Positions 1-64,000 of a DNA stretch of 64,000 nt are shown here, in pieces. Numbering within the stretch: position 1 is the stretch's first letter; each line of letters begins with the position of its first letter. The stretch comes from a bacterium (GTDB taxonomy: Bacteria > Sysuimicrobiota > Sysuimicrobiia > Sysuimicrobiales > Segetimicrobiaceae). A program made the translations under genes and the position numbers. The notes below the pieces were generated by a model. The model saw only the letters and a program-made list of their open reading frames with translations. It was not told the origin of the DNA and did no database searches. The DNA lies in contig DATEGA010000252.1 of assembly GCA_035280345.1 (NCBI GenBank), positions 5,836 to 69,835 on the forward strand. Reading direction: 5' to 3'.

Positions 1-258
1 TCGGTCCTCACTGCGCACGAGCTGGAGGTTCTCGCCGGTGTCGTGCAAGGCCTCAGCGACAAACGCATCGCTGCGAACCTGTTCGTATCAGAGGCAACGG
101 TGAAAACGCGTCTTCGCAGCATATACCAAAAGCTTGGGGTGCGTAACCGCGCGCACGCCGCGGTATATGCGGTCGAACGCGGGCTTGTGGCGTTCCCCTG
201 TCTTCTTGCCATCTTGGCCACACTGCTGGCGCAATTTCACATGCCCCCCTGGGCTTGA
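1..258 (+). CDS. LuxR/GerE-family HTH domain; C-terminal fragment of a regulator whose 5' end lies upstream of the window
   Basis: Frame-1 translation from nt 1 (SVLTAHELEVLAGVVQGLSDKRIAANLFVSEATVKTRLRSIYQKLGV) matches the LuxR-type helix-turn-helix signature. No start codon in the window. Confidence 0.6.
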   Translation, partial: SVLTAHELEVLAGVVQGLSDKRIAANLFVSEATVKTRLRSIYQKLGVRNRAHAAVYAVERGLVAFPCLLAILATLLAQFHMPPWA

Positions 259-354
259 ATGTCACCACTGTTCGGTTCTTCGTCCTCCCACCGATAGAGT
301 TATTCAATAGACGCAGCCGTCTTCGTCGAAGGAATGGACAGAGACTAACTGCTT

Positions 355-957
355 GTGCGTAGGAGATTGAGCCTCGCTCGCTCTACATCCCGTGCAGGTG
401 AGCGCCCCAGACACGGTGGGTCGCCGAGCACGTCACGTCTGAGTCGTGGCGGGGTTTGCACGATGGTGGATGGAAGCGGCGATCTGATAGCTGTGCCGGT
501 CCAGACCGATGACGTTGATTCTCCCGATGTGGCCGGCCTTCTCGCTGAAGGATCCGGTGTTGCCCAAGCGGCCGAAAGACGGCTTCTGCATCTCGTCCGA
601 GACGCGGCGTCAGGCAAGGTCCCAGCCGCTGAGCTCACGGTCGAATTGTCCGCGCTGGCCGGGGACCTGCAGGCGTCGTTCCGGAAGCTTGTGGACGCTC
701 AAGACCGGCGGGATCTCGGTTTTCGCACGATGGCGACGCTTGAGCAACTGACGGCACGCCACGTGTGGCTGTACAGGAAAATTCAACTCGAGGAGGCGTT
801 CTATACCAAGTTGGAACTGGAGACCCTGCTGCGGTCTCTGATTTCCGCGGACGGATACGAAGTCTATCAGAAGCTGCTGTCCGTGGAAGATATGGAACGC
901 GGCCTCCTCGCCCTCTCTGACGCGGACCTGAGGCGCGCACTCCTCGCCTCCTCGTAG
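355..957 (+). CDS. hypothetical protein (start uncertain; may begin at the internal Met near nt 463)
   Basis: 200-aa ORF in a GC-rich frame with no recognisable motif. Lies between the LuxR fragment and the NusG paralog. Confidence 0.3.
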   Translation: MRRRLSLARSTSRAGERPRHGGSPSTSRLSRGGVCTMVDGSGDLIAVPVQTDDVDSPDVAGLLAEGSGVAQAAERRLLHLVRDAASGKVPAAELTVELSALAGDLQASFRKLVDAQDRRDLGFRTMATLEQLTARHVWLYRKIQLEEAFYTKLELETLLRSLISADGYEVYQKLLSVEDMERGLLALSDADLRRALLASS

Positions 958-1163
958 CGCTGTCTGCCTGATTCTGGGCCGCCGCACCCCGCGGACCGTC
1001 AAATGTCGTTGCGAGCGCCGGTTGGCGGCCCTAGCCTCTTTCGGGCGATGCCTTTGATGCCCCCCTAATGTCCGTTGGAGGGAAGGTATATGGGTCCCGG
1101 AAAGAGGACTGACTGAGGGCAACGGGCGTTTCTCCGGTTCGAACGCCCTGCTACGGACGTTCT
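958..1163. promoter_or_regulatory. 5' leader/promoter region of the glycan locus with a perfect 7-bp stem hairpin (GGGCGTT 1124-1130 / AACGCCC 1142-1148)
   Basis: 206-bp non-coding gap immediately upstream of the NusG-paralog gene. The inverted repeat was read directly from the sequence. Confidence 0.3.
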
Positions 1164-1673
1164 ATGGACACGGCCTGGTATACGGTGCAATCAAAACCGC
1201 ATAACGAAACGCGGGTCGTGCGCCACTTGGCCGGCCGGGACGTTCCGACGTTCCTGCCGTTCCTTGAGGTCGTCCAGCGTCGCACCGGCACATGCCGCAC
1301 GTCTCTCGAACCTCTGTTCCCCGGATACCTGTTTGTCAGGCTTGGGCCGGTGGACCACCAGCCCGAGACATGGAGCACGGTCCGATGGAGTCCGGGTGTC
1401 CGCAGCATCCTCGGCGCCGCCGGACAGCCGGTGCCGGTCCCGGAAGACGCGATCGAAGCCATTCGGGATCGCATGGGCACTCTCGGCTTTGTCCGGCCGG
1501 GCAGGCGGTTTGAACCCGGCGATCGCGTGCGTTTTCGAACGGGTCCGATGGTTGGACTCGAAGCGATTCTGGACCGCCAGGCGTCCAAGGCCGGCAGGGT
1601 GCATGTGCTGTTGTCGCTACTGACGGGTGGAGTTCGGATCGAGACCGACGAACTAGATCTTGAGTCGGCTTGA
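1164..1673 (+). CDS. NusG/RfaH/UpxY/LoaP-family specialised transcription antiterminator (NGN + KOW domains)
   Basis: The N-terminus MDTAWYTVQSKPHNETRVVRHL...PLFPGYLFVRL is the NGN-domain signature (WY.V...G.E, FPGY.FV). The C-terminal FEPGDRVRFRTGPMVGLEAIL is a KOW motif. It sits at the head of a polysaccharide locus, as UpxY/RfaH-type paralogs do. Confidence 0.8.
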   Translation: MDTAWYTVQSKPHNETRVVRHLAGRDVPTFLPFLEVVQRRTGTCRTSLEPLFPGYLFVRLGPVDHQPETWSTVRWSPGVRSILGAAGQPVPVPEDAIEAIRDRMGTLGFVRPGRRFEPGDRVRFRTGPMVGLEAILDRQASKAGRVHVLLSLLTGGVRIETDELDLESA

Positions 1674-1718
1674 GCTGCCGAAAACGAAGAACACGCGTGT
1701 GGCGACGGACGCGCTTGG

Positions 1719-2966
1719 TTGGGATTCAGGCGCAGTCAACGGCGGAGCCACAGGCGAGCGGCGGCCACCGACAGCCGGATACAAGGGAGTGACAGATTGG
1801 TGAACAAAACACAGCGGCGCGCCGGCGCACGGTCGCTCAGGGTGGGCGTGGCACTGTCCCTGATCGCGCTGCTGGTCGTGGTTTTCGCGATCCCGGGCAG
1901 CGACGCTTCAGCGGCGCCGAAGGAGTACGTCCTTGGGCCTGGCGACGCCGTTGATGTCGTCGTCTATGGGCAGGCTGATCTTTCCGAGATCGTTACCGTG
2001 AAGCCGGACGGCATGATCGCGCTGCCATTGGTTGGACAGGTGAAGGCGGCCGGCCGGACGACGGCACAGTTAGAACAAGACCTCGTCGCGGCGTATCGCA
2101 AGTACCTAAAGGCACCGACCGTTTCTGTGAAGGTCAACCAGTTCCGAACGAATCGGATCTACGTCCTCGGGCAGGTCTTCCACCCTGGTCAATACGAGCT
2201 CAAACCGAGCGCCGGCATCCTGGAGCTGTTGGCGGCCGCCGGCGGTCCCACCACGCGGGCCGACTTGGCCAAAGCGGTGTTGATTCGCGACAAAACCGAT
2301 ACGACACAACTTGACCTGGTCACCGCGATCAAGCAGAGCAAAGACCCCGCGGTCGCGCTGGAACCCGAGGATGTTGTCTACATCCCGGAAACGGACGCGC
2401 GCATCATCGTCCTTGGACAGGTGAACAAACCCGGCGCGTACGACCTGCTGGAGGGGCAGCGCGTCACCGATCTGATCGCGGGTGCCGGGGGGCCCACCGC
2501 CAAGGCCGCGCTGGCGCAGGCCTTCGTCGTCCGCGGTGAGCAGCAGATCCCCGTAGACCTGAAGAAGGCGCTCGCGGGTGATCCCGGCGCCGATATCGTG
2601 CTGCAGCCGCGCGACATGATGGTGGTGCCCGAATCACGCGAGCGTATCGCCGTGCTGGGCGCCGTGAACAAGCCGGGCCCGCAGGACTTCAAGCCGGACA
2701 TGAAGCTGGTGGATGCCATTGCCCTTGCAGGCGGCCAAACCAACAACGCGGATCTCCGCAAGGTGCAGATCATTCGAATCGAGAACGGGCAGGGAAAGAC
2801 GATAAACGTCGACTTCAACAAAGTGCTCCGGGCTCAGGATCCGTCGCAAAACGTTCAGTTGCAGAATGGGGATATTGTCTACGTGTCGCAAAAGGGGTTC
2901 ACGTTGGCTCTGCTCGGCGGGATCGTGAACATTTACTACCTGCTGCGGACCGCGGCGGGGTTCTAG
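1719..2966 (+). CDS. Wza-like outer-membrane polysaccharide export protein (Poly_export + SLBB repeats); true start probably around 1790-1800
   Basis: Signal-like segment LSLIALLVVVFAIPGSDASA, then YVLGPGDAVDVVVYG...DGMIALPLVGQVKAAGRT (Poly_export motif). This is followed by three repeated units of the form VLGQVNKPG / VLGAVNKPG (SLBB-like). Confidence 0.75.
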   Translation: MGFRRSQRRSHRRAAATDSRIQGSDRLVNKTQRRAGARSLRVGVALSLIALLVVVFAIPGSDASAAPKEYVLGPGDAVDVVVYGQADLSEIVTVKPDGMIALPLVGQVKAAGRTTAQLEQDLVAAYRKYLKAPTVSVKVNQFRTNRIYVLGQVFHPGQYELKPSAGILELLAAAGGPTTRADLAKAVLIRDKTDTTQLDLVTAIKQSKDPAVALEPEDVVYIPETDARIIVLGQVNKPGAYDLLEGQRVTDLIAGAGGPTAKAALAQAFVVRGEQQIPVDLKKALAGDPGADIVLQPRDMMVVPESRERIAVLGAVNKPGPQDFKPDMKLVDAIALAGGQTNNADLRKVQIIRIENGQGKTINVDFNKVLRAQDPSQNVQLQNGDIVYVSQKGFTLALLGGIVNIYYLLRTAAGF

Positions 2967-2990
2967 CCATGGACGGAGGAGGGAGATAAC

Positions 2991-4607
2991 ATGGAAGGCC
3001 GGTCGGAGCTCCGTCAGTATTACGAGATTCTGCGACGGCACGTCACGATCATTGCGCTCGTCGTCGCGCTCGCAATCGGCGGTGTGGGTCTGCAGCTCGC
3101 CATCCAGGGGCGGCAGTATCAGGCGGACGTGAGCGTGCTCGTGACGCCTCAGGCCTTCAATGGGGGTCTCGACACGAACCCGAACTTCGCCGCATTTCAG
3201 ACGCAGTACCGCAATCTCGTGATGAACGATATTCTCTACCTCGCCAAGAGCAGCGAGGTGCTCAGGCGGGTGGGGCAGCGGGTTCCGCAAGTTAGTCCGG
3301 CTGCTCTGTACCGTGAGATCAAAGTCACGAACCTTCCCAACACCGACATCGTGGTCGTGAGCGCTCGGGATGGGGTGCGGGACCGCGCCGTCCTCATCGC
3401 CACGGCTACGACCCAGGAACTCGTAGCCTACTACGCGGAGTTGAACCAGGCCGCGGCGGCCGGCACGCGGCAGTTCATCGGGCAGCAGGTCGCCGTCACG
3501 AAGCAGAAGTTGGAAGCCGCGGAGGATAGTCTCCGGGCGTTCAAGACCCAGGCCAACATTGCGGGTCTCCCCGAGACGACCTCACGTATGATCCAGCGAT
3601 CCTTTGAGCTGCAGGCGATGTACAACGCCGCCATGTTAGACGTGCGGGCCGCACAGATGCGCGCCGGTTCCCTGCAGCAGCGGCTCCGATCGGAGAGCGG
3701 CGGTCAGCTTGCGTCGGTCGAGATCGGCACCAACCCCGTGGTCGCCCAGCTGCGCGACCGTCTTATGGCCGCGGAGGCCGACCTCGCGAGTTTGCGTCAA
3801 GTGTACACCGACCAGCATCCCAAAGTGCAGCAGGCGCTCGGTAACGTCGCCGACCTGCGGGCTCGGCTGCGCCAGGAAGCGGCCCAAGCCGCCAGCGATC
3901 GGTCGATCGGCGTGAGCCCGATTCGGGAACAGCTTGTAGCGCAGCTGCTGAACGCTCAAGTCGACGGGGAAGTGGCACAGGCGCGGGCGGAAGCCATCAC
4001 GCCCTTGCTGGGACAGCTTCAGTCGAGTATGAGCCAGCTGCCGACGAACGAATTGACGTTTGCACGGCTCCAGCGGGACGCAAAAGTGAACGAGGATCTG
4101 TATATGCGGCTGTCTGCGCTCTATCAGGACGCCAAGATTGCCGAGCAGAAGGCCGGCGTGTCCGGGCAGGCCGCGCTCGCCACCGTCGATCAGACTGACC
4201 CCAGCCCGGTGTCGTCGCAGTTCCCGCTCAAGGCGGGTCTCGGCGGATTGCTCGGACTGGTCATGGGCTGTGTGCTCGCGCTGCTGGTCGACAACTTGGA
4301 CAATCGCGTCCGGACGCCCGGCGACGCCGAGGGCACCTTCGGCGTTCCTGTCCTTGCGTCCGTTCCCACGATGAACCCTCAAAACCATCGTGCACTCATG
4401 GGTGAGTCAGGCGGTGTGGCGGGCACAGTGGGGATGATCTTGCCGATTGTCATGCCGTTCGTGCTGCCGTTCCTCTTCGTCATGCTTGGAGGGCTTGCCG
4501 TCGGGCTGCTGGTCAGTAAAGCCGGCCCGGTGGTCGGATCTGTCGCGGGACAGGCCGGGATCGCCGTCACCCAGATGCTGCACCACCTGACAGCACTTCT
4601 TGGTTGA
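2991..4607 (+). CDS. polysaccharide co-polymerase / chain-length determinant (Wzz/GumC/ExoP-like) with an unusual extra hydrophobic C-terminal tail
   Basis: RBS ggaggagggag upstream. N-terminal TM (IIALVVALAIGGVGL), a long periplasmic coiled-coil region, a second TM (LLGLVMGCVLALLV) and about 100 aa of extra G/V/L-rich hydrophobic tail. Confidence 0.7.
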   Translation: MEGRSELRQYYEILRRHVTIIALVVALAIGGVGLQLAIQGRQYQADVSVLVTPQAFNGGLDTNPNFAAFQTQYRNLVMNDILYLAKSSEVLRRVGQRVPQVSPAALYREIKVTNLPNTDIVVVSARDGVRDRAVLIATATTQELVAYYAELNQAAAAGTRQFIGQQVAVTKQKLEAAEDSLRAFKTQANIAGLPETTSRMIQRSFELQAMYNAAMLDVRAAQMRAGSLQQRLRSESGGQLASVEIGTNPVVAQLRDRLMAAEADLASLRQVYTDQHPKVQQALGNVADLRARLRQEAAQAASDRSIGVSPIREQLVAQLLNAQVDGEVAQARAEAITPLLGQLQSSMSQLPTNELTFARLQRDAKVNEDLYMRLSALYQDAKIAEQKAGVSGQAALATVDQTDPSPVSSQFPLKAGLGGLLGLVMGCVLALLVDNLDNRVRTPGDAEGTFGVPVLASVPTMNPQNHRALMGESGGVAGTVGMILPIVMPFVLPFLFVMLGGLAVGLLVSKAGPVVGSVAGQAGIAVTQMLHHLTALLG

Positions 4608-5328
4608 GATGTCGGCAGTGGAGCCAGTAGAGCCGCAGCATACGGACACCGCGGGGAGTCCCGGCACGCCACTCTTCACGGCGTACGGCGACAACTCGCC
4701 GTTTGCGGAGGCGTATCGGTCTCTTCGGGTAAGCCTCTTCAGCGGCAACGGCGCCTCGCCGCGGCTGCTTGGCATGACCGGAGCGGCGCCGCGGCACGGG
4801 AGCTCAACCACGGCCGCCAATTTCGGGCTGATTATGGGAGAAACCGGGACACAGGTCGTGCTCGTCGATGCGGATCTCTATAGGCCTTCGCTGCACCGGT
4901 TCTTCAATCTCCCAAACACTGTCGGCCTGTCTTCAGTCTTGGCGGGGGACGTACGTCTGTCCGATGCGCTGCAGCCTATTACACCGCCGTCGCGGCTGAA
5001 GCTTCTGGCAGGCGGCCCCGCAACGCAAAATCCAGCGGCGCTCATGCGGCCGGAGCGGATGAAGAGCATTTTCGATGAGCTGCGCAGCCAAGCCGAGCTT
5101 GTGGTGGTGGATCTTCCGTCAGTGAGCTCTGTAGCGTACACTTCGCAGTTGGCGACTATGCTCGATGGGATCGTTCTCGTGCTGCTGGCCGGCGCCGAAC
5201 CGTCGGACGTGGACCGATTGGTGCGCCGGCGCTTGAAAGGCTCACAACTGGTCGGGATCGTCCTGAATCGGGTTCCGCTGCGGGGGAGCGACGCAACACC
5301 GTACCGGCATTATGCTGATCTGAAATAA
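4600..5328 (+). CDS. BY-kinase (CpsD/CapB/Wzc C-terminal domain) homolog with a degenerate Walker A (likely pseudokinase)
   Basis: LLGMTGAAPRHGSSTTAANFG aligns to the canonical PGEGKSTT P-loop, but the Lys is Ser. Walker A' (VVLVDADLYRP) and Walker B (LVVVDLPSV) are present. The C-terminal Tyr cluster is poor (PYRHYADLK). Confidence 0.7.
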   Translation: MVEMSAVEPVEPQHTDTAGSPGTPLFTAYGDNSPFAEAYRSLRVSLFSGNGASPRLLGMTGAAPRHGSSTTAANFGLIMGETGTQVVLVDADLYRPSLHRFFNLPNTVGLSSVLAGDVRLSDALQPITPPSRLKLLAGGPATQNPAALMRPERMKSIFDELRSQAELVVVDLPSVSSVAYTSQLATMLDGIVLVLLAGAEPSDVDRLVRRRLKGSQLVGIVLNRVPLRGSDATPYRHYADLK

Positions 5329-5336
5329 GGGGAGCG

Positions 5337-5382
5337 AAAGGGGCTGCGCTGCCGTCGCGCGTTGAGCGAGCGCAGCCCCTTT
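5337..5382 (+). terminator. strong stem-loop (perfect 14-bp stem AAAGGGGCTGCGCT / AGCGCAGCCCCTTT, 18-nt loop); putative intrinsic terminator or attenuator with no U-tract
   Basis: Read directly from the sequence in the gap between the BY-kinase homolog and the GHMP kinase gene. Confidence 0.45.
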
Positions 5383-5431
5383 CGTCGAATCTGCAATCGT
5401 TCGCAGCTGAGGAGACGGAGAGGCTAGCGTC

Positions 5432-6499
5432 ATGCTGATTGTCCGTGCACCGGTGCGGATTAGCTTCGCGGGCGGCGGCACCGATTTGGAGAGTTACTAT
5501 CGGCCGTTTGGCGGACTGGTCGTCAGCGCCGCGATCGACAAGTATTTCTACGTCTTTGTGACCGTCAATAAAGGCGAAAGTATCCAGATCATGTCGTCCG
5601 ATTTCCGCACGTTTTACCGGCAGGATGCAGATCAGGAGATGTTGTGGGACGGTGACTTGGCGCTCCCTCGCGCCATCCTCAACTACTTCAACGTCCACGA
5701 GGGGCTCTCGATGTTCCTGGCGTCGCAGGTGCCGCCAGGCACCGGTCTCGGTTCTTCCAGCACCGTCGCGGTCGCCGTGATCAAGGCCCTCACGAGCCTG
5801 CAGGGTCTCGCGTTATCGAAGCAGGAGATCGCCGAGTTGGCCTGTTCGATCGAAATCGAGAAACTCGGCATGCCAATCGGCAAACAAGATCAGTATGCGG
5901 CGGCGTTTGGGGGCATCAACGGGATCGCCTTTGAACACGACGGTGTCTCGGTCCATCCTCTCAGGCTTTCGCCCGATGTCCTGGAGCGACTCGAGCGCAA
6001 TGTGCTCCTATTCTATACCGGCGTGGCCCGGGATGCCGCGAAGGTACTCACCGAACAAAATCAGGCAACGCTCAACCGTTCCGCCGGGGTGATCGAGTCC
6101 TTGCACGCGATCAAGGGAATGGCGATGGAGGTCGGTCAGTGCTTTGAGCGGGGGGACCTCCGAAAGCTCGGTGAACTGCTGCACACATCGTGGGAGTACA
6201 AGAAAAAGCTCTCGGCCGGGATCACCAATGCGTGGATCGACGAGTGCTACGAGACGGCGCGCTGTCACGGGGCAATCGGCGGCAAGATAACCGGGGCCGG
6301 AGGTGGCGGCTTCCTCATGCTCTACTGCGAAGAGCGAGGAGCGCCCGCGGTGACCGAGGCTCTGGGCCGGCTCGGCCTCAAGCGAATGGACTTCTCCGTG
6401 GACTTCGATGGCGCGAAGATCCTGGTGAACAACGGCATTCCGTTTCAAATGCTGGGGCAGGGAAGGCGCGCCGGCGAGGTCGCCGTTGTGAACGGGTGA
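5432..6499 (+). CDS. GHMP-family sugar kinase, HddA-like (D-glycero-D-manno-heptose 7-phosphate kinase-like)
   Basis: MLIVRAPVRISFAGGGTDL N-terminus and the PPGTGLGSSSTVAVAV GHMP ATP-binding motif. RBS ggagacggagagg upstream. Confidence 0.6.
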   Translation: MLIVRAPVRISFAGGGTDLESYYRPFGGLVVSAAIDKYFYVFVTVNKGESIQIMSSDFRTFYRQDADQEMLWDGDLALPRAILNYFNVHEGLSMFLASQVPPGTGLGSSSTVAVAVIKALTSLQGLALSKQEIAELACSIEIEKLGMPIGKQDQYAAAFGGINGIAFEHDGVSVHPLRLSPDVLERLERNVLLFYTGVARDAAKVLTEQNQATLNRSAGVIESLHAIKGMAMEVGQCFERGDLRKLGELLHTSWEYKKKLSAGITNAWIDECYETARCHGAIGGKITGAGGGGFLMLYCEERGAPAVTEALGRLGLKRMDFSVDFDGAKILVNNGIPFQMLGQGRRAGEVAVVNG

Positions 6500-7875
6500 T
6501 GCCCAGGGCCGATCGGCACGTCATGATCTTGGGGTTGATCGGGGTCGACGTGCTGGCGCTGACGATCGCCGGGGCTCTGACCTCAAAGCTTCTGCCGTTC
6601 GATATCCTGGCAGCGGGCCGGGGAGCGTCCCAGTTTCTGCTGGTGGCGGCGCTTCCGGTGGCCATCGGTTTGTTTGCAGCCAATCGCCTCTATGTCCTCG
6701 ACGAGCTTCTGGAGGGGCCCATCGAGTACGGGCGGATCGTCTATGCCTGTACGCTCACGACGTTCGGGCTGAGCGTAATCGGGTTCTGGTGGCGTGATGT
6801 GGATGCGCTCGCCCCGTCGCGCCGGCTCGTGACGGCTCTCTGGTTTCTCTCGATTCTGGCCGCGGTGACGGGGCGGTTCATCGTGCGCCGCGTCGTGCGG
6901 GCGCTGCGCCGCCGAGGGTTGCTGACGACGCGCACGCTGATCGTCGGCCTCGGCGCCCAGGGGTTGTCGTTGTGCCGGCACTTTCGCGAGCTCCGGCACG
7001 CGGGGGTTGAGGTCGTCGGGTTCATCGACGACTTCCTCCCGGCAGGGACGCCCGTGGTCGACGGACTCAAGGTACTTGGCCCTCCGAGCGCTCTGCCGGC
7101 GGTCTTGCGTGAGACCGGCGCCGGCGACGTGATCGTGGTGCCGACGGCTATGGCCTGGGAGAGTTTCCACGACCTCATTCGTGATACCGCCACGTTGAAT
7201 GGGCACACCGTGCGCCTCACGCCGGGATTCCGCGATATCCTGGCCGCGAACATAAAAGTGCATCATTTCGGATCGATGCCGTTGCTGACGATCGAGCGGG
7301 CGCGTATTACAGGGCTCGAGGCCGTCCTGAAACGGCTCGTGGACTACACGCTTGCCGCCGTGCTGCTGCTATTCAGCCTGCCGATCCTTGCTACCGTGGC
7401 GATAGTGCTTCGCGCCAAGGGAGTGCGGGTATTTTCTCGCGTCGCCACGATTGGACGTGGCGGGCGAACCTTTCAGGCCGTGGTGTTCAACGCATCGGAC
7501 CCCGACAATGGCTTCCAGCGCGCAGCGGTGCGGCTCGGGCTCGACAAGGTCGTACAGCTCTGGAACGTGCTGTGCGGCCGGATGAGCATCGTCGGTCCTC
7601 GCCCCGTCCCTGTTCATCGGCGCCGTGAATATGAGCGCTGGGTGCCGAACCTGTTGACCGTCAAGCCGGGTGTCACCGGACCGTGGGCGCTGACCGGCGT
7701 CCGTCTCCCTTTGGACGACGAGATGCAGGCGACCCTGTTCTACATCCGCAACTACACCATTTGGCTGGATCTCGAAATTGTCGTTCGATCTATCCTCCGG
7801 GTGCTCCGCGGTCGCGCGGTCCCCGACCACACGAGTGAGCCGGTCCGCCGTGACGCCGTCACAGTACATCAGTAG
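6499..7875 (+). CDS. undecaprenyl-phosphate sugar phosphotransferase, WbaP/WcaJ-like (large polytopic priming PGT with CoA-binding-like domain)
   Basis: TGATG overlap with the upstream gene. N-terminal TM helices, a Rossmann-like LIVGLGAQG segment, and a C-terminal bacterial sugar-transferase motif IVGPRPVPVHRRREYERWVPNLLTVKPGVTGPWAL. Confidence 0.75.
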   Translation: MPRADRHVMILGLIGVDVLALTIAGALTSKLLPFDILAAGRGASQFLLVAALPVAIGLFAANRLYVLDELLEGPIEYGRIVYACTLTTFGLSVIGFWWRDVDALAPSRRLVTALWFLSILAAVTGRFIVRRVVRALRRRGLLTTRTLIVGLGAQGLSLCRHFRELRHAGVEVVGFIDDFLPAGTPVVDGLKVLGPPSALPAVLRETGAGDVIVVPTAMAWESFHDLIRDTATLNGHTVRLTPGFRDILAANIKVHHFGSMPLLTIERARITGLEAVLKRLVDYTLAAVLLLFSLPILATVAIVLRAKGVRVFSRVATIGRGGRTFQAVVFNASDPDNGFQRAAVRLGLDKVVQLWNVLCGRMSIVGPRPVPVHRRREYERWVPNLLTVKPGVTGPWALTGVRLPLDDEMQATLFYIRNYTIWLDLEIVVRSILRVLRGRAVPDHTSEPVRRDAVTVHQ

Positions 7876-8464
7876 CCTGCGCGAGGCGCTCGCCAAGGTG
7901 TCGGTTTCGGACCTTCGCGAGATCGAAGACGTGCTCTTCGACGCGTGGCGCCACGGGCGCACGATCTTCATCGCCGGGAACGGTGGCAGCTCGTCAACCG
8001 CCTCGCATTGGACCAACGACCTCAACAAGGGAGCGATTACCGCGGGGGGACGTCGATTTCGCGCGATGGCGCTCACCGACAACGTGCCGCTGATTACCGC
8101 GTGGGGCAATGACACCGCGTACGAGCGGATCTTCGTCGAGCAAATGACGAACTTCATCCAGCCTCACGATGTGTTCGTCGCCATCAGCGGCAGCGGAAAC
8201 TCGCCCAATATCCTTGCGGCCGTGCAATGCGCGCGGAGCGCGGGCGCCGTCACGGTCGGCCTGACCGGCCGCGACGGTGGCCAACTGCGGGTCCTCGCCG
8301 ACCACGCAGTGGTGGTCCCGGCACACTACATGGAGATCATCGAAGACGTCCATTTGGCGCTCTCGCACCTGCTCTGCACGGCGCTGCGGGCGAGGATTGC
8401 CGCACCGATGCCCGCGGGCGAGGCGATCCCCGTCACGCAAACGATGTCCCGACCGGAGGCGTGA
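7835..8464 (+). CDS. SIS-domain phosphoheptose isomerase, GmhA-like (GTG start at 7835 or 7850)
   Basis: TIFIAGNGGSSSTASHWTNDL ... VFVAISGSGNSPNIL ... VGLTGRDGG match the GmhA SIS motifs. Confidence 0.65.
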   Translation: MSRSAVTPSQYISSLREALAKVSVSDLREIEDVLFDAWRHGRTIFIAGNGGSSSTASHWTNDLNKGAITAGGRRFRAMALTDNVPLITAWGNDTAYERIFVEQMTNFIQPHDVFVAISGSGNSPNILAAVQCARSAGAVTVGLTGRDGGQLRVLADHAVVVPAHYMEIIEDVHLALSHLLCTALRARIAAPMPAGEAIPVTQTMSRPEA

Positions 8465-8466
8465 TC

Positions 8467-9225
8467 ATGAAAGCCATCCCAGACCCTGTCATCAACAGCA
8501 GCGAGCCCGATTCGAGCTTGGGGCACATGCCGGACGGCCGGTGGGCGTTTGACGCCAACGTGACGCAGGTGTTCGACGATATGCTCCGGCGATCGATCCC
8601 GCAATACGATGTCATGCGCCAGGCCGTGTACGATGTCGGATGCAAGTTCATCAAGCGCGATACGGATATCGTCGATCTGGGGTGCGCCAGGGGCGAGGCG
8701 CTGGCCCCATTCGTCGACCGATTCGGCGCGCAGAACCGCTACCTGGGTGTCGAGGTGAGTGAGCCGATGCTCGCCGCGACACGGCAGCGCTACGCCGGCC
8801 TTATCAACACCGGTGTCATGCGGGTGCAAAACAGCGATCTCCGGTACACGTATCCGCTCGCCAAGGCGAGTCTCACCCTGTCCATCTTCACCGTCCAGTT
8901 CGTGCCGATCGAGTACCGGCCGCGGCTGCTCGCCGACGTGTTCGCGTCGACCGTTCCCGGCGGTGCGATTGTCCTGGCGGAAAAGATCATCGGATCCACC
9001 GGCGCTAACGATCGCCTCTTTGTCGATCTCTACTACGATATGAAGCGCCGCAACGGCTACAGCCAGGACGAAATAGACCGCAAGCGGTTCTCGCTGGAGG
9101 GCGTGCTCGTGCCCGTCACCGCGAAGTGGAACGAAGATCTCCTTCGTGAAGCGGGTTTTTCGCGGGTTGAGAATTTCTGGCGGTGGATGAATTTTGGCGC
9201 GTGGCTGGGCGTCAAGCCTGCGTGA
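8467..9225 (+). CDS. CmoA-family SAM-dependent enzyme (carboxy-S-adenosyl-L-methionine synthase homolog)
   Basis: ATGA overlap with gmhA-like stop. Colinear similarity to E. coli CmoA across the whole length: WAFDANVTQVFDDMLRRSIPQYD, DLGCARGEA, FTVQF...RPRLL, PGGAIVLAEK, MKRRNGYSQDEIDRKRFSLE, AGFSRVENFWRWMNFGAWLGVK. Confidence 0.6.
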   Translation: MKAIPDPVINSSEPDSSLGHMPDGRWAFDANVTQVFDDMLRRSIPQYDVMRQAVYDVGCKFIKRDTDIVDLGCARGEALAPFVDRFGAQNRYLGVEVSEPMLAATRQRYAGLINTGVMRVQNSDLRYTYPLAKASLTLSIFTVQFVPIEYRPRLLADVFASTVPGGAIVLAEKIIGSTGANDRLFVDLYYDMKRRNGYSQDEIDRKRFSLEGVLVPVTAKWNEDLLREAGFSRVENFWRWMNFGAWLGVKPA

Positions 9226-9241
9226 GCGTTGCGTACCGGGC

Positions 9242-10141
9242 GTGAGCAACAGGAGCGCGACGGTCATCGAACAGCCTGGGTGGCAGCCCGCAGTCGCTTC
9301 AACAGGATCGCGGGCCGAAGAAGTACCCGCGATCCGGGTCGAGCCGTCGAAGGGGTGGGCTGCGCTCCAGCTCCGCGAGGCGTGGAAGTCTCGAGAGCTC
9401 TTGTATTTTCTCGTTTGGCGGGATGTCACAGTCCGCTACAAGCAGACGGTGTTTGGGGTGCTGTGGGCGGTTTTCCAGCCGTTGTTTGGGACAGTGGTCT
9501 TCACCCTGTTTTTCGGCCGGTTGGCCAAGATGCCCTCGGACGGCGTGCCGTACCCGTTGTTCGCTTATGCCGCATTGGTGCCGTGGACGTTTTTTGCCAA
9601 CGGCTTGAACCAGATTTCCAACAGCCTCGTACGCGATGCCAATCTCATCACGAAAGTGTACGTACCGCGGCTTCTGATCCCGTTCGCGGCCGCCGTCGCT
9701 GGGTTGGTCGATTTTCTCGTGGCATTTGTTATTCTGCTCGGCATGATGGTCCTCTACCGAACGCCGCCGACGGCGAACATTATCTTCCTACCGTTCCTTG
9801 CCCTGCTGGCGCTGGCGACGTCGATCAGTGTGGGTCTCTGGTTGTCGGCGCTGAACGTGCAGTTCCGCGATGTGCGATACGTCCTGCCGTTCGTGGTGCA
9901 GGCATGGCTCTTCGCCACACCGATCGTATATCCGAGCAGTCTACTGCCGGCGCGGTGGCGCCTGGTGTACGGGCTGAATCCGATGGTCGGCGTAGTAGAA
10001 GGCTTTCGATGGGCCCTCTTGGGGACGCATACCCGTCCCGGCGGCATGATTATCGTTTCAGCGCTCACGGTAGTTGGCCTGTTGATCGGCGGGATGATCT
10101 ACTTCCGGCGGACGGAAAGTAAGTTCGCCGACGTGGTCTAG
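9242..10141 (+). CDS. ABC-2 type polysaccharide exporter permease (Wzm/KpsM-like)
   Basis: LREAWKSRELLYFLVWRDVTVRYKQTVFGVLWAVFQPLF is the ABC-2 N-terminal signature, followed by six hydrophobic segments. The start (GTG near 9242) is uncertain. Confidence 0.75.
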   Translation: MSNRSATVIEQPGWQPAVASTGSRAEEVPAIRVEPSKGWAALQLREAWKSRELLYFLVWRDVTVRYKQTVFGVLWAVFQPLFGTVVFTLFFGRLAKMPSDGVPYPLFAYAALVPWTFFANGLNQISNSLVRDANLITKVYVPRLLIPFAAAVAGLVDFLVAFVILLGMMVLYRTPPTANIIFLPFLALLALATSISVGLWLSALNVQFRDVRYVLPFVVQAWLFATPIVYPSSLLPARWRLVYGLNPMVGVVEGFRWALLGTHTRPGGMIIVSALTVVGLLIGGMIYFRRTESKFADVV

Positions 10142-10159
10142 GGAGGGCCGAAGGGTCCT

Positions 10160-11470
10160 GTGAGCGGTCGCGCAGTCCGGGTCGAAAATCTCTCGAAACA
10201 ATACGTGCTGGGGCAGTGGCGGGCTCACGACACGCTCCGCGATCACCTGACTCGCACGTTCTCAGTGTTCTCGCGTGCGCCGCGCGAGCGGCAACAGCCG
10301 GAGACGATTTGGGCGCTTCGGGATGTGTCATTCGACGTCCAGCGCGGCGAAGTCGTTGGGATTATCGGAAACAACGGCGCGGGGAAGAGCACCCTTCTCA
10401 AAATTCTCTCCCGCATTACCGAGCCTACGGGCGGCTACGCGGAGATCCACGGGCGCGTGGGCTCTTTGCTGGAGGTTGGGGCTGGGTTTTTCCATGCGGA
10501 GCTCACGGGACGGGAAAATATCTATCTCAGCGGCGCGATCCTCGGAATGAAGAAGAGCGAGATAGACCGGAAGCGAGACGACATCATAGAGTTCGCCGGC
10601 ATCGAGCGGTTCATCGACACGCCCGTGAAACGCTATTCCACCGGGATGAACATGCGACTAGCGTTTTCGGTTGCCGCGCATCTCGATCAAGAGATCCTGT
10701 TCGTCGACGAAGTGCTCGCGGTCGGCGATGCGGAATTCCAACGAAAGTGCCTCGGGCGGATGGGGGAGGTATCCCGCGCGGGACGAACGGTGCTGTTCGT
10801 GAGCCACAACATGGCTGCGATCACCCATCTGTGTCCGCGCACACTGTGGCTGAAAGGCGGCCGGGTACATGCCGATGGCGCGTCGACAGATGTCGTATCG
10901 GCATACTTATCGGCTGGCCAGGGCGCCGGATCAGCGTGGCGCAATCCTTCCTCCAATCGCCCCTCCATGGACGGCGCATTCCGGGTGGGGGCGGCGCGTG
11001 TGCTCGCTGAAGACAACCGTCCTGCGAGCGTCATGGAGTTCCGGCGACCGTTTAAATTCGAGATAGAGTATGAGATCCTGCGACCGTTGAAGGATGTCGC
11101 GGTTGTTGTGAGGGTGATTAATTCGATCGGCGAGCACCTCTGGACGTCGTGGGACACCGATCCGGATCGCTGGGATAGCGGCTTGGTGAGAATGCCGGGA
11201 CGCTATGTCTCCGTGTGCAGAGTCCCGCCGCACTTCCTGAAGCCCGGACCGTACCGCGTCGACGTCGGTGCGCGCAGCGCGACGCCGCCGTACGAACTGC
11301 ACGAAAGTGTTCTGGCGTTTGAAATATCCGAGGTCGGATACGCGCTCCATCCCGACCGCGTAGGCGTGATCGCCCCGTTACTCGGCTGGGACGTGACGCG
11401 TGTCGACGAGGCGCACGGTCGCCTCTCCGAGTCAAGTTCTGAGCCTATAAGTGTTGAGGCAGCCCGATGA
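10160..11470 (+). CDS. ABC exporter ATP-binding protein Wzt-like with an extended C-terminal (putative glycan-terminus-binding) domain
   Basis: Walker A GIIGNNGAGKST, ABC signature YSTGMNMRLAFSVA, Walker B ILFVDEVLAVGD, plus about 180 extra C-terminal residues. Confidence 0.75.
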   Translation: MSGRAVRVENLSKQYVLGQWRAHDTLRDHLTRTFSVFSRAPRERQQPETIWALRDVSFDVQRGEVVGIIGNNGAGKSTLLKILSRITEPTGGYAEIHGRVGSLLEVGAGFFHAELTGRENIYLSGAILGMKKSEIDRKRDDIIEFAGIERFIDTPVKRYSTGMNMRLAFSVAAHLDQEILFVDEVLAVGDAEFQRKCLGRMGEVSRAGRTVLFVSHNMAAITHLCPRTLWLKGGRVHADGASTDVVSAYLSAGQGAGSAWRNPSSNRPSMDGAFRVGAARVLAEDNRPASVMEFRRPFKFEIEYEILRPLKDVAVVVRVINSIGEHLWTSWDTDPDRWDSGLVRMPGRYVSVCRVPPHFLKPGPYRVDVGARSATPPYELHESVLAFEISEVGYALHPDRVGVIAPLLGWDVTRVDEAHGRLSESSSEPISVEAAR

Positions 11471-11558
11471 AGATGCCGGCAACTCTCGCAAACCGCCCCA
11501 CGGCCGACTGCAAGGGCCGCGGGGCCGCGATCAGCTGACGTTCGGATCGGGCGCATCG

Positions 11559-12800
11559 ATGGCAGAGAGAGTCGTTGTGATCGAGCCGATGGGTGTCGGC
11601 GGGATCAGCCACTACACCTACTGCTTGTGTCAGGCACTACAAGCGGAGGGTCTAAACGTCTCGCTCATCACTACGGGCAACTATGAACTGATAGGGCAGC
11701 CGAGAGCGTTTCGGGTCTATCCGGTCCTTCGCGAATGGTTTCGACCCGATGATCCGTCCACCATATCTCGAGGTGTTCCACGTCCTTCCCCAATCGCAGT
11801 GGCGTGTCGCCGGCTGAGAGTCGCGCGCGAGATGTTCCAGGTCTTGTTCATTGTCTTGAGGGAGCGCGCATCTATCGTACATCTCCAGTGGCCGGTTGGC
11901 CCGCACGACTGGCTATACCTGGCGGCGCTCCGGTTGTTGAGACGCCGAATCGTTTATACGGCTCACGATGTGCTCCCTCATGAGCACACGTCGGATGACG
12001 CCGTCCGTCTTCAGCGCCTCGTGCGGTATGTCGACCGCGTGATTCTCCATTCACATGAGAATGGTAGAGCCTTTCGCCGCACGTTCGGCGATGCAGCGAG
12101 GTCCTTGTACATCGTGCCGCACGGGAACTATTTCTTCTTCCCAGGGGCGGTTAGGTCGGGGAACGGGGATGCGCGCACTGCCGTGGGCGTGCCGCGCGAA
12201 TCGCGCATCATACTGTTCTTTGGCGCCATTCGGCCTTATAAGGGGTTAGGTGATCTGGTTGCGGCGTTTAGCTTGGTCCGCCAGCAGGTCCCGGCGGCAC
12301 GGCTTCTGATTGCGGGATATCCTTTCGAAGATTTTGGCCCGTACCGCGAGGCGATCGCCGGCGAAGACCTCGAGGATTGCGTGACGACCCACTTGGGCTA
12401 CCATCCCATGTCCGAGGTGGCGAAATTCTTCGAGGCCGCTGATGTAGCCGTTCTTCCGTATCGAACCGCATCGCAGAGCGGCATTGCACAGCTCGCGTTC
12501 GCGTTCGGCGTGCCTATTGTCGCAACTCGCACGGGCGGTCTTCCCGAAGTGATCGAAAACGGGCGTACTGGCCTGCTCGTCGATCCCGGCGATCAACGCG
12601 GATTGGCCGAGGCGATCACGCGGCTTCTCGAGGATCCATCGCTGTGCCGCGCGATGAGCGAGCGTGCGAAGCAACGGGCCGCAACGCAGTATTCGTGGAG
12701 CCGCGTGGCCCGGCTGACACGAGCAATCTATGATGGCGACACGTCGGTCCAGGGGCCGGCCTCTTTGCAGCGCACTGGTACGGAGAGTGAAGTGCCATGA
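11559..12800 (+). CDS. GT4 (GT-B fold) glycosyltransferase
   Basis: C-terminal GT4 motif: LPYRTASQSGIAQLAFAFGVPIVATRTGGLPEVI...GLLVDPGD. Confidence 0.7.
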   Translation: MAERVVVIEPMGVGGISHYTYCLCQALQAEGLNVSLITTGNYELIGQPRAFRVYPVLREWFRPDDPSTISRGVPRPSPIAVACRRLRVAREMFQVLFIVLRERASIVHLQWPVGPHDWLYLAALRLLRRRIVYTAHDVLPHEHTSDDAVRLQRLVRYVDRVILHSHENGRAFRRTFGDAARSLYIVPHGNYFFFPGAVRSGNGDARTAVGVPRESRIILFFGAIRPYKGLGDLVAAFSLVRQQVPAARLLIAGYPFEDFGPYREAIAGEDLEDCVTTHLGYHPMSEVAKFFEAADVAVLPYRTASQSGIAQLAFAFGVPIVATRTGGLPEVIENGRTGLLVDPGDQRGLAEAITRLLEDPSLCRAMSERAKQRAATQYSWSRVARLTRAIYDGDTSVQGPASLQRTGTESEVP

Positions 12801-14095
12801 TGGCCACAGATACGGCAACATGGCGCATCACCGGCAACGAAGCAACCGGCGTCCCCACGCTGGACCTGCTCTCGGGTCAAAACATTGTGTGTCTCGCTCA
12901 CGAGCCGTGGCACGGGCCCTGGAAAACGTATCAGCAGATCATGTCCCTACTGGCAAAGAAGAATCGGGTATTGTACGTGGGTCCGCCAGCTTCGCTGCGC
13001 GAGGGCGTCACGGGCTTGGTGAGGCGTGCGCAACGTCGTCCCTTGCTTGAATGTGTTACTCCCACATTGTTCGTCTATCACGAACCACGGCTCTTGGGTC
13101 GCGCCAACAATCGCCGGCCGATCGCTCGACATCTGAACGGAATCACAGCGCGGCTCCGCTTGTCTCAGGCACGGTGGCTCGCACGCTGTTGCGGATTTGC
13201 GGCGCCGATCCTCTGGGTGTTTGACCCGATGATGTCGCGAGCAGTTGGCACGTTTGGCGAGAGGCTCGTCGTGTATCATGTTTTGGACAACTACGCTGAG
13301 TTCATCGATCCGAGAGCGACCGCGTTGCGCGCGGCGATGAGCAAAAACGAAGGATGGATGCTGAAGCGGGCCGACGTCGTGGTGGCGGTTTCGGACAGCC
13401 TGCGCCAGCGGTGTCTGGAGCATAACCCCAACTCGTTCCTCGTTCCCAACGGCGTCAACACGGAGATGTTCCGGGCCCGCGCGATGGCGAGAGTCGTTCC
13501 AGCGGATATGCGACACCTCGCGCGGCCGATCATTGGCTATGTCGGCGCGATCCAGCCAATTGTAGATTATTCGCTCTTGCACCGAATTTCGATGGAGCGT
13601 CCCGAATGGTCACTGGTCCTCGCCGGCCCACGCGACCTCGATGGGGCTGCGCAGGCGGCATTTGACACGCTGTGTTCGCGACCCAACGTGCACTATCTGG
13701 GGTGCAAGCAAGTTGGGGAGGTGCCGGTCTACATCAGCGCCTGTGATGTGTGTCTCATGCCCTATCACCCCAGGAAATCGACAGTGCCCGATAGTGATAG
13801 CATCAAACTTTACGAGTATTTAGCATGCGGGCGTCCGGTGGTATCGGTCGACGTCTCTTCGGCCGCGCGGTTCAGCCCACTCGTGCGGATTGCACGCGAT
13901 GAGGAAGAATTCGTCAAAGGCGTCGAGGAGAGCCTCGCGGAAGGTTCGCGTTTCGTTGAAGCGAGGGAACTAGTCGCGAGCGAGCACAGTTGGCAGCAGC
14001 GTGTCGCCACGCTGAGTCAAATTCTAACGCCGCTGTTGGCTCCGGGAGCTTCGACGGACCGTTCTTCAGCGACATCAAGGATGGCGCGTCGATGA
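12797..14095 (+). CDS. GT-B fold glycosyltransferase (GT4-like)
   Basis: Glycos_transf_1-like C-terminal half (LYEYLACGRPVVS...). ATGA overlap with the upstream gene. Confidence 0.55.
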   Translation: MMATDTATWRITGNEATGVPTLDLLSGQNIVCLAHEPWHGPWKTYQQIMSLLAKKNRVLYVGPPASLREGVTGLVRRAQRRPLLECVTPTLFVYHEPRLLGRANNRRPIARHLNGITARLRLSQARWLARCCGFAAPILWVFDPMMSRAVGTFGERLVVYHVLDNYAEFIDPRATALRAAMSKNEGWMLKRADVVVAVSDSLRQRCLEHNPNSFLVPNGVNTEMFRARAMARVVPADMRHLARPIIGYVGAIQPIVDYSLLHRISMERPEWSLVLAGPRDLDGAAQAAFDTLCSRPNVHYLGCKQVGEVPVYISACDVCLMPYHPRKSTVPDSDSIKLYEYLACGRPVVSVDVSSAARFSPLVRIARDEEEFVKGVEESLAEGSRFVEARELVASEHSWQQRVATLSQILTPLLAPGASTDRSSATSRMARR

Positions 14096-14760
14096 GTTCG
14101 GTCAACAGTCCATATCTTGCTGCCAAGACGCCGAAGGCCGCAATGAGGCGGTCCCGTCCAGTCCGCTGGCAGATGGCGGGGAAACGTCTACTTGACGTTC
14201 TCGTCGCAGCCGGTGTGTTGACAATTCTGTGCCCGTTTTTTCCAGTTATTGCGCTTGCGATAAAGCTGACGTCGCGCGGTCCGGTTCTCTATGTGTGGCC
14301 CGTCGTGGGTCAGTGGGGCCGTCCGCTAAAAGCGTACAAGTTCCGTACGATGGTTTCCGGCGCCGATGCAATGAAATCGGAACTGTTGGGTCACAACGAG
14401 TCGACCGGCCCCGTGTTCAAAATGAGGAAGGATCCTCGCGTGACGCCAATGGGCCGGATCCTCAGGAAGTTTAGTCTAGATGAGTTGCCGCAACTGTGGA
14501 ATGTGTTGAAGGGTGACCTTAGTCTCGTCGGACCTAGGCCGGTGCTAGCGGACGAGTGGGCGAGATTTGACGAATGGCACCGCCGTAAGTTGGAAGTGAA
14601 GCCCGGTATGATATGTCTTTGGCACATTCACGGCCAGCCGCGAGATTTTGATGAGTGGGTGCGCATGGATATTGAGTACGTCGATAATTGGTCCTTATGG
14701 CTCGATATCAGGGTGCTCGCCAGGGGAGCCATTTACCTCGCGGCCGGGAAAAACTATTGA
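14092..14760 (+). CDS. small monotopic sugar phosphotransferase (PglC/WecA-C-terminal-like bacterial sugar transferase); second priming PGT in the locus
   Basis: ATGA overlap with the upstream gene. Single N-terminal TM (LLDVLVAAGVLTILCPFFPVIALAI), then KFRTM...DELPQLWNVLKGDLSLVGPRPV ... KPGMICLWHI (sugar-transferase motifs). Confidence 0.75.
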   Translation: MSSVNSPYLAAKTPKAAMRRSRPVRWQMAGKRLLDVLVAAGVLTILCPFFPVIALAIKLTSRGPVLYVWPVVGQWGRPLKAYKFRTMVSGADAMKSELLGHNESTGPVFKMRKDPRVTPMGRILRKFSLDELPQLWNVLKGDLSLVGPRPVLADEWARFDEWHRRKLEVKPGMICLWHIHGQPRDFDEWVRMDIEYVDNWSLWLDIRVLARGAIYLAAGKNY

Positions 14761-14797
14761 CTCTTAAGGCGGCTAGAAAGCGGAGGACCGAATAGCG

Positions 14798-15988
14798 ATG
14801 CGCGTGCTTGTGACTGGTGGTGCGGGATTCATCGGGTCACATACCGTCGATGCGCTGCTCCAAAAGGGGTATCAAGTGCGAATCCTTGACGCACTGCTGC
14901 CACCCGTACACAGTGGCGCCATTCCAAACTACATTCCGAGGGACGAAGTGGACATCGTGGTGGGGGATGTGAGCCAACGGTGCTCCTGGGAGAAGGCGCT
15001 GGAGGGAGTGGATGTCGTTTTCCATTTGGCCGCGCATCAGGGCTACTTACCAAATTTCTCGGCATTCTTCCAAACGAACACGATTTCGACGGCGCATCTC
15101 TACGAAGTTATTGTTGACAAACGACTGGACATTCGCAAAATTGTCATCGCCTCGTCCCAGGCCGTTTATGGTGAGGGCCGCTACTCGTGTGAGCAGCCGC
15201 ATTCCGCTGATTCCCATCCGGTTCTAAGGGAAGAGAGCCAGTTACGCAGAGGACTCTGGGAAATCCTATGTCCCAAGTGTGGGACGCCCATGCTACCACA
15301 GTGGATCGACGAGACAATCGTTAATCCCCATAATCAGTACGCTGTGAGCAAGAATACGCAGGAACTGATCGGACTGACGCTGGGACGTAGATACGGTATT
15401 CCCACCGTTTGCCTTCGCTATTCGATCGTTCATGGTCCGCGTCAATCGTTTCGAAATGCCTATTCCGGCGTTCTGCGGATCTTCACACAGCGTGTGCTTA
15501 ATGGGAAGCCTCCTGTTTGCTACGAAGACGGAAGACAGCTTCGCGATTACGTGTCGGTCCACGATGTCGTTCGGGCTAATTTGTTGGTGCTCGACGATCC
15601 TCGCGCTGATTTCGAAGCGTTCAACGTCGGAGGGAACTGCAGGGTTTCGGTACTTGATTATGCTCATCTAATCGCGCGGCGCGTTGGGAAGTGCATTGAA
15701 CCATCGGTCCCCGGAACATACCGGTTTGGTGACGTGCGCCACATACTATCCGATGTTGCAAAGCTTAGTGCCCTGGGTTGGCACCCTCAGGTTTCTCTCG
15801 AAAGCATCGTCGACGAATACACTGCCTGGGCAACGGAGCAACCCGATTTTCGAGATTACTATGAAGAGGCCGAGGCGCGGATGGCGGCTGTTGGAACGAT
15901 CCGCAAGGCAGTCTCTTTTCAAAGTCGTATGGAGCCGAAAAGTGCTGATTCGACGGATGATATGATATCCGTTGCGGCGCTGCCGTGA
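14798..15988 (+). CDS. NAD-dependent sugar epimerase/dehydratase (extended SDR) with a Cys-containing insertion
   Basis: MRVLVTGGAGFIGSH Rossmann motif and YAVSK catalytic motif. An internal insertion of about 45 aa carries ...SCEQPH...CPKCG.... RBS ggagga upstream. Confidence 0.75.
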   Translation: MRVLVTGGAGFIGSHTVDALLQKGYQVRILDALLPPVHSGAIPNYIPRDEVDIVVGDVSQRCSWEKALEGVDVVFHLAAHQGYLPNFSAFFQTNTISTAHLYEVIVDKRLDIRKIVIASSQAVYGEGRYSCEQPHSADSHPVLREESQLRRGLWEILCPKCGTPMLPQWIDETIVNPHNQYAVSKNTQELIGLTLGRRYGIPTVCLRYSIVHGPRQSFRNAYSGVLRIFTQRVLNGKPPVCYEDGRQLRDYVSVHDVVRANLLVLDDPRADFEAFNVGGNCRVSVLDYAHLIARRVGKCIEPSVPGTYRFGDVRHILSDVAKLSALGWHPQVSLESIVDEYTAWATEQPDFRDYYEEAEARMAAVGTIRKAVSFQSRMEPKSADSTDDMISVAALP

Positions 15989-17481
15989 GCACTGGAGAGC
16001 TTTCGAGATCCCAACGTCCGAGCGGGCTGCTCCTATTAGTGCCGGCCGTATGTGTGGTGGCACTTGGTTGGCTAGTTGCGGCCGCACCGCCCGTTTGGGC
16101 TTTTGCCGCCATTGCGGGGGTATTGTTTCTGATAGTCTTCTTGCAGCGGCCAGACGTTGGCCTACTCGTTGCGTTGGTCGTCCGGTCGTTCACCGATCTC
16201 AGTATTAGCCACATTCGAGCATCAGCGCCCGGCGAAGTGTACTCTTCCCCACTTAACATCGGGTTGATTCTCATCGTGATCGTCGCGGGCGGTATCTTCC
16301 TGTTGAGTCGCGGTACGCCGCTCTTTCGGCTTCCTGGAGGAACGTCTTACGTAGTTTTGGCACTGATCGGACTTGTCGGTTTCGTCCGCGCCGTTGAGGT
16401 TGCCCACACTGAGGGCTTTCTGTACGGAATGGAACACTGGCTGCGTATCGTGAGCGTTTTGATAGTGTACGCCCTGGCGGCAGAGGTTTTTAACAGTGCG
16501 CAGCATGTGCCGGCGGTAATCAAGGCTCTGGCAATGGCATTCCTGATTCCTGCCCTCTTCGGCTTCTACCAGATCGCGAGTGCCCATGGGGGTTTAGGTA
16601 GAGAAGTACAACCTATTACCGGGACATTCGCGGTTCAAGGCAACTTCGCTGTTTTTCTTGTATTCATGCTGGGCGTATTCTTGTGCTACGGTCTGGCTCA
16701 CTCCGGCTTGCGCCGCGCCTGGGCATTGGGTATTGTCGGGGCCTCTGTGGTGTTATTGGTCGCGACTTATGCTCGTACCGCGTGGGTCGGAGTCATGATT
16801 TTCTTGCTTGTAATTGGAGTACTAAAAAAGCGTGTCTTTCTGGTGCTGGCGCCCCTCGTGGCAGTCATCGCGGTCATTGCCCTGCCGTCCGTGTCCTCTC
16901 GTCTCGAAGGCTCATTCAGTTCCTCCGAAGGAAGCTTCGCAGATCGACTAGGCATTTGGCGAACCACGGGCCCGGCATGGCTGGAGTACACCAGCGATTC
17001 GGCGGGTCCGGTCTCGACTGCAGTGAATCGCCTTATTGGCACCGGCCCAGGGTCGAGCCAGTTTCTTGTTTCCTCCGCCTACGGTATGGTGAATGCCGAG
17101 CACAATGATTTTCTTACGGCACTGTTTGAGTACGGCATCATCGGGTTGACCGCTTATCTGGCTTTGTATCTCGCCATTTGGTCTTCTGCGTATCGGACGT
17201 GGCGGCGGTGCACCGATGAGGAGACCGCTTCGTTGCCTCTGGCATTCCTTGCCCTTATTCCGAGTTTCATGGTCATGAGCCTCACGGATGTTGTGTTTGG
17301 CCAGACTCAGAACCAGATCTATTTCTGGACGTTGGCTGGCTTGACCGTGGCCATAAGTCGGCGAATCCGTGACGGCGAACGGACTTCACCGAAGGGCCTC
17401 GACGTCGGCCCGACACGGGCGCACACGGATCTAGCTGGAATCTATCCCTCCCGGATCTCATCTCGCGCGGGCGCTGGCTGA
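15985..17481 (+). CDS. Wzy/WaaL-family (O-antigen ligase / polymerase-like, Wzy_C domain) polytopic membrane protein
   Basis: Ten or more hydrophobic helices and a periplasmic loop. The motif NAEHNDFLTALFEYGIIGLTAYLALY matches the Wzy_C signature (H-N-[DY]-[FY]L-x-L-x-E-x-G-[IL]-[IL]-G). Confidence 0.65.
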   Translation: MSTGELSRSQRPSGLLLLVPAVCVVALGWLVAAAPPVWAFAAIAGVLFLIVFLQRPDVGLLVALVVRSFTDLSISHIRASAPGEVYSSPLNIGLILIVIVAGGIFLLSRGTPLFRLPGGTSYVVLALIGLVGFVRAVEVAHTEGFLYGMEHWLRIVSVLIVYALAAEVFNSAQHVPAVIKALAMAFLIPALFGFYQIASAHGGLGREVQPITGTFAVQGNFAVFLVFMLGVFLCYGLAHSGLRRAWALGIVGASVVLLVATYARTAWVGVMIFLLVIGVLKKRVFLVLAPLVAVIAVIALPSVSSRLEGSFSSSEGSFADRLGIWRTTGPAWLEYTSDSAGPVSTAVNRLIGTGPGSSQFLVSSAYGMVNAEHNDFLTALFEYGIIGLTAYLALYLAIWSSAYRTWRRCTDEETASLPLAFLALIPSFMVMSLTDVVFGQTQNQIYFWTLAGLTVAISRRIRDGERTSPKGLDVGPTRAHTDLAGIYPSRISSRAGAG

Positions 17482-17504
17482 CCGCGTCCGGAGCCGGTTT
17501 CTTA

Positions 17505-18299
17505 GTGCCCGAACATCAGATGACTAAACGGGTCAATATCTTGGGTATCGGGATAGATCCCCTCGGAATGGGCGGGGCCATCGCCAAGTTTGAGCAACTT
17601 ATCAACGCTCGTCGACCGGCTCTCGCTTGCAGTCTCAATGTTCACCTGTGCATGCTTGCAACCCGCGATACCGAGTTAGCCATCGTTTACCGGGATGCAG
17701 ACGTCGTCCTGGTCGATGGGACGCCGATGATGTGGGCCGCCACTTTTCTTGGTACGCCGCTGCCCGGTCGGGTGTCGGGTTCGGACTTGGTTCCAAACTT
17801 CTGCCGTGTCGCCGCTAGAGAGGGGTTTCGGATCTTTCTGCTCGGGGGACCACCCGGCGTCGCGGAGCGCGCGGGAAGTCTGCTAGCGACGCGCAACCCT
17901 GGCTTGAACGTAGTGGGCGCGTGTGCTCCTCCGATGGGGTTCGAACGGATCGAATCAGAGAATGCCCGTGTAGTGGATCAAATCCGGCAGGCAAATCCTG
18001 ACGTGCTTTTTGCGGCGCTGGGTCCGGGCAAACAGGAGAAGTGGCTCTCTAGGTATCGCCATGATTTAGGCGTTCCTGTGTCCATGGGGATTGGATCGGC
18101 GTTCGACTATCTCGCCGGGCGTTTCAACAGGGCGCCGGTATGGATGCAACGGGCCGGCCTGGAATGGACATGCCGGCTGGCACAGGAGCCGAGGCGATTG
18201 TGGCATCGGTATCTAATCGAAGATCCCCCATTCTTTTTTTATCTGATAAAGCAGCGCTTCTACAATGCGCTAACCCGTAACGGAGAATCGCCTCCATGA
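17505..18299 (+). CDS. GT26 glycosyltransferase (WecG/TagA/CpsF family)
   Basis: NILGIGID...LNVHLCMLA...VDGTPMMWAA...GVPVSMGIGSAFDYLAGRFNRAPVWMQRAGLEW is the WecB/TagA/CpsF signature. Confidence 0.7.
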   Translation: MPEHQMTKRVNILGIGIDPLGMGGAIAKFEQLINARRPALACSLNVHLCMLATRDTELAIVYRDADVVLVDGTPMMWAATFLGTPLPGRVSGSDLVPNFCRVAAREGFRIFLLGGPPGVAERAGSLLATRNPGLNVVGACAPPMGFERIESENARVVDQIRQANPDVLFAALGPGKQEKWLSRYRHDLGVPVSMGIGSAFDYLAGRFNRAPVWMQRAGLEWTCRLAQEPRRLWHRYLIEDPPFFFYLIKQRFYNALTRNGESPP

Positions 18300-19525
18300 A
18301 CCAAACGTACACCTTTCTCAACCGGAGTCATAGAGGCGGTTCTAACAAGAACGGTGACAGAGTATCACGCGTACTGATGGTTACGGGCCAAAGCGGCGGT
18401 GGTATCTGGCACTATGCATGTGCCTTGTCAAAGGCCCTGACCGATGAGGGTGTAGACGTGGCCTTGGCTGCACCGTATCCATTCGAGTCGGATGTCGTTG
18501 ATGGTCTGCCCGTGTGGCCACTTGGGAGCCAAAACTCGGACGGGACAAGGTCGCCATCTCTTCGCTGGCACCGTGCTGCGGGTCACCTCCAGAAGCTACG
18601 GCAGCTCAGGCAGCTGCTGCTTGATTTCCACCCAGACATAGTGCACTTTCATGATCGCTTTGGCCTCTTTGACTTTCTCTATCTTGACCTCCTGAAAAGG
18701 CTGGGCCCGCGCATCGTTTATACCGCGCACGATGTCAGATCGTTGTTCGGGAAGACTACCTGGTTCGACCGCGCGCGCTATCGTGCAGCCGATGCGATAT
18801 TCGTGCATTCGTCTAACGGCGTGGCCGATCTTCTGGAGGGCGGCATCGACCAGTCGAGGATCGTACGTGTCCCACACGCAAATTACTATCATTTGCGCGA
18901 TCGTTCCGCGACTCAATGCCGCCGCGACTATCCCGACCTTGGGATCCCATCTGGTGCGCGTCCAATTTTATTCTTCGGCTCGATCGCGCCGTACAAAGGT
19001 CTGTCGCTCCTTATCGAGGCGTTCTCGCTGCTGCTGAGAGACGATCCGAGCGTGTACCTGGTTATCGCCGGGAGGCCGAAGGACGACTTCGAGGTCTATA
19101 ACCGGCAAATTCACAGGTTGAAGTTGGAGGAACATGTCGTCGCCGACCTGCGGTACATTCCTTTTGAGGAGTTTGGGAGATTTTTCCTGGCGGCTAATGT
19201 GGTTGTTCTGCCGTATCAACGAATCTATCAGAGTGGGATACTTCAACTTGCTTATGCCTTCGGCAGGCCGGTGGTTGTGACAAATGTAGGAGGACTTGGC
19301 GAGATGGTCGCTGAGGACCGTACCGGTCTCGTGGCTGAGACGAACGACACCGTAGGCTTAGCATCGGCGATTCGCCACCTGCTCACCGAGCACGCAAATG
19401 CGGAAGAGATGGGGAATCGCGCCCGACGACTCGCCACGACAAAGTATTCGTGGGCGGCGGTGGCGCGAAAGGTTGCAGAGATATATCAGGCGCTTCAGGC
19501 TGAGCGGCGACACGCGTCATGTTAG
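18296..19525 (+). CDS. GT4 glycosyltransferase
   Basis: VVVLPYQRIYQSGILQLAYAFGRPVVVTNVGGLGEMV...GLVAE (GT4 C-terminal motif). ATGA overlap with the upstream gene. Confidence 0.7.
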   Translation: MNQTYTFLNRSHRGGSNKNGDRVSRVLMVTGQSGGGIWHYACALSKALTDEGVDVALAAPYPFESDVVDGLPVWPLGSQNSDGTRSPSLRWHRAAGHLQKLRQLRQLLLDFHPDIVHFHDRFGLFDFLYLDLLKRLGPRIVYTAHDVRSLFGKTTWFDRARYRAADAIFVHSSNGVADLLEGGIDQSRIVRVPHANYYHLRDRSATQCRRDYPDLGIPSGARPILFFGSIAPYKGLSLLIEAFSLLLRDDPSVYLVIAGRPKDDFEVYNRQIHRLKLEEHVVADLRYIPFEEFGRFFLAANVVVLPYQRIYQSGILQLAYAFGRPVVVTNVGGLGEMVAEDRTGLVAETNDTVGLASAIRHLLTEHANAEEMGNRARRLATTKYSWAAVARKVAEIYQALQAERRHASC

Positions 19526-19562
19526 TCGACGATCCGGTTAAGGTCCGCCCGGTCCAATTGCG

Positions 19563-20948
19563 ATGATGCGACAGGGTACATCACGAACAGTCCTGATGAT
19601 CGATTACTATTTCCCTCCTCTGGGGAGTGCAGGCGCACGGACGCTCGGGTACGTCCGGTATCTCAAGCAGTTTGGGTGGGAGCCGATTGTTCTTACGGTG
19701 CGCTCCGGGCAAGCAACTTTCCAGGACACCACGCTCCTGAAGAGCATTCCAGAGTCGATAGACGTGCAGAGGACTTATTCATTCGAGCCACTTAAAGTCG
19801 CCAAGAAACTGTTCACGCGAGCGTATCCAGAGAACCGTCGGTACGCCGGCAACGCCCGCTCTTCCTCGAGCGTGGTTGAGCGCGGCATCCGGCGAGTACG
19901 CAGACTCGAACACTGGCTTTTCTTCCCGGATCGTAACGTCGGTTGGGCCCCGTTCGCAATCGGACGGGCGCTCCACATTCACCGTGCACAACCCATCGAC
20001 ATCGTCTACTCTACTTCGACAGCAGTCACCAGTCATCTGGTGGCGCATGTCGTTAAGACGATCCTGGCAAAACCATGGGTCGCAGATTTTCAGGATGCGT
20101 GGGCCGATCATCCGGTAACGGCAGCGATATCGTTCCCAACGCCGCTCCATGCGTACCTAGCGCGCAGTCTCGAGGCCAACATCGTCGGGAGTGCAGATCA
20201 CGTTGTCGTGACGGCGGACCCGCTCAAGGCGGCGTTCCAACGACGAAGGCAGAGGCGCCGGTCCGAAGACATCAGCGTCATACCGATGGGGTATGAACCG
20301 GCGGTATTTGATCGCATTCGGCCCACCCCTCGGGCCAAATTCACAATCACGCACTTCGGTAGTTTCTACGCCTCGAGGTCGCCGGGCCCGTTTCTCGAGG
20401 CTCTCGGTAAGTGCGTGCTTCAGCATCCCGAGCTATCTGCCGAGCTTGAGGTCTTGTTTTTGGGCAGTTTCGATGCGGGGATTCACGCCGTCGCGCGGAG
20501 GGTCGTCGATAGGTGGAAGCTAGGCGACATAGTGCGGTTCATGGGGCCAGTTTCCTACGAGGACGGTGTGGGTCTCTTGGTCAGTTCTCACGTCCTGCTC
20601 ATCGTCGGCGACGCTGGGGACTGGCACCGCACCGCGATTCCCACGAAATTGTACGACTACTTGGCTGCGAGGAGGCCTATTTTGGCGCTTCTGCCAGAGG
20701 GTCCGGCCGCTGGAATCGTCCGCGCGTTGGGTGCGGGTACCGTCATTTCTCCTGATCGGATAGATCTAATTCAGGAGGCGATCTGGCATCTGTATCAGGC
20801 TAGTGTTGGCGGCTCCTTGACGTTTTCAACAGATACGAACATGATTTCAAAGTACGGATGGCATGCACTTGCCGGGCAACTTGCGTCAGTTTTTGATCGT
20901 ACCCTGTTGGCTTGTTCTCGGCCGCAGTTCGGCAGCGATCGAGCCTGA
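19563..20948 (+). CDS. GT-B fold glycosyltransferase (GT4-like; Glyco_trans_4_4-type N-terminus)
   Basis: IDYYFPPLGSAGARTLGYVRYL N-terminal motif. The C-terminal half has a GT-B-like architecture. Confidence 0.45.
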   Translation: MMRQGTSRTVLMIDYYFPPLGSAGARTLGYVRYLKQFGWEPIVLTVRSGQATFQDTTLLKSIPESIDVQRTYSFEPLKVAKKLFTRAYPENRRYAGNARSSSSVVERGIRRVRRLEHWLFFPDRNVGWAPFAIGRALHIHRAQPIDIVYSTSTAVTSHLVAHVVKTILAKPWVADFQDAWADHPVTAAISFPTPLHAYLARSLEANIVGSADHVVVTADPLKAAFQRRRQRRRSEDISVIPMGYEPAVFDRIRPTPRAKFTITHFGSFYASRSPGPFLEALGKCVLQHPELSAELEVLFLGSFDAGIHAVARRVVDRWKLGDIVRFMGPVSYEDGVGLLVSSHVLLIVGDAGDWHRTAIPTKLYDYLAARRPILALLPEGPAAGIVRALGAGTVISPDRIDLIQEAIWHLYQASVGGSLTFSTDTNMISKYGWHALAGQLASVFDRTLLACSRPQFGSDRA

Positions 20949-21072
20949 GCAATCCGACAAGGTGCTACGGAGGCGGATCGATGATTACAGCGGCACCCGT
21001 ATCGTTTGACGAACGCACATATTGCGATGAATCCAACTGCTTCGGGCAACGAGATCGTCCATAACACTGCGG

Positions 21073-22329
21073 ATGTTATCGTCTTCGTACCACGCGACGA
21101 TCGACGATCTACACTCGCCCGGCTCCGACGGCAGCGTGTGGCAGGCGTCCGAACCTACTACGCTTCGGATCGCCGTCGTGTACGCGAGCAACTATGGTGA
21201 AACATCACCCGGTGGTATCACGATCGGTGTGTGGCGAATTGTCCTCGGTCTCCGCGAAGACATTCGCACTCTTTTGGTCTGCGTCGCCGACAAAGGGGAA
21301 CTTATTACACTTCGCAATCGCTTCGGCGACAGAAACATTACGGTATTGCCTGTGCTTCCAGCATCGCGACGTGCCCGCCGCGTACCGCTGAATATCGTCT
21401 TTACCATCGCGCTTATTCTAAAACGGCGAAGGATTCTGCGGGAGTCCGACGTCATTCACGCGCATAGAATGGAGTCTGCTCTCCCTTTTGTCGTCCGCAA
21501 GTCAAAGCCGGTTGTCCTCACCGTACACGGCTCGTCAAGGGATCATTCATTCTGCAGAACCGGGATGTTGCGGTGGCGGCTTATTCGGCGGGCTTATGAT
21601 ATTGTCGAGGGGTTTGTTTTTTCGAGGGTAGACCAGGTCACGCTGGTGAGCCGGGAGGCATTTGAATACTATACGAATCGCTATTCGAGGTTACGGGCCA
21701 AGTTCGCGTTGATCCCGCCCGTTCTCGATCCCACAGCATTTGACACCGTTGATCGCAGCGCCGCGAGGTCATATTTCGGACTTCGCGACGACGACCTGGC
21801 GGTGGTTTTTGTCGGGCGACTTAGCGAGCAGAAACGTGTCGATCTGGTGATCGCAGCGAGTGCGAGATTGGCTAAACAACGGGCGTCGACGCACCTCTTC
21901 ATAGCCGGCGTGGGACCCGAGGAAGGTCGGCTCCGTCTCCAGGCTGTTGAGTGTGGGCTTAAGAATGTCCGATTCCTTGGATTGCTATCTCCGACTGAAG
22001 TCCGAAGGTTGTTGTGTTGCGCGGACGCTGTGGCGCTCCCGTCGCTTTGGGAAGGGCTTCCGATGGTCGTTTTGGAGGCACTGGCCTGTGGTATTCCCGT
22101 CGCGGCCTCGAATGTGGGCGGAATACGTGAAGTGCTGACCGGTGAACTGGAAGAGTTCATTCTGTCTTCGGACGACCCCGAGGAACTTAAGAGCAAAATC
22201 GTGGCTGCCGCGAGCAGACGCGAGGCGGTCCGAGATCTCTGTATTGCGACGGCCCGACGATACGCTGCCTCTCGAATCCTAGCGCAACTTGAACATATCT
22301 ACGACCATTTGGCGCACCCGACCGCTTGA
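21073..22329 (+). CDS. GT4 glycosyltransferase (true start possibly GTG near 21136)
   Basis: LPSLWEGLPMVVLEALACGIPVAASNVGGIREVL (the E-x7-E GT4 motif). Confidence 0.7.
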   Translation: MLSSSYHATIDDLHSPGSDGSVWQASEPTTLRIAVVYASNYGETSPGGITIGVWRIVLGLREDIRTLLVCVADKGELITLRNRFGDRNITVLPVLPASRRARRVPLNIVFTIALILKRRRILRESDVIHAHRMESALPFVVRKSKPVVLTVHGSSRDHSFCRTGMLRWRLIRRAYDIVEGFVFSRVDQVTLVSREAFEYYTNRYSRLRAKFALIPPVLDPTAFDTVDRSAARSYFGLRDDDLAVVFVGRLSEQKRVDLVIAASARLAKQRASTHLFIAGVGPEEGRLRLQAVECGLKNVRFLGLLSPTEVRRLLCCADAVALPSLWEGLPMVVLEALACGIPVAASNVGGIREVLTGELEEFILSSDDPEELKSKIVAAASRREAVRDLCIATARRYAASRILAQLEHIYDHLAHPTA

Positions 22330-22413
22330 GAACGATGCCGGGCGGACACTTCAAACATTGACCGCTAGCGAGCAGCGTGGCGCGAACGTCCTGACTTTCT
22401 CATCCAACATACG

Positions 22414-23574
22414 ATCGTGCGAATAGGCATCGATTGCACGGTTGTTGGCAGGCCTCAGACCGGGTTCGAGGCCTACACGCTGTCGCTCGTGACCTCGTTG
22501 CTTCAACTCGACAGCGATATCGACTTTGTGTTATTCACGCCCAAATCGATCCCACGAGCGCTAGCCGACTTGAGCCACCGGGCGTCGATCGTCAGCGGTC
22601 CGTTTGATACGGGCGTCCTCGCCAGCCAGGCATGGTTGGGACCGGCAGTTGCGCTATCTCATCTTGATCTGATGCACTATCCGGCCTTTCCTCCATTGTT
22701 GCCGTCCTCCGGATTCGTCTTGACGCTGCACGATGCGACTCCGTGGGCGTTCAGGCAAACGATGCCCCGCGGGGCGAATCTTTATTTCCGTACAACAGTG
22801 CGTCTTTGGGGGAAGCGGTCCCGAGTCATTATCACGCCGTCTGAAGCTTCCAAGACACAGATCGTTCGGCATGTGGGCGTACCTGCCGGTCGGATTCGAG
22901 TGATCAAACTAGGAGTTCGAAATTTTTCGCAAGGAACGAGTGTGGCCGGTGATGAACGGGGACTCCGTCGATTCAGTCTGGCTCCCGGCTACATTTTGTT
23001 CGTCGGCACGGTGGAGCCTAGGAAAAATCTGGCGCTCGTCATTCGCGCGCTTGCTCTGCTTCGAGCAAATGGTGTTCGCCGTCAGTTCGTGGTCGCGGGG
23101 CGACTCGCCTGGGGCACGGTGGAGCTGAATAAGCTCCTCGATGAGGAACAGCTGCGCGATGCCGTCGTGTTTACAGATCATGTCTCTGATGGAGAGCTTG
23201 CGACCTTCTATAGACAGGCAGCCTTTCTCGTTCAGCCGAGCATTCACGAGGGCTTCGGCCTTCCTGTCGTGGAAGCTATGGCGCTGGGGTGTCCCGTACT
23301 CGCTTCCGATATTCCAGCACATCGCGAAGTGCTCGGTGATGCCGGAGTGTACTTTTCTACGAAGGATGCTTCGGCACTGGCGAAGGCAATGGCGCGGTTG
23401 CTGGCGGACGACCCGGCTAGAGGGGCAATGAGGCTGCGGGCGCTCGTGCGCTCTGAGGAGTTTACCTGGGTAGAGACCGCTCGGCACACCCTCGCTGCCT
23501 ACCGTGACGCCATTGCTCAACGGGTCCGCGGGCGCGGGGCTACTTCGCGGCGATCTGACATCGGATCCAACTAG
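22414..23574 (+). CDS. GT4 glycosyltransferase
   Basis: VQPSIHEGFGLPVVEAMALGCPVLASDIPAHREVLGDAGVYF. Confidence 0.7.
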   Translation: MVRIGIDCTVVGRPQTGFEAYTLSLVTSLLQLDSDIDFVLFTPKSIPRALADLSHRASIVSGPFDTGVLASQAWLGPAVALSHLDLMHYPAFPPLLPSSGFVLTLHDATPWAFRQTMPRGANLYFRTTVRLWGKRSRVIITPSEASKTQIVRHVGVPAGRIRVIKLGVRNFSQGTSVAGDERGLRRFSLAPGYILFVGTVEPRKNLALVIRALALLRANGVRRQFVVAGRLAWGTVELNKLLDEEQLRDAVVFTDHVSDGELATFYRQAAFLVQPSIHEGFGLPVVEAMALGCPVLASDIPAHREVLGDAGVYFSTKDASALAKAMARLLADDPARGAMRLRALVRSEEFTWVETARHTLAAYRDAIAQRVRGRGATSRRSDIGSN

Positions 23575-23635
23575 TTTGGAACCTCCCGCTACCAAGAGAT
23601 AGACTCTGCAAACAGCAGGAAGCCAGCGGTGGATC

Positions 23636-24511
23636 TCAGGGAAACTTAGTACGAAGGGCATTGCCGTTGAAAACGGCCTTGAGCATGACTTGACGTTGTT
23701 GTTCGCCTACTCGGTCTACCCTTGTTGCGAATCCAGCTCTCTCGAGGCGTGACTGAACCCCTCTCAAAGACGCCTCGGAGTGGTGCCACTCCACCGCTAT
23801 GGCCCGGATGCGTCGCAGCAGATCAATTGGACTCTCGAGGAGAAAATTCAATTCTTCACCCTCGATGTCCATCTTTAGAAAGTCACAAATGTCTACGCCG
23901 GTGAGGGAAAAGACTTTGGCGAGGTCTGCACATTCAACTTTCTCAAACCGGTCAACGCTGCGGTCAAGCGCATACCCGCCTGAGTGCGCTGCCAGGGATA
24001 GTCGGCGCGGCCCTGGCAAAGTAGAAATTGCCATGCGATAGGCTCGTGCCGGTACCTGGTTTGCAACCAGATTCTGCTCTAACATCGCGAAATTTGCTGT
24101 TGAGGGCTCAAAGCAGCTGATGGAGGCGGCCGGTGCGCGGGCCCCGATGTAAAGGGCAAAGACCCCCATATTGGCGCCAAAGTCAAATACGTGGCGGCAA
24201 GACCTGAAATGGACTCCCGGGATATCGTAGACTCTGTGGAGGTAGATTTCGTTCAGCGTTGTCCGCACGGAGGCCCTTAGTACAACTGTCTGCTTGTTCC
24301 GCAGACGAAACCTGAGGAGTGTCTCGCCTGTATCACGCACAAAGTGCGCTCTCATATAGCGCAACCAATCTCGATTGTATCGGACAGTTCCGCAAGTCGT
24401 TGCTATTATTCGTGGGACCATTGTCAAGGCCATCTGGAACACCGGCGCATAATTGTGTCCCCCGTCTCTTCCAGTGCTTTCTGGTCCTTTCCCCCCAATA
24501 TCAGCACACAT
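23636..24511 (-). CDS. FkbM-family SAM-dependent methyltransferase (start may be an internal Met near 24433)
   Basis: VFDFGANMGVFALYIGARAPAASISCFEPS...FLKMDIEGEE is the Methyltransf_21/FkbM signature. It lies antisense to the surrounding GT genes. Confidence 0.65.
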   Translation of the reverse strand: MCADIGGKGPESTGRDGGHNYAPVFQMALTMVPRIIATTCGTVRYNRDWLRYMRAHFVRDTGETLLRFRLRNKQTVVLRASVRTTLNEIYLHRVYDIPGVHFRSCRHVFDFGANMGVFALYIGARAPAASISCFEPSTANFAMLEQNLVANQVPARAYRMAISTLPGPRRLSLAAHSGGYALDRSVDRFEKVECADLAKVFSLTGVDICDFLKMDIEGEELNFLLESPIDLLRRIRAIAVEWHHSEASLRGVQSRLERAGFATRVDRVGEQQRQVMLKAVFNGNALRTKFP

Positions 24512-24980
24512 CCTTAACGCCCGTCGCGCGCGAGTAGATGCTTCGTCCGTTATTCTAATAGACTGCTGGGCGCCCTTGCGACGTCAATATCGGTACTAGG
24601 TGGTGATACCAGCGTGCTTTTTCATGACGAGGTCGTCGAGGAACGGATTAGCCAGCTCCCGGACGATTCACCAGGGATAAGCCGGTAGGTCAACCAGGGA
24701 AGGACGTGGACCACCCGGTTTCACTTGCGTCATATAGGCTCGACATGGTGGCACCGTTCACCCACGCGGTGATCGGCGCGGATCGCGACTTCAACTTGCT
24801 CCTATAGGTGGCGGTTGTTTGGCAAAGGCCGAAACGCTCGGAAGGATCTACCCTCCCCGAGGTCTGCCCGGGCCGACACAACAACGCAAGGCCGTTTGGA
24901 CGGCACCTTTCACATCCTAGCCGTTTTCAGGCCGCGGGCAAGCCGCCGCAATGGAAGTCAAACTGATCGCGGTCGCTCAG

Positions 24981-26822
24981 TTAGAACAACCCTTGAGTGA
25001 TCCATGCCCAAATGCTGCGCGGGAACCGAGGAATATAATAGGACGACCTCCCATTTCCACCACCCCACGTTGAGCCAAACATTGGCGCCAGCGGCGCTAG
25101 TAAGGTGCCGTCTCCGCCGTCGAGTTTATAACCACCCTGCGGAGCGCCACCATTGTGGTTGCTGTTTGTAATGACTTGGAGTTGGCGGGCAATGATAGTG
25201 AGATCGTTACTAAACGCGCTACTGGTAGGTAACTCGTTCCGCGCAGTATAGTCCATATACAGCACTATACCGTTAGCGTTGCCAACATCTCGGACATATC
25301 CACCGTACCACTGAAATGCCTTCGCAATATTCATGCCTTGAGATGTTTGGAGTCCGAGACTGCCCAAGTTGACTGACGCGGGAATGGCAAGGAGGGAACC
25401 CATCGTAAAGTTTCCTCCGGACCCACGATTCACGGTGCTGGTGCTCGAATCAGGCCAGACGAAGCCGGGGGAGAGGTAAAGAGAGTTCGTCGCCATCGCT
25501 AGTGCATGACGAATGCCCGCCGCGAGTTCTCCTGACCGAATCAGGCCCCCGAGGTGTGGCATCCCTCCTTCCGTCGTCACGCCGTCAGGATTGAGTGTGC
25601 TTCCGGAGACGTTGTTCGGGGCTTTGGGGGCGGGCGTGGCTTCGACGCCGGAATTTACCCAAATTGATGGAGCCGTCTGCCCGATTCCCGGTCCCTTAAG
25701 ATCGTAGTTGTCGGCCCCTGCATAGGCATTGTATGTGCTTCCACTATAAGACGAGACATGGAAATCCATGCTCGTTAGGTGGTCCGGGGTGACGACACTC
25801 ATCGCCGCGTCCGAGTCCGGCGATGGTACGGCCCCAGAAGGGATGTTCCGGGGAAACACATTAGTCCCATAGTAGTTCGTTGGACCTCCCACGGAGGTTC
25901 GGTCGCCCCGAATGATTGAACCCAGAGGATCGCTGGTCTGCGCAACGTAGACCGGGAATGTCCACGCGCCCGCGTTGATGTTGATGCTCCCAAAGCCGGT
26001 CCCGCCGTCGCCTCGCAGAACGGTCGCGTACCTCGCGTTAGAGCCTATAGGGTAGTTCCAGGGTGAGTATGTGGAGAAGGGCCAGTACCCGGGATCGCGC
26101 GACGTTGTCGTTGCAGTACTGGTCGGGGCAGCTGCAGTGTTTGTCGTTACCGCCACCGTAGCGGGGGATGAGACACTTGCCACAGAGTTTTGCGCGGTGA
26201 GGGTGTAGGTGGTCGTCGCCTGAGGAAGTACAGTCAGTGTGCCACTTGCCGGAACGCTTGTGCCATTGAGCGTGACGGTAGTCGCGTTTGAAGTTGTCCA
26301 GGATAGTGTGCTCGACTGGCCGGACAAGATGGCCGTAGGGGATGCTGAGAGGGCTGCCGTCGGCACCAGCGTCGTTGCGGTGTTGGTGGTAGTTGTTGTC
26401 GTGCTTGTAGGGATTGTGGTCGAGGGCGCGGACACCGCCACGTTGGCAGACACAACGACTGTTCCGTTGTCGTTGGCAGCCGTAAGAACATAGCTCGTGG
26501 TTTGTGCCGGCTTAACCTGTCGCGAACCCTGCTTCGAGACCGATACGCCGTTGAGAGTAACTGAGTTCGCGCGCCAGGTGGTCCAGTAAAGCGTCGACGT
26601 TCCTCCCTGGCTGATGCTTCCCGGGGAAGCTGAAACACGCGCATATGGCAAAGGATGCTGGACGTCATCGGCCTGGGCGTCCCGGAAGCGCGACGGCCCT
26701 GGCGACAGAAACAGCATGACAAAGGCGAGTATAAGACCGATCGCTCGCGTTCGCGGGAACCATCTCCGCCGCCGCTTGGACGAAAGGGCGGGGGTGATGT
26801 GGTCAACAAAAGGCCGACACAT
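24981..26822 (-). CDS. secreted/anchored protein with two tandem Ig-like (about 90 aa) repeats, Thr-rich linkers and an uncharacterised C-terminal domain of about 370 aa; candidate glycan-active enzyme
   Basis: N-terminal hydrophobic anchor (AIGLILAFVMLFLSP). The repeats are SASPGSISQGGTSTLYWTTWRANSVTLNGVSV... and SASPTAILSGQSSTLSWTTSNATTVTLNGTSV.... Linkers such as TSTTTTTTNTATT. The C-terminal domain is G/S/N-rich with no recognisable motif. Confidence 0.5.
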   Translation of the reverse strand: MCRPFVDHITPALSSKRRRRWFPRTRAIGLILAFVMLFLSPGPSRFRDAQADDVQHPLPYARVSASPGSISQGGTSTLYWTTWRANSVTLNGVSVSKQGSRQVKPAQTTSYVLTAANDNGTVVVSANVAVSAPSTTIPTSTTTTTTNTATTLVPTAALSASPTAILSGQSSTLSWTTSNATTVTLNGTSVPASGTLTVLPQATTTYTLTAQNSVASVSSPATVAVTTNTAAAPTSTATTTSRDPGYWPFSTYSPWNYPIGSNARYATVLRGDGGTGFGSININAGAWTFPVYVAQTSDPLGSIIRGDRTSVGGPTNYYGTNVFPRNIPSGAVPSPDSDAAMSVVTPDHLTSMDFHVSSYSGSTYNAYAGADNYDLKGPGIGQTAPSIWVNSGVEATPAPKAPNNVSGSTLNPDGVTTEGGMPHLGGLIRSGELAAGIRHALAMATNSLYLSPGFVWPDSSTSTVNRGSGGNFTMGSLLAIPASVNLGSLGLQTSQGMNIAKAFQWYGGYVRDVGNANGIVLYMDYTARNELPTSSAFSNDLTIIARQLQVITNSNHNGGAPQGGYKLDGGDGTLLAPLAPMFGSTWGGGNGRSSYYIPRFPRSIWAWITQGLF

Positions 26823-27126
26823 TCGCGCCTCCCCTGAGCGATCGATAACTGAGCTTATCCGGGTGAACGATTGATGCCCAATAGCGGCTGTCCTTAGCCT
26901 GAAGCCGCGGGGTCTGCGGCGTGACAGCGCGTGGATCTTCTGAATGTTTTCCCCGGTGACACCTCATGCGGATTGTTCGGTCCGAGGTCTATCTGAGCGA
27001 CCGTTCCGCTGACAACCGTTCCGCTAACGACCGGCCCGCGAGTCCAGGAGATTGATCACGGCGAGAACGGGCTGCGACGACATCCCACTTCGGAGACAGA
27101 CCCCGAGGCCCTGGTAAAGAAGAGAG
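26823..27126. promoter_or_regulatory. divergent intergenic region (putative promoters for the 24981-26822 minus gene and the 27127 plus gene)
   Basis: 304-bp non-coding gap between divergently oriented genes. Confidence 0.25.
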
Positions 27127-28122
27127 GTGTGTCAGGAATTCGTACCGAAGCGCAGTCAATACGAAACCGGCCCTCTGCACGGTGTCCGAGTGGAAGTTAT
27201 GAAGAGTGACGAAGCGACAAAGGGCGTCTATCCGGTAGCCGTTCGGACGCTACGAAATGCATGCCGCACCGTAGTGCCAAAGCGTCTGCGGTACGAGCTC
27301 AAATGGCACCGCAGCTATGTGGCCATCCGTCCACCCAAGACGAAGACCTCTCCCTGGCAGGGCACAGCGGACGCAGACTGCGCAATCATCATGGGATTGC
27401 GGAAGCGCGGTGTCAACATGATTGACTACACGATAGACGTTACCCACTACAAGGAGTGGGCGAGGCGGGCCGGATATCAACAGTTCCCCGGCTACTACGA
27501 AGGTGGACGAGGGCCAAACGCCGTTGAGAAAACACTGGAACACTATTTGGCCGCGACTTTCCTAGACCTTAGGGAAAGTGACATCTACATTGATATAGCC
27601 AATGACAATTCGCCCGCTCCTGACATCTATCGCATGCTGTACGGCTGCACGGTCTACAGGCAAGATCTCGAGTTTCCGGCCGGCGTTGCCGGCAACGTTA
27701 TTGGTGGTGACGCTTCGAGTCTGCCTCTGAAAGACGGTTTTGCAACGAAGATGGCATTGCACTGTTCGTTTGAGCACTTCGAGCACGATTCTGACATGAG
27801 ATTTATCAAGGAGGCCAGTCGGGTCCTTGAGTTCGGCGGTAAACTCTGTATCGTGCCTCTCTATCTGAGCGGCCGGTATGTGATTATGACGGACCCGGGT
27901 GTGTTGCCATGGCAGGGCATAAGGTTCGACCGTGACGCAACGGTATACTGCCGAAGGGATTATCATGTACGTCACAGTCGCCTCTACGACGTTCCTCACT
28001 TCGTCTCGAGAGTGTGCGACAACCTGGATGGCCTAAGTTTGATCATTTACGTCATTCGCAATGAAAAGGACGTTGATCCAACGTGTTACGCGAAGTTTGC
28101 CGCAGTGTTCGAGAAGCGCTGA
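27127..28122 (+). CDS. putative class I SAM-dependent methyltransferase-like protein (start perhaps at Met 27205)
   Basis: IGGDASSLPLKDGFATKMALHCSFEHFE...FIKEASRVLEFGGKLCI resembles Methyltransf_11 motifs II/III. The gene has lower GC than the flanks. Confidence 0.4.
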   Translation: MCQEFVPKRSQYETGPLHGVRVEVMKSDEATKGVYPVAVRTLRNACRTVVPKRLRYELKWHRSYVAIRPPKTKTSPWQGTADADCAIIMGLRKRGVNMIDYTIDVTHYKEWARRAGYQQFPGYYEGGRGPNAVEKTLEHYLAATFLDLRESDIYIDIANDNSPAPDIYRMLYGCTVYRQDLEFPAGVAGNVIGGDASSLPLKDGFATKMALHCSFEHFEHDSDMRFIKEASRVLEFGGKLCIVPLYLSGRYVIMTDPGVLPWQGIRFDRDATVYCRRDYHVRHSRLYDVPHFVSRVCDNLDGLSLIIYVIRNEKDVDPTCYAKFAAVFEKR

Positions 28123-28436
28123 CTTCCCCGAAAATGCGGTGAAACTCCCTCCAAACCGTTGAAGGCACTGAGCCCCAACACCGTGTTTCAATTGTTCGTT
28201 GGGCGTTGGGGAGGGTTCGAACGAATCGAGACCTCGGGCTCCGCCGATAGAAAGATTTGTCCGAACGGACGGGAGGGAGGCGGCGAGAAGGACTTGAACC
28301 GCAATCCGATTGAGCTGTCGATTTTGAGCGGAGGTACGACGCGCATCCCCGCCCTTACTGTCTGGGCGACCCGCTCGTGGGGACCGAGGCAACAACACAC
28401 TTCGGACTTTTTGGGTAGAGGGTGAGTTAGCAAACG

Positions 28437-29579
28437 ATGGCTACCGTTCGGCAGAGGGGAAGCGCTTCGGTTACGGCGCAGATTCCGCTGGTGGACCTAA
28501 AGGCCCAGTATCGCAGCATCAGGCCCGAGATCGATGCCGCGATCCAGCGGGTCGTGGGTGATGCGAGGTTCATTCTTGGCGGGGAAGTGGATGCGTTTGA
28601 AGAGATGTTCGCGCGTTATGTCGGCGCGAAAGGCGCCGTCGGGTTGGCCTCGGGCACCGCGGCTTTGCACCTAGCGTTCATAGCCTGCGGCGTGCGGCCC
28701 GGCGACGAAATTATCACGTCAGCCCACACGTTCATCGCGGCCGCGGAAGCCATTTCGCACGCCGGCGCCCGCCCTGTGTTCGTGGATATCGACCCTCGTA
28801 CGTATACGATGGATCCTCAGCAGGTTGAAGAAGCCATCACACCCCGTACGAAGGCAATTGTTCCGGTCCACCTGTATGGGCAACCGGCAGAGATGGACCC
28901 TCTCGTGCAGATCGCGCGGGCCCGCGGCGTGTTCCTGATCGAGGACGCCGCTCAGGCTCACGGGGCGGAATACCGCGGTCGACGATGCGGTGGCATCGGG
29001 CACTTGGCGTGTTTCAGTTTCTATCCGGGGAAGAATCTCGGTGCCTACGGCGACGCCGGTGCCGTGACCGGCAATGACGAGACGCTGCTGAACAGAGTGC
29101 GAAAGTTGCGGGATCACGGTCGCGTGGACAAGTACGAGCATGACGAGATAGGGTACGGCGAGCGGATGGATGCACTTCAGGGTGCCGTACTGGCGGCCAA
29201 ACTACCGCGATTGGACGCCTGGACAGAAGCACGGCGGGCCCACGCGGGCCTCTACAACACGCTGCTCGCCGAATCCGCGGCGGTGATGCCCTTCGAGTCC
29301 CCCGACGCGCGTCACGTGTATCACTTGTACGTGATCCGGGTGCGCAACCGCGACGCCGTTTTGGCCGAGCTCCGACGCAGAGGCATCGGCGCAGGAATCC
29401 ACTATCCGATCCCGGTGCACCGACAGCCCGCCTACATGAAGCTTGGATACGATACCGTGTCTCTCCCGAATACCGAAAACGCGGCGAGCGAGGTTCTGTC
29501 GCTGCCGATGTATCCGGAACTTGTTCCCGACCAAATCTCGTTCGTCGCGCAGGCCGTAAAGGAACTGGCCGCGCGGTGA
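28437..29579 (+). CDS. DegT/DnrJ/EryC1/StrS-family PLP-dependent sugar aminotransferase
   Basis: IPLVDLKAQYRSIRPEIDAAIQRV...FEEMFARYVGAKGAVGLASGTAALHLA...FSFYPGKNLGAYGDAG is typical of WbpE/ArnB-type enzymes. Confidence 0.8.
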   Translation: MATVRQRGSASVTAQIPLVDLKAQYRSIRPEIDAAIQRVVGDARFILGGEVDAFEEMFARYVGAKGAVGLASGTAALHLAFIACGVRPGDEIITSAHTFIAAAEAISHAGARPVFVDIDPRTYTMDPQQVEEAITPRTKAIVPVHLYGQPAEMDPLVQIARARGVFLIEDAAQAHGAEYRGRRCGGIGHLACFSFYPGKNLGAYGDAGAVTGNDETLLNRVRKLRDHGRVDKYEHDEIGYGERMDALQGAVLAAKLPRLDAWTEARRAHAGLYNTLLAESAAVMPFESPDARHVYHLYVIRVRNRDAVLAELRRRGIGAGIHYPIPVHRQPAYMKLGYDTVSLPNTENAASEVLSLPMYPELVPDQISFVAQAVKELAAR

Positions 29580-30691
29580 TCAACGTCGCCGTGGTGGGAC
29601 TGGGATATTGGGGACCAAATCTGGTCCGGAACCTCGCGTCTCTCGGCGAGGTGAACATCTCGGCTCTGTGCGACATGTACGCCGCCCGTGCGGAGACCGT
29701 TGCGGCGCGCTATTGTCCTCGGGCCACGATCGTCAAGGATCATGCGGATCTCTTGGATCACAAAGAGATTGACGCGGTCATCGTGGCGACACCGATTCAA
29801 ACGCATTATGCGGTCGCCAGTGCGTTTCTCGGTGCCGGCAAGCACGTATTTGTCGAGAAGCCCCTGGCGCGCACGGGGTCGGAGTGCCGTACGCTCATCA
29901 ATTTGGCCGAGCGATATCGTCGCGTGCTCATGGTGGACCATGTGTTCGAGTACAGCGCCGCCGTTCAACGGATAAAAGCCTACCTCGATCAGCGGGAACT
30001 GGGCAAGCTCTTGCACGTCTATTCGCAGCGCCTCAACCTCGGCCGGATTCAGACCGAAACCAGCGCATTGTGGAGTTTTGGCCCCCATGATCTCTCCATC
30101 CTGAACTACTGGTTGGGGCACGAGCCGCTGGCGATTGCAGCACGTGGATTCGCATATATCACCACCGGCGCCGAGGATGTGGTGTTTCTCTCGCTCGAAT
30201 ACCCCGGCGGGATCAACGCGCATCTCCATCTCGGCTGGCTCGACCCGCGAAAGGTCCGTCTGATGACACTGGTAGGGACCAAGAAAATGCTGGTGTATGA
30301 TGACGTGAATGAGGATGCGAGGATTCAATTGTACGACAAGGGGGTCGTGCAGTTGGACGATTACCTCGAGGCGCCTGAGTCGTTCCCTGAGTTTTTGCCA
30401 CGTCTCCGGGTGGGAGACGTTCTGATCCCGGCGGTGTCATCTTCCGAGCCGCTCCAGGCGGCCTGCCGCCACTTCGTCGACTGCGTGCGTGCCGGGCAAC
30501 GGCCGCGCACCGACGGCGCCTCCGGACTTCGCGTGGTGCGCGTGTTGGAGGCGGCGGAGGAATCACTGCGACAAGGGGGGCGAACCATCGCCCTGCACCC
30601 CGAAGCAGAAATCACCGGCTCCGCAAAGGGGTCTGACGGCTTGGATCAGACGCTGCACACTGCCGACACCGCGCGAGGCGGCGCCAGTTAG
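29576..30691 (+). CDS. Gfo/Idh/MocA-family NAD(P)-dependent sugar oxidoreductase (WbpB-like partner of the aminotransferase)
   Basis: MINVAVVGLGYWGPNLVRNL Rossmann N-terminus and a Gfo/Idh/MocA C-terminal domain. ATGA-type overlap with degT. Confidence 0.7.
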   Translation: MINVAVVGLGYWGPNLVRNLASLGEVNISALCDMYAARAETVAARYCPRATIVKDHADLLDHKEIDAVIVATPIQTHYAVASAFLGAGKHVFVEKPLARTGSECRTLINLAERYRRVLMVDHVFEYSAAVQRIKAYLDQRELGKLLHVYSQRLNLGRIQTETSALWSFGPHDLSILNYWLGHEPLAIAARGFAYITTGAEDVVFLSLEYPGGINAHLHLGWLDPRKVRLMTLVGTKKMLVYDDVNEDARIQLYDKGVVQLDDYLEAPESFPEFLPRLRVGDVLIPAVSSSEPLQAACRHFVDCVRAGQRPRTDGASGLRVVRVLEAAEESLRQGGRTIALHPEAEITGSAKGSDGLDQTLHTADTARGGAS

Positions 30692-30726
30692 TTTGGCGCC
30701 GTAGGGCCGGACGGTAGTCGACGGCG

Positions 30727-32031
30727 ATGGCATATCCCGGCTGCGACTCGGTCACAAACGGCGCGCCCGCGAGGCCACTCGTGAGTGTTATTATTCCAAC
30801 GCGCAACCGCGCGGAGTCTCTGCGACGCGCGCTCGAGTCGATTCGTGCGCAGCAGGGTCGCGGGGACATTTTCGATCTCGAGATTATCGTGGTCGATGAT
30901 GCATCTTCAGACGATACTCCACTAATTGTGCGATCCCAAGGGGATGTCCACTATATCCGGCTGCCGGAGCGACGCGGTGTTGCCGCGGCCACGAATGAGG
31001 CATTGCGGAACAGTCATGGATGCTACCTCACCTTTCTCGATGACGACGACGAGTGGCTGCCACATAAGCTCTCTGTTCAGGTCCCGGCGCTAAACGGGCA
31101 CCCCGAGGCCGAAATCGTGTACGGCCAGAGCCTTATACGGAGCGAAGGCCGGGAAGGGGTGTACCCGGACGCCGAGACTGCGCCGTCCGGTTGGGTATTT
31201 CTTGAGATGCTCATGCGAAATTTTGCCGGTCACCATGCGTCCCTCCTGGCGCGGCGCAGCGCGTTCGAAAAGGCCGGATATTTCGATGAAACCCTGATGT
31301 CAAACATCGATTACGAGATGTCACTCCGGCTCGCGTTTCACGTCCGTTTCCTCTTCGTGCCGGGCGCGGTCGATATCTACAATCTCTCGCCACGTGGACT
31401 GTGGCTGACCCGCGCAGCTAGTGGCATGGGGCGGGCAGACTTGGCGCGCGTGATTGAAAGCGCACTCCGATTGCTGCCGGACTCCGCGCAGTACGATGAG
31501 GTGAAACGTACCGCAAGGGCACGGGCGGTGCTGAACGCGGTGTACTCGTTGCTTTCCGCCGGCGAGTCCGCGCAGGCTCGGACGACGCTGGTCACGGCGC
31601 TGCAATCTCACCCCTGGGCTCTTCGCACCAACTGGGCCAGGGACACCCTGGCTCATGCGGCCGGCAGGCTCGCGGTTGGGTCCACGTCGCCGGTATCGAC
31701 CACGGCTCAACTCTGTGCTGAACTTCGATCCAAGATCCCTGTACGAACACTCCGGGGATGGTGGGAGCTACGACGTGCGTTCGGTTTGATATGGGCCAGT
31801 GTGGCCTTGTCTTTGAGTGACGGAGGCCGCTCCCAGGACAAACAGTCGGCTTACGCGGCCGTGGTGGCCGTGGGGATGACGCCGTCGCTCCTTGGGCGCC
31901 CAGGACTGCTACGGTTGATCGTGCGAGGTGTCCTCGGCCGCCGAGCCGACGCCGCGTGCGCGGGCCTGTACGCGCGGTTCCGGAAATTCAGGACGACACG
32001 CGTCTTCGACGGCATACGGGGTCAGGTATGA
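30727..32031 (+). CDS. GT2 glycosyltransferase with C-terminal extension
   Basis: LVSVIIPTRNRAESLRRALESIRAQ...VVDDASSDDT...FLDDDDEWLPHKL (GT-A DxD). Confidence 0.7.
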   Translation: MAYPGCDSVTNGAPARPLVSVIIPTRNRAESLRRALESIRAQQGRGDIFDLEIIVVDDASSDDTPLIVRSQGDVHYIRLPERRGVAAATNEALRNSHGCYLTFLDDDDEWLPHKLSVQVPALNGHPEAEIVYGQSLIRSEGREGVYPDAETAPSGWVFLEMLMRNFAGHHASLLARRSAFEKAGYFDETLMSNIDYEMSLRLAFHVRFLFVPGAVDIYNLSPRGLWLTRAASGMGRADLARVIESALRLLPDSAQYDEVKRTARARAVLNAVYSLLSAGESAQARTTLVTALQSHPWALRTNWARDTLAHAAGRLAVGSTSPVSTTAQLCAELRSKIPVRTLRGWWELRRAFGLIWASVALSLSDGGRSQDKQSAYAAVVAVGMTPSLLGRPGLLRLIVRGVLGRRADAACAGLYARFRKFRTTRVFDGIRGQV

Positions 32032-32909
32032 CCGGAGCAGCCTACCCCGCTGGGCAGCGTGTCCGTCGGGCGTCAGGTGGACGCCTCCTTCGCGACGGCA
32101 TTGAACGGTTTCTTCGCCGAGTGGCGACTCGAATTGGACGCTCGGCACCGATGGACGTCTACTGTCACTATGCGCCTGGTGGATGGGTTGTCGAGAGCCC
32201 GTCCGGGAGCGCGTGGAACGAAGACGGGGTTGTTTCCGCCCAATCGGCGCACTGGCCGGCCATCGTGCGGAACCTCGAGGGTACAGGTCCGTTGGGCGTC
32301 GCTCACTTGCCAGACCGGCTGACGCGCGAACATTTCGGCGACCATAACGTGATGATGTCGTACGGGTACGTCCTAGCCCGGGCTGCCCGAAACAAGGAAC
32401 GGCTCAGTGTTCTGGATTGGGGCGGGAGCCTTGGTCACTACTTTTTGTACAGCCAGGTGCTTCTACCGGAGGTAACGTTTGATTACCACTGCTACGAGGT
32501 GCCCTCGTTGAGTCGCGCCGGAAGACAACTGCAACCGGAGGTTCATTTCCACGAAGGCGCCGACACGCTCGACGGAGCGATCTTTGATTTGGTCGTCTGT
32601 AGTGGGACGTTGTATTATCTCGAGCGCTGGCAGGAGGTAGCAGGCCTGCTGGCGCGACGCGCGGGCGAATATCTTTACATCACGAGGGTCATGACGGTGG
32701 AGCACGTGCCCTCCTTTGTGGTCTTGCAGCGCAGCAGGCACTACGGGACGCAATTTCCTTCTTGGTCGCTGAACCGCCGAGAGTTGATCGGGTGTGTCGA
32801 AGGACAGGGTATGGAGCTTCTCCGTGAATTCGTGTTCGACGAAACGCGATTTGTAGATCATGCCCCCGAGCAAAGCGCATGTCGGGGTTTCCTGTTCCGC
32901 CGCGCATGA
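32028..32909 (+). CDS. putative SAM-dependent methyltransferase (LIC12133/TIGR04325-like)
   Basis: ATGA overlap with the GT2 stop. VLDWGGSLGHYF ... FDLVVCSGTLYYLERWQE are MTase-fold motifs I and post-II. Confidence 0.45.
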   Translation: MTGAAYPAGQRVRRASGGRLLRDGIERFLRRVATRIGRSAPMDVYCHYAPGGWVVESPSGSAWNEDGVVSAQSAHWPAIVRNLEGTGPLGVAHLPDRLTREHFGDHNVMMSYGYVLARAARNKERLSVLDWGGSLGHYFLYSQVLLPEVTFDYHCYEVPSLSRAGRQLQPEVHFHEGADTLDGAIFDLVVCSGTLYYLERWQEVAGLLARRAGEYLYITRVMTVEHVPSFVVLQRSRHYGTQFPSWSLNRRELIGCVEGQGMELLREFVFDETRFVDHAPEQSACRGFLFRRA

Positions 32910-33823
32910 ATCAAGTCAGGGCGTCGACTATTAATGCGGGTGAGTTGATGATGGAGGACGGATCAGCGCGCCGCGAGGTTACGCGGCTCATTCGGCACCA
33001 TTGGAACTATCGGGCGGCTCGGTTCGACGAGGATCCCGAGCACGGGCTGCACAGCGAAGCCCAGCGGGCGGCATGGCTGCAGCTCCTGTCACGGCTGGCC
33101 GGTGACACGCCGCGGCGTGTTTTGGATGCCGGCTGCGGGACTGGGGTGTTGGCGACCCTCTTCGCGGAATTGGGACACACGGTCACCGGCGTCGATCTTG
33201 CTCCTCTGATGATCGAGCGTGCGCGACAAAAGGCTAAGGATGCCGGAGTAGTGGTTCAGTACCGTTTGGAGAATGTTGACAAACTCAGCGATCTCGACGG
33301 CAGCTACGATCTCGTCGTGGCCCGTCACGTCGTGTGGACGCTTCCTGATCCAGCGGGGACCGTGAAGGAGTGGCTGCGAGTACTGCGACCGGGTGGCTGT
33401 CTGGCGATCATCGAAGGCCAGTGGGCGGCGAATCGGCCGGCCGCGGTCATTCCGCTGCCGCGTAGAGTCCTGGCGAGGTTTCGGCGCCTTCCAGACAGAC
33501 TCTTGTATTATGCAATGCGGCCTTCCCAGTGGAGTCATCTTCTCGATCGATTCCGCGCCTCATTGCGGCGCGGCGTCGGAGGCATCGTAGCATGTGCTGC
33601 ACAGCCGGCCGAGTGGAAAGCGGCCTTGAGCCGTTACCGAGAGCGCAAGTACGCCGAGACACACACTCAGTTGCCACTATACGGTGGGCCGTTGGCGGAC
33701 CAGATCACTGCGCTGCTTGCGGCCCAGGGACTCAGAGATGTGAGGATCGAGCCCCTCATGGATGCCGCGCTGTGGGGTGAGGCGGAGATGTTTCAGCGCT
33801 ATCTGGCCACGGGAAAGCGCTAA
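32906..33823 (+). CDS. class I SAM-dependent methyltransferase
   Basis: ATGA overlap. VLDAGCGTGVLATLFAELGHTVTGVDLAPLMIERAR (motif I) and YDLVVARHVVWTLPD...LRVLRPGGCLAI (motifs II/III). Confidence 0.7.
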   Translation: MNQVRASTINAGELMMEDGSARREVTRLIRHHWNYRAARFDEDPEHGLHSEAQRAAWLQLLSRLAGDTPRRVLDAGCGTGVLATLFAELGHTVTGVDLAPLMIERARQKAKDAGVVVQYRLENVDKLSDLDGSYDLVVARHVVWTLPDPAGTVKEWLRVLRPGGCLAIIEGQWAANRPAAVIPLPRRVLARFRRLPDRLLYYAMRPSQWSHLLDRFRASLRRGVGGIVACAAQPAEWKAALSRYRERKYAETHTQLPLYGGPLADQITALLAAQGLRDVRIEPLMDAALWGEAEMFQRYLATGKR

Positions 33824-33851
33824 ACCTCGAGAATCGCGGGCATTTCTGAGG

Positions 33852-34658
33852 ATGTTGGGTTCCCGCGCCGTCCCTCCGACGCCCGGTTGGTGGCGCGACG
33901 GCCTAAGGCTTTATTGGTTGTCGTCGGCGTTCGGAGCGAGGGCGAGAATCCTCCCGCGGTATGACTTTTACCGGTTTGTCGAGCATGGACTGATCTACGG
34001 ACAAATCGTGCGGGACGCGCAAGAGGGCAGCCGTATCCTCGACGTTGGCACCGAGCGCTCCTTGTTGCCGCTCGCCCTCGCCCTCCGCCGGCGATATGTG
34101 ATATACATTACCGACATTCTGCCCCGCATGCTGGCCTACCACCGGGCGAAGATCCAGAAGGTCGGGCTCCAAGACGATGCCCGCGAGGCGAGGATCATCG
34201 TCGACTGTCAGGACGCCTGCCGAATGTCCTTTGTCGATGGATCCTTCGATTGGGTGACCTGCGTCTCCATGGTCAACGGGCTGCGCGACACGGGGGATCG
34301 CGACGCGATGGGAGAAATCGGCCGCGTGCTGCGTCCCGGCGGGCGAGCGATCGTCACCGTGCCGTACGGGCCGTACGCAGAGCGAGAGCCTCCGTTGAGG
34401 CCGTATTTTACGCGCGCGTACGACGACGCAGCGATCGACCGCCGGCTGCTCGAGCCGAGCGGGCTTCGCGAGGAGGCCCGCTGGTATTTCGGAGACCAAG
34501 GCACATGGTCACGGATGTATTGGGGCGACATGCCGCGGCCGGTGCGAGAGTTTGCCTGGGTCACGACACCGTTGTGGACGCGTTTGTCGGTTAGGGTCGA
34601 CAGGACGCCGTTCCCTAACTCCGGGGGCGTCATTCTGGTCGCTCGGAAGCCCGGCTGA
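33852..34658 (+). CDS. class I SAM-dependent methyltransferase
   Basis: ILDVGTERSLLPLALA ... FVDGSFDWVTCVSMVNGL ... GRVLRPGGRAIVTVPYG. Confidence 0.6.
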   Translation: MLGSRAVPPTPGWWRDGLRLYWLSSAFGARARILPRYDFYRFVEHGLIYGQIVRDAQEGSRILDVGTERSLLPLALALRRRYVIYITDILPRMLAYHRAKIQKVGLQDDAREARIIVDCQDACRMSFVDGSFDWVTCVSMVNGLRDTGDRDAMGEIGRVLRPGGRAIVTVPYGPYAEREPPLRPYFTRAYDDAAIDRRLLEPSGLREEARWYFGDQGTWSRMYWGDMPRPVREFAWVTTPLWTRLSVRVDRTPFPNSGGVILVARKPG

Positions 34659-34659
34659 A

Positions 34660-34700
34660 TACTGCGCGCACGACCGGGCGTCCGCTGTTTTTTCTTTCGG
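34660..34700 (+). terminator. possible weak terminator (GC-rich segment followed by a T7 run) after the methyltransferase gene
   Basis: ccgggcgtccgcTGTTTTTTc immediately after the stop at 34658. Only a short stem is possible. Confidence 0.25.
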
Positions 34701-34806
34701 GAGTCAATCTCCTCAAGAGATCATCGCACCCTATCCGAACGATGATAGGAGACATCTCTGCCTCCAAACAACCAAAAAGGTTACAGTTCTTTAGGGTTTT
34801 GCGGAG

Positions 34807-36030
34807 ATGGACCTGATCGAGCCTATGGCACCGAAGAAGGTACTGCAGTTTGTCGACGGCTCGCCGTTTGGCGGCGTTGAGCAAAGCGCACTGTCTTTGT
34901 TGGCCGGCCTGGACCGCCGTCATTGGCAACCCGTTTTGCTGCACTATTCGTGGCCCGACGCGGCGCTGCTACTCCAGAGGGCGAAAGACCTGGATACAGG
35001 AGTGCGTGGGGTACGGCGGGCGCGCGTCCACGATCCGCTCTCGACCGTCGCTGAAGTCCCGGCCTTCTTACGTGCATTGCGAAGGGAGAGACCGGCGGTC
35101 TTGCACGTGCACGTCAATTGGCCCTTGTCGTCGCTGGCCGGACTCATTGCCGGGCATTTGGCCGGTGTGCCCGCCGTTGTCGCGACCGTGCATCTCTTCC
35201 CAGCCGTTTCACTGATGCCGCCGGATGGCAGTATCCCAACGCTGCCAGGGTGTCCCCGGTTTGAGTGGGGGTTGCAGCGTTGGGCGTCCTCCTACGCTAA
35301 TTGCTTCGTCGCCGTATCATCCGAGATCGCGGAGCGTCTTCATCAAGACTTTCGCGTGCCCAGGGACAAAATCCACATCGTGCCCAATGGTATTTCTCCC
35401 TCCCATTTCGACGTGCCGCCCGACGCGGCGCTGCGTGCGATACTGAACGGAGGGACGCATCGGGCGGTGGTTTTGACGACCGCCCGTCTCGCTAGGGAGA
35501 AGGGGCATCGGTATCTCTTGGAAGCGGCGGCACGAGTTCCGGACGCAATGTTTGTTCTTGTCGGCGACGGACCCGAGCGAACGGCGCTCGAGTCGCAGGC
35601 GCGGCAACTCGGGTTGAGTGAACGTGTAACCTTCCTCGGTTTTCGGCGAGACGTTCCGAGTTTGCTGGCCTGTTCTGATCTCGTGGTCCTTCCGTCTTTA
35701 TTCGAGGGCTTATCTGTCTCACTTTTGGAGGCCATGGCGGCCGGTAGAGCGGTCATCGCATCCGCCATAGCCGGCGTCACTGAGGTGGTGGTCCATGGAG
35801 AAACCGGCTTAGTCGTCCCGCCAAAAGACTCATCCGCGTTGGCCGCCGCCATACGAACGTTGTTGGCGGACCCGACTCTGGCCACACGCCTCGGGGCGGC
35901 CGGGAAGACTCGTGCCGCCAAACTGTTCTCCGCCACCGCGATGTCGGAGTCCGTGATGCAGATTTACGAACGAGCGCTGCGTGCCCGCAACGGAGCATCT
36001 AGTCGACCAGGGTCTTATGCAGGAAGATAG
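34807..36030 (+). CDS. GT4 glycosyltransferase
   Basis: VVLPSLFEGLSVSLLEAMAAGRAVIASAIAGVTEVVVHGETGLVV. Confidence 0.7.
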   Translation: MDLIEPMAPKKVLQFVDGSPFGGVEQSALSLLAGLDRRHWQPVLLHYSWPDAALLLQRAKDLDTGVRGVRRARVHDPLSTVAEVPAFLRALRRERPAVLHVHVNWPLSSLAGLIAGHLAGVPAVVATVHLFPAVSLMPPDGSIPTLPGCPRFEWGLQRWASSYANCFVAVSSEIAERLHQDFRVPRDKIHIVPNGISPSHFDVPPDAALRAILNGGTHRAVVLTTARLAREKGHRYLLEAAARVPDAMFVLVGDGPERTALESQARQLGLSERVTFLGFRRDVPSLLACSDLVVLPSLFEGLSVSLLEAMAAGRAVIASAIAGVTEVVVHGETGLVVPPKDSSALAAAIRTLLADPTLATRLGAAGKTRAAKLFSATAMSESVMQIYERALRARNGASSRPGSYAGR

Positions 36031-37657
36031 CCGTAACGCACTGCTGCGCAGGGCCGATTGGCGATTCCTGCTGCCGGATCCCCGGCCGTCCAAGACCACG
36101 TGCTTCGCCGATGGTCCGTTGCGGAGCGCGACCGAGCTAATTTCGCAGTCGGTCGTCGATGCGCCGCCGGTCCCGCGGGGCGATTCTGATCTGGCCGTCG
36201 CGGTCGACGCGGACGACAGGACGCTCCGCGCCGCCTTCGCCAGTCTTCGTCCCGGCGGTTCGTGCTTCACGGAGTGGTACTCCCCATTAACCGGCGGTGC
36301 GAAGCGCATTCGGCGGCGGCTGCGAGCGGCCGGCTTTCAGGATGTCACCTGCTACTGGTGCTGGCCGTCGCCCGCCCGCTCGCGCCCTCAGTACTGGCTT
36401 CAACTCTCGGCGCCGGGGGCGTCCCGCTACTTTCTGCGCAGCCGATCCCCGGGCGGCGGCGCGATTCGCCGGTTCGTCCGGGCGGTCGTAAAGTACATCT
36501 GGCTCGTGTGTCAGCGGGTGGGGTTTCTCTTTCCCGTGTGCGCCGTCGCCCGCAAACCGGTACCGGTGCCGTCACGTGGCGGACCGGGCCCCGGTGTCTC
36601 GTCGCTGTCCGAACGTCGCGCGCCAATATGCGCATCACCCTTCATGGATGACCTTCGTGAGTTGACTCAGGCCGAATCTCAGACGCCGGACCGCGGTGCT
36701 TCGCCGCCCGTCTTCTCCCAGCTTGTTCTCACGATGGGACCCCGCAGTATTTCGAAAATTGTCACGCTGGTCTTCAGAGAACCCGACGATCGCCCGTGGC
36801 TGGCCGTCAAGATGCCGCGAGTGCCGGAGTCCGGCCCCGGGCTCATAAGAGAGGCGGCGACTCTTCAAGCTATTCGGGCGGAGTACGGGGATGGGCTGTC
36901 GTGGGCGCCGCGTGTGATATTCTGCCGCGAACGCTTCGGAACCGTCATCGTCGGCGAAACCGCCCTGGTTGGCCGGCTTCTGTCTACAATGCTCAGTCGC
37001 CGTAACTTTCGGGATTTCGCGCTACAGGTGACGGACTTGCTGGCTGAATTGGTGGCGTCATCGCAGCCCAAGGCGCGCACCGCCTGGTGGGATCGTTTGA
37101 TTGAGCCGGTCCTAAGCGATTTCAGCGAGTCGTTTTCGCAGGTCATAGACCCGGCCATGCTTCGCGACACGCGGGACGCTCTGACGACCTTGGACGCCCT
37201 TCCGCTGGTGTGTGAACAACGAGATCTCGCGCCCTGGAACATCCTCGTGACCCGAGACCGGCAGGTCGCGGCGCTTGATTGGGAGTCGGCGGAGTTGCGG
37301 GGGCTTCCGATCCTGGACCTCGTCTATTTTCTCACGTTCCTGAGTTTCTCGCTGAACCGCGCCATGTGCGGCGAGCGTCTGCGCACCTTCTACCGGACCA
37401 TTTGGGATCCGTCGACCTTCGCCGGTGGGGTGGTCCAGGAGTGCATGGTTCGCTACCTCGGCCGGGCGCGTCTTGATCGCGCCGCAATTGCCCCACTGCG
37501 GCTCTTAGTCTGGCTCATCCATTCGCGCTCCGAGTATCAACGCTTCGCGGCCGACGTTGCGGGGAAGCCCGGCCCGGAACTCCTGCGGCGCAGCATGTTC
37601 GTCGGCCTGTGGCAGGAAGAGTTACGGCGCGCGCCGCACCGTTCCGTCCCGTGTTGA
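36017..37657 (+). CDS. kinase-fold phosphotransferase (APH/choline-kinase-like) with a 200-aa N-terminal domain of unknown function; start uncertain
   Basis: QRDLAPWNILVTRDRQVAALDWESAEL resembles the Brenner catalytic-loop and D[FW]E metal-binding motifs of APH/ChoK-like kinases. Confidence 0.5.
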   Translation: MQEDSRNALLRRADWRFLLPDPRPSKTTCFADGPLRSATELISQSVVDAPPVPRGDSDLAVAVDADDRTLRAAFASLRPGGSCFTEWYSPLTGGAKRIRRRLRAAGFQDVTCYWCWPSPARSRPQYWLQLSAPGASRYFLRSRSPGGGAIRRFVRAVVKYIWLVCQRVGFLFPVCAVARKPVPVPSRGGPGPGVSSLSERRAPICASPFMDDLRELTQAESQTPDRGASPPVFSQLVLTMGPRSISKIVTLVFREPDDRPWLAVKMPRVPESGPGLIREAATLQAIRAEYGDGLSWAPRVIFCRERFGTVIVGETALVGRLLSTMLSRRNFRDFALQVTDLLAELVASSQPKARTAWWDRLIEPVLSDFSESFSQVIDPAMLRDTRDALTTLDALPLVCEQRDLAPWNILVTRDRQVAALDWESAELRGLPILDLVYFLTFLSFSLNRAMCGERLRTFYRTIWDPSTFAGGVVQECMVRYLGRARLDRAAIAPLRLLVWLIHSRSEYQRFAADVAGKPGPELLRRSMFVGLWQEELRRAPHRSVPC

Positions 37658-37685
37658 TGCGCACGACCTCCGTGCCGCCGATCGC

Positions 37686-38750
37686 ATGACGCCGCCGTAC
37701 GCGATCAGCGTCATCGTCCCGACACGGCAGCGCCGCGAGGCCGTGCGACGGTTGTTGGCGGCGCTTGGAAGGCAAACGCTTGCCGCGGACCGCTTCGAGG
37801 TCATCGTGTCCGTTGACGGCTCCAACGACGGCACCTCGGAGATGCTGGACCAACTGCCCACTTCGTACGCGCTGCGTCGCGTGTTCCAGCCGCACGGCGG
37901 CCGGGCGGCGGCGTGTAACGCGGGCGTTCGGGCCGCGCAGGGTGAGACCGTCGTGCTGCTCGACGACGATATGGCCCCGGTTCCAGAATGCCTGTCCGCA
38001 CATCTTTGCGCCCATGCGGCGCACCCCCGTACGGGCGTGCTGGGTGCGGTGCCGGTCGAGATCGGGGAATCGGTGCCGCCGGTGGCCGCGTACATCGCGG
38101 ACCGATTCGGCCGGCACCTCGCAAAAATCTCGGCACCCGGCTACAGTTTTCAGGTCCGAGATTTCTACTCTGGCAACTTTTCCATCCGGCGTGACCTCCT
38201 CGTTGATGTAGGGCTCTTTGATGAAGCCTTCACCATTTACGGCAACGAAGACATCGACTTGTGGCTGCGTCTCGCCCGTGCCGGAGTGGGGCTGCGTTAC
38301 AGCGCCGCGGCGATCGCGTACCAGTGCTATTCCAAGACATTCGCGGACCTTGCCCGCGATACCATTGCCAAGGGCCGTACGTCGGTGCTGCTCGCCACCA
38401 AGCACCCGCAGGCCTTCAGTGGTCTTAGACTCGCGACCCTGCACTCGGCGTCGCCACGATGGCGCGTCGCACGCGGTGCCCTGGTGAGCCTCAGCCTGTG
38501 GTGTCCCGCGGTGCCCGTGGGCGTCATGAGGGTTGTGACCGTAGCCGAGCGGCGCCGCCCGCGGCACCTGAGGCGGATCTACGATTTTGCGCTCGATTAT
38601 TTTTACTGGCTCGGTGCGTATCAGGCCCTGCACGAAGGCGGTCTACGGCAGCTGCTCGGTAGCATCCAGCAGACTCCTCGGGGTCGTCGTGCGAGCACGG
38701 CTTCCTTCGGCCCATCGAAGAGTGCACGAGGTCGTAGCGGCGGTGGCTGA
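37686..38750 (+). CDS. GT2 glycosyltransferase
   Basis: ISVIVPTRQRREAVRRLLAALGRQT...VIVSVDGSNDGT...VVLLDDDMAP. Confidence 0.7.
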   Translation: MTPPYAISVIVPTRQRREAVRRLLAALGRQTLAADRFEVIVSVDGSNDGTSEMLDQLPTSYALRRVFQPHGGRAAACNAGVRAAQGETVVLLDDDMAPVPECLSAHLCAHAAHPRTGVLGAVPVEIGESVPPVAAYIADRFGRHLAKISAPGYSFQVRDFYSGNFSIRRDLLVDVGLFDEAFTIYGNEDIDLWLRLARAGVGLRYSAAAIAYQCYSKTFADLARDTIAKGRTSVLLATKHPQAFSGLRLATLHSASPRWRVARGALVSLSLWCPAVPVGVMRVVTVAERRRPRHLRRIYDFALDYFYWLGAYQALHEGGLRQLLGSIQQTPRGRRASTASFGPSKSARGRSGGG

Positions 38751-40209
38751 TGCCGCGCCTGTCCCGACACGCCGCGCCGCGCCGGTTGGCGCAGCGTACG
38801 GAGGCGGCGACGACGCTGGCCGGCCGGCTGTGGCGTTCTTGCCGTGGGGCAATGTCATCGAGGACTTCACCGACACCATCGGCGTCTCGCTGGAGTCGTT
38901 TTGCGATTGGTTCACGGGCAGTTACATGTTTCGCTATGTCGAGGCCTTGCAACGCGCGGGCGTGCGCACCGTGCTGATCTGCATGACCACCCGCGTGACC
39001 CGAGCGATGCGGGTTACACACCGTCCCAGCAACGCGACCGTCTACTTCCTGCCGGCGCCGAAAATTTACCGGTTTCTTCAGCGCATCATGGGCGGTCCGT
39101 CGGGGCCCTACCGGCGGTCGGTACGGGAGGCGTTCGGGGAAATCCGAGGGATTCGGCTGCTGCTCATGCCCGTTTTGACGGTGCTGAAGGAACTGGCACT
39201 CTACCTGACGACGCCGCCGCTGACGCTTGCGGGTGTCCTGCGCCGTGAACGCTGCGCCGCCGTCCTCTGTCAGGAGTACGAATACCCGCGCTTCGATGTG
39301 TGTGTCGCCCTCGGCCGGGTGATGCGGGTGCCGGTGTTCGCCACCTTCCAGGGTGGTGATTATCAGAGGAGCCGGATCGAGCGCGTAGTCCGTCCTTTCT
39401 CCATGCGCGCGTGCGCGGGCCTGATCGTTGCCCCGCGGGCGGAGATTCGGCGTGTTCAAGACCGCTACCACGTTCCCGAACGCAAACTCGCGCGGATTTT
39501 CACGCCGATCGATCGCGATATCTGGTGCGCCGAGGATCGCCGCGACGCGCGCGCCGCCTTGGGCCTCCCGCTCAGCGCCGGCGTCGTCGTGTGGCACGGC
39601 CGCATCTCAATATGGCCGAAAGGCCTGGATCTTTTGCTCGACGCGTGGACGCAAGTCTGCCGTACACGTCCCGGACGGGCGTTGCGGCTGATCCTCGTCG
39701 GTACAGGGCAAGATGCGGCGGAGTTCCGGCGCCGCGCGGCGACCGCCGTCGAGGGGACCGTCTGGTGGATCAACGAGTTCGTACACGATCGGCGGGTCAT
39801 CCGACGGTATCTCAGCGCGGCCGATGTCTACGCGTTTCCATCGCGCCACGAGGGGTTTCCGGTCGCTCCGCTCGAGGCTATGAGCTGCGGCTTGCCGATC
39901 GTCGCGGCCAAAGTGAAAGGGATTCCAGACATCCTCGAGGGCGGTGAGGCAGCGGGGGGCCTCGTTGTGCCACCGGGCGACCCCCAACAACTGGCGGCGG
40001 CAATCGGCCGTTTGCTTGACGACGAAGGGGCACGCCGCGAACTTGGACAGCGTGCGAGGCGCCGCATCGAGGCCGCGTTCTCGCTGAACACCGTAGGCCT
40101 GGCCCTGCGCGCCTTTCTCATTGAGGGTCGCCACCCCGGTGAGGCCGCTGAGTCCGGCGACGTGGGCGCTGATGGGTGCAACGGGAAGGCGCGCGATGGC
40201 GGAGCGTGA
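38740..40209 (+). CDS. GT4 glycosyltransferase (N-terminal boundary uncertain)
   Basis: FPSRHEGFPVAPLEAMSCGLPIVAAKVKGIPDIL...GLVVPPGD. Confidence 0.6.
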   Translation, partial: AVADAAPVPTRRAAPVGAAYGGGDDAGRPAVAFLPWGNVIEDFTDTIGVSLESFCDWFTGSYMFRYVEALQRAGVRTVLICMTTRVTRAMRVTHRPSNATVYFLPAPKIYRFLQRIMGGPSGPYRRSVREAFGEIRGIRLLLMPVLTVLKELALYLTTPPLTLAGVLRRERCAAVLCQEYEYPRFDVCVALGRVMRVPVFATFQGGDYQRSRIERVVRPFSMRACAGLIVAPRAEIRRVQDRYHVPERKLARIFTPIDRDIWCAEDRRDARAALGLPLSAGVVVWHGRISIWPKGLDLLLDAWTQVCRTRPGRALRLILVGTGQDAAEFRRRAATAVEGTVWWINEFVHDRRVIRRYLSAADVYAFPSRHEGFPVAPLEAMSCGLPIVAAKVKGIPDILEGGEAAGGLVVPPGDPQQLAAAIGRLLDDEGARRELGQRARRRIEAAFSLNTVGLALRAFLIEGRHPGEAAESGDVGADGCNGKARDGGA

Positions 40210-41440
40210 GATGCGGCCAATGCGCATTGTGTTTTCGTATCCGTGGCGGCTCGACGATCTTGGTGGCTCCCAGATCTCCGTCCCGCTGCTCGCGGAAGCA
40301 CTGGTCCGGCGTGGCCACCAGGTCGGCATCGTCGAGATGACGTCCGCGCCCTCGAGTAAGGTCGCGAAGGTCTTCAGCGGGCAGTTATGGACTGCGCCGA
40401 AGGTCTCTCCATCCAGCCACCCATGGCGGGGTGTGCGTTGCAGCGTCACGCAGGTTCGACAGACCCTGCGGAGCCTTAAGGCAGGCATCTGGGCGTGGCG
40501 AGGTGTACTTCACAGCATCGCCCATTTTCAGCAAGTGCTCCGGAGCTTTCAGGCGGACATCGTTTCCGTCCAATGCCCCTGGCGCCAGGCGCCGTCCGCG
40601 GTCGGGACACACCTCTTTCCGCATCACTGGCGGCTTGTGGTGACTGTGCGCGCGTCCGGTGACGTCCGCGCCAGTGCCGACGCGGACGCGTGGCTGCGAG
40701 TCTGGCAGCGGCACCTGTATGCGAGGGCCGACGCCGTGACACTGGTCAGCGACGCCCTTCGCCGGGAACTCGTCGCGCTCTACCCGTTTGCCGAGCGGCG
40801 CAGCCGCGTGATTTGCAACGGCCTTGATCCCTCCTGGTTCGCGCGGCCGGCCGGGTTGCTCCGGACGGCCGCGACGCGCTATGCGCTCTTCGTCGGCCGG
40901 TTAGACCAGAGTAAGGGCGTCGATGTGTTGCTGCATGCCTGGCAGCAAGTGCGCGCGCGCGCCGGCGGGGTCGCGCTGTGGCTCGCGGGTGATGGGCCGG
41001 AGGCAGGCAAGCTGAGCGAGCTATCTCAGCGATTGAACCTCGCGCCCGATGTGAAATTTTTGGGGCGCATCGCCCCCGATAGTCTACGCGCGCTGTATCG
41101 TGACGCCGAGCTGGTCGTCATCCCATCGCGAACCGAAGGGTCCTCGCGAGTGGCCCTCGAAGCCGGCGCGAGTGGTGCCCTCTGCGTGGCGACGTCCGTA
41201 GGAGGGATACCGGAGATCGTGGACCACACGGTGACCGGGTTCCTCGTGGACCCTGACTCGTCAAACGCGCTGGCGGCCGCCATTCTTCGAGCGCTCGAAC
41301 TGCCGGCGGCAGAGCGCGTCGCCATGAAGGCGGCTGCCCGCGGCAAAATTGCCGGACAATTTTCCCACGACCGCACCGCGGACGCGTTTGAGGAACTGTT
41401 TTGGGCGCTGCTCGCCGCGCCGAAAGGGCCGAGGCCGTGA
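40196..41440 (+). CDS. GT4 glycosyltransferase
   Basis: VIPSRTEGSSRVALEAGASGALCVATSVGGIPEIVDHTVTGFLVDPD. Confidence 0.7.
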   Translation: MAEREMRPMRIVFSYPWRLDDLGGSQISVPLLAEALVRRGHQVGIVEMTSAPSSKVAKVFSGQLWTAPKVSPSSHPWRGVRCSVTQVRQTLRSLKAGIWAWRGVLHSIAHFQQVLRSFQADIVSVQCPWRQAPSAVGTHLFPHHWRLVVTVRASGDVRASADADAWLRVWQRHLYARADAVTLVSDALRRELVALYPFAERRSRVICNGLDPSWFARPAGLLRTAATRYALFVGRLDQSKGVDVLLHAWQQVRARAGGVALWLAGDGPEAGKLSELSQRLNLAPDVKFLGRIAPDSLRALYRDAELVVIPSRTEGSSRVALEAGASGALCVATSVGGIPEIVDHTVTGFLVDPDSSNALAAAILRALELPAAERVAMKAAARGKIAGQFSHDRTADAFEELFWALLAAPKGPRP

Positions 41441-42207
41441 ACGGCGGCACCGCTGCGCGGTCGACTCCCGTGATCGACTTCACAAGACAGGCACTGAGAC
41501 GCGTGCGACGCGCGGCAGCCGGCCGCTTGGCGCGCGCGATTACGCACGTCTCGACGACGGAGCCCGTGGCCGCGCTGACATTTGACGACGGCCCGGACCC
41601 TGTGCACACGTCCCGGCTGCTGGATCTGCTCGAGAAGTACCGGGTCCGCGCGACCTTCTTCATGATTGGTCAAGCCGCCCTGAAGCATCCCGACATCGTG
41701 CGCCGCGTTGCCGACGGCGGACACAGCATCGGCAACCACACGTGGAGCCACCGGTCCTTTCCGTCGATTTCCACTCACGAGCGGTGCGCAGAGATTCGGG
41801 CGTGCGAACGCGCGCTTGCTCCCTATAGCCTCAGACTCTTCCGTCCGCCGTACGGCGATCAAAGTGTCGGGTCGTGGCTTGACGCGACACGACTGCGCTA
41901 TGCCGTCGTGACCTGGAATGCGACTGGGCACGACTGGCACGGCCGCGATGCGGCTTGGATCGTGGAGCAGGTCATGAGCCGGTTCCGTCCGGGCAGCATC
42001 ATCGGACTCCACGACGGGTTGTTTGACGCCAGCAGCGAGGACTGCCTGGACCGTGGGCCGACGCTGAGTGCGGTGGAGATCCTGCTCGCCCGCTTGGGCG
42101 GCGCGTTTCGTTTCGTCACCGTCCCCGAACTCCTCCGGCATGGCCGGCCCGTGCGTGCAGCCTGGCTTCAGGATGGCACATCAGGGCGGCGAGACGGTCC
42201 GGAATGA
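41437..42207 (+). CDS. polysaccharide deacetylase (CE4 / NodB homology domain)
   Basis: ALTFDDGPDPVHTSRLLDLLEKYRVRATFFMIGQ...GHSIGNHTWSHRSF...LFRPPYG matches NodB motifs 1-3. Confidence 0.75.
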   Translation: MNGGTAARSTPVIDFTRQALRRVRRAAAGRLARAITHVSTTEPVAALTFDDGPDPVHTSRLLDLLEKYRVRATFFMIGQAALKHPDIVRRVADGGHSIGNHTWSHRSFPSISTHERCAEIRACERALAPYSLRLFRPPYGDQSVGSWLDATRLRYAVVTWNATGHDWHGRDAAWIVEQVMSRFRPGSIIGLHDGLFDASSEDCLDRGPTLSAVEILLARLGGAFRFVTVPELLRHGRPVRAAWLQDGTSGRRDGPE

Positions 42208-43763
42208 CGTCCTCCGGGGCCGATTCACGCGGAAGGTCCCGCGGTACTGACGTTGCAGATGACCCCGCAGAGACCCTGAGTGGAGCCACGCCGGAGGTTT
42301 CGGGCGGGCCCCCCGTGGCGCCCCCGATACTTCTCGGCGGGATTCTCGCACTTGGCGCGGTTCTTGCCGTGTTCCGATCGGGTGTCCGAAGCTTTTGGCA
42401 GGATGAAGCCACCAGTGTCGCGCTGGCGCATCTCAAGTGGACGTCCCTGGCCAAAGTCTTGTGGCACGGCGAGAACAACATGGCCCTCTACTACGGCGTT
42501 CTCCACGTGTGGATCGGGGCAGTGGGTGACAGGGAGTCTGCCGTCAGGATGTTCTCTGCACTCGCGGCCGTCGGCGCCGTTGGTGCGCTGTACCTCCTCG
42601 GGGCGCGCATGTTCGATCGACGCGTGGGGTTCATCGCCGCGCTGCTGCTGTCGGTGAATGCGTATCAGATCAGATACGGGCAGGAAGCCCGCAGCTACAG
42701 CCTTCTCGTCCTTCTCGTCACTCTATCCTCGTGGGCCTATTGTCGCGTGCTCGAACGGCCGCACCGTGCCAACATGGTTTTATATTGCACCGCGAGCATT
42801 CTTGCAGTGTACGCGCATTTCTTTGCGGCGCTCGTCTTGGCGGCGCAGTGGCTGTCTTTGGTGTTTGTTGGACGGCGCGCACCAGCGCTGAAGGCCGCGT
42901 TGGCGAGCGCGGGAATCATCTGTCTATTGCTCGTTCCACTGGCCGTCCTGGCGGCGAGGAACCCGCACCAAGTCGATTGGATTCCAACCCCGGGCCCAAA
43001 GGCGATCCTCTTTCTATTCTATGCGCTGACCGGGGCCGCTCCGACCGGGGCGAAGGCCCTCCTGCTGGCATATTTCGGTGCGTGTGCGGCTGCATTCGGT
43101 GTTGGAGTCAAACAATTTGCCGCGGGTCGGTTTTCGCGGGCAACGTGGACGTACGGCTTTCTCGTGATGTGGCTGGCCGTCCCACTCGTGGTCACGCTTG
43201 CCATCTCAGTCGTGAAGCCGATTTTCATGATGTATTACCTCATCATTTTGTTGCCGCCGCTTGTCCTGTTGGCCGCGGCGGGGATCTCCAAGATTCCAAC
43301 GACCGCGGGCATCGCTGCCGCGGTGGTGCTCATCGTGGCGATGGCCCTCTACGAAGACGCGCGCTATCTGTGGAGCGCCGCCGACGAGGATTGGAGAGGC
43401 GCCGTGGCCTATGCGGCGTCGCAGCTGCAACCCGACGACGGCTTTGTGTTTGACCCGACATACGTAGAGACCCCCTTCGTCTATTATCGTCCCCGCCTCT
43501 TTGCCGCCGGGGAACCGCCGCCCGCGGCGTTCCCGTGGGATTGGAGCTGGGAGAGAATTGCCGACGGGCAGCCGAGAATAACCCGGATTCCCGGGGAGGT
43601 GGTGCGTACGCTCCCCTCCCGGTATTCGAGAATCTGGCTCTTTTCCAGGCGGGGAGAGACGGAGCCGCGGCTTACGGCGGTGCTGGCGGCAGGTTGCGCT
43701 CGAGGAACTCAGAGGGACTTCGGCGCCGTGACCCTCACGCTCTACGGCCGATGCAAACCGTAG
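42204..43763 (+). CDS. GT-C fold membrane glycosyltransferase (ArnT/PMT_2, GT39/GT83-like)
   Basis: ATGA overlap. Eleven or more TM segments. The first periplasmic loop FWQDEATSVALAHLKW...NMALYYGVLHVW carries the DE motif typical of ArnT/PMT enzymes. Confidence 0.6.
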   Translation: MTSSGADSRGRSRGTDVADDPAETLSGATPEVSGGPPVAPPILLGGILALGAVLAVFRSGVRSFWQDEATSVALAHLKWTSLAKVLWHGENNMALYYGVLHVWIGAVGDRESAVRMFSALAAVGAVGALYLLGARMFDRRVGFIAALLLSVNAYQIRYGQEARSYSLLVLLVTLSSWAYCRVLERPHRANMVLYCTASILAVYAHFFAALVLAAQWLSLVFVGRRAPALKAALASAGIICLLLVPLAVLAARNPHQVDWIPTPGPKAILFLFYALTGAAPTGAKALLLAYFGACAAAFGVGVKQFAAGRFSRATWTYGFLVMWLAVPLVVTLAISVVKPIFMMYYLIILLPPLVLLAAAGISKIPTTAGIAAAVVLIVAMALYEDARYLWSAADEDWRGAVAYAASQLQPDDGFVFDPTYVETPFVYYRPRLFAAGEPPPAAFPWDWSWERIADGQPRITRIPGEVVRTLPSRYSRIWLFSRRGETEPRLTAVLAAGCARGTQRDFGAVTLTLYGRCKP

Positions 43764-45499
43764 AGAACCGCCGGCGGGCTATCGGAATCTACTCCGGCGC
43801 GGTTCTGGCCTGCGTGGTTCTCCTCGCCGGGGTGCTCCAGCTGTGGCACATGGATGTTCGCGTTCCGTTGAGATCCCTAGGCGATGATACCTTGTTCCAT
43901 ACGATGCTCGTCAAAGGGCTCGTCGAGAACGGCTGGCCGCTGCGCAATCCGCTCTTGGGGGCCCCCGGGACATCGGAGTTGTACGATTTCCCGGAGGCGA
44001 GCAACCTCGACCTCGGCCTCATGAAGCTCGTTGCGCTCGCTTCGAAAGATTATGCCACGGTTCTGAACACGTTCTTTCTCCTGACGTTCCCGTTGACGGT
44101 GGTGACGTCCCTTTACGCGCTTCGACAGCTTCGCATTTCTTACCCCAGCGCGATTGTGGGCAGTCTCCTCTACTCGTTCCTTCCATATCATTTCCTCCGG
44201 GGCGAGTCCCACCTCTTTCTCGCCGCGTACTACGTCGCTCCCCTTATCGTGGTGGTCGCCGTATGGATTCTGCGTCCCGACGGCGGTCCGAAGCATGAGC
44301 GGTTCGGATGGCCTGCCGCCAAAGTGGCCGCGGGGATCGGCATCGCTCTAGCCGTGGCATCCAGTTTCATCTACTATGCGGTGTTCGGCGCCTTCATCAT
44401 CGCGATCGCCGGCCTGCTGGCGGTTCGTCTGCAGGACCGGCGGGTACGCCGCGCACGAATGACCCTGGCCGCGTGTCTTGCCGGCCTCATCGCCTTCACG
44501 TACCTGCTCAATGTGTCTCCGTCGTTGCTCTATATCGTACAGCACGGGAGGAATCGCGTGATGAGTGTCCGCGATCCCGCCGAAGCACAAATCTACGGTT
44601 TGAAGATCGCGACGCTCTTCTTGCCGATCGCGCACCACCGGGTGCATCTGCTGGCCTCGATCCGGGCCCGGTATGATGAGGGGGCCCCGCTTACGAACGA
44701 GAACGGGATGGCATCGCTGGGAGCGGTGGGAGCGATCGGGTTTCTCCTATTGCTGACAAATCTTACCCTCGGTATCCCGGAGGGGCAGGACAAAGCCATG
44801 CTCCACAATCTTGCCTCGCTGAACCTCGCGTGCGTACTCCTCGGTACGCTCGGCGGTCTGGGGACACTGGCATCGCACGTCCTGCCGTTGTTGAGGTCCT
44901 ATAACCGGATCAGCATTTTCATCGGATTTTTCTCCCTGGCGGCCGTGATGATGGTGCTCGATCGGCTGAGTGCCTGGTTACGCGAGCGGCGCGGCGGGTG
45001 GGTCGTCTATCCGGTCCTGGCCACCCTGGTGCTCGCGGGAGTGTGGGACCAAACGAGTCCATCGTATGTGCCCGACTACGCGGCGTTGCGCGCCGTCGAT
45101 GCAAGCGATGCCGCCTTTGTGGGACGACTCGAGGCGTCCTCGCCCTTGCACGCGATGATCTTTCAACTCCCGTACATGCAGTTTCCCGAACCGCTGGGAG
45201 ATTTTCCGCCCACACTGGAGACGTACACGCATCTGCGAGGGTACCTGCACTCTCGGACTTTGCGATGGAGCTACGGCGCGATGAAGGGAAGGGCGGTTGA
45301 TGCATGGCAGAAGACTGTCGCGTCGCAGCCGATGGGAGAGCTCGTCGCCGCGGTCCGCGCGGCCGGGTTTTCAGGCATCTATGTTGACCGGAACGGGTAC
45401 GCAGACGGGGGTCGGACAGTGATGGCGGCGCTTTCGGAAGCGCTTCGCACGACGCCGCTAGTCAGTCCCAATGGGCGGCTTGTGTACTTTCCGTTATAG
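43751..45499 (+). CDS. polytopic membrane protein with large C-terminal periplasmic domain; possible GT-C-like glycosyltransferase (family unassigned)
   Basis: The N-terminal half has ten or more hydrophobic helices. A soluble C-terminal domain of about 150 aa follows. No diagnostic motif was recognised. Confidence 0.35.
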   Translation: MQTVENRRRAIGIYSGAVLACVVLLAGVLQLWHMDVRVPLRSLGDDTLFHTMLVKGLVENGWPLRNPLLGAPGTSELYDFPEASNLDLGLMKLVALASKDYATVLNTFFLLTFPLTVVTSLYALRQLRISYPSAIVGSLLYSFLPYHFLRGESHLFLAAYYVAPLIVVVAVWILRPDGGPKHERFGWPAAKVAAGIGIALAVASSFIYYAVFGAFIIAIAGLLAVRLQDRRVRRARMTLAACLAGLIAFTYLLNVSPSLLYIVQHGRNRVMSVRDPAEAQIYGLKIATLFLPIAHHRVHLLASIRARYDEGAPLTNENGMASLGAVGAIGFLLLLTNLTLGIPEGQDKAMLHNLASLNLACVLLGTLGGLGTLASHVLPLLRSYNRISIFIGFFSLAAVMMVLDRLSAWLRERRGGWVVYPVLATLVLAGVWDQTSPSYVPDYAALRAVDASDAAFVGRLEASSPLHAMIFQLPYMQFPEPLGDFPPTLETYTHLRGYLHSRTLRWSYGAMKGRAVDAWQKTVASQPMGELVAAVRAAGFSGIYVDRNGYADGGRTVMAALSEALRTTPLVSPNGRLVYFPL

Positions 45500-45539
45500 C
45501 GGCCCCCTCGGCCCGGTCCTCAGTCCGACGTACCGAACA

Positions 45540-46238
45540 TCACGGCGCGCGCCATATGCCGAGCACGGACTTGCCGATTCGATAGCCCAGCGCCCTATCG
45601 GCCCAGCGTGAGCAGGGAACCAGCATTCGGTCCCACACCTTGACTTGGGCAGCGGTTGGCATGCTGCTTCGCAGCATCAAGCGATTGCCGAGAGAGGCAA
45701 GCAGGCCGACGCAGTCGAGGTAGCAGAGGCGCTCCCGCTGCAGGTGCGGAGGGACGATCCGGGCGAGGCTGGCTGCGGTGTACCGCCGGCAGTGCCCCAC
45801 CGCCGCATCGAACGGGGTGTAGAGCCAGGGGTGTGCCGGGGCCAACAGCATGAGGACCCCTTGCGGCCGGAGGTGTTGTGCGACCAGCGCGAGTTCTCCG
45901 CGATCATCGGGGATATGCTCGAGCACGTCCACGTAGAGGACCGCGTCAAACAGTTGATCTGGTTCTAGCGTCGCGAGCGTGCCCTGCACGACTGTCCGGC
46001 GATCGAGCGTCCCCGCGCCGGCGCGCAGGCGGTCCACGAGGACCGAGTCGGGCTCGACACAGACCCATCGTGAGCAGGGAACATCGGCGAAAAGCCGTGT
46101 GGTCGCGCCGATCCCCGCCCCGACCTCGAGCACGTCGCCGTGAAGATACGTTTCGACCAACCCGCGGAAATATTGCTTCCAATTCCGAGCGGCCTCGAAC
46201 AAGGGCAGCTCGGTTCCCACATATCGGTAGTCAGCCAT
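45540..46238 (-). CDS. class I SAM-dependent methyltransferase (last gene of minus-strand GT-C module)
   Basis: VLEVGAGIGATTRLFADV (motif I), FDAVLYVDVLEHIPDD, LRPQGVLMLLAP. Overlaps the upstream GT2 by 8 nt. Confidence 0.65.
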   Translation of the reverse strand: MADYRYVGTELPLFEAARNWKQYFRGLVETYLHGDVLEVGAGIGATTRLFADVPCSRWVCVEPDSVLVDRLRAGAGTLDRRTVVQGTLATLEPDQLFDAVLYVDVLEHIPDDRGELALVAQHLRPQGVLMLLAPAHPWLYTPFDAAVGHCRRYTAASLARIVPPHLQRERLCYLDCVGLLASLGNRLMLRSSMPTAAQVKVWDRMLVPCSRWADRALGYRIGKSVLGIWRAP

Positions 46239-47262
46239 CAGCGGGGAATACCTTATCGACGCCGTGGACGAACACCGGCGCATCGCGCAGCGGAATGACG
46301 GTGGTATTGGATCTCGCGCTGATGATGACGAAGCAGAGGAACAGTGAGATGAGCACCACCTGCGAGAAGAGGATGAGGAGAATGCCCAACGCCGATGTCG
46401 CCCAGCCCGGGATGGCGAGGCGTGTGCTCCATCGAAGGACCACGACCGCGACCATAAGCAGAAGCAACAGAACGGCGGACCCGGATGTGACGGCGAGGAG
46501 CCTGACGGCGACGACATCGCCAAAGACCGATATCGCGCTGAGCCCGTGTCCTACCAAGCCGATGAAGTTGAGCCTGGACTTCCCGGCCAGTCGCCGCCCG
46601 CGGCTGAGGGGGATTGCCCGGCAGGGCAGCCGTGCCCGAAACACCGCCGCTGCGTAGTGATTCCATAGCTCCGAAACGATGACCAGACGCGCAAGAATCG
46701 CGGTCGGGATGACGCTGAAGTTGCCGACCTGGACTTTGGTACCCGTCAGCAGCCAGTGAAGGAGCTGGTACCCACGATAGAAAAACTGAAACGCCACCGT
46801 CTCCATTCGTCTGGCGCGCGCCGCGAAAATAATGCTGCTCCGATTCTCCCGCACGCTCTCGCGCAGAAGAACCGCCACATCTTCGGGGCGGTCTTCCCCG
46901 TCCGCATCCATCACGACCACGAACTCGGCAGGGACGTGCTGATAGACGTACACAAGGGCCACGGCGATGGCGCGCTGATGGCCGAGGTTGCGCCGGAGTC
47001 GCAGGATGTCGACTTGTTCGATGCGTTGGAAGTTCCATTCACCGAACCGTGCCGGGAGCGGGGTCGTGGATCCGTCGTCGATGAGCAGAATACGAAGAGG
47101 GGCGGCGAGATCGGCGAGTGCGTTGTCGATGTTGGGCAGCAAGAGACTCGCGGCCGCCCAGTCGTTGAAGACCGGGAGCACGATGGTCACGCTGCCGCGT
47201 ACTGCTCTGGATTCGGAGGGAGCCGGTGCGGCCGCCGATGCCGCCGGAAGCGTGAAACTCAT
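46231..47262 (-). CDS. GT2 polyprenyl-phosphate sugar synthase (GtrB/ArnC/DPM1-like) with C-terminal TM helices
   Basis: VTIVLPVFNDWAAASLLLPNIDNAL...LLIDDGS...VVMDADGEDRPED, plus two C-terminal hydrophobic helices (LLLLMVAVVVL; ILLILFSQVVLISLFLCFVII), as in GtrB/ArnC. Confidence 0.65.
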   Translation of the reverse strand: MSFTLPAASAAAPAPSESRAVRGSVTIVLPVFNDWAAASLLLPNIDNALADLAAPLRILLIDDGSTTPLPARFGEWNFQRIEQVDILRLRRNLGHQRAIAVALVYVYQHVPAEFVVVMDADGEDRPEDVAVLLRESVRENRSSIIFAARARRMETVAFQFFYRGYQLLHWLLTGTKVQVGNFSVIPTAILARLVIVSELWNHYAAAVFRARLPCRAIPLSRGRRLAGKSRLNFIGLVGHGLSAISVFGDVVAVRLLAVTSGSAVLLLLLMVAVVVLRWSTRLAIPGWATSALGILLILFSQVVLISLFLCFVIISARSNTTVIPLRDAPVFVHGVDKVFPADG

Positions 47263-47379
47263 GAGGGGAAGGTGATCCCATTAGCGCGGAGATGACTCCT
47301 CCCGCCGTTCGATCCGTGTGGCGAATCTTTCGAGCGGCGTCCATCCATCCGCGCGGCCACGTTCGCCCGCCATGAGCGT

Positions 47380-48891
47380 TCAGCGCAGCGAATAGACTTC
47401 GATGCCCCCGGCTGCGTATAGCGGCTTTTGACGCGGCACTTCATGTCCCAAAAGCTCGCCGAGGCGCGGCCATTCCTCCTTGTCCCGGACGCTCGTCAGC
47501 AAGAGCGCCGGGCGCTGGTGCCGCAAGAAGTCTGGCAACGTGGTCGATGTTCTCAGCGAACAGGATCTCCGGCCAATACATCCGCGCAGCGCTCCAAACG
47601 CATACTGTATCTCCGGATCCACCGCAAAGTGAGGCCCAATCTCGGGAAAGTAAGTGAAAAGGTATGTTGATCGATACTCCATGTTCGTGAGCAGGACGGC
47701 GTCGGTCCGATAGGGGCCCCGGCGGAGCCACTGCGCGAGCTGCGCGATGTCGGTAGGACGCTGTTGTGTCACGAAGACAGGCGAAAAGGGCGTCTCCGAA
47801 GACACCCGTGTTGCGGCGACCCCACAGGCGACCATCGAGCCGACGGCGACGCAAAACACGGCGGTCGTCGCGGCCCACCGCGGCTTGGCGCGAAGCACCA
47901 ACGGCCAGAAGACAAAAGGCAACGCCAGAGCAAGACTGGCGAGATACAGTCGATCCCACATCCGCGGGCCTCGGAGCAGCGTCAAACCGGCGTCTTCGGC
48001 CCATAGGACGCTCAAGATCGCGAGATAGAGGCCGCGTTCCGGAGTAACATCCCTCCGTGCAATTCGAGACAGTTCCCAAATGACGCCCACGCCGATAAAC
48101 GCCGGTAGCACTCGCTGTATTTGGGTCACGGCGACGTGCCAAATCACCTTGATAGCGGTGGACGACCCCACGGCAGACGATCGAAAGCCGCCCTGGATCG
48201 CGCGTCCGAAACGAAACACGGCGCCCGTAGACACAATGTTCCCCGCGAGCCAGAAGAGGGGAAACGCCAAGAGGATCCCCACGATCGACACCGTCGCCGG
48301 CCAGTGCCGCGTCTTGATGAAGTAGTAGGCCGCAAAGAGGGGGGTCAACGCCCAGACTTCGTACCGGGTCATCTCAGCCAAACATATCAGCGGAAGCGCC
48401 GAAGCGAGATACCACCCTCGCCGCTCGGTGACATCCGCGGCTCTGACCAGCAAGTACGTGCCCGCTGTCAGCTCAAAGAGCGCGCTTGCCTCCGACAGTG
48501 AACTGCTGCTGAGTCCAATGTGTAACGGGAGAGCCGCAAGGATGGAGGTGCTGAGCAGCGCGGTGAGCCTGCCAAAGGTTCGCCTCGTGAGCAGGTAAAA
48601 CGCGAACACCGTTAGCGTTCCCAGCACGAGGTTGAGAATTCTGGTCGAAATCAGGGGATCGCGCACGACGTAGGAGAAGGCGCCGGCTAAGTAAAGAAAG
48701 CCGGGTGGCCAGGTGCCCTCGGTCGCGAAGTACGGCGACCGCGACCACCAGTACGCGAGAAACGCACGGACCGGACCATCCCCCGGCGCGTCACTCCACC
48801 TCACGAGCACGACCAGGCGGACGGCGAACGCAACGGCGACGAGACCGGTTATCGCGAGCCACTCGTATCCGGCCACCCGGGCACGGTGCAC
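47380..48891 (-). CDS. GT-C fold membrane glycosyltransferase (ArnT/PMT_2-like)
   Basis: Polytopic. The N-terminal loop ...WSDAPGDGPVRAFLAYWW... has the same architecture as ArnT/PMT_2. It heads a three-gene minus-strand module. Confidence 0.6.
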   Translation of the reverse strand: MHRARVAGYEWLAITGLVAVAFAVRLVVLVRWSDAPGDGPVRAFLAYWWSRSPYFATEGTWPPGFLYLAGAFSYVVRDPLISTRILNLVLGTLTVFAFYLLTRRTFGRLTALLSTSILAALPLHIGLSSSSLSEASALFELTAGTYLLVRAADVTERRGWYLASALPLICLAEMTRYEVWALTPLFAAYYFIKTRHWPATVSIVGILLAFPLFWLAGNIVSTGAVFRFGRAIQGGFRSSAVGSSTAIKVIWHVAVTQIQRVLPAFIGVGVIWELSRIARRDVTPERGLYLAILSVLWAEDAGLTLLRGPRMWDRLYLASLALALPFVFWPLVLRAKPRWAATTAVFCVAVGSMVACGVAATRVSSETPFSPVFVTQQRPTDIAQLAQWLRRGPYRTDAVLLTNMEYRSTYLFTYFPEIGPHFAVDPEIQYAFGALRGCIGRRSCSLRTSTTLPDFLRHQRPALLLTSVRDKEEWPRLGELLGHEVPRQKPLYAAGGIEVYSLR

Positions 48892-49064
48892 TCGCGCCGC
48901 GGTGGCCGATCCGGCTACCGAACGCGCGGCGATGTCCGTATTTGTCGAAGGCCTGACAGACTTGACGGCTCGCGACCACCAGTGCTTCGACTTCAGGCAC
49001 GCCCAAATATTTCCCCGCCTCCTACGCCGAAAGCACGACGCGGACCTTCAGGCGGCCTCTCCCG
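48892..49064. promoter_or_regulatory. divergent intergenic region between the minus-strand GT-C module and the GH26-like gene
   Basis: 173-bp gap between divergently oriented genes. Confidence 0.25.
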
Positions 49065-50681
49065 TTGCGGAGGCGAGTCGGTGCGCGTTACACTAGCATC
49101 AAGATCTGCGGGTTTCACACTGGCGGTGCCGGCGCAGTGTTCTCTTCTCGCAATCGCGGCAACAACCGTTCTGTTTCCGTCGCCGGTTCCATCCTCGTTG
49201 TCTTGATTGCCCTTGTCGCCTTGCGTTCCCCAGCAGGTCTTTCGCGGCCGGCGCCAACTCACACCATACCTGCGGACGCGTTCCTGGCGCAATTCTACGA
49301 CGACATCACGTTGACGCGGTTGGTTCATACCGAGATCGATCCATACATCTACTTTCCGGATCCTGGGAATTTCATGCCCTGGGGCGCGAATTCCACCCGC
49401 ACTGCCCGTGAGTACTCCGCCAGATGGGAGGGCAATTGGAACTTTCCCACCACGGGTACGTACACGTTTGGCGTTTCCACGAGTAAGGGCATGCGTGTGT
49501 GGATCGACCGGCGTCTTGTTATCGATGAATGGCGCGATCAGCAGGCAACATACAGCGTCGACGTTCACGTCAACGCCGGAAGACACTACATCAAAGTCGA
49601 ATACTACTTCGAGGGCGGCGGTCACGCATATGCGGAGGCCGGATGGGGACTTAAGATCCCGCCTGCTCCTGCAAGAGGTCCGAATCCGGCCGGTACCGCC
49701 GCAACCAAGGCTGCGATTATCGCGTATCTCAACTCTCTACCCCACAGGTCGTCCCAGAAATTGATATCCGGACAACTCGATGACCTCGATTTACCGGGTC
49801 AGGTGACGACGATTTTTCGCAGGACTGGGAAATGGGTCGGCATCGAAAATTTGACGCTCGAGGGAATCCGCAGCTGGTGGAATCTGAGCACGGTGCAACA
49901 ATATGCCACCGATTACTGGGACAGGGGCGGCCTCGTGATGCTCACCGATATGGCTCCCAATCCTGTCCAGGTGCTCGCAGGGAAATGCGGCAGCTCCAAT
50001 CGCTGGGATTGTGGCGGCGGCAGTCTCTCTCCTTACTCTTGGAACGATCTCGTAACGCCGGGCACCGCGATAAATCGTCAGTGGCTCACCGATCTAGACC
50101 GATTTGTCCCTATGCTCACGCAGTTTAAGCGGCATGGCATCGTCGTCTTCTATAGCCTGATGCCGGAGATGACCAGCGGGTGCTGGCAATGGTACAACTG
50201 CAGAGTCTCCGGTGCGCAATTCGTGAATCTGTGGCGGCAAACCTATCAGTATTTGGTCGGTGTCAAAGGCCTCGACAACATCATCTGGGTATGGTCGCCC
50301 AACATGGGTAACTATGATGTGTCGTTCTACCCCGGATCGAATTATGTGGATGTGATGGCCAGCGACGAGTACGCTCGTCCGGCGACGCGCTACATACCGA
50401 ACGATCCCGTCAACTATTCCGCGGAAGCGGCCTTAGGAAAGCCGTATGCGATTGCGAGCAGCGGTCCAGACACCGGCAGCGGTGCCGCGCCGTGCGGGAC
50501 GTACGACTACGCGAAGTGGCTTGCCGGGATGAAATCAAACTTCCCGGAAGCCACGATGTGGCTGCCGTGGGGCGGATGTTACGGCATGCAGGCACAACAA
50601 GGTGTGTCCACAGTTCTCAACGATGCTTGGGTTGTAAACAGGGACGCATTACCCGATTTTACCGGCACAGGTAGGCGGTAA
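49065..50681 (+). CDS. secreted PA14-domain + clan GH-A glycoside hydrolase (GH26 mannanase-like)
   Basis: Signal-like ILVVLIALVALRSPAG. PA14-like YSARWEGNWNFPTTGTYTFGVSTSKGMRVWIDRRLVIDEW...YIKVEYYF. GH26-like FYSLMPEMTSGCWQWY (resembles RP-HEMNG-WFWWG) and IWVWSPN. Confidence 0.5.
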   Translation: MRRRVGARYTSIKICGFHTGGAGAVFSSRNRGNNRSVSVAGSILVVLIALVALRSPAGLSRPAPTHTIPADAFLAQFYDDITLTRLVHTEIDPYIYFPDPGNFMPWGANSTRTAREYSARWEGNWNFPTTGTYTFGVSTSKGMRVWIDRRLVIDEWRDQQATYSVDVHVNAGRHYIKVEYYFEGGGHAYAEAGWGLKIPPAPARGPNPAGTAATKAAIIAYLNSLPHRSSQKLISGQLDDLDLPGQVTTIFRRTGKWVGIENLTLEGIRSWWNLSTVQQYATDYWDRGGLVMLTDMAPNPVQVLAGKCGSSNRWDCGGGSLSPYSWNDLVTPGTAINRQWLTDLDRFVPMLTQFKRHGIVVFYSLMPEMTSGCWQWYNCRVSGAQFVNLWRQTYQYLVGVKGLDNIIWVWSPNMGNYDVSFYPGSNYVDVMASDEYARPATRYIPNDPVNYSAEAALGKPYAIASSGPDTGSGAAPCGTYDYAKWLAGMKSNFPEATMWLPWGGCYGMQAQQGVSTVLNDAWVVNRDALPDFTGTGRR

Positions 50682-51038
50682 ACGGGAGACGGTCTTGCCG
50701 TCCAGCCGAAAGATCCATTCCATCCCTCTTTTGGTGACAGGGCGTGAAGATGTCCCCGGGCAAGCATGTTCGACGATGGACCAAGCGCCGCGTTGGGATA
50801 CTGTGGAGGGGGGCACCGCAGGCGGTTCGGGCGCCTCGCGGGAACGTACCGTCCGGCGGGTGGGCACCCTCGTCGTGATGTTGCGGTCCGTAGATGTGCC
50901 GGGCTACGGTGTCTACCGAGCGTATGAAATGGCGCGTTTGGAACACGGCGTGGCGCAGACTCTTATTAACGACGGCGTGGCGCGGAAGTACCGGGAAGGA
51001 CTGAAGCTGGGTGAAAATGGTAAGGCATAGCGAACCGA

Positions 51039-51340
51039 CATGACCCGGTTGAAAGGGCCTACAACAGACGCATAGTCGCGAGATATCCGCGGGGCGCAGG
51101 TACCATCTCCAAGGGCGCCGGCCTGGGCAAGTCGCTTTTCCTCTGGCTCCTCGTGCTGCTGATCGCAGCGTCGGCCTTCTGGCCTCGAGGGAGTGGGAGT
51201 TTGTACGATTGGGATGAGGCCATCTATGCCCAGGTGGCGAAGGCGATGAACGCCACGGGGGATTGGCTCCGGTCCCAATACGAATACCAAGTGTGGATCG
51301 ACAAACCTCCGCTGCTGATGTGGTCCGCGGCACGCTTGCC
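51039..51340 (+). pseudogene. truncated remnant of an ArnT/PMT_2-like GT-C gene (first TM helix and DE loop only)
   Basis: In-frame translation MTRLREAYNRR...LFLWLLVLLIAASAFWP...LYDWDEAIYAQVAKAMNATGDWL...KPPLLMW reproduces the ArnT N-terminal signature. It then decays into non-hydrophobic sequence and stops. No continuation is found in any frame. Confidence 0.5.
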
Positions 51341-51482
51341 GACAACAGTCAAACGTCTCGTGGTCGTCGGCAACGAACGGGACGGCGGAAATTCAACCCA
51401 GTGCACGTGCCCAGCAGGTCGTCGATCGACGGGCATGCTTACAGTGAAACCGGCAGATCGCCGACGAGAGGAGGCTCGACAA

Positions 51483-52399
51483 TGAAGGAAGAATCGGGCC
51501 GCCTCGGCGCTAAGGCTTACGTGACGGTGTTGAGCACCGATAATTATTTGGAGGGCGTTCTTGTCCTGAACGAGTCGTTGCGCTTGTGCAAATCAAAATA
51601 TGGACTTTATGTTGTGATGGGTAGCAAGGTGCGCAAGTCCGTTCGCGATACGCTGGCCAAGGCAGGCGTGCGAATGATCAACTCGCAGCCTCTCAATATA
51701 CCGGAGCAAATCCGGCTCGCAAACCTAAGTAGTGACCACCATCGTCATTGGGCTGGGGTATTCGAGAAGCTGATTGTCTTTTCGCTGTGTCAATTTCGGA
51801 AGATCGTGTATCTTGACAGTGATCTCCTTGTCATCAAGAACATAGATGAGTTGTTTGACAAGCCCCACATGTCCGCAGTGATAGCCGACATCTATCCCGG
51901 CAATCACAAGTGCGTCTACCTGAACGCAGGCCTCATGGTGATTGAACCCGAGTCGGACCTCACGGACCGGCTCATCGAGCTTCTTCCGAACGCATTTGAA
52001 TCCGAGAAACAGTGGAGGACGGCCGCCGGGCGTCCGGTTAGTATAGGCGTCCAAAGCGTTATTAACATGTTCTGGAGCGAGTGGATTTCAAGAAACGCGT
52101 TGCATCTTGACCACAAGTACAATGTCATGGCCGATCAGGTCGACTACTATCGGAGAGAGCTCGACTGCAAGTGGCGCGGTCCCGACGGTATACACGTCCT
52201 CCACTTTATTGGAGAGGTGAAGCCGTGGATGAGGACCGGGACAGATTTCTTGCGCTCCGCTGGTGGGCTCGTTCTCGATCGCCGGATCGGGGAACTGGCT
52301 GCCCTTATGGCGTATAAGGCGGTGTTGAGAAGCGCACAGCTACGGATCAGATATGTCCATCAGAGGGAGCACAGAGGCTTGAACGTTTTTGAGATCTAG
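51483..52399 (+). CDS. GT8-family glycosyltransferase (glycogenin/LgtC-like), low-GC gene
   Basis: YVTVLSTDNYLEGVLVLNESL (GT8 N-terminal motif), DxD at YLDSDLLV, and HF.G..KPW near the C-terminus. GC about 50% versus about 70% for the flanks. Confidence 0.65.
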
Positions 52400-54063
52400 T
52401 GCCCACCCTCACGCCGGTGTCCAGGTTTCACCGCTCGCATCGTGATCAGGACTTCGTAGTCGGGATCACGGTAGTCCAGGTCCCTCCCGCCGAGTTCCTC
52501 GCTTGCCATTCCGTGGAGGAACGCGACCGCCGCAAGGACATTGCCACAGGCGTGAACGTCGATACTTGCCGGCGGAAACACCTCCTCGAGTAGCCGCCGG
52601 GCCGACCAGGTCGTGAAGCTCCAGTAGTGGCCCCACCGATCCGCGTCCCACCGGCTGATCTGGCTGATTCCTCCAACCGTCCCGAGCAGCACTCCCCCGG
52701 GCTTCAAGATACGGTAAACGGTCCGGAGCGCCGCGCGCGTGTCGTAGATGAATTGCAACGTTTGGGTCAGGATAATGCAGTCGTACGCGTCGGCGGGGAT
52801 GTCGTCGCCGCGGGTCAAGTCCGCCACGATTGTTGCCTTTGGATTATCTGTGCGGATATCGAGTACGTCAGCTACCGCAACGTGGGTTCGTCCGAACTTT
52901 CGCGTGTAGGAGTCGCTGCCGACCTCCAGAACACGCCCGTGGATGTCGGCTTCCCGAGCGGCCAGAAAGCGGTCGATATAGTACCGGTCAATCGGCAGGC
53001 CCCGATCCTTGCCGAAAGCGCGGCTCAGCGGCGTCACCCGCCGCAGGCTTCCGAGACGGACCCAGCCCGCCGGCGGAGTATATTCCTGTCTCTTCCGCCG
53101 GGCCGCCAACCAGTGGTAGGCCGGGGCAGGCAGCGTCCATTGCGCGATGCGTCTTGTCAACCGCCGCATCTCGCCCGGGAGATGCCGTTTGAGCGCGGGG
53201 AACGCGGCGAAGGGATCGGCGAGAACCCCACGCCAAAAGCGGCCGCTTCTCCAGGGCCGCCCGTCGGTGTCCCAGCCCGCTCTCAGTACGTCCAACATCG
53301 CCTGAATCCGGCGGTCCAGTCGCGTTCCCCGTGCCTCAGGATGGCGATCGAGATACCCGCGGACCACCTGCTGCGTCCCTTCCCAGACGGCCGCCATGTT
53401 GCTGGAATTTGAGGCGGCATGCCGGCGATAATATAATGCGACCTCGTCTTCGCCACGCACCCTTCCATGTTCCAGCGCACGTAGCGTAAAGTCCCAGTCC
53501 TGGCAGACCGCAATGGCTGGGTTCCAGTCGCCCGTAGCTTCGACGACCTTCCGCGGAAACAGCAGCGCCTGGATTCTTACGTCGAACCCACCCAGCAAAC
53601 ATGCCATCGTCGCCGACCCGCTGAGCCGGCAGCTCCGTTTGTGCTGCGGACGCAAATCCGAATCGCAGAACATCGTGGCGCCATACGCGATCACGTCGTC
53701 GGTGTTCATAAGGCGCAACAAGCGCGCCGTGCTGTCCTGGTCGAGTACGTCGTCACCGTCGATGAAACGGAGCCGGCTCCCCGTCGACGCGGCAATGCCC
53801 GCATTGCGAGCTCGAGAAAGGCCCCCGTGTTCGATGCGGACGATCCGCAACCGCTCGTCCGTGACTGATCTCAACAGATCCGCCACGGGCTCGGGAGAGC
53901 CATCGTCTACTACGACGAGCTCAACGCGGCAACCGCGTTGCCCGAGGGCGCTTTCGACCGCCTGCCTGAGCCACTCCGGCCGCGGCCGCCAGACGCACAT
54001 GATGAGGCTCACGAGCGAATCCTGACGGCTCTTCGTCTCCAGGACCTTCCGTTGGGCCATCAT
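52396..54063 (-). CDS. bifunctional GT2 glycosyltransferase (N-terminal) - SAM-dependent methyltransferase (C-terminal) fusion
   Basis: N-terminal LVSLIMCVWRPRPEWLRQAVESALGQ...VVVDDGS...FIDGDDVL. C-terminal RVLEVGSDSYTRKFG...YDCIILTQTLQFIYD...LKPGGVLLGTV. Confidence 0.65.
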   Translation of the reverse strand: MMAQRKVLETKSRQDSLVSLIMCVWRPRPEWLRQAVESALGQRGCRVELVVVDDGSPEPVADLLRSVTDERLRIVRIEHGGLSRARNAGIAASTGSRLRFIDGDDVLDQDSTARLLRLMNTDDVIAYGATMFCDSDLRPQHKRSCRLSGSATMACLLGGFDVRIQALLFPRKVVEATGDWNPAIAVCQDWDFTLRALEHGRVRGEDEVALYYRRHAASNSSNMAAVWEGTQQVVRGYLDRHPEARGTRLDRRIQAMLDVLRAGWDTDGRPWRSGRFWRGVLADPFAAFPALKRHLPGEMRRLTRRIAQWTLPAPAYHWLAARRKRQEYTPPAGWVRLGSLRRVTPLSRAFGKDRGLPIDRYYIDRFLAAREADIHGRVLEVGSDSYTRKFGRTHVAVADVLDIRTDNPKATIVADLTRGDDIPADAYDCIILTQTLQFIYDTRAALRTVYRILKPGGVLLGTVGGISQISRWDADRWGHYWSFTTWSARRLLEEVFPPASIDVHACGNVLAAVAFLHGMASEELGGRDLDYRDPDYEVLITMRAVKPGHRREGGH

Positions 54064-54094
54064 CGGAGCCTTCTCGCGCGGCGACTTCTTTATA

Positions 54095-55051
54095 TTAGTT
54101 TCGCGTCAGGAAGTCCCGCAGCGAAACCGCGTACCGCTCCGCGCGTCGTCGTACACGATGAAGGAACGGTTGCCGGTACGGCGATAGCGCCCGTCGAAGC
54201 GCCGCTCGGATCTCGGGGTCGTCGACGCCCTGGTCCGACAAGTAACGTTCAAGCCAGGTCAAGAAGAACAGCCGCGCGGAGTGTTGTTGCCCCGCTTTCT
54301 TCACCCGGGCAACACAGGAGTCCGCGTGCAGCCGGTACCGGTCCCAGCACTCGCCGGCGACGAAGACGGATTCCCGAAGATAGACTTTGGCTAAGAACGC
54401 TCGATCCTCGTAGAGTTGGTAGACGCCTCGAAACGACTCTTCGAATCCCCCGACCCGCTCGATCATGCCCCGACGGCACAACAGGTCCGAAGGGCAGGGG
54501 GTAATCGCCGCGCCCAGCGGCGCGGTGAGTTTCAGGAGGGCGGGCGGTCTCATCAGCACTTCGGTTTGGACGCCAAGCTCCGGTACGTCATCCCGGTGGA
54601 AGTTCTGGGGCTCTCCCGACCAACTGCGCCAGTATTGCGTCGCGCCGTACACCATCGCGGCCTCGCGGTGACGGCCGAGTATCGCCACTTGCTGTGTCAA
54701 CTTCTGCGGCAGCCAGACGTCGTCGGCGTCCAGCAGTGCAATATAGGCCCCCCGGGCGTGACGCACGGCCAGATTGCGGGAGGCGCAGACGCCTCGGTTC
54801 TGCCGGCCGGCGTGCGTAAGGTAGCGGACCCTGCCGGGGTCACGTTCCGCGAATCGTTGCGCCATCTCCGGCGAGGCGTCCGTCGAGCCGTCGTCGACCA
54901 GAAGCAACTCCCAGGTGTCATAGGTTTGGCCGCGTACGCTTTCGACGGCTTCTGCGAGGAACGCTTCGGCATTGAAGAACGGCACGATGACGGAGACAAC
55001 CGGCCGGCTGCCGGCTATTCCACGTTCTGTCTCAGGGCCTACACCCAGCAT
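54095..55051 (-). CDS. GT2 glycosyltransferase
   Basis: VVSVIVPFFNAEAFLAEAVESVRGQTYDTWELLLVDDGSTD...LLDADDVWLPQKL. Confidence 0.7.
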   Translation of the reverse strand: MLGVGPETERGIAGSRPVVSVIVPFFNAEAFLAEAVESVRGQTYDTWELLLVDDGSTDASPEMAQRFAERDPGRVRYLTHAGRQNRGVCASRNLAVRHARGAYIALLDADDVWLPQKLTQQVAILGRHREAAMVYGATQYWRSWSGEPQNFHRDDVPELGVQTEVLMRPPALLKLTAPLGAAITPCPSDLLCRRGMIERVGGFEESFRGVYQLYEDRAFLAKVYLRESVFVAGECWDRYRLHADSCVARVKKAGQQHSARLFFLTWLERYLSDQGVDDPEIRAALRRALSPYRQPFLHRVRRRAERYAVSLRDFLTRN

Positions 55052-55132
55052 CGTGGAACTCCGGTTTCCTCCGACCTCGTCCGGCGCAGCGGTTGTTTCG
55101 TTATCCGACTAAATCCTCTCCTGCGCATGGCG

Positions 55133-56485
55133 TCACGCGCTTGTGTCGCTGCGACTTCCGGATTCTCCTCCGAGGACCGCCCCGAGCCGGCGGTTGAGTG
55201 CATTGAGGATTGCTTTGGGTACCGCTTGCACGACGTCGGTCGCCCAACAGATGCCGACAAGCCGCTGCTTCTCTCCGGTCGCCGCGGACAGCACGACAAC
55301 GGCCAGCTTCTCCGTCGCGGTCGGAACGATGCTCAGTTCTTCAACGACGTAGGCAGTCGTCTCGCCGGTTGTGCGCCGCAACGCTTCCAACGTCGCCTGG
55401 GCGGCAAGAAAGGACAGTCCATGGCCGTGGAGCGGCCCGACCGCTTCTGCAGAGCCTTCGCGCGAGCCATAGCGGAGCCGGACCACCGCCTTGCCGCCGG
55501 CTTGGTCGGTTTGCGCGGCGACCTCGACAATTTGGACTCGGCCGCCGGTATGCGGCGGAGTGATCGGCCGGCCGCGGGCGCCGATGAATCGGTGAGTCGC
55601 GTCGAGGGTACTGCGATCCGACCCCCCTGCGCCGGCGCGCTTGGCCTCCTTGAGTAATGTTGAGGCGCGGCTCGCAAGTGTCAAAAGATCATCCACCGTC
55701 GCAGCGACGTGTGTCCGCTCCCGGTTCTCGGCTCGACGGCCGCCGGCCAATCCGATGCTCGCGGTGACGATCAGGGTACTGTCGGCAACGGCCACGGGCA
55801 AGGCGATCGCGGTCTGAAGGTGGTCCCTCAGCCGTCCGGCGGCCGCCGCATCTCGCGTGGTCGCCACGACAAACTCATCACCGCCGTACCGGCTCAAGAG
55901 GTCGGTCCGGTTATCGACCAGAGAAGCTGCCAGCCGCGCGACCGCTCGGAGAAGGTCGTCTCCCGTGACGTGCCCCAACAACTTATTGACGGCGCCGAAG
56001 TTGTCGAGGTCGATGAACAGCATGCTGATTTCGTGGCCATGGTCTAACGCCGCCATCGCCCACGCACGAAGCGCGGTCGAGGCCGGAAGGCCGGTGAGGG
56101 GATCGTTCTGCTGACCCTGCTTGCGCAATACCGCCGTCGCCGCGACATAGCCGACGGCCGTGCCCTCGCGGACCACCGGCAGGGCGTCGGTCTGCTGCTG
56201 CATCATCGCCGCGTACGCCTGAACGAGCGGCAGGTCCGGCGTCACCGGTTTGATTCCCGGTGTCATCACATCTGCGACCGGGCGGTACGCCGGCGCGGCG
56301 AGAAGTTGCATCGCAGTAATCAGCCCGACGACGCGGCCGCTCTCCATGACCGGCAGGACGTCCACGCTGTGGCCTGTCATGATCTTTGCCGCCGTCGCAA
56401 CCGTGTCCCGCGGCGTCACGTAGTCGGGCGACGGCGTCATCGCGTCCGCGACGGTAAACTCCACGGTGCCGGCGTCTTCGGTCAT
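55133..56485 (-). CDS. diguanylate cyclase: tandem CBS domains + GGDEF domain + uncharacterised C-terminal domain
   Basis: CBS-like TPRDTVATAAKIMTGHSVDVLPVM. GGDEF ISMLFIDLDNFGAVNKLLGHVTGDDLL...RYGGDEFVV with an intact GGDEF. A C-terminal region of about 140 aa is unknown. Confidence 0.75.
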   Translation of the reverse strand: MTEDAGTVEFTVADAMTPSPDYVTPRDTVATAAKIMTGHSVDVLPVMESGRVVGLITAMQLLAAPAYRPVADVMTPGIKPVTPDLPLVQAYAAMMQQQTDALPVVREGTAVGYVAATAVLRKQGQQNDPLTGLPASTALRAWAMAALDHGHEISMLFIDLDNFGAVNKLLGHVTGDDLLRAVARLAASLVDNRTDLLSRYGGDEFVVATTRDAAAAGRLRDHLQTAIALPVAVADSTLIVTASIGLAGGRRAENRERTHVAATVDDLLTLASRASTLLKEAKRAGAGGSDRSTLDATHRFIGARGRPITPPHTGGRVQIVEVAAQTDQAGGKAVVRLRYGSREGSAEAVGPLHGHGLSFLAAQATLEALRRTTGETTAYVVEELSIVPTATEKLAVVVLSAATGEKQRLVGICWATDVVQAVPKAILNALNRRLGAVLGGESGSRSDTSA

Positions 56486-56491
56486 CCGGCC

Positions 56492-57211
56492 TCAGCCGGC
56501 GAAGAGCTCAGTGATTGCAAGGCCGAACCCTCCCGCAGTCGCGACGCCGATTCCCACACGCCGAAACACCGGCGAGAGCATATTCGCGGTGTGCGCCGCA
56601 CTGGCGAGGAAGGCGTCATGCGCCTGCGACGGCCGCTCCGCAAACGCCACATTTTCGCCGACGGCCGTGCCGGCGGCCAGGACCCCGCTGAGCCGTTCGG
56701 CAAAGGATTCGCCGGTCGGAGAGTCGTGGCCGACGAACCCTCGCAACGCCATGCTGCGGGAGTGCGCCCGTGCGATATTGCGCAGCGCCGCGTCCGGCTT
56801 CAACAGCGCGATGCCGCGGGACAGGCGGACTGAGTTGAGCAGGGATAGCAGGATGTTTTCCGAGGCCGGTGAGAATGCGCTGTTCGGCGCACGACCGGCC
56901 AGCCAGACAAAGCTCTGGTTCCGAGGGAGCGTCGAGTCGTCCGCGGGCCACCGCGACTGCCCACTCGCCGCGCCGGTTGCAGTGCTTGCGACGGCAATGA
57001 CCAAACCGCGGCAGCTCCCGAGGATCTGCCTTCGGGTTGTTTTTTGACGGAAGGGCCGTGACACCGGCGCTGCTCCTTCAACGCGACTTGGTCCATCGTC
57101 GTGCCCGCCTAGTGGCCTGCGATTTGGGGAAGACTTAGACCTCCAACTCCGGCACTTCAATGCTGGCGACCTATGTGTAGATGAACACTTAGCATCCCTA
57201 TTTCGGATCAT
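56492..57211 (-). CDS. secreted CAP-domain (SCP/PR-1/YkwD-like) protein
   Basis: N-terminal signal-like region, then LNSVRLSRGIALLKPDAALRNIARAHSRSMALRGFVGHDSP...GENVAF (CAP motifs). Confidence 0.55.
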   Translation of the reverse strand: MIRNRDAKCSSTHRSPALKCRSWRSKSSPNRRPLGGHDDGPSRVEGAAPVSRPFRQKTTRRQILGSCRGLVIAVASTATGAASGQSRWPADDSTLPRNQSFVWLAGRAPNSAFSPASENILLSLLNSVRLSRGIALLKPDAALRNIARAHSRSMALRGFVGHDSPTGESFAERLSGVLAAGTAVGENVAFAERPSQAHDAFLASAAHTANMLSPVFRRVGIGVATAGGFGLAITELFAG

Positions 57212-57564
57212 TCGTCTGAGGGATCTAGACCGTACAGGTGTTCGGTAAATTGTCCCGGTAGGTGACGGTAGTCCAGCGTGGAGCGTGGACTGCGGCCGGC
57301 ACCGCTGCGCCGGGGGCAGGGGTTATTTGAGTGGTACCAATTCATGCCCGCTTTTGATGCGGTGCGTCAGGCAGGCAATGTCTCGGCCGGGGCTGTCGCC
57401 ATCTCGGTCACCCAAAGGGATACCGCGTGGGCCATGACGAAGTGAGGTGCGCCGGGCCGCACGGCGAGTCTTCGCCCGGGGATGGCGTCCGGCCCGCACC
57501 ATACCCTCAGTGTTGATTGGGAGCCCGGGTCCTATCACACGATGTGCATGAAACGCGCGGATAG
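57212..57564. promoter_or_regulatory. divergent intergenic region between the CAP/DGC/GT2 minus operon and the REC-LuxR regulator gene
   Basis: 353-bp non-coding gap containing a locally AT-richer stretch (about 57150-57250). Confidence 0.25.
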
Positions 57565-58851
57565 ATGACTGCGCCCGGTTTGCCAGTGGAAGGCTCGCGG
57601 CAGCTGGCTGCCGATTTCCCTGTCCTTCCCGACACCACCGGTACTCCGTCTCGCGAGGCCGACGAAAGGGCCCCGGAGCCCGAGGGCGAGGAGTCCCCGG
57701 CGCGGATTCCAGTTGTCATCGTCGACGAAGAGGATCTGCGCCGCGCCTTGCTGGCAGCGGCGCTGGCGGACACCGAGAAGATCGACGTCGTCGGCGCGTT
57801 CGCGGATGCCGAGACCGCCATCGACGAGGTGCGCCGGGCGCGCCCCAGGGTCGTGGTACTGGAGATCGAACTGCGCGGCGCGCTTGACGGGATTCAGGCA
57901 GGGCTGTTGCTTAGGAGGGAATTTCCCGACATCGGGATTGTGTGGCTCTCGGCCCGCAGGCGGCCGTATATTCCGGTGTCGTTCCAGCAGACCACCGGAT
58001 GGGCGTATCTCCTCAAGACATCGGGAACCGACGTGCGAAACGTGGCCGTGGCAATCGACGGTGTCGCAAACGGCTTCGTGGTGCTTGACCCCGAAATCGC
58101 GGCCGCCATGAACCGGCTTCGTCAGGCGTGGATTCCTCGCCTGACTACCTTGGGATATGATGTACTTGCGCTCATGGCGCAGGGCTTGAACAATATCGGG
58201 ATCGCGCAGGCCCTGGGTCTGTCCCAACAGGTCGTGACGAGACAGATCAACGAAATCTACGGGCAGCTCGGACTCGGCGAGCGGGGCGCAACCGATCGGC
58301 ACCGGCGTGTCCAGGCCGTCCTCACGTTTCTACGCGCCGGCGACGCACCGGCGCTCGCCGCCGAGCCGCAGTCGCAACCAACCGACACGCTCGTCGAGTT
58401 TCAGCGGAGGCCTGAACAGGTCGCGAACATGCCGCAACATCCGGTCTTAGACCACCCCACGTTCATGGATAGGGTGGACGCAGAGATCGCCCGGTGCCTG
58501 CGCACCCGGCGCCATCTCAGCATGGTCCTGCTGAGCGCCCCCGCGCCCGATGCGGCCGCACGGCAGGAACCGGTCCCCGATTCGGATGCCGTCCGGCGCA
58601 TGGCCGAGGAGCTGGCCCGCCACGTGCGCCGCTATGATCTGGTCGCGATCTCCGCGGATGTCGAGGTCGCGCTGATGTTTCCCGAAGCGACACGTGAGAA
58701 CGCCGGGATCATTCTCGGCCGCCTGCGTGCGGCCGTCGGAGCCGCGCCCGGAACAATGGCGCCGCTGTGGGGCCTCGCGACGTGGCCGGCCGATGGCAAC
58801 GATCCCGGCGCCCTCCTGGACACCGCCCGGCACCGGCTTTCTGGGGCCTGA
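57565..58851 (+). CDS. atypical response regulator: receiver domain (Glu at the phospho-acceptor position) + LuxR HTH + degenerate GGDEF-like C-terminal domain
   Basis: The receiver IPVVIVDEED...RVVVLEIELRGALDG has E where the conserved Asp sits. LuxR HTH VLALMAQGLNNIGIAQALGLSQQVVTRQINEIY. The C-terminus resembles a GGDEF domain, but the signature is YDLVAISADVEV instead of RYGGDEF. Confidence 0.6.
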   Translation: MTAPGLPVEGSRQLAADFPVLPDTTGTPSREADERAPEPEGEESPARIPVVIVDEEDLRRALLAAALADTEKIDVVGAFADAETAIDEVRRARPRVVVLEIELRGALDGIQAGLLLRREFPDIGIVWLSARRRPYIPVSFQQTTGWAYLLKTSGTDVRNVAVAIDGVANGFVVLDPEIAAAMNRLRQAWIPRLTTLGYDVLALMAQGLNNIGIAQALGLSQQVVTRQINEIYGQLGLGERGATDRHRRVQAVLTFLRAGDAPALAAEPQSQPTDTLVEFQRRPEQVANMPQHPVLDHPTFMDRVDAEIARCLRTRRHLSMVLLSAPAPDAAARQEPVPDSDAVRRMAEELARHVRRYDLVAISADVEVALMFPEATRENAGIILGRLRAAVGAAPGTMAPLWGLATWPADGNDPGALLDTARHRLSGA

Positions 58852-58938
58852 TCGGAATGCATGCTGTTTCCGCGTCCGGGTGTTCCGTGTATAATATCGA
58901 TGTCGTTACCGAGTGAACGGAGCGCTGGGGGTGGACTG

Positions 58939-59109
58939 GTGACTGAGGTACGCATCGGGAAGGACGAGACGCTGGACAGCGCGCTCAGGCGGTTCAAGCG
59001 CCAGGTCAAACGGTCCGGCATCCTGACCGACGCGAAACGGCACGAGCATTACGAGAAGCCGAGCCAGAAGCGTCGCCGCCGCGCCGCCAGGCGCAACAAG
59101 CGCCACTAG
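58939..59109 (+). CDS. rpsU: 30S ribosomal protein S21
   Basis: [56 protein letters not shown] matches the S21 consensus. GTG start inferred. Confidence 0.8.
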
Positions 59110-59181
59110 CCTGTTCCCGACGTTCTGCCATCGCCGCCGCCGTCGTCGCGGCTAACGGCGTGTGCGCGCGCGGAGAGGATC

Positions 59182-59670
59182 ATGGCGCGAGACCCGAACC
59201 GCAAAATGAAGCGTGCCCGCAGCGCCGGCGGCGTGGTGTTCTCTCCGGCCGCCGATACGCGTATCCTTCTGCTCCAGCACGAAACCGGGAAATGGATGCT
59301 CCCGAAGGGCACGATCGAACGCGGCGAGACGCCGGACGGCGTCGCGTTGCGGGAAGTCGCCGAGGAGACCGGTCTCCGGAACGTCCGCATCGTCGCGGAC
59401 CTCGGGGAAGAGCACTACATGTTCTTTTGGAAGGCCGAAGATACGTACTACGATAAGACGGTGCACTACTATTTAATGGAGTTCCTCGGGGGGGAAGAGG
59501 CGCGTCCGCAACGCGAGGAGGGGTTCGTGCGCTGCGAATGGGTCACGATCGCCGAGGCGCTCGACCGCATCAAGTACAAGGAGACACGGCAGGTCGTCCA
59601 GCGGGCGCGCACCGCGTTGGCGCAGGTCGGGGACGTGCCGGCGGCCACCCACGATGCCGGAGCGCGCTGA
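59182..59670 (+). CDS. NUDIX hydrolase
   Basis: Nudix box LPKGTIERGETPDGVALREVAEETGL (G-x5-E-x7-REVxEExG). Confidence 0.75.
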   Translation: MARDPNRKMKRARSAGGVVFSPAADTRILLLQHETGKWMLPKGTIERGETPDGVALREVAEETGLRNVRIVADLGEEHYMFFWKAEDTYYDKTVHYYLMEFLGGEEARPQREEGFVRCEWVTIAEALDRIKYKETRQVVQRARTALAQVGDVPAATHDAGAR

Positions 59671-61033
59671 GTCTGTCGATGATGGCCGGCGCCGCGCCCC
59701 GATAGACCCGGCAGGGCGCGGACACGGGCTGCCGCCCGGTGACGCGCGTGACCGCCTCGTACGGGACACCCTCGAGCGTTATCAGCGCTACCTCAATCCC
59801 GGGCTTGCCAGACTCTACCGATTCGGTGGCGCCGACACGGTGGAGTGGGAGGCCGAAGGCTGTTTCGTCTGGGACGCACACGGCCGGGCCTACATCGACT
59901 GCGCGTGCGGCCCCGCCATTTTCAACGTCGGCCACCGGCATCCGCGCGTGCTCGCCGCTGTGCGGGAGCAGCTCGACCGTATTCCGATGTCCGTTCGTAC
60001 CATGCCGAGTGCGCCGCAGGCGGAACTTGCCGAACGCCTGGCCGCCGTGTCGCCGGGCGATCTGCAGTACTCGTTCTTCTGCAACAGCGGCGCGGAGGCG
60101 GTGGAGGGAGCGCTCAAACTCGCTCGCCTCGCCACCGGGAAGCCCGGCTTTGTCGCGATGCGCGACGCCTTCCACGGCAAGACCTTCGGCGCGTTGTCCG
60201 CGACGGGACGGGAGCACTACCGCCGTCCGTTCGCGCCGCTCGTTCCGGGGTTCACGCACGTGCCGTTCGGCGATACAGACGCGATCGACCGCGCGATCGG
60301 GTCCGACACCGCCGCCGTGATCGTCGAGCCGGTTCAAGGCGAAGCCGGCGTGATCGTGCCGCCGGCGGGCTACCTTCGGGCGGTGCGCGAGCTGTGCGAC
60401 CGGCGCGGCGTGTTGCTGATCGCCGACGAGATTCAGACCGGCCTCGGCCGGACGGGACGGCTGTTTTACGTGGAGCATGAGGGCGTCACGCCGGACATCA
60501 TGACGGTCGCGAAGGCCCTCGGCGGCGGGGTCATTCCGATCGGCGCCTTCATCGCCCGCCCGCGTCTCTGGGAGGAGTTCCGGCAGGATCCGTATCTGCA
60601 CTCGTCGACCTTCGGCGGTAATCCGCTCGCCTGCCGGGCCGCGATCGCGACGCTCGAGGTGCTGGTTGAAGAGCGGTTGGCGGACCGCGCCGAGGCCCTC
60701 GGCGCCCGGTTCATCGACCGCCTCCGGGCCGTGCAGGCCCGCCATCCCGCGATCGTTCGCGACGTCCGCGGGCGGGGCCTCATGATCGGCGTCGAGTTTA
60801 CGCACAGCGACTACGCGCTGCTGGTCTCGGCGGAAGCCGGACACCGCGGGGTGATCACGTTTTACACCCTCAACAAGCCGGAGGTGATCCGGATCGAACC
60901 GCCGCTCGTGATCACCGCCGATTTGATCGATCGGGCGGTGGAGGGAATCGAGGGGGCCGTCGCCGAGGCCGAGCGCCTCCTCGCAGGATCTGATGAGGCG
61001 GCGGCCGCCACAGAGGCCGACCGGCGCTCGTGA
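59654..61033 (+). CDS. class-III PLP-dependent aminotransferase (acetylornithine/ornithine/putrescine aminotransferase-like)
   Basis: FFCNSGAEAVEGALKLAR, LIADEIQTGLGRTGRLF, TVAKALGGG (PLP-Lys region). Confidence 0.7.
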   Translation: MPERAESVDDGRRRAPIDPAGRGHGLPPGDARDRLVRDTLERYQRYLNPGLARLYRFGGADTVEWEAEGCFVWDAHGRAYIDCACGPAIFNVGHRHPRVLAAVREQLDRIPMSVRTMPSAPQAELAERLAAVSPGDLQYSFFCNSGAEAVEGALKLARLATGKPGFVAMRDAFHGKTFGALSATGREHYRRPFAPLVPGFTHVPFGDTDAIDRAIGSDTAAVIVEPVQGEAGVIVPPAGYLRAVRELCDRRGVLLIADEIQTGLGRTGRLFYVEHEGVTPDIMTVAKALGGGVIPIGAFIARPRLWEEFRQDPYLHSSTFGGNPLACRAAIATLEVLVEERLADRAEALGARFIDRLRAVQARHPAIVRDVRGRGLMIGVEFTHSDYALLVSAEAGHRGVITFYTLNKPEVIRIEPPLVITADLIDRAVEGIEGAVAEAERLLAGSDEAAAATEADRRS

Positions 61034-63774
61034 CCGGGGCCGAGATCCGCGAGGCGTTCCTCCGGTACTTCGAGGAACGCGGCCACACCCGGGTTCCGAG
61101 CGCCTCGCTCGTGCCGGCGGGCGACCCGACCCTCCTGTTCGTCAACGCCGGGATGGTGCCGTTCAAGGACGTGTTCCTCGGGCTCGAGACGCGCCCGTAT
61201 CGGCGGGCGACCTCGGTGCAGAAGTGCATGCGCGTGAGCGGCAAGCACAACGATCTCGACAACGTCGGCCCGTCGCCGCGGCACCACACGTTCTTCGAGA
61301 TGCTCGGAAACTTCAGCTTCGGGGAGTATTTCAAGCGGGACGCGATCCGGTACGCGTGGGAGTTCGTGACCGGCCCGCTCGCGCTGCCGCCGGACCGGCT
61401 CGTGTTCACCGTGTTCACCGACGACGACGAGGCGGCCGCGGCGTGGGCGGGGCTCGGGATTCCAGAGGGGCGCGTCCTCCGGATGGGTGAGAAGACCAAC
61501 TTCTGGATGATGGGCGACGTCGGACCGTGCGGGCCGACAAGCGAGCTCCACTACGATTGGGGTCCGGCCTCGTGCACGTGCGGGCGCCCGGACTGCAGCG
61601 TCCGCCTCGACAACGACTGCGGCCGGTGGCTCGAGATCTGGAACCTGGTCTTCATGCAGTACACCCAGGCGCCGGACGGCAGCCGCACGCCGCTGCCGCG
61701 GCCCGGCGTCGATACCGGGATGGGTCTCGAGCGAATCGCCTCGGTGGTCGAGCATGTCGCGACGAACTACGAGACGGACCTCTTCGTGCCGGTCCTCGAT
61801 CGGATCCAGCACATTCTCGGCCATCGTTCCGAACAGCGCGCCGCGCACGCGATCGCATATCGCGTGCTCGCCGATCACGGCAGGGCGATGACGTTTCTGA
61901 TCGCAGACGGCGTCGTCCCGGGCAACGAGGGGCGCGCGTACGTGCTGCGCATGATCATCCGCCGCGCGGTCCGGTTCGCCCGCCAGGCAGGCGCTCGGGG
62001 GACGGTGCTCGGCGCCCTCGCGGACGCGGTGACCGCCGTGATGGGCGGAGCGTACCCTGAACTCGCCGCCCAGCGGGCGTTCGTGCAGAACGTGCTGAGC
62101 GCCGAGGAACACCGATTCGACCAGACGCTCGAGGCCGGACTCACCCGGCTCGACGACGTGATCGCGGAGATGAGACGATCCGGGCGGCGTGTCATACCGG
62201 GCGCCGACGTGTTCCGGCTCTACGACACCTACGGCTTTCCGCCCGACCTGACGCGGGACGTGGCCCGCGAGCACGGACTCGAGATCGACGAGGCAGGCTT
62301 CGCGGCGGAGATGGCGGGGCAGAAGGCACGGTCGAGGGCCGCGGAGAGTTTCACGGACGAACACGCCCTGCGCGCACACTACGAACGGGCGCGAGCGTTC
62401 GCCGGGCCCACGGTGTTTGTCGGGTACGACACGCTGGTGTCCGAGGGCAGCGTGGCGGCCATCTCCCGCGGCGGCGCCTGGGTTGAGGAAGCCTCTCCGG
62501 GGGACGCTGTGGAGGTGGTCACCGACCGGACGCCGTTCTATGCAGAGTCGGGAGGGCAGGTGGGGGATACCGGTCAAATCCGCGCGCTTGCCGCCGGGGG
62601 TGCGGTGGTCGCGATAGACGACACCCGCCGCCCGATCCCGGGCCTCACGGTGCACTACGGACGCGTGGTGTCCGGCTCCCTCCGCAGAAACGATCGGGTC
62701 CAATTGTCCGTCGATGCCGCGCGCCGGCAGGACATCATGCGTAATCACACCGCGACGCACCTGCTCCACACGGCACTGCGCGAAGTGCTCGGGGCGCATG
62801 CGCGTCAGGCGGGATCGCTGGTCGCCCCCGACCGGCTGCGGTTCGACTTCGTCAACCCGAGACCGTTGACGCCCGACGAGCGGTCCCGCATCGAGGCGCG
62901 GGTCAACGCACAGATCCGTGCCGCGCTGCCCGTGACGACGGAAATCAAGCCGTATCGCGAGGCGCTCGCATCGGGTGCTGTGGCGCTGTTCGGAGAGAAA
63001 TACGGTGATGAAGTTCGCGTCGTTAGTATCGACGGCTATAGTCGGGAATTGTGTGGCGGGACGCACGTCCGGATGACCGCCGAGATCGGCAGGTTCGTCC
63101 TCAGTCATGAAGGATCCGTGGGATCCGGTATCCGCCGCATCGAGGCCGTGACCGGCCGCGCCGCGGAGCAGCAGATGCACCAGCATGCCCGGCCGATCGT
63201 AGTGCACGCCCACGGCAAGGTGCTTCGGGATGCGCAGCCCGGACAGCGCGCCCGGAAATTTGGCTCGGCCAACTCCGAATTTCTGGTGGAAAGCGGCGGC
63301 CGCAGGCATGTTGTTGACGCGGACTACGCGCTTCAGCCCGGCGATACGCTGACCGTGACCGCGCGCGGCGTGGCCGGCGCGGGCCTGCCGGATCTAGAGC
63401 AGGTGCTCGGCGGCGCCGTCGATGTGGACGGTGTCAAGGTGGTCGGCGTCGCCTTGTCGGCCGTGGACTCCGGGGCGCTTCGCGCATTTGGCGATCGGCT
63501 GCGGTCTCGTCTCGACCCCGGCGTCGTGGTCGCCGCGTCGGCCGGCAACGGCCGGATGGACGTGATCGTGATGGCCACGCCGGCTGCGGTTGCGCGCGGC
63601 GCCGAGGCGCGGCGCGTCATGCAGGTGTTGAACCGCCGGTTGGGGACGCGTGGTGGAGGACGCGCCGAACTCGCCCAGGGCGGGGGCGGCGACCCCGCGC
63701 GCTTGGCCGAGGTGCTCGCCGATCTCAGCGGCGTCGTCCGCGAGGCGCTCGGACAGGCTGCCGACCGCGACTGA
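61030..63774 (+). CDS. alaS: alanine--tRNA ligase
   Basis: 914 aa. N-terminus MTGAEIREAFLRYFEERGHTRVPSASLVPAGDPTLLFVNAGMVPFK, FFEMLGNFSFGEYFK, and an editing-domain HxxxH (HTATHLLH). Typical AlaS length. Confidence 0.9.
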   Translation: MTGAEIREAFLRYFEERGHTRVPSASLVPAGDPTLLFVNAGMVPFKDVFLGLETRPYRRATSVQKCMRVSGKHNDLDNVGPSPRHHTFFEMLGNFSFGEYFKRDAIRYAWEFVTGPLALPPDRLVFTVFTDDDEAAAAWAGLGIPEGRVLRMGEKTNFWMMGDVGPCGPTSELHYDWGPASCTCGRPDCSVRLDNDCGRWLEIWNLVFMQYTQAPDGSRTPLPRPGVDTGMGLERIASVVEHVATNYETDLFVPVLDRIQHILGHRSEQRAAHAIAYRVLADHGRAMTFLIADGVVPGNEGRAYVLRMIIRRAVRFARQAGARGTVLGALADAVTAVMGGAYPELAAQRAFVQNVLSAEEHRFDQTLEAGLTRLDDVIAEMRRSGRRVIPGADVFRLYDTYGFPPDLTRDVAREHGLEIDEAGFAAEMAGQKARSRAAESFTDEHALRAHYERARAFAGPTVFVGYDTLVSEGSVAAISRGGAWVEEASPGDAVEVVTDRTPFYAESGGQVGDTGQIRALAAGGAVVAIDDTRRPIPGLTVHYGRVVSGSLRRNDRVQLSVDAARRQDIMRNHTATHLLHTALREVLGAHARQAGSLVAPDRLRFDFVNPRPLTPDERSRIEARVNAQIRAALPVTTEIKPYREALASGAVALFGEKYGDEVRVVSIDGYSRELCGGTHVRMTAEIGRFVLSHEGSVGSGIRRIEAVTGRAAEQQMHQHARPIVVHAHGKVLRDAQPGQRARKFGSANSEFLVESGGRRHVVDADYALQPGDTLTVTARGVAGAGLPDLEQVLGGAVDVDGVKVVGVALSAVDSGALRAFGDRLRSRLDPGVVVAASAGNGRMDVIVMATPAAVARGAEARRVMQVLNRRLGTRGGGRAELAQGGGGDPARLAEVLADLSGVVREALGQAADRD

Positions 63775-63782
63775 CGGGCGCC

Positions 63783-64000
63783 GTGGGACGCGTCCTCGCA
63801 ATCGATCTCGGGACCAAGCGAATCGGCATCGCCCTCAGCGATCCGACTGCCACTGTTGCGTCTCCGCTCGAAACGCTTCCGGCGACGGGACCGCGCCGCG
63901 CGGCCGACCAAGTGTCCGACCTGTGCCGCCGGCACGAGGTCGAGACCGTCGTCGTCGGCTGGCCGCGCAACATGGACGGCTCGCGCGGCCCCGCCGCGCG
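63783..64000 (+). CDS. ruvX: Holliday-junction resolvase-like YqgF/RuvX (5' part; continues beyond the window)
   Basis: GTG start, then RVLAIDLGTKRIGIALSDPTATVASPLETL (YqgF signature). Conserved alaS-ruvX adjacency. Confidence 0.7.
   Translation, partial: MGRVLAIDLGTKRIGIALSDPTATVASPLETLPATGPRRAADQVSDLCRRHEVETVVVGWPRNMDGSRGPAA

Follow-up and report, generated by a model that had tools for sequence, protein, structure and literature searches.

A surface-glycan locus in which ABC exporter and ligase-like genes are joined to an outer-membrane export set

In the window, i.e., the whole 64,000-nucleotide stretch of bacterial DNA that was analyzed, about 45 glycan genes lie within 54 kb, a run far above chance expectation, and this locus behaves as a single unit, as supported by its packed, co-directional gene array and by linkage that recurs in relatives. 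Its novelty is that an ABC-exporter/ligase pathway is joined to an outer-membrane export set and that the two are kept together in relatives; the mixture of known parts is unusual, yet has precedents. In our best reading, to which we assign a probability somewhat short of one half (about 0.45), this is a single, lineage-typical surface-glycan locus of an uncultured, probably Armatimonadota-like lineage of diderm Terrabacteria. Transcribed as one antiterminated operon, it would yield a polymer that is capped, exported by the ABC transporter, decorated in the periplasm and then delivered by WaaL-like transfer and/or PCP/OPX export. The reading is built on observations, namely the identities of the genes, the state of their motifs, their folds and their synteny in relatives, from which we infer each biochemical step.

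Results

Family assignments were made by scanning some 52 ORFs of the window against Pfam and NCBIfam, and each element named in a preliminary description of this DNA was found where it had been placed (Table 1). That description had taken essentially every gene to be glycan-related, which indeed holds for nearly every gene from 1.16 to ~55 kb, the exceptions being the secreted 613-aa protein, the CAP and CBS-GGDEF proteins, and a probable non-gene at 50659-51345. Its estimate of about 19 glycosyltransferases (GTs) agrees with our count of 19 by Pfam and fold search (nine GT4, five GT2, three GT-C, one WecG/TagA and one GT8), to which are added eight methyltransferase (MT) domains. None of the scanned ORFs of the 56-kb locus matched Polysacc_synt/MOP (Wzx), as had also been claimed, and all polytopic membrane ORFs were otherwise explained without Wzx in a transmembrane survey; the profile scans thus upheld the reported coexistence of OPX/PCP with Wzm/Wzt and a Wzy_C protein in a locus that lacks Wzx. 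From OPX to the GT4 gene labeled GT4_f, 21 genes are co-directional, many of them overlapping by 4 nt and no gap exceeding 124 nt, and the spacing along GmhA, MT, Wzm and Wzt is just 2-18 nt. The GC content is ~0.63 in the head of the locus and drops to 0.54-0.59 at the small phosphoglycosyltransferase (PGT) and beyond, as it also does in relatives.

Table 1 Features of the locus, with window coordinates
Feature	Coordinates	Strand	Basis or remark
Conserved non-coding block 5' of NusG paralog	1034-1100	+	Candidate promoter/regulator site
Specialised NusG paralog (RfaH/UpxY/LoaP-like)	1164-1673	+	Pfam NusG E 8e-20
ops-like 12-mer GGCGGAGCCACA	1741-1752	+	Leader between NusG paralog and OPX
OPX, Wza-like outer-membrane polysaccharide export protein	1719/1800-2966	+	Poly_export, three SLBB (Pfam)
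PCP-2-type co-polymerase (PCP)	2991-4607	+	GNVR E 9e-8, Wzz E 5e-5 (Pfam)
Stand-alone BY-kinase-like pseudokinase	4600/4609-5328	+	CapB/Wzc/Etk homolog, E 1e-25
HddA-like heptose-7-phosphate kinase (GHMP)	5432-6499	+	NF049969 E 3e-61, sub-cutoff
Large WbaP-like PGT homolog	6499-7875	+	CoA_binding_3, weak Bac_transf (Pfam)
GmhA-like sedoheptulose-7-P isomerase	7850-8464	+	SIS_2 (Pfam); TIGR00441 E 2e-33
CmoA-like SAM-dependent enzyme, candidate cap/modification	8467-9225	+	NCBIfam CmoA
Wzm, ABC-2 permease	9194/9242-10141	+	ABC2_membrane E 1e-18
Wzt, NBD and C-terminal carbohydrate-binding domain (CBD)	10160-11470	+	ABC_tran, Wzt_C
Two GT4	11451-14095	+	Pfam; 59-61% identical in L083, L084
Small canonical PGT, predicted priming enzyme	14092-14760	+	Bac_transf E 2e-57
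SDR epimerase/dehydratase	14798-15988	+	Pfam Epimerase
WaaL-fold Wzy_C protein, candidate ligase	15985-17481	+	Wzy_C profile, WaaL-type fold and motifs
WecG/TagA-family GT, then four GT4 (predicted adaptor and chain GTs)	17505-23574	+	Pfam
FkbM-type MT	23636-24511	-	Pfam Methyltransf_21
Secreted 613-aa protein	24981-26822	-	Two Ig-like repeats, Thr-rich linkers, C-terminal domain
Sugar-modification block: MT, DegT aminotransferase, GFO oxidoreductase, GT2, three MTs	27127-34658	+	Pfam
GT4 and 558-aa weak APH-like protein, candidate terminator kinase	34807-37657	+	Pfam
GT2, two GT4, polysaccharide deacetylase	37557-42207	+	Pfam
Two GT-C: PMT_2 type, then 579-aa protein	42204-45499	+	Pfam PMT_2; AF2/Foldseek
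MT, ArnC-like GT2 with C-terminal membrane region, another GT-C	45540-48891	-	Pfam
Secreted GH26 glycoside hydrolase with PA14	49065-50681	+	Pfam
GT8 (+), GT2-MT fusion (-), GT2 (-)	51263-55051	mixed	Pfam
CBS-GGDEF and CAP-domain proteins, locus edge	55133-57211	-	Pfam

The OPX scored 196 bits against TIGR03027 (cutoff 180), is 55-81% identical to its relatives, and ends in a hydrophobic C-terminal tail of 22 residues; no Wza_C or GfcC domain was found in it by Pfam. The PCP has hydrophobic segments at its termini and no kinase domain, and it matched TIGR03007 at E 1e-44, as against merely 21 bits (cutoff 437) for the KpsE family. In what had been described as an OPX/PCP/BY-kinase set, the OPX, PCP and CapB homolog are indeed present, but the ‘kinase’ lacks the Walker-A lysine, the motif being APRHGSST instead of the APGAGKST of CapB, for which reason it is called, from its sequence, a conserved pseudokinase; the change is also found in four related loci (L088, L089, L090 and L091). 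Pairs of a pseudokinase and a PCP-2 are already known, and the usual partner of PCP-2 and OPX is Wzy (PMC12004946).

Among the heptose genes, the HddA-like kinase is 69-79% identical in relatives; the window has neither HddC nor GmhB, and an NTP_transferase adjoins GmhA in relatives. The best-conserved protein of the locus is the CmoA-like enzyme (86-87% identical in L084, L085 and L088); of the NCBIfam models, it scored highest against that of the carboxy-SAM synthase CmoA, with 161 bits, short of the 193 required. Two different priming PGTs had been proposed and two Bac_transf proteins do exist, but a second priming role is doubtful because the large homolog is degenerate across its whole family. 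Compared with WbaP, it lacks ~25-45 residues, the KFRxM and DPR regions included, and reads LDKVVQ in place of LDELPQ; this deletion and the D[KR] substitution are found throughout the large-PGT family, and the catalytic domain of the homolog is, by these motifs, degenerate. The small PGT, when aligned with WbaP and PglC, retains KFRTM, DPRVT and SLDELPQL, and is by this measure the sole canonical PGT of the two.

The ABC exporter that had been recognized is borne out by the ABC2_membrane, ABC_tran and Wzt_C matches, the last at 32.8 bits against a Pfam cutoff of 30.4. Wzm shares 73-74% identity with its counterparts in L084 and L090, the top PDB match of Wzt is A. aeolicus Wzt (E 2e-60), and the nearest Wzm/Wzt relatives among GTDB genomes are mostly Anaerolineae. 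The ORF at 9229-10122, which overlaps Wzm in another frame, was rejected as a decoy. It is to be noted that a CBD-bearing Wzt exports capped, finished chains, by a cap/CBD logic (PMC9445017). The Wzy/WaaL-family membrane protein proved to have a WaaL-type fold and motif set; in both profile and fold it matches a ligase, the Arg and His motifs of which align with its own, and it weakly matches the repeat-unit polymerase family TIGR04370 (NCBIfam, 23 bits; cutoff 40). Since WaaL is the only solved member, the fold does not distinguish a ligase from a polymerase or an O-oligosaccharyltransferase. The SDR is 69% identical in relatives and always adjoins the PGT and Wzy_C genes.

At the head of the locus, the NusG paralog falls below every NCBIfam equivalog cutoff, its top match being RfaH (TIGR01955, 99.8 bits; cutoff 144.5), and it heads at least 11 related loci. 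The non-coding block upstream of it, CTCTTTCG(A/G)G...GGAGGGAAGGTA, is common to the window, L088 and L090 only. In the leader that follows, GGCGGAGCYRTR is present in 13 of 13 loci with flanks that are not conserved, and the L123 leader carries it twice, the second copy being degenerate. The 11-nt core ACGGCGGAGCC (1739-1749) has a single exact copy in the window, and the 12-mer resembles the E. coli ops, GGCGGTAGnnTG. A search of the leader against Rfam gave no match, JUMPstart included.

Farther downstream, synteny with L083, L084 and L086 takes in WecG and the GT4 genes GT4_c and GT4_d. The 613-aa protein had no Pfam or PDB match, and homologs of 46-51% identity occur in L084 and L086. PseC-like and UDP-GlcNAc 3-dehydrogenase-like NCBIfam matches were obtained in the sugar-modification block. 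The case for the 558-aa protein as a terminator kinase is weak, judging by a sub-cutoff Pfam APH match (E 3e-4) and the absence of any PDB match, WbdD included; the GT4/APH-like pair is nonetheless conserved, and lies immediately 5' of OPX in L089 and L113. The previously unassigned 579-aa membrane protein (43760-45499) was modeled by AF2 (pLDDT 87.9) and matched STT3, AftA, AglB and ArnT in Foldseek (E 3e-7 to 3e-5); by this model it is an additional GT-C, bringing the total to three. The minus-strand genes that include the ArnC-like GT2 (NCBIfam, 41.8 bits) are read as a putative periplasmic decoration set. The GT2-MT fusion is 75% identical in L089, where it lies upstream of OPX.

The head module, defined as the NusG paralog, ops-like 12-mer, OPX, PCP, pseudokinase, HddA, pseudo-PGT and GmhA, was found in at least 12 lineages, in five or six of which (the window, L088, L090/L103, L115 and L118) Wzm/Wzt comes next; in the distant L176, a fused PCP/P-loop protein adjoins Wzm/Wzt. 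Among ABC-type loci, the head proteins are 41-81% identical, which indicates purifying selection. The block of small PGT, SDR, Wzy_C, WecG and GT4 is syntenic in L083, L084/85 and L086/87, and where the flank is long enough, i.e., in two relative lineages and the window, it follows Wzm/Wzt. The genes of GT4_g, the APH-like protein and the GT2-MT fusion, far downstream in the window, are directly 5' of OPX in relatives (L089, L113), so that head and GT genes intermix. None of the 33 Wzy_C homologs searched came from a Wzx-type genome; thus, the family tracks ABC-type loci. Synteny breaks, which would have marked two independent loci, were looked for in relatives and not observed, since the linkage of OPX/PCP to Wzm/Wzt recurs; such synteny argues against an accidental side-by-side placement. 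By locus, the closest named relatives are Armatimonadota MAGs, and Armatimonadetes carry LPS and BamA genes (PMC5629042).

Discussion

In the mechanism that we propose, the NusG paralog would be recruited at the ops-like 12-mer, allowing RNA polymerase to elongate through more than 20 kb of packed array. The small PGT would prime undecaprenyl phosphate, WecG/TagA and the conserved GT4s would build the adaptor, and further GT4 and GT2 enzymes would lengthen a cytoplasmic chain that contains heptose. Growth may be stopped by a non-reducing-end cap, for which the methyltransferases, the GT2-MT fusion, the APH-like protein and the CmoA-like enzyme are candidates; the cap would be recognized by the CBD of Wzt, and the complete polymer exported by Wzm/Wzt. 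The three GT-C proteins, fed by ArnC-like GT2s, together with the deacetylase, may decorate it in the periplasm. The WaaL-fold protein would then move it from Und-PP to the final acceptor, presumably lipid A-core or another anchor, and the outer membrane could be crossed via OPX and PCP-2, with the pseudokinase as the PCP-2 scaffold. A polymer ligated to lipid A-core travels by Lpt and does not need OPX; hence it is linkage that suggests that PCP/OPX serve the ABC-exported polymer.

A possible, though clearly less probable, explanation is that one regulon serves two products, in which Wzm/Wzt, the small PGT and the WaaL-like protein would make an ABC-dependent LPS O-antigen, while the head exports a capsule or EPS with Wzx and Wzy encoded elsewhere, or is a retained generic export frame. 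The destination of WaaL-type ligation, which is Lpt and not OPX, is in its favor, as is the fall in GC at the small PGT, which would fit separate acquisition of a cassette. Moreover, in L091 and L099, both of them Armatimonadota MAGs, the same head is paired with Polysacc_synt (Wzx), for which reason it may serve a Wzx/Wzy polymer encoded elsewhere, and several heads have no visible exporter within 10 kb. Against this stand the unbroken, tightly spaced array from the head to Wzm/Wzt, their linkage in the five or six lineages, the heptose genes within the head itself, the adjacency of GT4_g, APH and GT2-MT to OPX in L089, and 56 kb without Wzx, as well as without a separate Wzy if the single Wzy_C protein is a ligase.

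Two further readings appear improbable. In a Wzx-independent Wzy pathway, Wzm/Wzt would export Und-PP blocks, to be polymerized by the Wzy_C protein under PCP-2 and secreted by OPX, in line with the usual Wzy partnership, the position of the Wzy_C gene just 3' of the priming PGT, the ability of the same head to take either Wzm/Wzt or Wzx behind it, and the weak TIGR04370 match; this is opposed by the ligase-like profile, fold and motifs, by the CBD-type Wzt, which handles finished chains, and by the lack of Wzx-type genomes among the Wzy_C homologs. The Wzy_C protein could also be an O-oligosaccharyltransferase of the PglL/WsaB type, glycosylating secreted or S-layer proteins with the ABC-exported glycan, on the model of the S-layer glycan clusters of Gram-positive Terrabacteria, which likewise unite Wzm/Wzt, methyl caps and a Wzy_C-family transferase. 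Such protein O-glycosylation, also unlikely, would suit the mostly Anaerolineae relatives of Wzm/Wzt and the conserved secreted protein with Thr-rich linkers, but these linkers are equally typical of secreted glycan-degrading enzymes, no S-layer gene was found in the locus, OPX/PCP would be left without explanation, and LPS genes are present in Armatimonadetes (PMC5629042).

Comparison with known systems

A NusG paralog at the locus head and a conserved leader 12-mer are likewise features of RfaH/ops, UpxY and LoaP antitermination; here, in contrast, the setting is Terrabacteria, the paralog is sub-cutoff and Rfam JUMPstart is lacking, which leaves a candidate antitermination system. The single-polymer reading shares with the ABC O-antigen pathway (E. 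coli O9a, Klebsiella, Aquifex aeolicus) Wzm and a CBD-bearing Wzt (PMC9445017, PMC3482155), as well as a presumed cytoplasmic assembly on Und-PP, a WaaL-fold protein, and many methyltransferases with a GT-MT fusion, here candidate terminators. It differs in priming by a PglC/WbaP-type PGT, not WecA, in the ligase-like gene inside the locus, and in having no detectable WbdD similarity, and classical O-antigen loci lack the co-operonic OPX, PCP-2 and pseudokinase.

For a polymer with two fates, E. coli groups 1/4 offer a precedent, since there one polymer is both LPS-ligated and exported as capsule. The Wzx/Wzy systems (E. coli group 1/4 Wza-Wzc, M. xanthus EpsV-EcpK, C. crescentus HfsA-HfsB-HfsD) have an OPX as here, along with a PCP-2 without kinase domain and a stand-alone BY pseudokinase without catalytic residues (PMC12004946), whereas this locus has no Wzx, its sole Wzy_C protein is ligase-like and its exporter partner is Wzm/Wzt.

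ABC transporter, PCP and OPX work together in group 2/3 capsules (KpsMT-KpsE-KpsD), and the loci of the heptose capsules of Burkholderia pseudomallei and Campylobacter jejuni hold GmhA and an HddA-type kinase, as does this one. Unlike group 2/3, however, it has no KpsS/KpsC (Capsule_synth), its PCP is not KpsE-like, its OPX has no Pfam GfcC, its Wzt bears a CBD, and it includes a polyprenyl PGT. The three GT-C-fold proteins and ArnC-like GT2 enzymes that are encoded beside the genes of an ABC-dependent polymer recall Gtr, ArnC/ArnT and three-component GT136 periplasmic glycosylation (PMC11127046), but neither a GtrA nor a MATE flippase was recognized in the locus as a gene of its own. In cyanobacterial EPS sets (e.g., Synechocystis wzc near wzm/wzt), Wza/Wzc-type and Wzm/Wzt-type genes co-occur without KpsS/C, as here, but those are mostly scattered, with no conserved single operon of this design described there. 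If rightly read, the locus is a new variant assembled from familiar parts.

Gene content and layout of the locus

Pfam and NCBIfam scans of ~52 ORFs bore out the inventory of the preliminary description, which had listed a NusG paralog, a Wza-like OPX protein, a PCP protein, a BY-kinase homolog, Wzm, Wzt, a Wzy_C protein and two phosphoglycosyltransferases (PGTs); both PGTs matched Bac_transf. Its estimate of about 19 glycosyltransferases was equalled by a profile and fold count of 19 (nine GT4, five GT2, one WecG/TagA, one GT8 and three GT-C), and further glycan genes encode a DegT aminotransferase, a GFO oxidoreductase, a deacetylase, a GH26/PA14 hydrolase and eight methyltransferase domains. 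It had also reported that a MOP-family Wzx was missing; indeed, no Polysacc_synt, MOP or MatE match was found among the scanned ORFs of the window, and every polytopic membrane ORF was assigned to some family other than flippase.

Positions of the main features in the window
Feature	Position	Strand	Remarks
Upstream block	1034-1100		~65 nt, CTCTTTCGRG...GGAGGGAAGGTA
Ops-like 12-mer GGCGGAGCYRTR	1741-1752	+	same intergenic site in relatives
11-nt core of the 12-mer	1739-1749		one exact copy across the window
OPX	1800-2966		Wza-like
OPX C-terminus	2895-2966		22-residue hydrophobic tail GFTLALLGGIVNIYYLLRTAAGF
PCP	2991-4607
BY-kinase homolog	4609-5328		probable pseudokinase
HddA-like and GmhA-like genes	5432-8464
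Large PGT homolog	6499-7875
CmoA-like protein	8467-9225		immediately ahead of Wzm
Wzm	9242-10141
Wzt	10160-11470		Wzt_C domain on residues 275-390
Small PGT	14092-14760
Wzy_C protein	15985-17481
613-aa secreted protein	24981-26822	-	two Ig-like repeats, Thr-rich linkers, unassigned C-terminal domain
APH-like protein	within 34807-37657		558 aa
579-aa membrane protein	43760-45499		GT-C fold predicted
GT2-methyltransferase fusion	within 51263-55051
Locus flank	55133-58851		CBS-GGDEF protein, CAP-domain protein, response regulator with LuxR-type HTH

From the OPX gene to one of the GT4 genes, GT4_f (1800-23574), 21 genes run in one direction with gaps of no more than 124 nt and frequent 4-nt overlaps, and the intergenic spacing across GmhA, a methyltransferase, Wzm and Wzt is 2-18 nt. 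Promoter and terminator scans gave no difference from shuffled sequence. The GC content is 0.54-0.59 in 14092-28122 and 49065-52399, as against 0.60-0.70 in the remaining window, where the 3'-terminal housekeeping genes reach 0.65-0.70; in relatives, the block from the small PGT to the GT4 genes (0.58-0.60) also lies below the head (0.63-0.64). Two ORF calls were discarded. ORF 9229-10122 is a wrong-frame shadow of Wzm, the true gene lying in the frame of 9194/9242. The other, 50659-51345 on the minus strand (228 aa), is Arg/Pro-rich, has no homologs or matches and is probably no gene, which leaves a non-coding gap of ~580 nt (50682-51262) ahead of the low-GC GT8 gene. In two related loci (L090 and L088; L-numbers denote loci from other genomes or metagenome contigs), the head is flanked by CAP and LuxR-type regulators, like the far flank of the locus here.

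The leader and the head proteins

The NusG paralog, whose position at the head is conserved, matched the Pfam NusG family, and its best NCBIfam match was RfaH, under cutoff. The 12-mer GGCGGAGCYRTR, which we take to be similar to the E. coli ops element GGCGGTAGnnTG, was found between this paralog and OPX in 13 of the 13 loci where the two genes adjoin (the window, L088, L090/L103, L091, L099, L100, L104, L109, L110, L115, L123 and L126). It occurs once per leader except in L123, which has a degenerate second copy, and lies ~70-90 nt from the stop of the paralog in all loci but one; its flanking sequence is not conserved. Neither the leader nor the whole window matched an Rfam family. Judged by sequence, the ops-like element together with the NusG paralog would fit a role in processive antitermination along this long gene array. 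The block upstream of the paralog is conserved in the three closest lineages only, and LuxR-type response regulators are encoded upstream of the paralog in relatives.

Both the PCP-2 and the OPX protein of the Wzx/Wzy pathway are present, matching GNVR/Wzz and TIGR03007 in the former and Poly_export, SLBB and TIGR03027 in the latter. Poly_export and SLBB are the only Pfam domains of the OPX protein (for the OPX classes, see PMC9603273); its hydrophobic tail received no Pfam Wza_C call. The protein may either span the outer membrane or depend on a beta-barrel partner, for which no candidate porin was found in the window. The BY-kinase homolog proved to be a homolog as had been claimed (CapB, E 1e-25), but lacks the hallmarks of an active kinase: its Walker A motif reads APRHGSST, without the lysine of APGAGKST in CapB, and its C-terminal tyrosines number no more than two. 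Both traits are kept in four related loci, an Armatimonadota MAG among them. A stand-alone BYK-like protein without catalytic residues adjoins a kinase-less PCP-2, as in the EcpK-EpsV type of the recently described BY-pseudokinase/PCP-2 pairs, EcpK-EpsV and HfsB-HfsA (PMC12004946), and the product is probably a pseudokinase scaffold like EcpK and HfsB.

Likewise, only one of the two proteins that had been taken for different priming PGTs retains the hallmarks of one. In the small PGT, the Asp-Glu dyad and the KFRxM and DPR regions are intact, whereas the large homolog aligns with solved WbaP in two pieces, lacks the KFRxM and DPR stretch and has LDKVVQ in place of the LDELPQ of WbaP and the small PGT, turning the catalytic D-E into D-K. 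By these motifs, only the small PGT is canonical. The deletion and the D-K/R are common to all sampled members of the large-homolog family, which comprises several hundred proteins of Armatimonadota-like and Chloroflexi genomes, is degenerate throughout, and has its gene always wedged, overlapping, between the HddA-like and GmhA-like genes. In the metagenome scan, matches to this family were obtained with an alignment as the query, and none with a single large-PGT sequence. In spite of the HddA-like and GmhA-like genes, neither HddC (NTP_transferase) nor GmhB (HAD phosphatase) was found in the window; in the relatives compared (L089-L091, L099 and L100), an NTP_transferase gene lies directly behind GmhA, and L101 carries a full heptose set and a transaldolase beside its Wzy_C gene.

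The window is identical in sequence to part of the ENA metagenome contig ERZ27257086 k141_184145 (window position = position in locus L001 + 159). Among named organisms, the large PGT homolog is closest to proteins of Armatimonadota MAGs (54-58% identity) and next to those of Chloroflexi (no more than 45%), and one Armatimonadota MAG shares the synteny of the head module. LPS and BamA genes have been reported for Armatimonadetes and the neighbouring Eremiobacterota (PMC5629042, PMC6664022). On these grounds the host is probably a diderm of the Armatimonadota/Eremiobacterota neighbourhood, this placement being approximate.

A constant head and a variable cassette

Synteny was determined by genomic-context look-ups and tblastn, in which relatives were readable for 10 kb on either side of the anchor genes. 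The head block runs from the NusG paralog and the leader through OPX, PCP, the pseudokinase, the HddA-like kinase and the degenerate PGT to the GmhA-like isomerase. It was found in at least 12 lineages, its proteins being 41-81% identical to those of the window. Wzm/Wzt lies behind it in the window, L088, L090/L103, L115 and L118, and in L176, a distant locus, Wzm/Wzt has a fused PCP/P-loop protein and a canonical large PGT as neighbours. In two Armatimonadota MAGs (L091 and L099; GCA_031459855.1 and GCA_031459555.1), a Polysacc_synt (Wzx) gene occurs ~7.5 kb downstream of the head, with no Wzm/Wzt there, and in five loci no exporter was visible within 10 kb of the head. Overall, the head is constant, and the variable part is the assembly/export cassette that is plugged in behind it.

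A second block, in the order small PGT, SDR, Wzy_C, WecG, GT4 and GT4, is syntenic in L083, L084/85 and L086/87 (41-74% identity), and in two lineages it runs straight on from the Wzm/Wzt region. The 33 detectable Wzy_C homologs include none from the Wzx-type genomes. Three genes that the window carries at 35-54 kb (GT4_g, the APH-like gene and the GT2-methyltransferase fusion) are found immediately upstream of OPX in L089/L113. With both blocks conserved and these far genes next to OPX, the comparative check supported the locus as one unit in relatives, and a synteny break that would set apart an adjacent capsule locus was not seen.

The exporter, candidate caps and periplasmic enzymes

The Wzm/Wzt assignment was upheld by profile (ABC2_membrane, E 1e-18; ABC_tran, E 5e-20), and Wzt aligned with that of A. 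aeolicus at E 2e-60. Its Wzt_C domain, a carbohydrate-binding domain (CBD), scored 32.8 bits (cutoff 30.4); recognition of a polymer cap by the Wzt CBD has been described (PMC9445017). Candidate cap enzymes include the eight methyltransferase domains, the GT2-methyltransferase fusion, a weak APH-like domain and the CmoA-like enzyme, and a PDB sequence search detected no WbdD similarity for the APH-like protein. The CmoA-like protein is the best conserved of the locus (86-87% identity in relatives), and it most resembles CmoA, which makes carboxy-SAM for tRNA modification; with its place directly ahead of Wzm, this may point to an unusual modification, perhaps carboxymethyl, or to a polymer cap. 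In L090/L103, L083, L101 and L176, a sulfotransferase and/or a bifunctional ATP-sulfurylase/APS-kinase adjoins Wzm/Wzt, an indication that these sister lineages may make sulfated polymers or use a sulfate cap. A GTDB genome scan with Wzt retrieved mainly Anaerolineae (46-51% identity), in which the shared context was Wzm/Wzt alone. Among GTDB genomes, Wzt (51%) and Wzm (56%) were matched best in a Gemmatimonadales MAG (L003), where their neighbours are a NusG paralog, a GHMP kinase, a SIS isomerase and a deacetylase, with no OPX/PCP within 10 kb.

The three GT-C proteins of the locus include the 579-aa membrane protein, which had no Pfam match, and for whose homologs a Pfam scan also returned no family. 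Its model (pLDDT 87.9) resembles STT3, AftA, AglB and ArnT; by this predicted fold the protein is a third periplasmic glycosyltransferase, and its candidacy as a hidden flippase or polymerase was thereby ruled out. The match to an ArnC-like GT2 was weak (41.8 bits), and no separate flippase for a three-component GT-C glycosylation was found in the window. In PDB sequence searches, the APH-like protein, the 579-aa protein, the Wzy_C protein and the 613-aa secreted protein had no match, and the last of these had none in Pfam either. Homologs of the 613-aa protein occur in L084/L085 and, as two copies, in L086/L087; it might be an enzyme that processes the polymer, or else a glycoprotein acceptor.

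Proposed mechanism and alternatives

The best-supported reading, to which we give a probability of about 0.45, is a single ABC-transporter-dependent pathway. From the observed gene identities, motifs, folds and linkage, we infer all its biochemical steps and its acceptor, and likewise that an ABC-exported polymer uses PCP/OPX. The small PGT would prime Und-P, WecG and the conserved GT4s would build an adaptor, and the remaining glycosyltransferases would lengthen a heptose-containing chain, the growth of which would be stopped by a terminal modification read by the CBD of Wzt. Following export by Wzm/Wzt, the chain might be decorated by the GT-C enzymes and the deacetylase (cf. PMC11127046), moved to its acceptor by the WaaL-fold enzyme, and passed through the outer membrane via PCP-2, the pseudokinase and OPX.

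The main alternative is that one regulon serves two polymers, with a Wzx/Wzy pair encoded in another part of the genome. Two points speak for it: some relatives carry Wzx behind the same head, and a glycan linked to lipid A-core does not need an OPX. All considered, two polymers are possible, though on the unlikely side. Polymerisation by a Wzy enzyme following ABC export appears improbable: the single Wzy_C protein of the locus matches WaaL in profile, fold and Arg/His motifs. In favour of this reading is a weak match to the polymerase family TIGR04370 (23 bits, cutoff 40). Protein O-glycosylation, for which the secreted protein might offer an acceptor, is an equally long shot.

The single ABC-dependent pathway could also be extended into a hybrid fourth route, which we regard as rather doubtful. 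Here, a capped Und-PP polymer would pass through the CBD-bearing Wzm/Wzt into a PCP-2/OPX trans-envelope conduit, to be released or re-anchored by the WaaL-fold transferase; the conduit would be held by the pseudokinase and the catalytically dead WbaP-like scaffold, and within the clade it would fit either Wzx-type or ABC-type assembly.

Implications and comparison with known systems

In textbook pairings, PCP-2/OPX goes with Wzx/Wzy, and Wzm/Wzt goes with WaaL and Lpt. The conserved operon described here joins PCP-2/OPX to a cap-reading Wzm/Wzt, and sister lineages have Wzx behind the same head, which suggests that different assembly modes can exchange their outer-membrane export modules. These lineages offer natural pairs for probing recognition of the inner-membrane partner by a PCP/OPX conduit. 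The findings also extend the putative ops-like/NusG-paralog control of long glycan operons to a Terrabacteria lineage, add the dead WbaP-like PGT as a second conserved 'pseudo-enzyme' scaffold beside the recent BY pseudokinases, and give a first look at the envelope glycans of a phylum with hardly any cultured members. As the organism is itself uncultured, the practical impact is limited.

Compared with the Wzx/Wzy pathway, the locus lacks two defining elements, Wzx and an active kinase, whereas it possesses the transporter features of the capped ABC-dependent O-polysaccharide pathway (Wzm, Wzt and the CBD). KpsMT-KpsED capsules similarly combine an ABC transporter with PCP and OPX, and include GmhA/HddA in Burkholderia and Campylobacter. 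Unlike the group 2/3 capsules, however, the locus has no KpsS/KpsC (no Capsule_synth match in any ORF), its PCP is not of the KpsE type (BexC/CtrB/KpsE, 21 bits against a cutoff of 437), and no GfcC domain was called by Pfam in its OPX. Of the models for the XrtA/PEP-CTERM system, the one for OPX (TIGR03027) was matched above cutoff and those for the PCP and the kinase under cutoff, and no exosortase (XrtA) was found in the window. Cyanobacterial surveys have described genomes that mix Wza/Wzc-type and Wzm/Wzt-type genes outside the standard schemes (PMC4594306). Every part is already known, namely capped ABC O-antigen, Wza/Wzc export with pseudokinases, KpsMT-KpsED, GT-C decoration and NusG-paralog control. 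The locus constitutes no new category; what sets it apart is that these parts share one conserved operon, that the exporter behind a single head can be swapped, and that two pseudo-enzymes occur as a pair.

What the first reader, a model, noticed from the sequence alone, without database searches (positions are those of the whole stretch)
1124..1673. Specialised NusG/RfaH-family antiterminator at the head of the locus, preceded by a leader hairpin
The first gene (1164-1673) has clear NGN (WYTV...; FPGYLFV) and KOW motifs but is only 169 aa, and it sits at the 5' end of a 50-kb unidirectional gene array (1.1-45.5 kb, almost all plus strand, many ATGA/TGATG overlaps). This is the arrangement used by UpxY, LoaP and RfaH-type paralogs to enforce read-through of very long polysaccharide operons. 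A perfect 7-bp hairpin (1124-1148) lies 15 nt upstream of its start codon in a 206-nt leader. It could be part of a recruitment or pause element, by analogy with ops or UpxY 5'-UTR sites.
Basis: partly seen in the sequence, partly recalled or inferred. Interest (0 to 1): 0.55.

Follow-up and report, generated by a model that had tools for sequence, protein, structure and literature searches.

The report
Polysaccharide-operon NusG paralog with conserved leader

Summary
ORF 1164-1673 is a 169-aa NusG-family protein with an NGN domain and a KOW-like C-terminal barrel. It is not a housekeeping NusG. It scores far below NCBI's nusG equivalog cut-off, and at least seven distinct related loci keep the order response regulator, small unknown protein, NusG paralog, Wza, Wzz/GNVR, ParA-like kinase, GHMP kinase, initiating sugar transferase. 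It also falls below the curated cut-offs for RfaH, UpxY and LoaP, so I file it as an unclassified specialised paralog (NusG-SP).

The 7-bp hairpin at 1124-1148 exists but is at chance level. There are 74 such stems in the window, and the equivalent segment of 11 orthologous leaders folds no better than shuffled sequence.

The new observation is a motif at 1031-1114, conserved in 11 distinct leaders. It has four blocks at 83-87% identity, one variable spacer of exactly 14 nt in all 11, one copy per locus, and ends 45-71 nt before the start codon. It matches no Rfam family and no ops consensus.

My best reading is that it is a paralog-specific loading or pause element, as ops is for RfaH and opsX for UpxY (about 0.45). 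The main rival is a promoter plus operator (about 0.3). The plus-strand array is interrupted at 23.6-26.8 kb, so one transcript spans at most about 22 kb. This is a new member of a known kind.

The parts
1..258 (+). 3' end of a LuxR/GerE-type response-regulator gene, cut by the window edge
   Evidence: Pfam GerE, E 4.2e-18. Full-length Response_reg+GerE genes occupy this position in L161, L163, L165, L167, L169, L170 and L171.
463..957 (+). Small conserved protein of unknown function. The ORF is open from 355, and homologues support a start near 463.
   Evidence: No Pfam or NCBIfam hit. Only 9 homologues among 5.8 billion sequences, all labelled hypothetical. It sits between the regulator and the NusG paralog in seven loci (L161, L163, L165, L171, L173 and L001, besides the window). 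The AF2 model is a helical bundle, pLDDT 79, with no significant PDB fold match.
1031..1114 (+). Conserved leader motif, the candidate loading/pause element or promoter-operator. Block A 1035-1045 (CCTCTTTCGGG), block B 1050-1057 (GCCTTTGA), block C 1067-1088 (AATGTCCGTTGGAGGGAAGGTA), fixed 14-nt spacer 1089-1102, block D 1103-1109 (AGAGGAC).
   Evidence: nhmmer E-values of 4e-22 to 2e-12 in 11 distinct loci, always on the gene's strand and one copy per locus. Alignment A3. Mean pairwise identity is 0.83-0.87 in the blocks, 0.41-0.49 in the spacers and 0.32-0.36 in the flanks. Single copy in the window. No Rfam hit.
1124..1148 (+).
1164..1673 (+). Specialised NusG paralog (NusG-SP), 169 aa
   Evidence: Pfam NusG NGN. 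NCBIfam bit scores: RfaH 99.8, UpxY 56.3, LoaP 56.0, NusG 49.8, all below their cut-offs. 102 homologues, about 40 of them in a tight 169-aa family. AF2 gives NGN plus a beta-barrel. Foldseek's best hits are NusG and RfaH structures.
1800..2966 (+). Wza-like polysaccharide export protein
   Evidence: Poly_export plus three SLBB stretches. It directly follows the paralog wherever the downstream sequence is held.
2991..4607 (+). Wzz/GNVR chain-length / co-polymerase protein
   Evidence: Pfam GNVR and Wzz.
4600..5328 (+). ParA-like P-loop protein, the likely cognate tyrosine-kinase-type ATPase
   Evidence: Weak ParA and CbiA hits. The position is conserved.
5432..23574 (+). Rest of the first co-directional block: GHMP kinase, Bac_transf initiating transferase, methyltransferase, Wzt-type ABC ATPase, several GT4 glycosyltransferases, epimerase, Wzy-like protein, WecG/TagA
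   Evidence: This is the maximal stretch a complex loaded at 1.1 kb could read without changing strand.

Best explanation
ORF 1164-1673 encodes an operon-specific NusG paralog (NusG-SP). Like other members of this class, it most likely replaces housekeeping NusG on RNA polymerase that has entered the polysaccharide operon. That would keep the polymerase resistant to pausing and termination through the roughly 22 kb of co-directional genes that follow (1.8-23.6 kb). The site where it is loaded is most likely the conserved 84-nt leader motif at 1031-1114, read either as non-template DNA in a paused complex or as nascent RNA. It is not the hairpin at 1124-1148. The gene lies directly behind its own candidate loading site, so the system would be self-reinforcing, as with UpxY.

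Shown here: the protein's family, that it is not a housekeeping NusG, the conserved gene order, the motif and its anatomy, and the chance-level status of the hairpin. Inferred: antitermination activity, loading at the motif, and the extent of the transcript.
For: Protein. It has an NGN domain, a KOW-like CTD, and Foldseek's top hits are NusG and RfaH complexes. It scores 49.8 bits against the 135.7-bit cut-off of the nusG equivalog model, while the RfaH, UpxY and LoaP profiles all score higher. It lacks the N-terminal insertion of E. coli NusG. It carries residues equivalent to RfaH K10, H20, E48, I93 and R138 (their roles are given in PMC7593976). The positions matching NusG I164, F165 and R167 read L, L and G. 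I recall, but did not check, that these NusG residues contact Rho.

Context. The same gene order holds from regulator to initiating transferase in loci whose paralogs are 57-87% identical. The downstream genes are polysaccharide export and synthesis genes.

Motif. It was found in 11 distinct loci at nhmmer E 4e-22 to 2e-12, always in the gene's orientation. Blocks are 83-87% identical against 32-36% in the flanks, and the 14-nt spacer has the same length in 11 of 11. It ends 45-71 nt before the start codon (coordinates), comparable with the +41/+42 start codons of class-1 opsX sites (PMC11685472). It stays with the paralog when the upstream genes differ: in L081 the upstream neighbour is on the opposite strand, and L168 has an ABC transporter upstream and a diverged copy that I identified only by eye (nhmmer did not detect it). 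The invariant core of block A, TCTTT (TTCTTT in 2 of 11), resembles the -11 TTNTTT -6 non-template motif that NusG NGN domains read in Bacillus (10.1101/2022.10.28.514324). None of the simple sigma-70 consensus scans flags a promoter in 1-3000.
Against: There are no functional data, and the organisms are uncultured. I could not locate the transcription start, so I do not know that the motif is transcribed. Conserved blocks separated by a fixed-length variable spacer are also what a promoter with an operator looks like. No consistent RNA structure was found: the RNAalifold consensus is only -8 kcal/mol, no base pair shows changes on both sides, and single-sequence folds disagree. No clear G(-10)/Y(-1)/G(+1) pause signature is conserved (my reading of A3). 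The motif occurs only once in 64 kb and is absent ahead of the second + strand block at 27.1 kb. It is confined to the clade with at least 62% protein identity (plus the by-eye L168 copy, whose paralog is about 60% identical), and more distant relatives carry other leaders. Terminator-like sites within the operon are no more frequent than in shuffled sequence, so a need for antitermination is not visible in the sequence.
Confidence: 0.5

Rival explanations
1. The motif at 1031-1114 is the promoter and operator of the polysaccharide operon. Blocks C and D would be the -35 and -10 elements of an alternative sigma factor, separated by the fixed spacer. Blocks A and B would be the binding site of the LuxR-type response regulator encoded upstream. 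The NusG paralog would then load elsewhere, or in cis without a specific site.
For: The variable spacer has exactly the same length in 11 of 11 sequences and lies between two conserved blocks. The GGAAGG-to-AGAG distance of about 16-17 nt is promoter-like. A start site just after block D would give an ordinary 40-60 nt 5' UTR. A response-regulator gene is nearby in almost every locus. In L081 the upstream neighbour is on the opposite strand, so a promoter must lie in that 537-nt gap, and conservation there begins only about 30 nt before block A. No convincing RNA structure was found.
Against: Neither block resembles a sigma-70 hexamer (no TAnnnT) or any alternative-sigma consensus I know of (ECF, sigma-54, sigma-B, sigma-28; from memory). 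The ECF-like AAC in block C is among its least conserved positions. Block C is conserved over about 20 nt, far more than a -35 element needs. Blocks A and B form a 13-nt-period direct repeat, not the inverted repeat typical of NarL/LuxR-type regulators. No second copy exists ahead of the other polysaccharide gene blocks in the window.
Confidence: 0.3
2. The hairpin at 1124-1148 is itself the functional element, acting as a pause hairpin, a LoaP-type protein-binding hairpin or a translational control element.
For: It is a perfect 7-bp stem. In the closest relative (L161, paralog 87% identical) the three substitutions in the 3' arm would all give G-U pairs. LoaP does use a small leader RNA hairpin (PMC12691694).
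Against: Its frequency is at chance level. z-scores around zero in all 11 leaders. Only 61% of cells pair when it is mapped onto the alignment. The minimum-energy fold of L161 uses a different register. The loop is not UNCG-type. The surrounding sequence is the least conserved part of the leader (0.36 identity).
Confidence: 0.06
3. The motif is a cis-regulatory RNA independent of the NusG paralog (a riboswitch-like sensor, an attenuator, or an EAR-like processive-antitermination RNA), or it encodes a short leader peptide.
For: A local stem, UCGAG with UUCGA, pairs in 11 of 11 sequences with only wobble-type changes. Blocks B and C, and A and C, can form alternative pairings. One reading frame through the motif is free of stop codons in 10 of 11 sequences, and several variable positions are third codon positions.
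Against: No pair changes on both sides, the consensus energy is weak, and single-sequence folds are inconsistent. No Rfam family hits, even at E <= 10. There is no conserved start codon, and 1-nt indels break the frame in L163 and L171. The leader has no terminator to attenuate.
Confidence: 0.1
4. The protein is simply the organism's housekeeping NusG.
For: Pairwise it is closer to E. coli NusG than to E. coli RfaH: 57 against 35 bits, and 30% against 25% identity. AF2 gives an ordinary beta-barrel CTD.
Against: 49.8 bits against the 135.7-bit cut-off of the nusG equivalog model. The genes around it are polysaccharide genes, and none of the neighbours examined is a secE, rplK or rplA gene. It has a shortened N-terminal region and RfaH-like residues.
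Confidence: 0.02

Closest known systems
UpxY (Bacteroides capsular-polysaccharide NusG paralogs) with their opsX leader sites
   Same: The NusG paralog is encoded at the head of the polysaccharide operon it is thought to serve, directly behind a leader region. In UpxY systems the leader carries an extended, paralog-specific element made of non-template DNA, upstream duplex DNA and a pause hairpin, with the start codon a few tens of nt downstream (PMC11685472). Here a clade-specific 84-nt motif ends 45-71 nt before the start codon.
   Different: It is below the UpxY profile cut-off (56.3 against 100 bits). There is no UpxZ-like gene after it, because Wza follows directly. There is no invertible promoter and only one copy in the window. 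The phylum differs: the closest named relatives are Sysuimicrobiota/CSP1-3, Bacillota and Armatimonadota MAGs. A small unknown protein precedes the paralog instead of following it.
RfaH with its ops element (Proteobacteria)
   Same: It is the best-scoring curated profile. The short N-terminal architecture is shared. Equivalents of RfaH K10, H20, E48, I93 and R138 are present, as is a leucine-rich C-terminal stretch (VLLSLL here, MLLLNL in RfaH). The role would be the same: expression of long envelope-polysaccharide operons.
   Different: It is below the cut-off (99.8 against 144.5 bits). There is no GGCGGTAGnnTG in the leader. RfaH R73 is replaced by P and R23 by G. AF2 models a beta-barrel CTD, not the alpha-hairpin of autoinhibited RfaH. 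It is encoded in cis at its presumed target instead of as a stand-alone gene (PMC7593976).
LoaP (Bacillota, Actinomycetota, Spirochaetota)
   Same: It is a NusG paralog next to a long biosynthetic operon in the Bacillati, and a leader element is required for LoaP's action (PMC12691694).
   Different: It is below the LoaP cut-off (56.0 against 125 bits). I saw no UNCG-type hairpin, and the scan found no intrinsic terminator on the + strand of the leader. The target here is a polysaccharide cluster, not a polyketide cluster.
Shewanella 'CL7' RfaH-like proteins and Myxococcus TaA
   Same: These are NusG-SP genes embedded in their presumed target operons. The CL7 genes lie in exopolysaccharide operons next to CheY-type regulators (PMC7593976, PMC7819879). 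Here too a response-regulator gene lies upstream.
   Different: They are proteobacterial and are classed as RfaH. No leader motif has been described for them in the papers I read.
EAR (eps-associated RNA) of Bacillales
   Same: It is a conserved non-coding element associated with processive read-through of an exopolysaccharide operon (from my own knowledge of Irnov and Winkler 2010; I did not read the paper here).
   Different: EAR lies inside the operon, is a structured RNA, and as far as I know has no dedicated NusG paralog. No Rfam family matched here.

Membership tests
NusG/Spt5 superfamily | N-terminal NGN domain | tested here: met
   Pfam PF02357, E 7.9e-20, residues 4-101. FPGY motif present.
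NusG/Spt5 superfamily | C-terminal KOW beta-barrel | tested here: met
   Residues 112-167 align with the KOW domain of E. coli NusG. AF2 gives strands at 121-124, 133-138, 145-152, 155-162 and 166-168. Pfam KOW itself was not detected at E <= 0.01.
Housekeeping NusG | Passes the curated equivalog model TIGR00922 | tested here: not met
   49.8 bits against a 135.7-bit cut-off.
Housekeeping NusG | Encoded in the secE-nusG-rplK-rplA neighbourhood (PMC7819879) | tested here: not met
   It is flanked by a regulator, a small unknown ORF and Wza/Wzz polysaccharide genes here and in at least seven related loci.
RfaH | Passes the curated equivalog models TIGR01955 / NF006534 | tested here: not met
   99.8 against 144.5 bits and 63.3 against 124 bits.
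RfaH | ops element (GGCGGTAGnnTG) in the leader of the target operon | tested here: not met
   No match with up to 2 mismatches in 958-1163. The 72 matches across the window equal the shuffled expectation of 72.7.
RfaH | [quoted passage not shown] | tested here: inconclusive
   AF2's best model has a beta-barrel CTD. CTD confidence is lower, with pLDDT 72-82. Equivalents of E48, I93 and R138 are present, and F130 corresponds to L. One prediction cannot exclude fold switching.
RfaH | DNA-contact residues K10, H20, R23, Q24 and R73 | tested here: inconclusive
   K and H are present. R23 is replaced by G, Q24 by R and R73 by P. K10 and R73 are named as DNA-binding in PMC7593976; the other three are from my memory of the RfaH-ops structure.
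UpxY | Passes subfamily model NF033644 | tested here: not met
   56.3 bits against a 100-bit cut-off.
UpxY | First gene of a polysaccharide operon, behind a leader that carries the recruitment site | tested here: inconclusive
   The position and a conserved leader motif are present. Whether the motif recruits the protein is untested.
UpxY | Followed by a UpxZ anti-factor gene | tested here: not met
   The next gene is a Wza-type exporter. This holds in every relative where the downstream sequence is held.
LoaP | Passes model NF033641 | tested here: not met
   56.0 bits against a 125-bit cut-off.
LoaP | UNCG-type RNA hairpin plus a NusA-dependent intrinsic terminator in the leader (PMC12691694) | tested here: not met
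   I saw no UNCG loop closed by a stem in 958-1163. The scan found no terminator-like site on the + strand in 1-3000.
Known RNA families (Rfam 15) | Covariance-model match to the leader | tested here: not met
   No hits at gathering scores across the window. Only noise hits at E >= 1.3, and none inside 958-1163, when 900-1900 was scanned at E <= 10.

The most novel reading that the evidence does not exclude
The 84-nt motif is a new, unusually long multipartite loading site for a previously undescribed class of NusG paralog in uncultured soil Bacillati (CSP1-3/Sysuimicrobiota-like lineages). The invariant TCTTTCG would be a TTNTTT-type non-template pause and recognition element. The purine-rich GAGGGAAGGTA-N14-AGAGGAC module would supply specificity. 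The clade-restricted helical protein encoded just upstream (463-957) would act as a partner or anti-factor, playing a role analogous to UpxZ.
Probability: 0.2. Interest if true: 0.6.

Novelty: new member of a known kind. Interest (0 to 1): 0.4.

Why it matters
Specialised NusG paralogs let bacteria express very long capsule, exopolysaccharide, toxin and antibiotic operons. Only three of them (RfaH, UpxY, LoaP) have known recruitment signals, and these three work differently. This locus offers a fourth pairing of protein and candidate cis-element, from a poorly known, uncultured soil lineage. The motif is sharply defined (four blocks at fixed spacing, 11 independent examples), so it can be tested directly in vitro without growing the organism. 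If it is a loading site, it widens the known range of such signals and gives a search pattern for operons under this kind of control in metagenomes. If it turns out to be a promoter, the finding reduces to an ordinary annotation of a NusG-SP gene at a polysaccharide locus.

Tried and rejected
- **ops search.** GGCGGTAGnnTG with up to 2 mismatches gave nothing in the leader, and the window-wide count equals chance.
- **Rfam.** There were no hits at gathering scores over the whole window. At E <= 10 on 900-1900 there was only noise.
- **Sigma-70 promoter and intrinsic-terminator scans.** No promoter-like site and no + strand terminator in 1-3000. Terminator-like sites across 1-48 kb are no more frequent than in shuffles.
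- **Hairpin significance.** I counted perfect stems in the window, folded the equivalent segment in 11 leaders, and mapped the hairpin onto the alignment. All three were at chance level.
- **RNA structure of the motif.** RNAalifold, constrained alternatives and single-sequence folds gave weak and inconsistent results, with no pair changing on both sides.
- **Terminator or pause hairpin just upstream of block A.** Several leaders have GC-rich stems there, but z-scores range from -1.6 to +1.1.
- **Leader peptide.** One frame is open in 10 of 11 sequences, but there is no conserved start codon and 1-nt indels break the frame in two.
- **Second copies of the motif or its halves in the window.** There are none. 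One half-site match at 37178-37203 lies on the minus strand inside a gene.
- **The motif in more distant relatives.** It is absent. L167 and L169 share a different conserved leader, and Sysuimicrobiota/Desulforudis loci share none.
- **First genome-collection scan with the single protein.** It found nothing. The alignment-based scan worked.
- **Fold search for the small upstream protein.** It returned only generic helical bundles at E >= 0.16.
- **First structure job for that protein.** I reran it without them.
Full report
**What is at the coordinates.** The window has 62% G+C. ORF 1164-1673 on the + strand encodes 169 aa starting MDTAWYTVQ. Pfam finds an NGN domain (PF02357, E 7.9e-20, residues 4-101). 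The rest of the protein aligns with the KOW domain of E. coli NusG. AlphaFold2, run with a 38-sequence alignment, gives an NGN fold followed by a five-strand barrel (mean pLDDT 83). Foldseek's best PDB matches are NusG and RfaH in transcription complexes. The upstream ORF ends at 957, so the leader is 206 nt.

**Which kind of NusG.** Against NCBI's curated models the protein scores 99.8 bits for RfaH (cut-off 144.5), 56.3 for UpxY (cut-off 100), 56.0 for LoaP (cut-off 125) and 49.8 for housekeeping NusG (cut-off 135.7). It is therefore clearly not a housekeeping NusG, but it meets the curated definition of none of the three named paralog families. Pairwise, it is closer to E. coli NusG than to E. 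coli RfaH (57 against 35 bits; 30% against 25% identity). I checked that my recalled RfaH sequence is identical to PDB 2OUG and then aligned it.

That alignment gives a mixed picture:
- The protein lacks the N-terminal insertion of E. coli NusG.
- It has equivalents of RfaH K10, H20, E48, I93 and R138.
- It has P where RfaH has R73 and G where RfaH has R23.
- It has L, L and G where NusG has I164, F165 and R167. I recall that these NusG residues contact Rho, but I did not check this.

According to PMC7593976, K10 and R73 are DNA-binding residues (K10 acquired before RfaH arose, R73 later), and E48, I93 and F130 mediate autoinhibition. This family thus looks like a paralog that shares some, but not all, RfaH-type features. 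AF2 shows a beta-barrel CTD and gives no sign of the helical autoinhibited state. I treat that as inconclusive, because it is a single prediction for a family known to switch folds (PMC9247905).

**Relatives and context.** A search of 5.8 billion proteins found 102 relatives. About 40 of them form a tight family, mostly of 169 aa, from soil and hot-spring metagenomes. JGI labels many of them 'transcriptional antiterminator RfaH', and NCBI labels the window's own protein 'NusG family protein' (HKX19295.1). The closest named genomes are MAGs assigned to Bacillota, Armatimonadota and Candidatus Sysuimicrobiota (formerly CSP1-3).

In seven distinct loci whose paralogs are 57-87% identical to the window's, the order is the same. 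A Response_reg+GerE regulator comes first, then a small protein with no known domain, then the NusG paralog, a Wza-type exporter, a GNVR/Wzz protein and a ParA-like ATPase. Where the contig continues, a GHMP kinase and a Bac_transf initiating transferase usually follow; in L170 a family-2 glycosyltransferase follows instead.

In the window the genes after the paralog are polysaccharide export and synthesis genes all the way to 45.5 kb. The array is not continuous, however. Two minus-strand genes (23639-24511, FkbM-type methyltransferase; 24984-26822, no domain) split it into 1.2-23.6 kb and 27.1-45.5 kb. A complex loaded at 1.1 kb could serve at most about 22 kb.

**The hairpin.**
- Perfect 7-bp stems with 3-12 nt loops occur 74 times in the window (about 60 in Markov simulations), and 5.5% of 60-nt windows contain one.
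- The leader as a whole folds no better than shuffles (z = -0.64).
- I collected 11 distinct orthologous leaders and folded the segment between the conserved motif and the start codon in each. The z-scores run from -0.8 to +1.4.
- Mapped onto the alignment, the hairpin's columns pair in 61% of cells.
- Only the closest relative (L161) can draw a similar stem, through three G-U substitutions, and its minimum-energy fold uses another register.
- This segment is the least conserved part of the leader (0.36 mean identity).

I conclude that the hairpin is not a conserved element.

**The motif.** Aligning the leaders revealed a strongly conserved stretch just upstream of the hairpin, at window 1031-1114. 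A profile built from six sequences recovers it in all 11 distinct loci of the clade at E 4e-22 to 2e-12. It is always on the gene's strand, once per locus, and nowhere else in about 1.5 Mb of fetched loci.

Its consensus is TCTTTCGrGcGAyGCC-TTyGA, then 8-9 variable nt, then gAAaCGTCCrTTrGAGGGAAGGTA, then exactly 14 variable nt in 11 of 11, then cAGAGgAC. In window coordinates:
- Block A: 1035-1045.
- Block B: 1050-1057.
- Block C: 1067-1088.
- Fixed spacer: 1089-1102.
- Block D: 1103-1109.

Mean pairwise identity is 0.83-0.87 in the blocks, 0.41-0.49 in the spacers and 0.32-0.36 in the flanks. The motif ends 45-71 nt before the start codon. It travels with the paralog gene and not with the upstream genes. 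L081 keeps it although its upstream neighbour is on the other strand. L168, with an ABC transporter upstream, appears to keep a diverged copy with the same block order and 14-nt spacer, but I saw this by eye and nhmmer did not detect it. The motif is single-copy in the window and absent from relatives below about 60% identity. Some of those have other conserved leaders: L167 and L169 share one upstream of a different small ORF. No Rfam family matches.

**What the motif is.** I could not settle this.

In favour of a transcribed loading or pause element:
- All three characterised NusG paralogs depend on a cis element in the leader. RfaH uses ops in the non-template strand. UpxY uses extended opsX sites that combine non-template DNA, upstream duplex DNA and a pause hairpin, with the start codon at +41/+42 in class 1 (PMC11685472). 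LoaP uses an RNA hairpin plus a pause (PMC12691694).
- These elements are idiosyncratic and paralog-specific, as this motif is.
- The invariant TCTTT of block A (TTCTTT in two sequences) resembles the -11 TTNTTT -6 non-template motif read by NGN domains in Bacillus (10.1101/2022.10.28.514324).
- Neither half of the motif resembles any promoter consensus I know.

In favour of a promoter with an operator:
- Two conserved blocks separated by a spacer of invariant length, about 16-17 nt between GGAAGG and AGAG.
- An ordinary UTR length if transcription starts after block D.
- A response regulator always encoded nearby.
- No convincing RNA fold.

On RNA structure the evidence is thin. A local stem (UCGAG with UUCGA) pairs in 11 of 11 sequences with only wobble-type changes, but no pair changes on both sides. 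The RNAalifold consensus is only -8 kcal/mol, and single-sequence folds disagree. One reading frame through the motif is free of stops in 10 of 11 sequences. It has no conserved start codon, and 1-nt indels break it in two sequences, so I reject a leader peptide. GC-rich stems upstream of block A are not significant.

**How it most likely works.** The following is inferred. Polymerase transcribing the leader meets the motif and pauses. The paralog's NGN domain recognises the exposed non-template strand or the nascent RNA and takes the NusG site on the polymerase. The modified complex then reads through the export and synthesis genes to about 23.6 kb. Because the paralog gene is the first gene after the site, expression would reinforce itself. 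The response regulator upstream would set initiation. What is shown is only the family of the protein, its conserved context, and the conserved motif.

**Comparison and novelty.** Functionally, the closest system is UpxY with opsX. The best-scoring sequence profile is RfaH. The closest in arrangement are the Shewanella RfaH-like proteins inside exopolysaccharide operons next to CheY-type regulators, and Myxococcus TaA (PMC7593976, PMC7819879). The protein passes the curated test of none of the named families. It is a new member of a known kind. Its one new feature is the leader motif, which is sharply defined and directly testable.

**Limits.** All relatives are from metagenomes. I had only 11 independent motif sequences and no collection scans left to gather more. 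There are no transcript data.

Noticed in passing
window 463-957 (ORF open from 355): A small protein found only in this clade, with 9 homologues in 5.8 billion sequences, all labelled hypothetical and none with a Pfam or NCBIfam hit. It sits between the response regulator and the NusG paralog in seven loci (L161, L163, L165, L171, L173 and L001, besides the window). AF2 models it as a helical bundle (pLDDT 79) with no significant PDB fold match. It could be a partner or anti-factor of the paralog.
   Followed up: partly
window 23639-26822, minus strand: Two minus-strand genes interrupt the otherwise plus-strand polysaccharide array. One is an FkbM-type methyltransferase and the other is a 613-aa protein with no Pfam domain. 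The second plus-strand block (27127-45499) therefore needs its own promoter, and it carries no copy of the leader motif.
   Followed up: partly
L167 4045-4160 and L169 4540-4665: A sister clade (paralog about 60% identical, hot-spring MAGs labelled Armatimonadota) lacks the motif. It shares a different conserved non-coding stretch upstream of a different 114-aa ORF that abuts the paralog gene. This suggests that leader elements change together with the paralog.
   Followed up: no
window 1035-1112, + strand: One reading frame through the leader motif is free of stops in 10 of 11 orthologues and often ends in TGA, TAA or TAG right after block D. Several variable positions fall on third codon positions. 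There is no conserved start codon, and 1-nt indels break the frame in L163 and L171.
   Followed up: yes
window 55136-56485, minus strand: A CBS-GGDEF (diguanylate cyclase) gene lies among the glycosyltransferase genes beyond the main array. It is a possible c-di-GMP input to polysaccharide production.
   Followed up: no
window 49065-50681, + strand: A PA14 plus glycoside hydrolase family 26 protein sits next to the polysaccharide locus. It may trim or degrade the polymer.
   Followed up: no
window 9229-10122, 43535-45499 and 60865-63309: Three sizeable ORFs in or near the cluster (297, 654 and 815 aa) have no Pfam domain at E <= 1e-3 (1e-4 for the third).
   Followed up: no
window 1-258: The truncated LuxR-type regulator gives a sub-threshold hit to EpsA, the XrtB/PEP-CTERM-associated regulator (TIGR03020, 42 bits against a 170-bit cut-off). 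I saw no exosortase among the genes I scanned.
   Followed up: no

Follow-up and report, generated by a model that had tools for sequence, protein, structure and literature searches.

In the current view of capsule and exopolysaccharide assembly, BY-kinases power the process by repeated rounds of tyrosine autophosphorylation, in which an octamer of their polysaccharide co-polymerase (PCP) is formed and taken apart. The locus described here raises the question of what a protein with this fold does beside its PCP when the catalytic Walker A Lys has been lost. The protein, here called BYK-like, is a stand-alone BY-kinase homolog encoded by ORF 4600/4609..5328(+) in a polysaccharide-export gene cluster of an uncultured, Armatimonadota-like bacterium, within a 64 kb window (the whole stretch of DNA analysed). 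Our analysis suggests, with a probability of about 0.7, that it is a BY pseudokinase scaffolding its PCP without phosphorylation; the Lys is absent from all of its roughly 85 known relatives, and a non-catalytic scaffold for a membrane partner is therefore the most likely function.

The BYK-like gene and its surroundings

The features of the locus are collected in Table 1. The ATG of the BYK-like gene lies one base past the PCP stop codon (TGA, 4605-4607), so that the PCP stop abuts or overlaps the BYK-like start depending on which start is taken, and the PCP gene is directly upstream in all relatives examined; residues are numbered here in the 242-aa frame. The frame is intact, with GC3 typical of coding sequence, and an identical protein was found in three independent assemblies. 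Its best match in the PDB was CapB (4jmp/3bfv/2ved; phmmer, E 1.4e-25), and the NCBIfam model TIGR01007 matched at 98.3 bits (E 4e-28), below its cutoff of 108.05. The remaining BY-kinase models scored far under their cutoffs; BY-kinase and MinD-type models were the only NCBIfam matches, and Pfam returned weak ParA/CbiA matches and no others. The BY-kinase fold (P-loop NTPase of the MinD/SIMIBI type) was confirmed at the level of the predicted structure: for the AF2 model (pLDDT 82), Foldseek gave TM 0.77/0.81 and rmsd 1.7 against CapA2B2 (CapA/CapB), the best matches were CapA2B2, CapAB, Wzc, Etk, BceF and VpsO (TM 0.7-0.8, rmsd 1.5-2.6) and the top 50 were BY-kinases without exception.

Table 1. 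Coordinates of the export locus and of the motifs discussed in the text (positions in the window).
Feature	Position	Strand	Details
NusG paralog, head of module	1164..1673	+	Pfam NusG 71.6 bits; position conserved in six loci
Wza-type OPX (outer-membrane polysaccharide export) protein	1800..2966	+	Pfam Poly_export and 3x SLBB; TIGR03027 196 bits, above cutoff
Partner PCP, 538 aa	2991..4607	+	TM1 ~12-40, periplasmic coiled-coil domain, TM2 ~411-438 (AF2 secondary structure)
PCP cytoplasmic segment past TM2, residues 439-470 (DNRVRTPGDAEGTFGVPVLASVPTM...)	4305..4400	+	Counterpart of CapA C-terminal peptide
PCP third hydrophobic segment (TM3), residues ~473-515	4407..4535	+	AF2 helix 479-509
PCP short C-terminal helix, residues 519-537	4545-4601	+	After TM3
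BYK-like gene	4609..5328	+	ATG 4609, 239 aa (gene callers); ORF-list start TTG 4600, 242 aa
Oligomerisation (O) motif E37-x2-R40-x2-R43	4708..4728	+	Retained
Degenerate Walker A loop G58-N74 (GMTGAAPRHGSSTTAAN)	4771..4821	+	His66 = CAC 4795-4797; Ser68 = AGC 4801-4803
Walker A' region VVLVDADLYRP	4855..4887	+	D90, D92 kept; motif Arg replaced by Tyr94
Walker B LVVVDLPS	5098..5121	+	D171 kept, residues after it altered
C-terminal P-Y235-R236-H-Y238-A (clade consensus sYRxYa)	5299..5316	+	Replaces Tyr cluster
Hairpin directly 3' of BYK-like stop	5341..5383	+	RNA fold 5325-5400
GHMP kinase	5432-6499	+	Pfam; conserved downstream neighbour
Large phosphoglycosyl transferase (PGT)	about 6499-7875	+	Pfam; conserved downstream neighbour

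The order NusG paralog, Wza, PCP, BYK-like, GHMP kinase and PGT is kept in five relatives, and the Wza, PCP and BYK-like core is kept in the window's own assemblies and in a sister locus. The longest ORF of the Wza-type gene begins at 1719. The hairpin after the BYK-like stop (-40.9 kcal/mol, z -3.8) was matched in stability by none of 200 shuffles; its U tract is too weak for the terminator scan to have listed it. In BY-kinase loci a cognate phosphotyrosine phosphatase (LMW-PTP or PHP) is typical, though not obligatory. The 64 kb window contained no second BY-kinase and no LMW-PTP motif C-x-G-N-x-C-R-S in six frames, and none of about 50 window ORFs matched a phosphatase Pfam family; such families were likewise absent from the +/-10 kb around six related loci (L001, L004, L007-L010) and from the +/-8 kb around the sister locus L039.

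The remodelled P-loop and Walker motifs

In the phmmer alignment with CapB the P-loop is free of gaps, TGAAPRHGSSTTAAN of the query being placed on TSEAPGAGKSTIAAN of CapB, and CapB K55 therefore corresponds to Ser68. This alignment with a BY-kinase of solved structure bears out the first-pass annotation, which had read the Walker A Lys as replaced by Ser. The loss is common to all orthologs: with the query and 120 homologs (an 85-member clade and a canonical outgroup of 36) aligned by MAFFT, position 68 is Ser in 62, Ala in 20 and Gly in two clade sequences and Lys in none of the 85, and it is Lys in the whole outgroup (36/36). His66, two residues ahead of the Lys position, is kept in 83/84 clade sequences. 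The clade P-loop consensus is G.TG..P.HG[SAG][ST]TTAAN, over 85 relatives at 49-100% identity, and the next relatives, at 40% identity or less, have an EGK[S/T]TT P-loop and Tyr-rich tails. No other Lys takes the vacant place, as the protein has four in total (K134, K155, K213, K242), none of them in or near the P-loop sequence, and the clade P-loop holds no other conserved basic residue, with position -5 basic in 5% of sequences. Beyond the P-loop, the conserved basic residues specific to the clade are [R/K]134 (95%), R210 (99%) and R236 (90%).

The term pseudokinase is used here in the sense that phosphate transfer has probably been lost, which we infer from the sequence because published Lys mutants lose activity: Wzc K540M, VpsO K551A and ExoP K589I lost both ATPase and kinase activity, and every BY-kinase Lys mutant tested was inactive (PMC9800525). 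The stronger initial claim of impaired ATP binding is not established. Wzc K540M retains the ability to close and to oligomerise in the presence of Mg2+ or ATP-Mg (PMC9800525), nucleotide-Mg binding persists in the K-to-M mutants of CapB and Wzc according to PDB entry titles and PMC9800525, and the Asp and Thr ligands of Mg and phosphate are all kept in the clade and strongly constrained.

Walker A' and Walker B had also been described as retained, and this is correct for their acidic residues, since D90 and D92 occur in 85/85 clade sequences and D171 is invariant, with four hydrophobic residues before it. It does not hold for the Walker A' Arg, found in 36/36 outgroup sequences and in none of the clade (position 94: Tyr 41, Leu 31, His 10, Met 2), nor for the Walker B D[S/T]PP, which has become D[L/M]PS in the clade. 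Loss of the Walker A' Arg alone is not diagnostic because some canonical EGK-type kinases carry His there. Further clade-wide losses are the conserved Asp nine residues past D171 (36/36 in the outgroup; Tyr180 in the BYK-like protein) and the NPxEL Glu, replaced by Ala or Ser. The ExxRxxR motif, which sits on helix alpha2 of BY-kinases, is kept in the clade (E 84/84, R 84/84, R 82 plus K 2). Its role is in oligomerisation (PMC9800525). [quoted passage not shown] The same substitutions recur in 85 clusters, and 30 columns are invariant. At the C-terminus only two Tyr remain, as first noted: Y235 and Y238 each occur in 80/81 of the clade sequences that reach it (R236 in 72), outgroup tails are Tyr-rich (YYYY..) and YRxY is common to the sister proteins P0126 and P0127.

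Additionally, we found Lys-less BYK-like domains of a wider "Q-type", with the P-loop T[A/G][K/R]PGQG[G/A/S]T[T/S]T and mostly fused to PCPs (in the sample, 7/7 scored above the TIGR01007 cutoff and 5/7 were fused). They share with the clade the loss of the Walker A Lys, a neutral Gln/His instead of the Glu that precedes it and the C-terminal motif [D/E]-S-x-x-Y...Y, and an extra hydrophobic segment is often present; unlike the clade, they keep the Walker A' Arg and Asp180 and have Lys/Arg at -5 in 87%. A neighbour-joining tree nested the BYK-like clade inside Q-type.

These patterns bear on the alternative that the BYK-like protein, despite its non-canonical P-loop, still acts as a kinase or ATPase, with the missing charge supplied by His66, by Arg/Lys 134/210 or by Arg236 of a neighbouring subunit's YRxY tail in trans, and with Y235/Y238 autophosphorylated. 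In favour of this, few parts of the clade are as conserved as the remodelled P-loop, the Walker A' Asp pair and the Walker B Asp, His66 and the two Tyr at fixed positions are nearly invariant, conserved basic residues specific to the clade exist, and the basic residue at -5 in most of the wider Lys-less group makes relocation of the charge plausible in the family. However, that residue is basic in very few clade members, the Walker A' Arg, Asp180 and the NPxEL Glu have been lost as well, all tested Lys mutants of BY-kinases are inactive (PMC9800525), no cognate phosphatase lies nearby, in contrast to typical BY-kinase loci, and a fixed two-Tyr motif does not resemble phospho-acceptor Tyr clusters, which are redundant. 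We consider an active enzyme unlikely. A pure scaffold, however, would not need all that is kept here (both Walker A' Asp, the Walker B Asp, P-loop Thr/Ser and the two invariant Tyr), and some residual or changed chemistry is conceivable.

The membrane partner and a proposed scaffold without phosphorylation

The partner PCP matched Pfam Wzz and GNVR and has no P-loop domain (TIGR03007, 152 bits, below cutoff). The C-terminal peptide of CapA docks on CapB and activates it. By analogy with CapA/CapB and EpsV/EcpK (PMC12004946), PCP residues 439-470 are the predicted docking site for the BYK-like protein; their motif G[VIL]PVL..P is visible in the alignment and was found in 39/47 PCP homologs, the number falling short of 47 because the search pattern was strict. 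The extra hydrophobic tail that the first-pass annotation had pointed out in the PCP (~473-515) is real. It is conserved in 46/47 homologs, the exception being a truncated record, and is present in six loci and the sister locus L039. It is missing from P0325-P0331, which are 2-TM PCPs, and from the CapA-like proteins that accompany canonical kinases in L015 and L016. Its membrane topology is a prediction, in a region where the AF2 model has pLDDT <50.

In the proposed mechanism, the BYK-like protein and the PCP are probably made together by translational coupling, as is suggested by genes that abut or overlap. The BYK-like protein would dock on the ~30-residue cytoplasmic peptide between PCP TM2 and the third hydrophobic segment, a position in which the peptide is apparently membrane-tethered at both ends, and with its retained ExxRxxR interface it would probably form the same cytoplasmic ring as unphosphorylated canonical BY-kinases. 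The fixed YRxY tail may fill the remodelled active-site pocket of the neighbouring subunit, and the ring would hold the PCP oligomer together for chain-length control and hand-over of the polymer to Wza, in a system that would have no autophosphorylation/dephosphorylation cycle. A ligand, most simply nucleotide-Mg2+, may still be bound as a conformational latch and not as a substrate, which is suggested by the strict conservation of the HG[S/A][S/T]TT P-loop, the Walker A' Asp pair and the Walker B Asp.

An extension of these ideas that we regard as improbable is that the clade and the larger Lys-less "PGQG" group are not dead and that these proteins with a BY-kinase fold make up a functional class of their own, acting either as a hydrolysis-incompetent latch or as a charge-relocated enzyme. 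In the first case a nucleotide-Mg2+ ring could be locked by the YRxY tail in the neighbour's pocket and double-anchored via the 3-TM PCP; in the second, the missing charge could come from the neighbour's tail Arg236 in trans (clade) or, by analogy with WNK kinases, from a Lys moved to the "signature" position -5 (Q-type). If either were true, many database "tyrosine autokinases" would follow a different rule.

It is also quite improbable that the protein is a dead adaptor whose YRxY Tyr are phosphorylated in trans by a canonical BY-kinase or Hanks-type kinase encoded elsewhere, the system remaining phospho-regulated. Two near-invariant Tyr are kept, the O-motif would permit hetero-oligomers with a canonical BY-kinase, and the genome was seen in part only, so that such a kinase, or a phosphatase, could be encoded beyond the 64 kb and the flanks of up to 10 kb. 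Against this, neither the 64 kb nor the flanks of the seven related loci yielded a kinase or phosphatase candidate, EcpK of M. xanthus acts independently of two bona fide BY-kinases (PMC12004946), and the nearest canonical BY-kinases in the database are at most 40% identical, the named ones coming from other phyla (Anaerolineales, Bathyarchaeia). The chance of a decaying pseudogene, or of a sequencing or assembly artefact of an ordinary BY-kinase, is negligible: the score below the curated TIGR01007 cutoff would fit it, but it is refuted by the identical protein in three independent assemblies, 85 clusters with the same substitutions, an intact frame and conserved motif regions. A MinD/ParA/Mrp-type positioning or Fe-S ATPase, which the weak Pfam ParA/CbiA matches and MinD models matching at 1e-11 might suggest, has hardly any probability either and is refuted by TIGR01007 (4e-28) and CapB (1e-25) against MinD (4.5e-10), by the absence of the deviant Walker A KGGxGK[S/T] (neither signature Lys nor P-loop Lys), by the BY-kinase-specific ExxRxxR and a PCP partner, and by the Foldseek result.

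Relation to known systems

Phosphorylation-independent pairs of a BY pseudokinase and a PCP-2 have already been published, namely EcpK/EpsV of Myxococcus xanthus and HfsB/HfsA of Caulobacter crescentus (PMC12004946), and PssP2 (PMC4182512) and GumC (PMC9800525) are further precedents for the mechanism. The phosphorylation-independent pair first suggested for this locus is thus supported as a reading, but the idea is not new: the BYK-like clade is a new lineage of an already published kind of pseudokinase, and the gain is incremental because the concept is in print. In common with EcpK/EpsV and HfsB/HfsA, the pair combines a stand-alone BY-kinase fold without catalytic residues and a kinase-domain-free PCP-2, with docking predicted at the cytoplasmic C-terminal peptide of the latter; the host is a diderm that has an OPX exporter, and the proposed action is scaffolding without phosphorylation. 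EcpK lacks all three Walker motifs, whereas the BYK-like protein can be aligned to CapB (E 1e-25) and keeps the Walker A' Asp pair, the Walker B Asp, the P-loop Gly/Thr and ExxRxxR; EcpK and HfsB have no C-terminal Tyr (PMC12004946), whereas here the cluster has gone and two near-invariant Tyr remain. Further differences are that the BYK-like gene is adjacent to its PCP gene and that its PCP has a third hydrophobic segment past the docking peptide. The EpsV model (NCBIfam NF041864) did not match the PCP at E <= 0.01, and the PCP is therefore not an EpsV ortholog.

In gene arrangement, a PCP/adaptor gene followed directly by one for a protein of ~230 aa, the locus resembles the F-type, PCP-2b systems CapA/CapB (S. 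aureus), CpsC/CpsD and TkmA/PtkA. CapA/CapB is the best match in sequence and structure, with the same O-motif and an adaptor docking peptide of the form ...G.P.L..IP. The BYK-like protein differs from CapB-type kinases in the change of the Walker A Lys to Ser, of the Walker A' Arg to Tyr and of the Tyr cluster to two Tyr, and from CapA/CapB and CpsC/CpsD in having no adjacent phosphatase (CapC/CpsB equivalent). Unlike CapA-type adaptors, its PCP is large, periplasmic and PCP-2a-like (538 aa), carries one TM more and acts together with Wza in a diderm.

The engineered mutants Wzc K540M, CapB K55M, VpsO K551A and ExoP K589I (PMC9800525; PDB 2ved, 3la6, 7nhr) are altered at the same position, and Wzc K540M binds ATP-Mg, assembles the octamer and has been described as stabilising the oligomeric state (PMC9800525). 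These are single changes in canonical enzymes and mostly non-functional in vivo, whereas the change in the clade is natural and ancient, comes with further substitutions and is evidently compatible with function. Degenerate BY-kinase-like domains are also known from the fused PCP-2a proteins PssP2/PssP of R. leguminosarum, GumC of Xanthomonas and SMc01795 of S. meliloti; these and others in the Cuthbertson 2009 survey have lost Walker motifs and/or the Tyr cluster and have a role in chain length (PMC4182512, PMC9800525, PMC12004946). In contrast to the present pair they are single polypeptides, PssP2 having no motifs and PssP having motifs without the Tyr cluster.

Lineages that have no catalytic Lys and keep the oligomerisation interface, the metal-ligand acids and the docking tail offer a test of which parts of the cycle are dispensable, and the clade is in this regard a cleaner natural "K-to-X" experiment than EcpK, where everything recognisable is lost. 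Lastly, clade members carry the NCBI/JGI names "CpsD/CapB family tyrosine-protein kinase" or "protein-tyrosine kinase". Taken as claims about activity, the kinase names of clade members and of the above-cutoff Q-type relatives are probably wrong.

Fold and active site of the BY-kinase homolog

The stand-alone BY-kinase homolog of the window (hereafter, the BYK-like protein) had as its best NCBIfam model TIGR01007, "polysaccharide biosynthesis tyrosine autokinase" (E 4e-28), with a score of 98.3 bits that lies below the curated cutoff of 108.05. The closest solved structures were CapA/CapB chimeras (E 1.4e-25), then BceF, Etk, Wzc and VpsO; MinD was a far weaker structural-database match (4.5e-10), which refutes a MinD-like ATPase identity. 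An AlphaFold2 model built from 41 sequences of its clade (pLDDT 82, pTM 0.80) matched CapA2B2, CapAB, Wzc, Etk, BceF and VpsO with TM scores of 0.7-0.8 and rmsd of 1.5-2.6 Å. The CapB alignment had no gaps over strand beta1, the P-loop and the next helix, pairing TGAAPRHGSSTTAAN of the BYK-like protein with TSEAPGAGKSTIAAN of CapB, and it set Ser68 (AGC, 4801-4803; 242-aa numbering) as the counterpart of the catalytic K55, with His66 two residues upstream. Both the BY-kinase fold and the K-to-S substitution, which the first-pass annotation had read from the P-loop, are secure; its description of a C-terminus reduced to two tyrosines (PYRHYADLK) was likewise correct.

A homolog search over 5.8 billion proteins recovered 84 clusters at 49-100% identity to the BYK-like protein, followed by a sharp drop to ≤40%. 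All 84 relatives lack the Walker A lysine and share the P-loop G..P.HG[S/A/G][S/T]TT and the tail ..sYRxYa, and from match 85 onward an EGK[S/T]TT loop and a Tyr-rich tail were found. In a 50%-identity library the whole clade shrank to one representative (373 bits) and a fragment, the next match scoring 226 bits, so it is a compact lineage. Its named members are "Armatimonadota bacterium" MAGs, and the species-representative matches were an Armatimonadetes RBG MAG, two unclassified "bacterium" MAGs and one MAG labelled Bacillota.

Residues of the clade (BYK-like protein and relatives, n=85) and of the canonical outgroup (n=36)
Position	Clade	Outgroup
Glu66	H83	E35
Lys68	S62/A20/G2	K36
Gln81	E85	Q34
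Walker A' D90, D92	kept, 85/85	D35/36, D36/36
Walker A' Arg94	Y41/L31/H10/M2	R36
Glu147 (NPxEL)	A68/S8	E36
Walker B	D171 kept, D[L/M]PS	D[S/T]PP
Asp180	Y83	D36
E37, R40, R43 (ExxRxxR)	kept	kept
Y235, Y238	80/81 each	Tyr-rich tails
R236	72	not conserved

The column counts also qualify an earlier statement that Walker A' and B are retained: this holds for D90, D92 and D171, but Arg94 is gone and the Walker B motif has changed. The loss of this arginine was rejected as stand-alone proof of inactivity, as canonical EGK kinases of Chloroflexi and Actinobacteria can have DADLH[K/R]P. Taken together, the BYK-like protein departs from canonical BY-kinases in the lysine, the Walker A' arginine, the tyrosine cluster and the curated cutoff. 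Entropy within the clade is lowest in four segments: the ExxRxxR oligomerisation motif (O-motif), the P-loop, Walker A' and Walker B. Constraint was judged by column conservation, the relatives with fetched DNA being 50-69% identical and their synonymous sites probably saturated, and this measure shows an active site that was remodelled and has since been under strong purifying selection; it is not decaying. A pseudogene or artefact is refuted by the clade-wide substitutions, by the low entropy of the motif regions and by the presence of the gene in three independent assemblies.

The partner co-polymerase and the conserved module

The gene lies in one long plus-strand polysaccharide island, in a window of 62% G+C. 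The stop codon of the upstream gene for the polysaccharide co-polymerase (PCP), a TGA at 4605-4607, precedes the ATG of the BYK-like gene by one base, and the abutting or overlapping arrangement suggests that both are co-translated. The hairpin downstream has a weak U tract and was not called in a terminator scan, although its fold is very stable; taken with the NusG paralog that is conserved at the module head, it suggests a possible antitermination-controlled operon.

Features of the window and of one related locus
Feature	Coordinates	Strand	Remarks
Polysaccharide island	~1.1-45.5 kb	+	
NusG paralog	1164-1673		head of the compact module opening the island
Wza-type outer-membrane polysaccharide export (OPX) protein	1719/1800-2966		Poly_export + 3 SLBB; TIGR03027, 196 bits
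PCP	2991-4607		538 aa; Wzz + GNVR; TIGR03007, 152 bits, below cutoff
BYK-like gene	4600/4609-5328	+	mechanical ORF from TTG 4600, 242 aa; gene callers' ATG 4609, 239 aa (3 independent assemblies)
Hairpin	5341-5383	+	directly 3' of the BYK-like stop codon, upstream of the GHMP kinase gene; -40.9 kcal/mol, z -3.8
GHMP kinase	5432-6499		
SIS-domain (GmhA-like) protein	7778-8464		
Methyltransferase	8227-9225		just 5' of Wzm
Wzm	9194-10141		
Wzt	10160-11470		Wzt_C domain
Low-GC3 stretch	~14800-28100		
Wzy_C/ligase-like protein	15985-17481		
613-aa ORF	24981-26822	-	no Pfam match; inside the low-GC3 stretch
APH-like phosphotransferase	35981-37657		
CBS-GGDEF diguanylate cyclase-like protein	55133-56485	-	past the island
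Response regulator with GerE domain	57565-58851	+	past the island
Mrp/ApbC-type P-loop ATPase (GKGGVGKST)	5197-5991 of locus L009		immediately 5' of the NusG paralog

Five relatives at 51-58% identity (loci L001, L007, L008, L009 and L010) keep the order NusG paralog, Wza, PCP (520-547 aa), BYK-like gene, GHMP kinase and large phosphoglycosyl transferase, with a small PGT between the BYK-like and GHMP kinase genes in L007. A SIS (GmhA-like) gene lies downstream in three of the five, and a GerE-type response regulator upstream in four. The Wza-PCP-BYK-like core was also kept in the window's own assemblies (L004-L006) and in a more distant sister locus (L039). A ParA-like gene upstream in L009 was considered as a canonical kinase and rejected, being the Mrp/ApbC-type ATPase of the table; it is not a BY-kinase.

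The six PCPs aligned have in common a first transmembrane segment (TM), a long coiled-coil periplasmic domain, a second TM, a conserved cytoplasmic peptide (...D.RVR....AEG.[F/Y]G[V/I/L]PVL..[I/V]P.M...) and, at the end, a third hydrophobic segment with a short variable tail. The unusual hydrophobic extension that had been noticed in the PCP is therefore real and conserved: the third segment was found in 46 of 47 PCP homologs (33-100% identity), the sole exception being a truncated record. More distant two-TM PCPs (482-484 aa) end ~30 residues past the G.PVL motif, and the CapA-like partners of canonical stand-alone kinases from a Chloroflexaceae MAG and a Mahellales MAG end no more than ~10 residues past the equivalent G.xTLG.IP motif, so the segment is specific to PCPs paired with the Lys-less BYK-like protein. 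AlphaFold2 placed one helix at 479-509 and another at 519-537 of this region, with low confidence (pLDDT below 50). By analogy with CapA/CapB and EpsV/EcpK (PMC12004946), the conserved peptide may be the docking site for the BYK-like protein, in which case both of its ends would be anchored in the membrane.

A probable pseudokinase and the alternative readings

The lysine mutants Wzc K540M, VpsO K551A and ExoP K589I have lost ATPase and kinase activity, and in Wzc K540M ATP-Mg binding, closure and octamer formation all persist (PMC9800525). The ring is built by the ExxRxxR motif, with the Tyr tail of each subunit inserted into its neighbour (PMC9800525). In the light of these mutants and of the ring literature, a BY pseudokinase is the most likely reading of the BYK-like protein, to which we assign a probability of about 70%. 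The protein would dock on the cytoplasmic peptide of the PCP and, through its intact O-motif, form or stabilise a cytoplasmic ring in which the fixed YRxY tail may occupy the remodelled pocket of the neighbouring subunit. The PCP oligomer would thereby be arranged for controlling chain length and passing the polymer to Wza, dispensing with the phosphorylation cycle. That Asp, Thr and His are invariant in the remodelled site points to a ligand, most simply nucleotide-Mg2+, that may still be held as a structural latch.

An active enzyme whose missing charge is supplied from elsewhere is unlikely: the clade does have basic residues of its own at 134, 210 and 236, but the relocated Lys/Arg five residues before the missing lysine, found in other Lys-less relatives, is scarce in it (5%). 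These relatives were abundant, the lysine being absent from 56 of the best 149 50%-cluster representatives after the clade. Most of the 56 carry a T[A/G][K/R]PGQG[G/A/S]T[T/S]T loop (hereafter, Q-type; proteins within database handles P0128-P0268, outside the window) and are fused to PCPs of 700-1000 aa. Q-type domains retain the Walker A' arginine, the O-motif and a VDSxxYHxxYYP tail, and all seven sampled passed the TIGR01007 autokinase cutoff. Lys or Arg at position -5, which we take to be the "signature" lysine site of MinD/ParA-type deviant Walker A motifs, occurs in 87% of the Q-type/Lys-less group and in 2% of canonical kinases, and the Q-type proteins may be relocated-lysine enzymes and not pseudokinases. 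An extra TM after the domain was found in 17/56 Lys-less proteins vs 1/93 canonical ones, and a further homology search gave one Q-type-like fragment labelled Armatimonadota among mostly canonical kinases.

A rough neighbour-joining tree placed the clade and its stand-alone sisters P0126 and P0127 inside an all-Lys-less group of 69 leaves; the query profile biased the sample to Lys-less sequences, and convergent active-site residues may inflate the grouping. In both sisters the lysine is absent, position -5 is Arg, and the Walker A' arginine and a YRxY tail are present; the PCP of P0126 also has a third TM. If the grouping holds, the lysine loss is old and the clade is the most degenerate, split offshoot of the Lys-less group.

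A dead adaptor phosphorylated in trans is quite unlikely, for want of candidate partners in the window and in the flanks of related loci. No second BY-kinase was found in the window, where tblastn with five canonical BY-kinases matched 4.6-5.3 kb only, and a six-frame motif scan of it gave no LMW-PTP signature. Pfam annotation of ~50 of its ORFs gave glycosyltransferases, methyltransferases, sugar-nucleotide enzymes, a Wzy_C protein and a WecG-family transferase, and no phosphatase; seven related loci, covered with 8-10 kb of flank on either side, had none either.

The first-pass interpretation of the BYK-like protein as a BY pseudokinase is supported, with corrections on Walker A', on ATP binding, which had been predicted to be impaired but may be retained, and on the newness of the mechanism, since this kind of pseudokinase and its mechanism have been described. 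EcpK/EpsV of M. xanthus and HfsB/HfsA of C. crescentus are stand-alone BY pseudokinases that bind a PCP-2 without a kinase domain at its cytoplasmic C-terminus (PMC12004946); PssP2 is missing all motifs and is unphosphorylated (PMC4182512), and GumC has been termed a "pseudo-BY-kinase" (PMC9800525). The BYK-like protein and its PCP have the architecture that defines a pseudokinase/PCP-2 pair, and the clade is a distinct lineage of that kind. In contrast to EcpK, the BYK-like protein still aligns strongly to CapB, and the PCP did not match the EpsV model, so by sequence comparison the pair appears non-orthologous to those described. It also differs from them in keeping the O-motif, the acidic ligands and two tyrosines, in the invariant His of its P-loop, in the adjacency of the gene to its PCP gene and in the third TM of the PCP.

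Other features of the island

An ABC-transporter-type glycan pathway is encoded in the island by Wzm and Wzt, both also called on the identical contig L004, with the methyltransferase 5' of Wzm, the APH-like phosphotransferase and the Wzy_C/ligase-like protein; Pfam gave no Wzx flippase among the window ORFs tested. In the relative L001 a Wzx lies downstream of the same Wza-PCP-BYK-like module, so this module is paired with different assembly routes. In the window and the loci L001 and L007-L010, GHMP kinase and SIS-domain genes flank the large phosphoglycosyl transferase adjoining the module, and relatives have in addition an NTP_transferase, in some cases accompanied by a HAD phosphatase. 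The GHMP kinase/SIS/NTP_transferase set looks like a nucleotide-activated heptose pathway, and the exported polymer may therefore contain heptose.

Third-position G+C is clearly lower in the low-GC3 stretch than in the rest of the island, and this stretch, which encodes an epimerase, Wzy_C, WecG, several GT4 enzymes and an FkbM methyltransferase, is possibly a horizontally acquired serotype-specific block. Lastly, polysaccharide production may receive c-di-GMP or two-component signals through the CBS-GGDEF protein and the GerE-domain regulator past the island.
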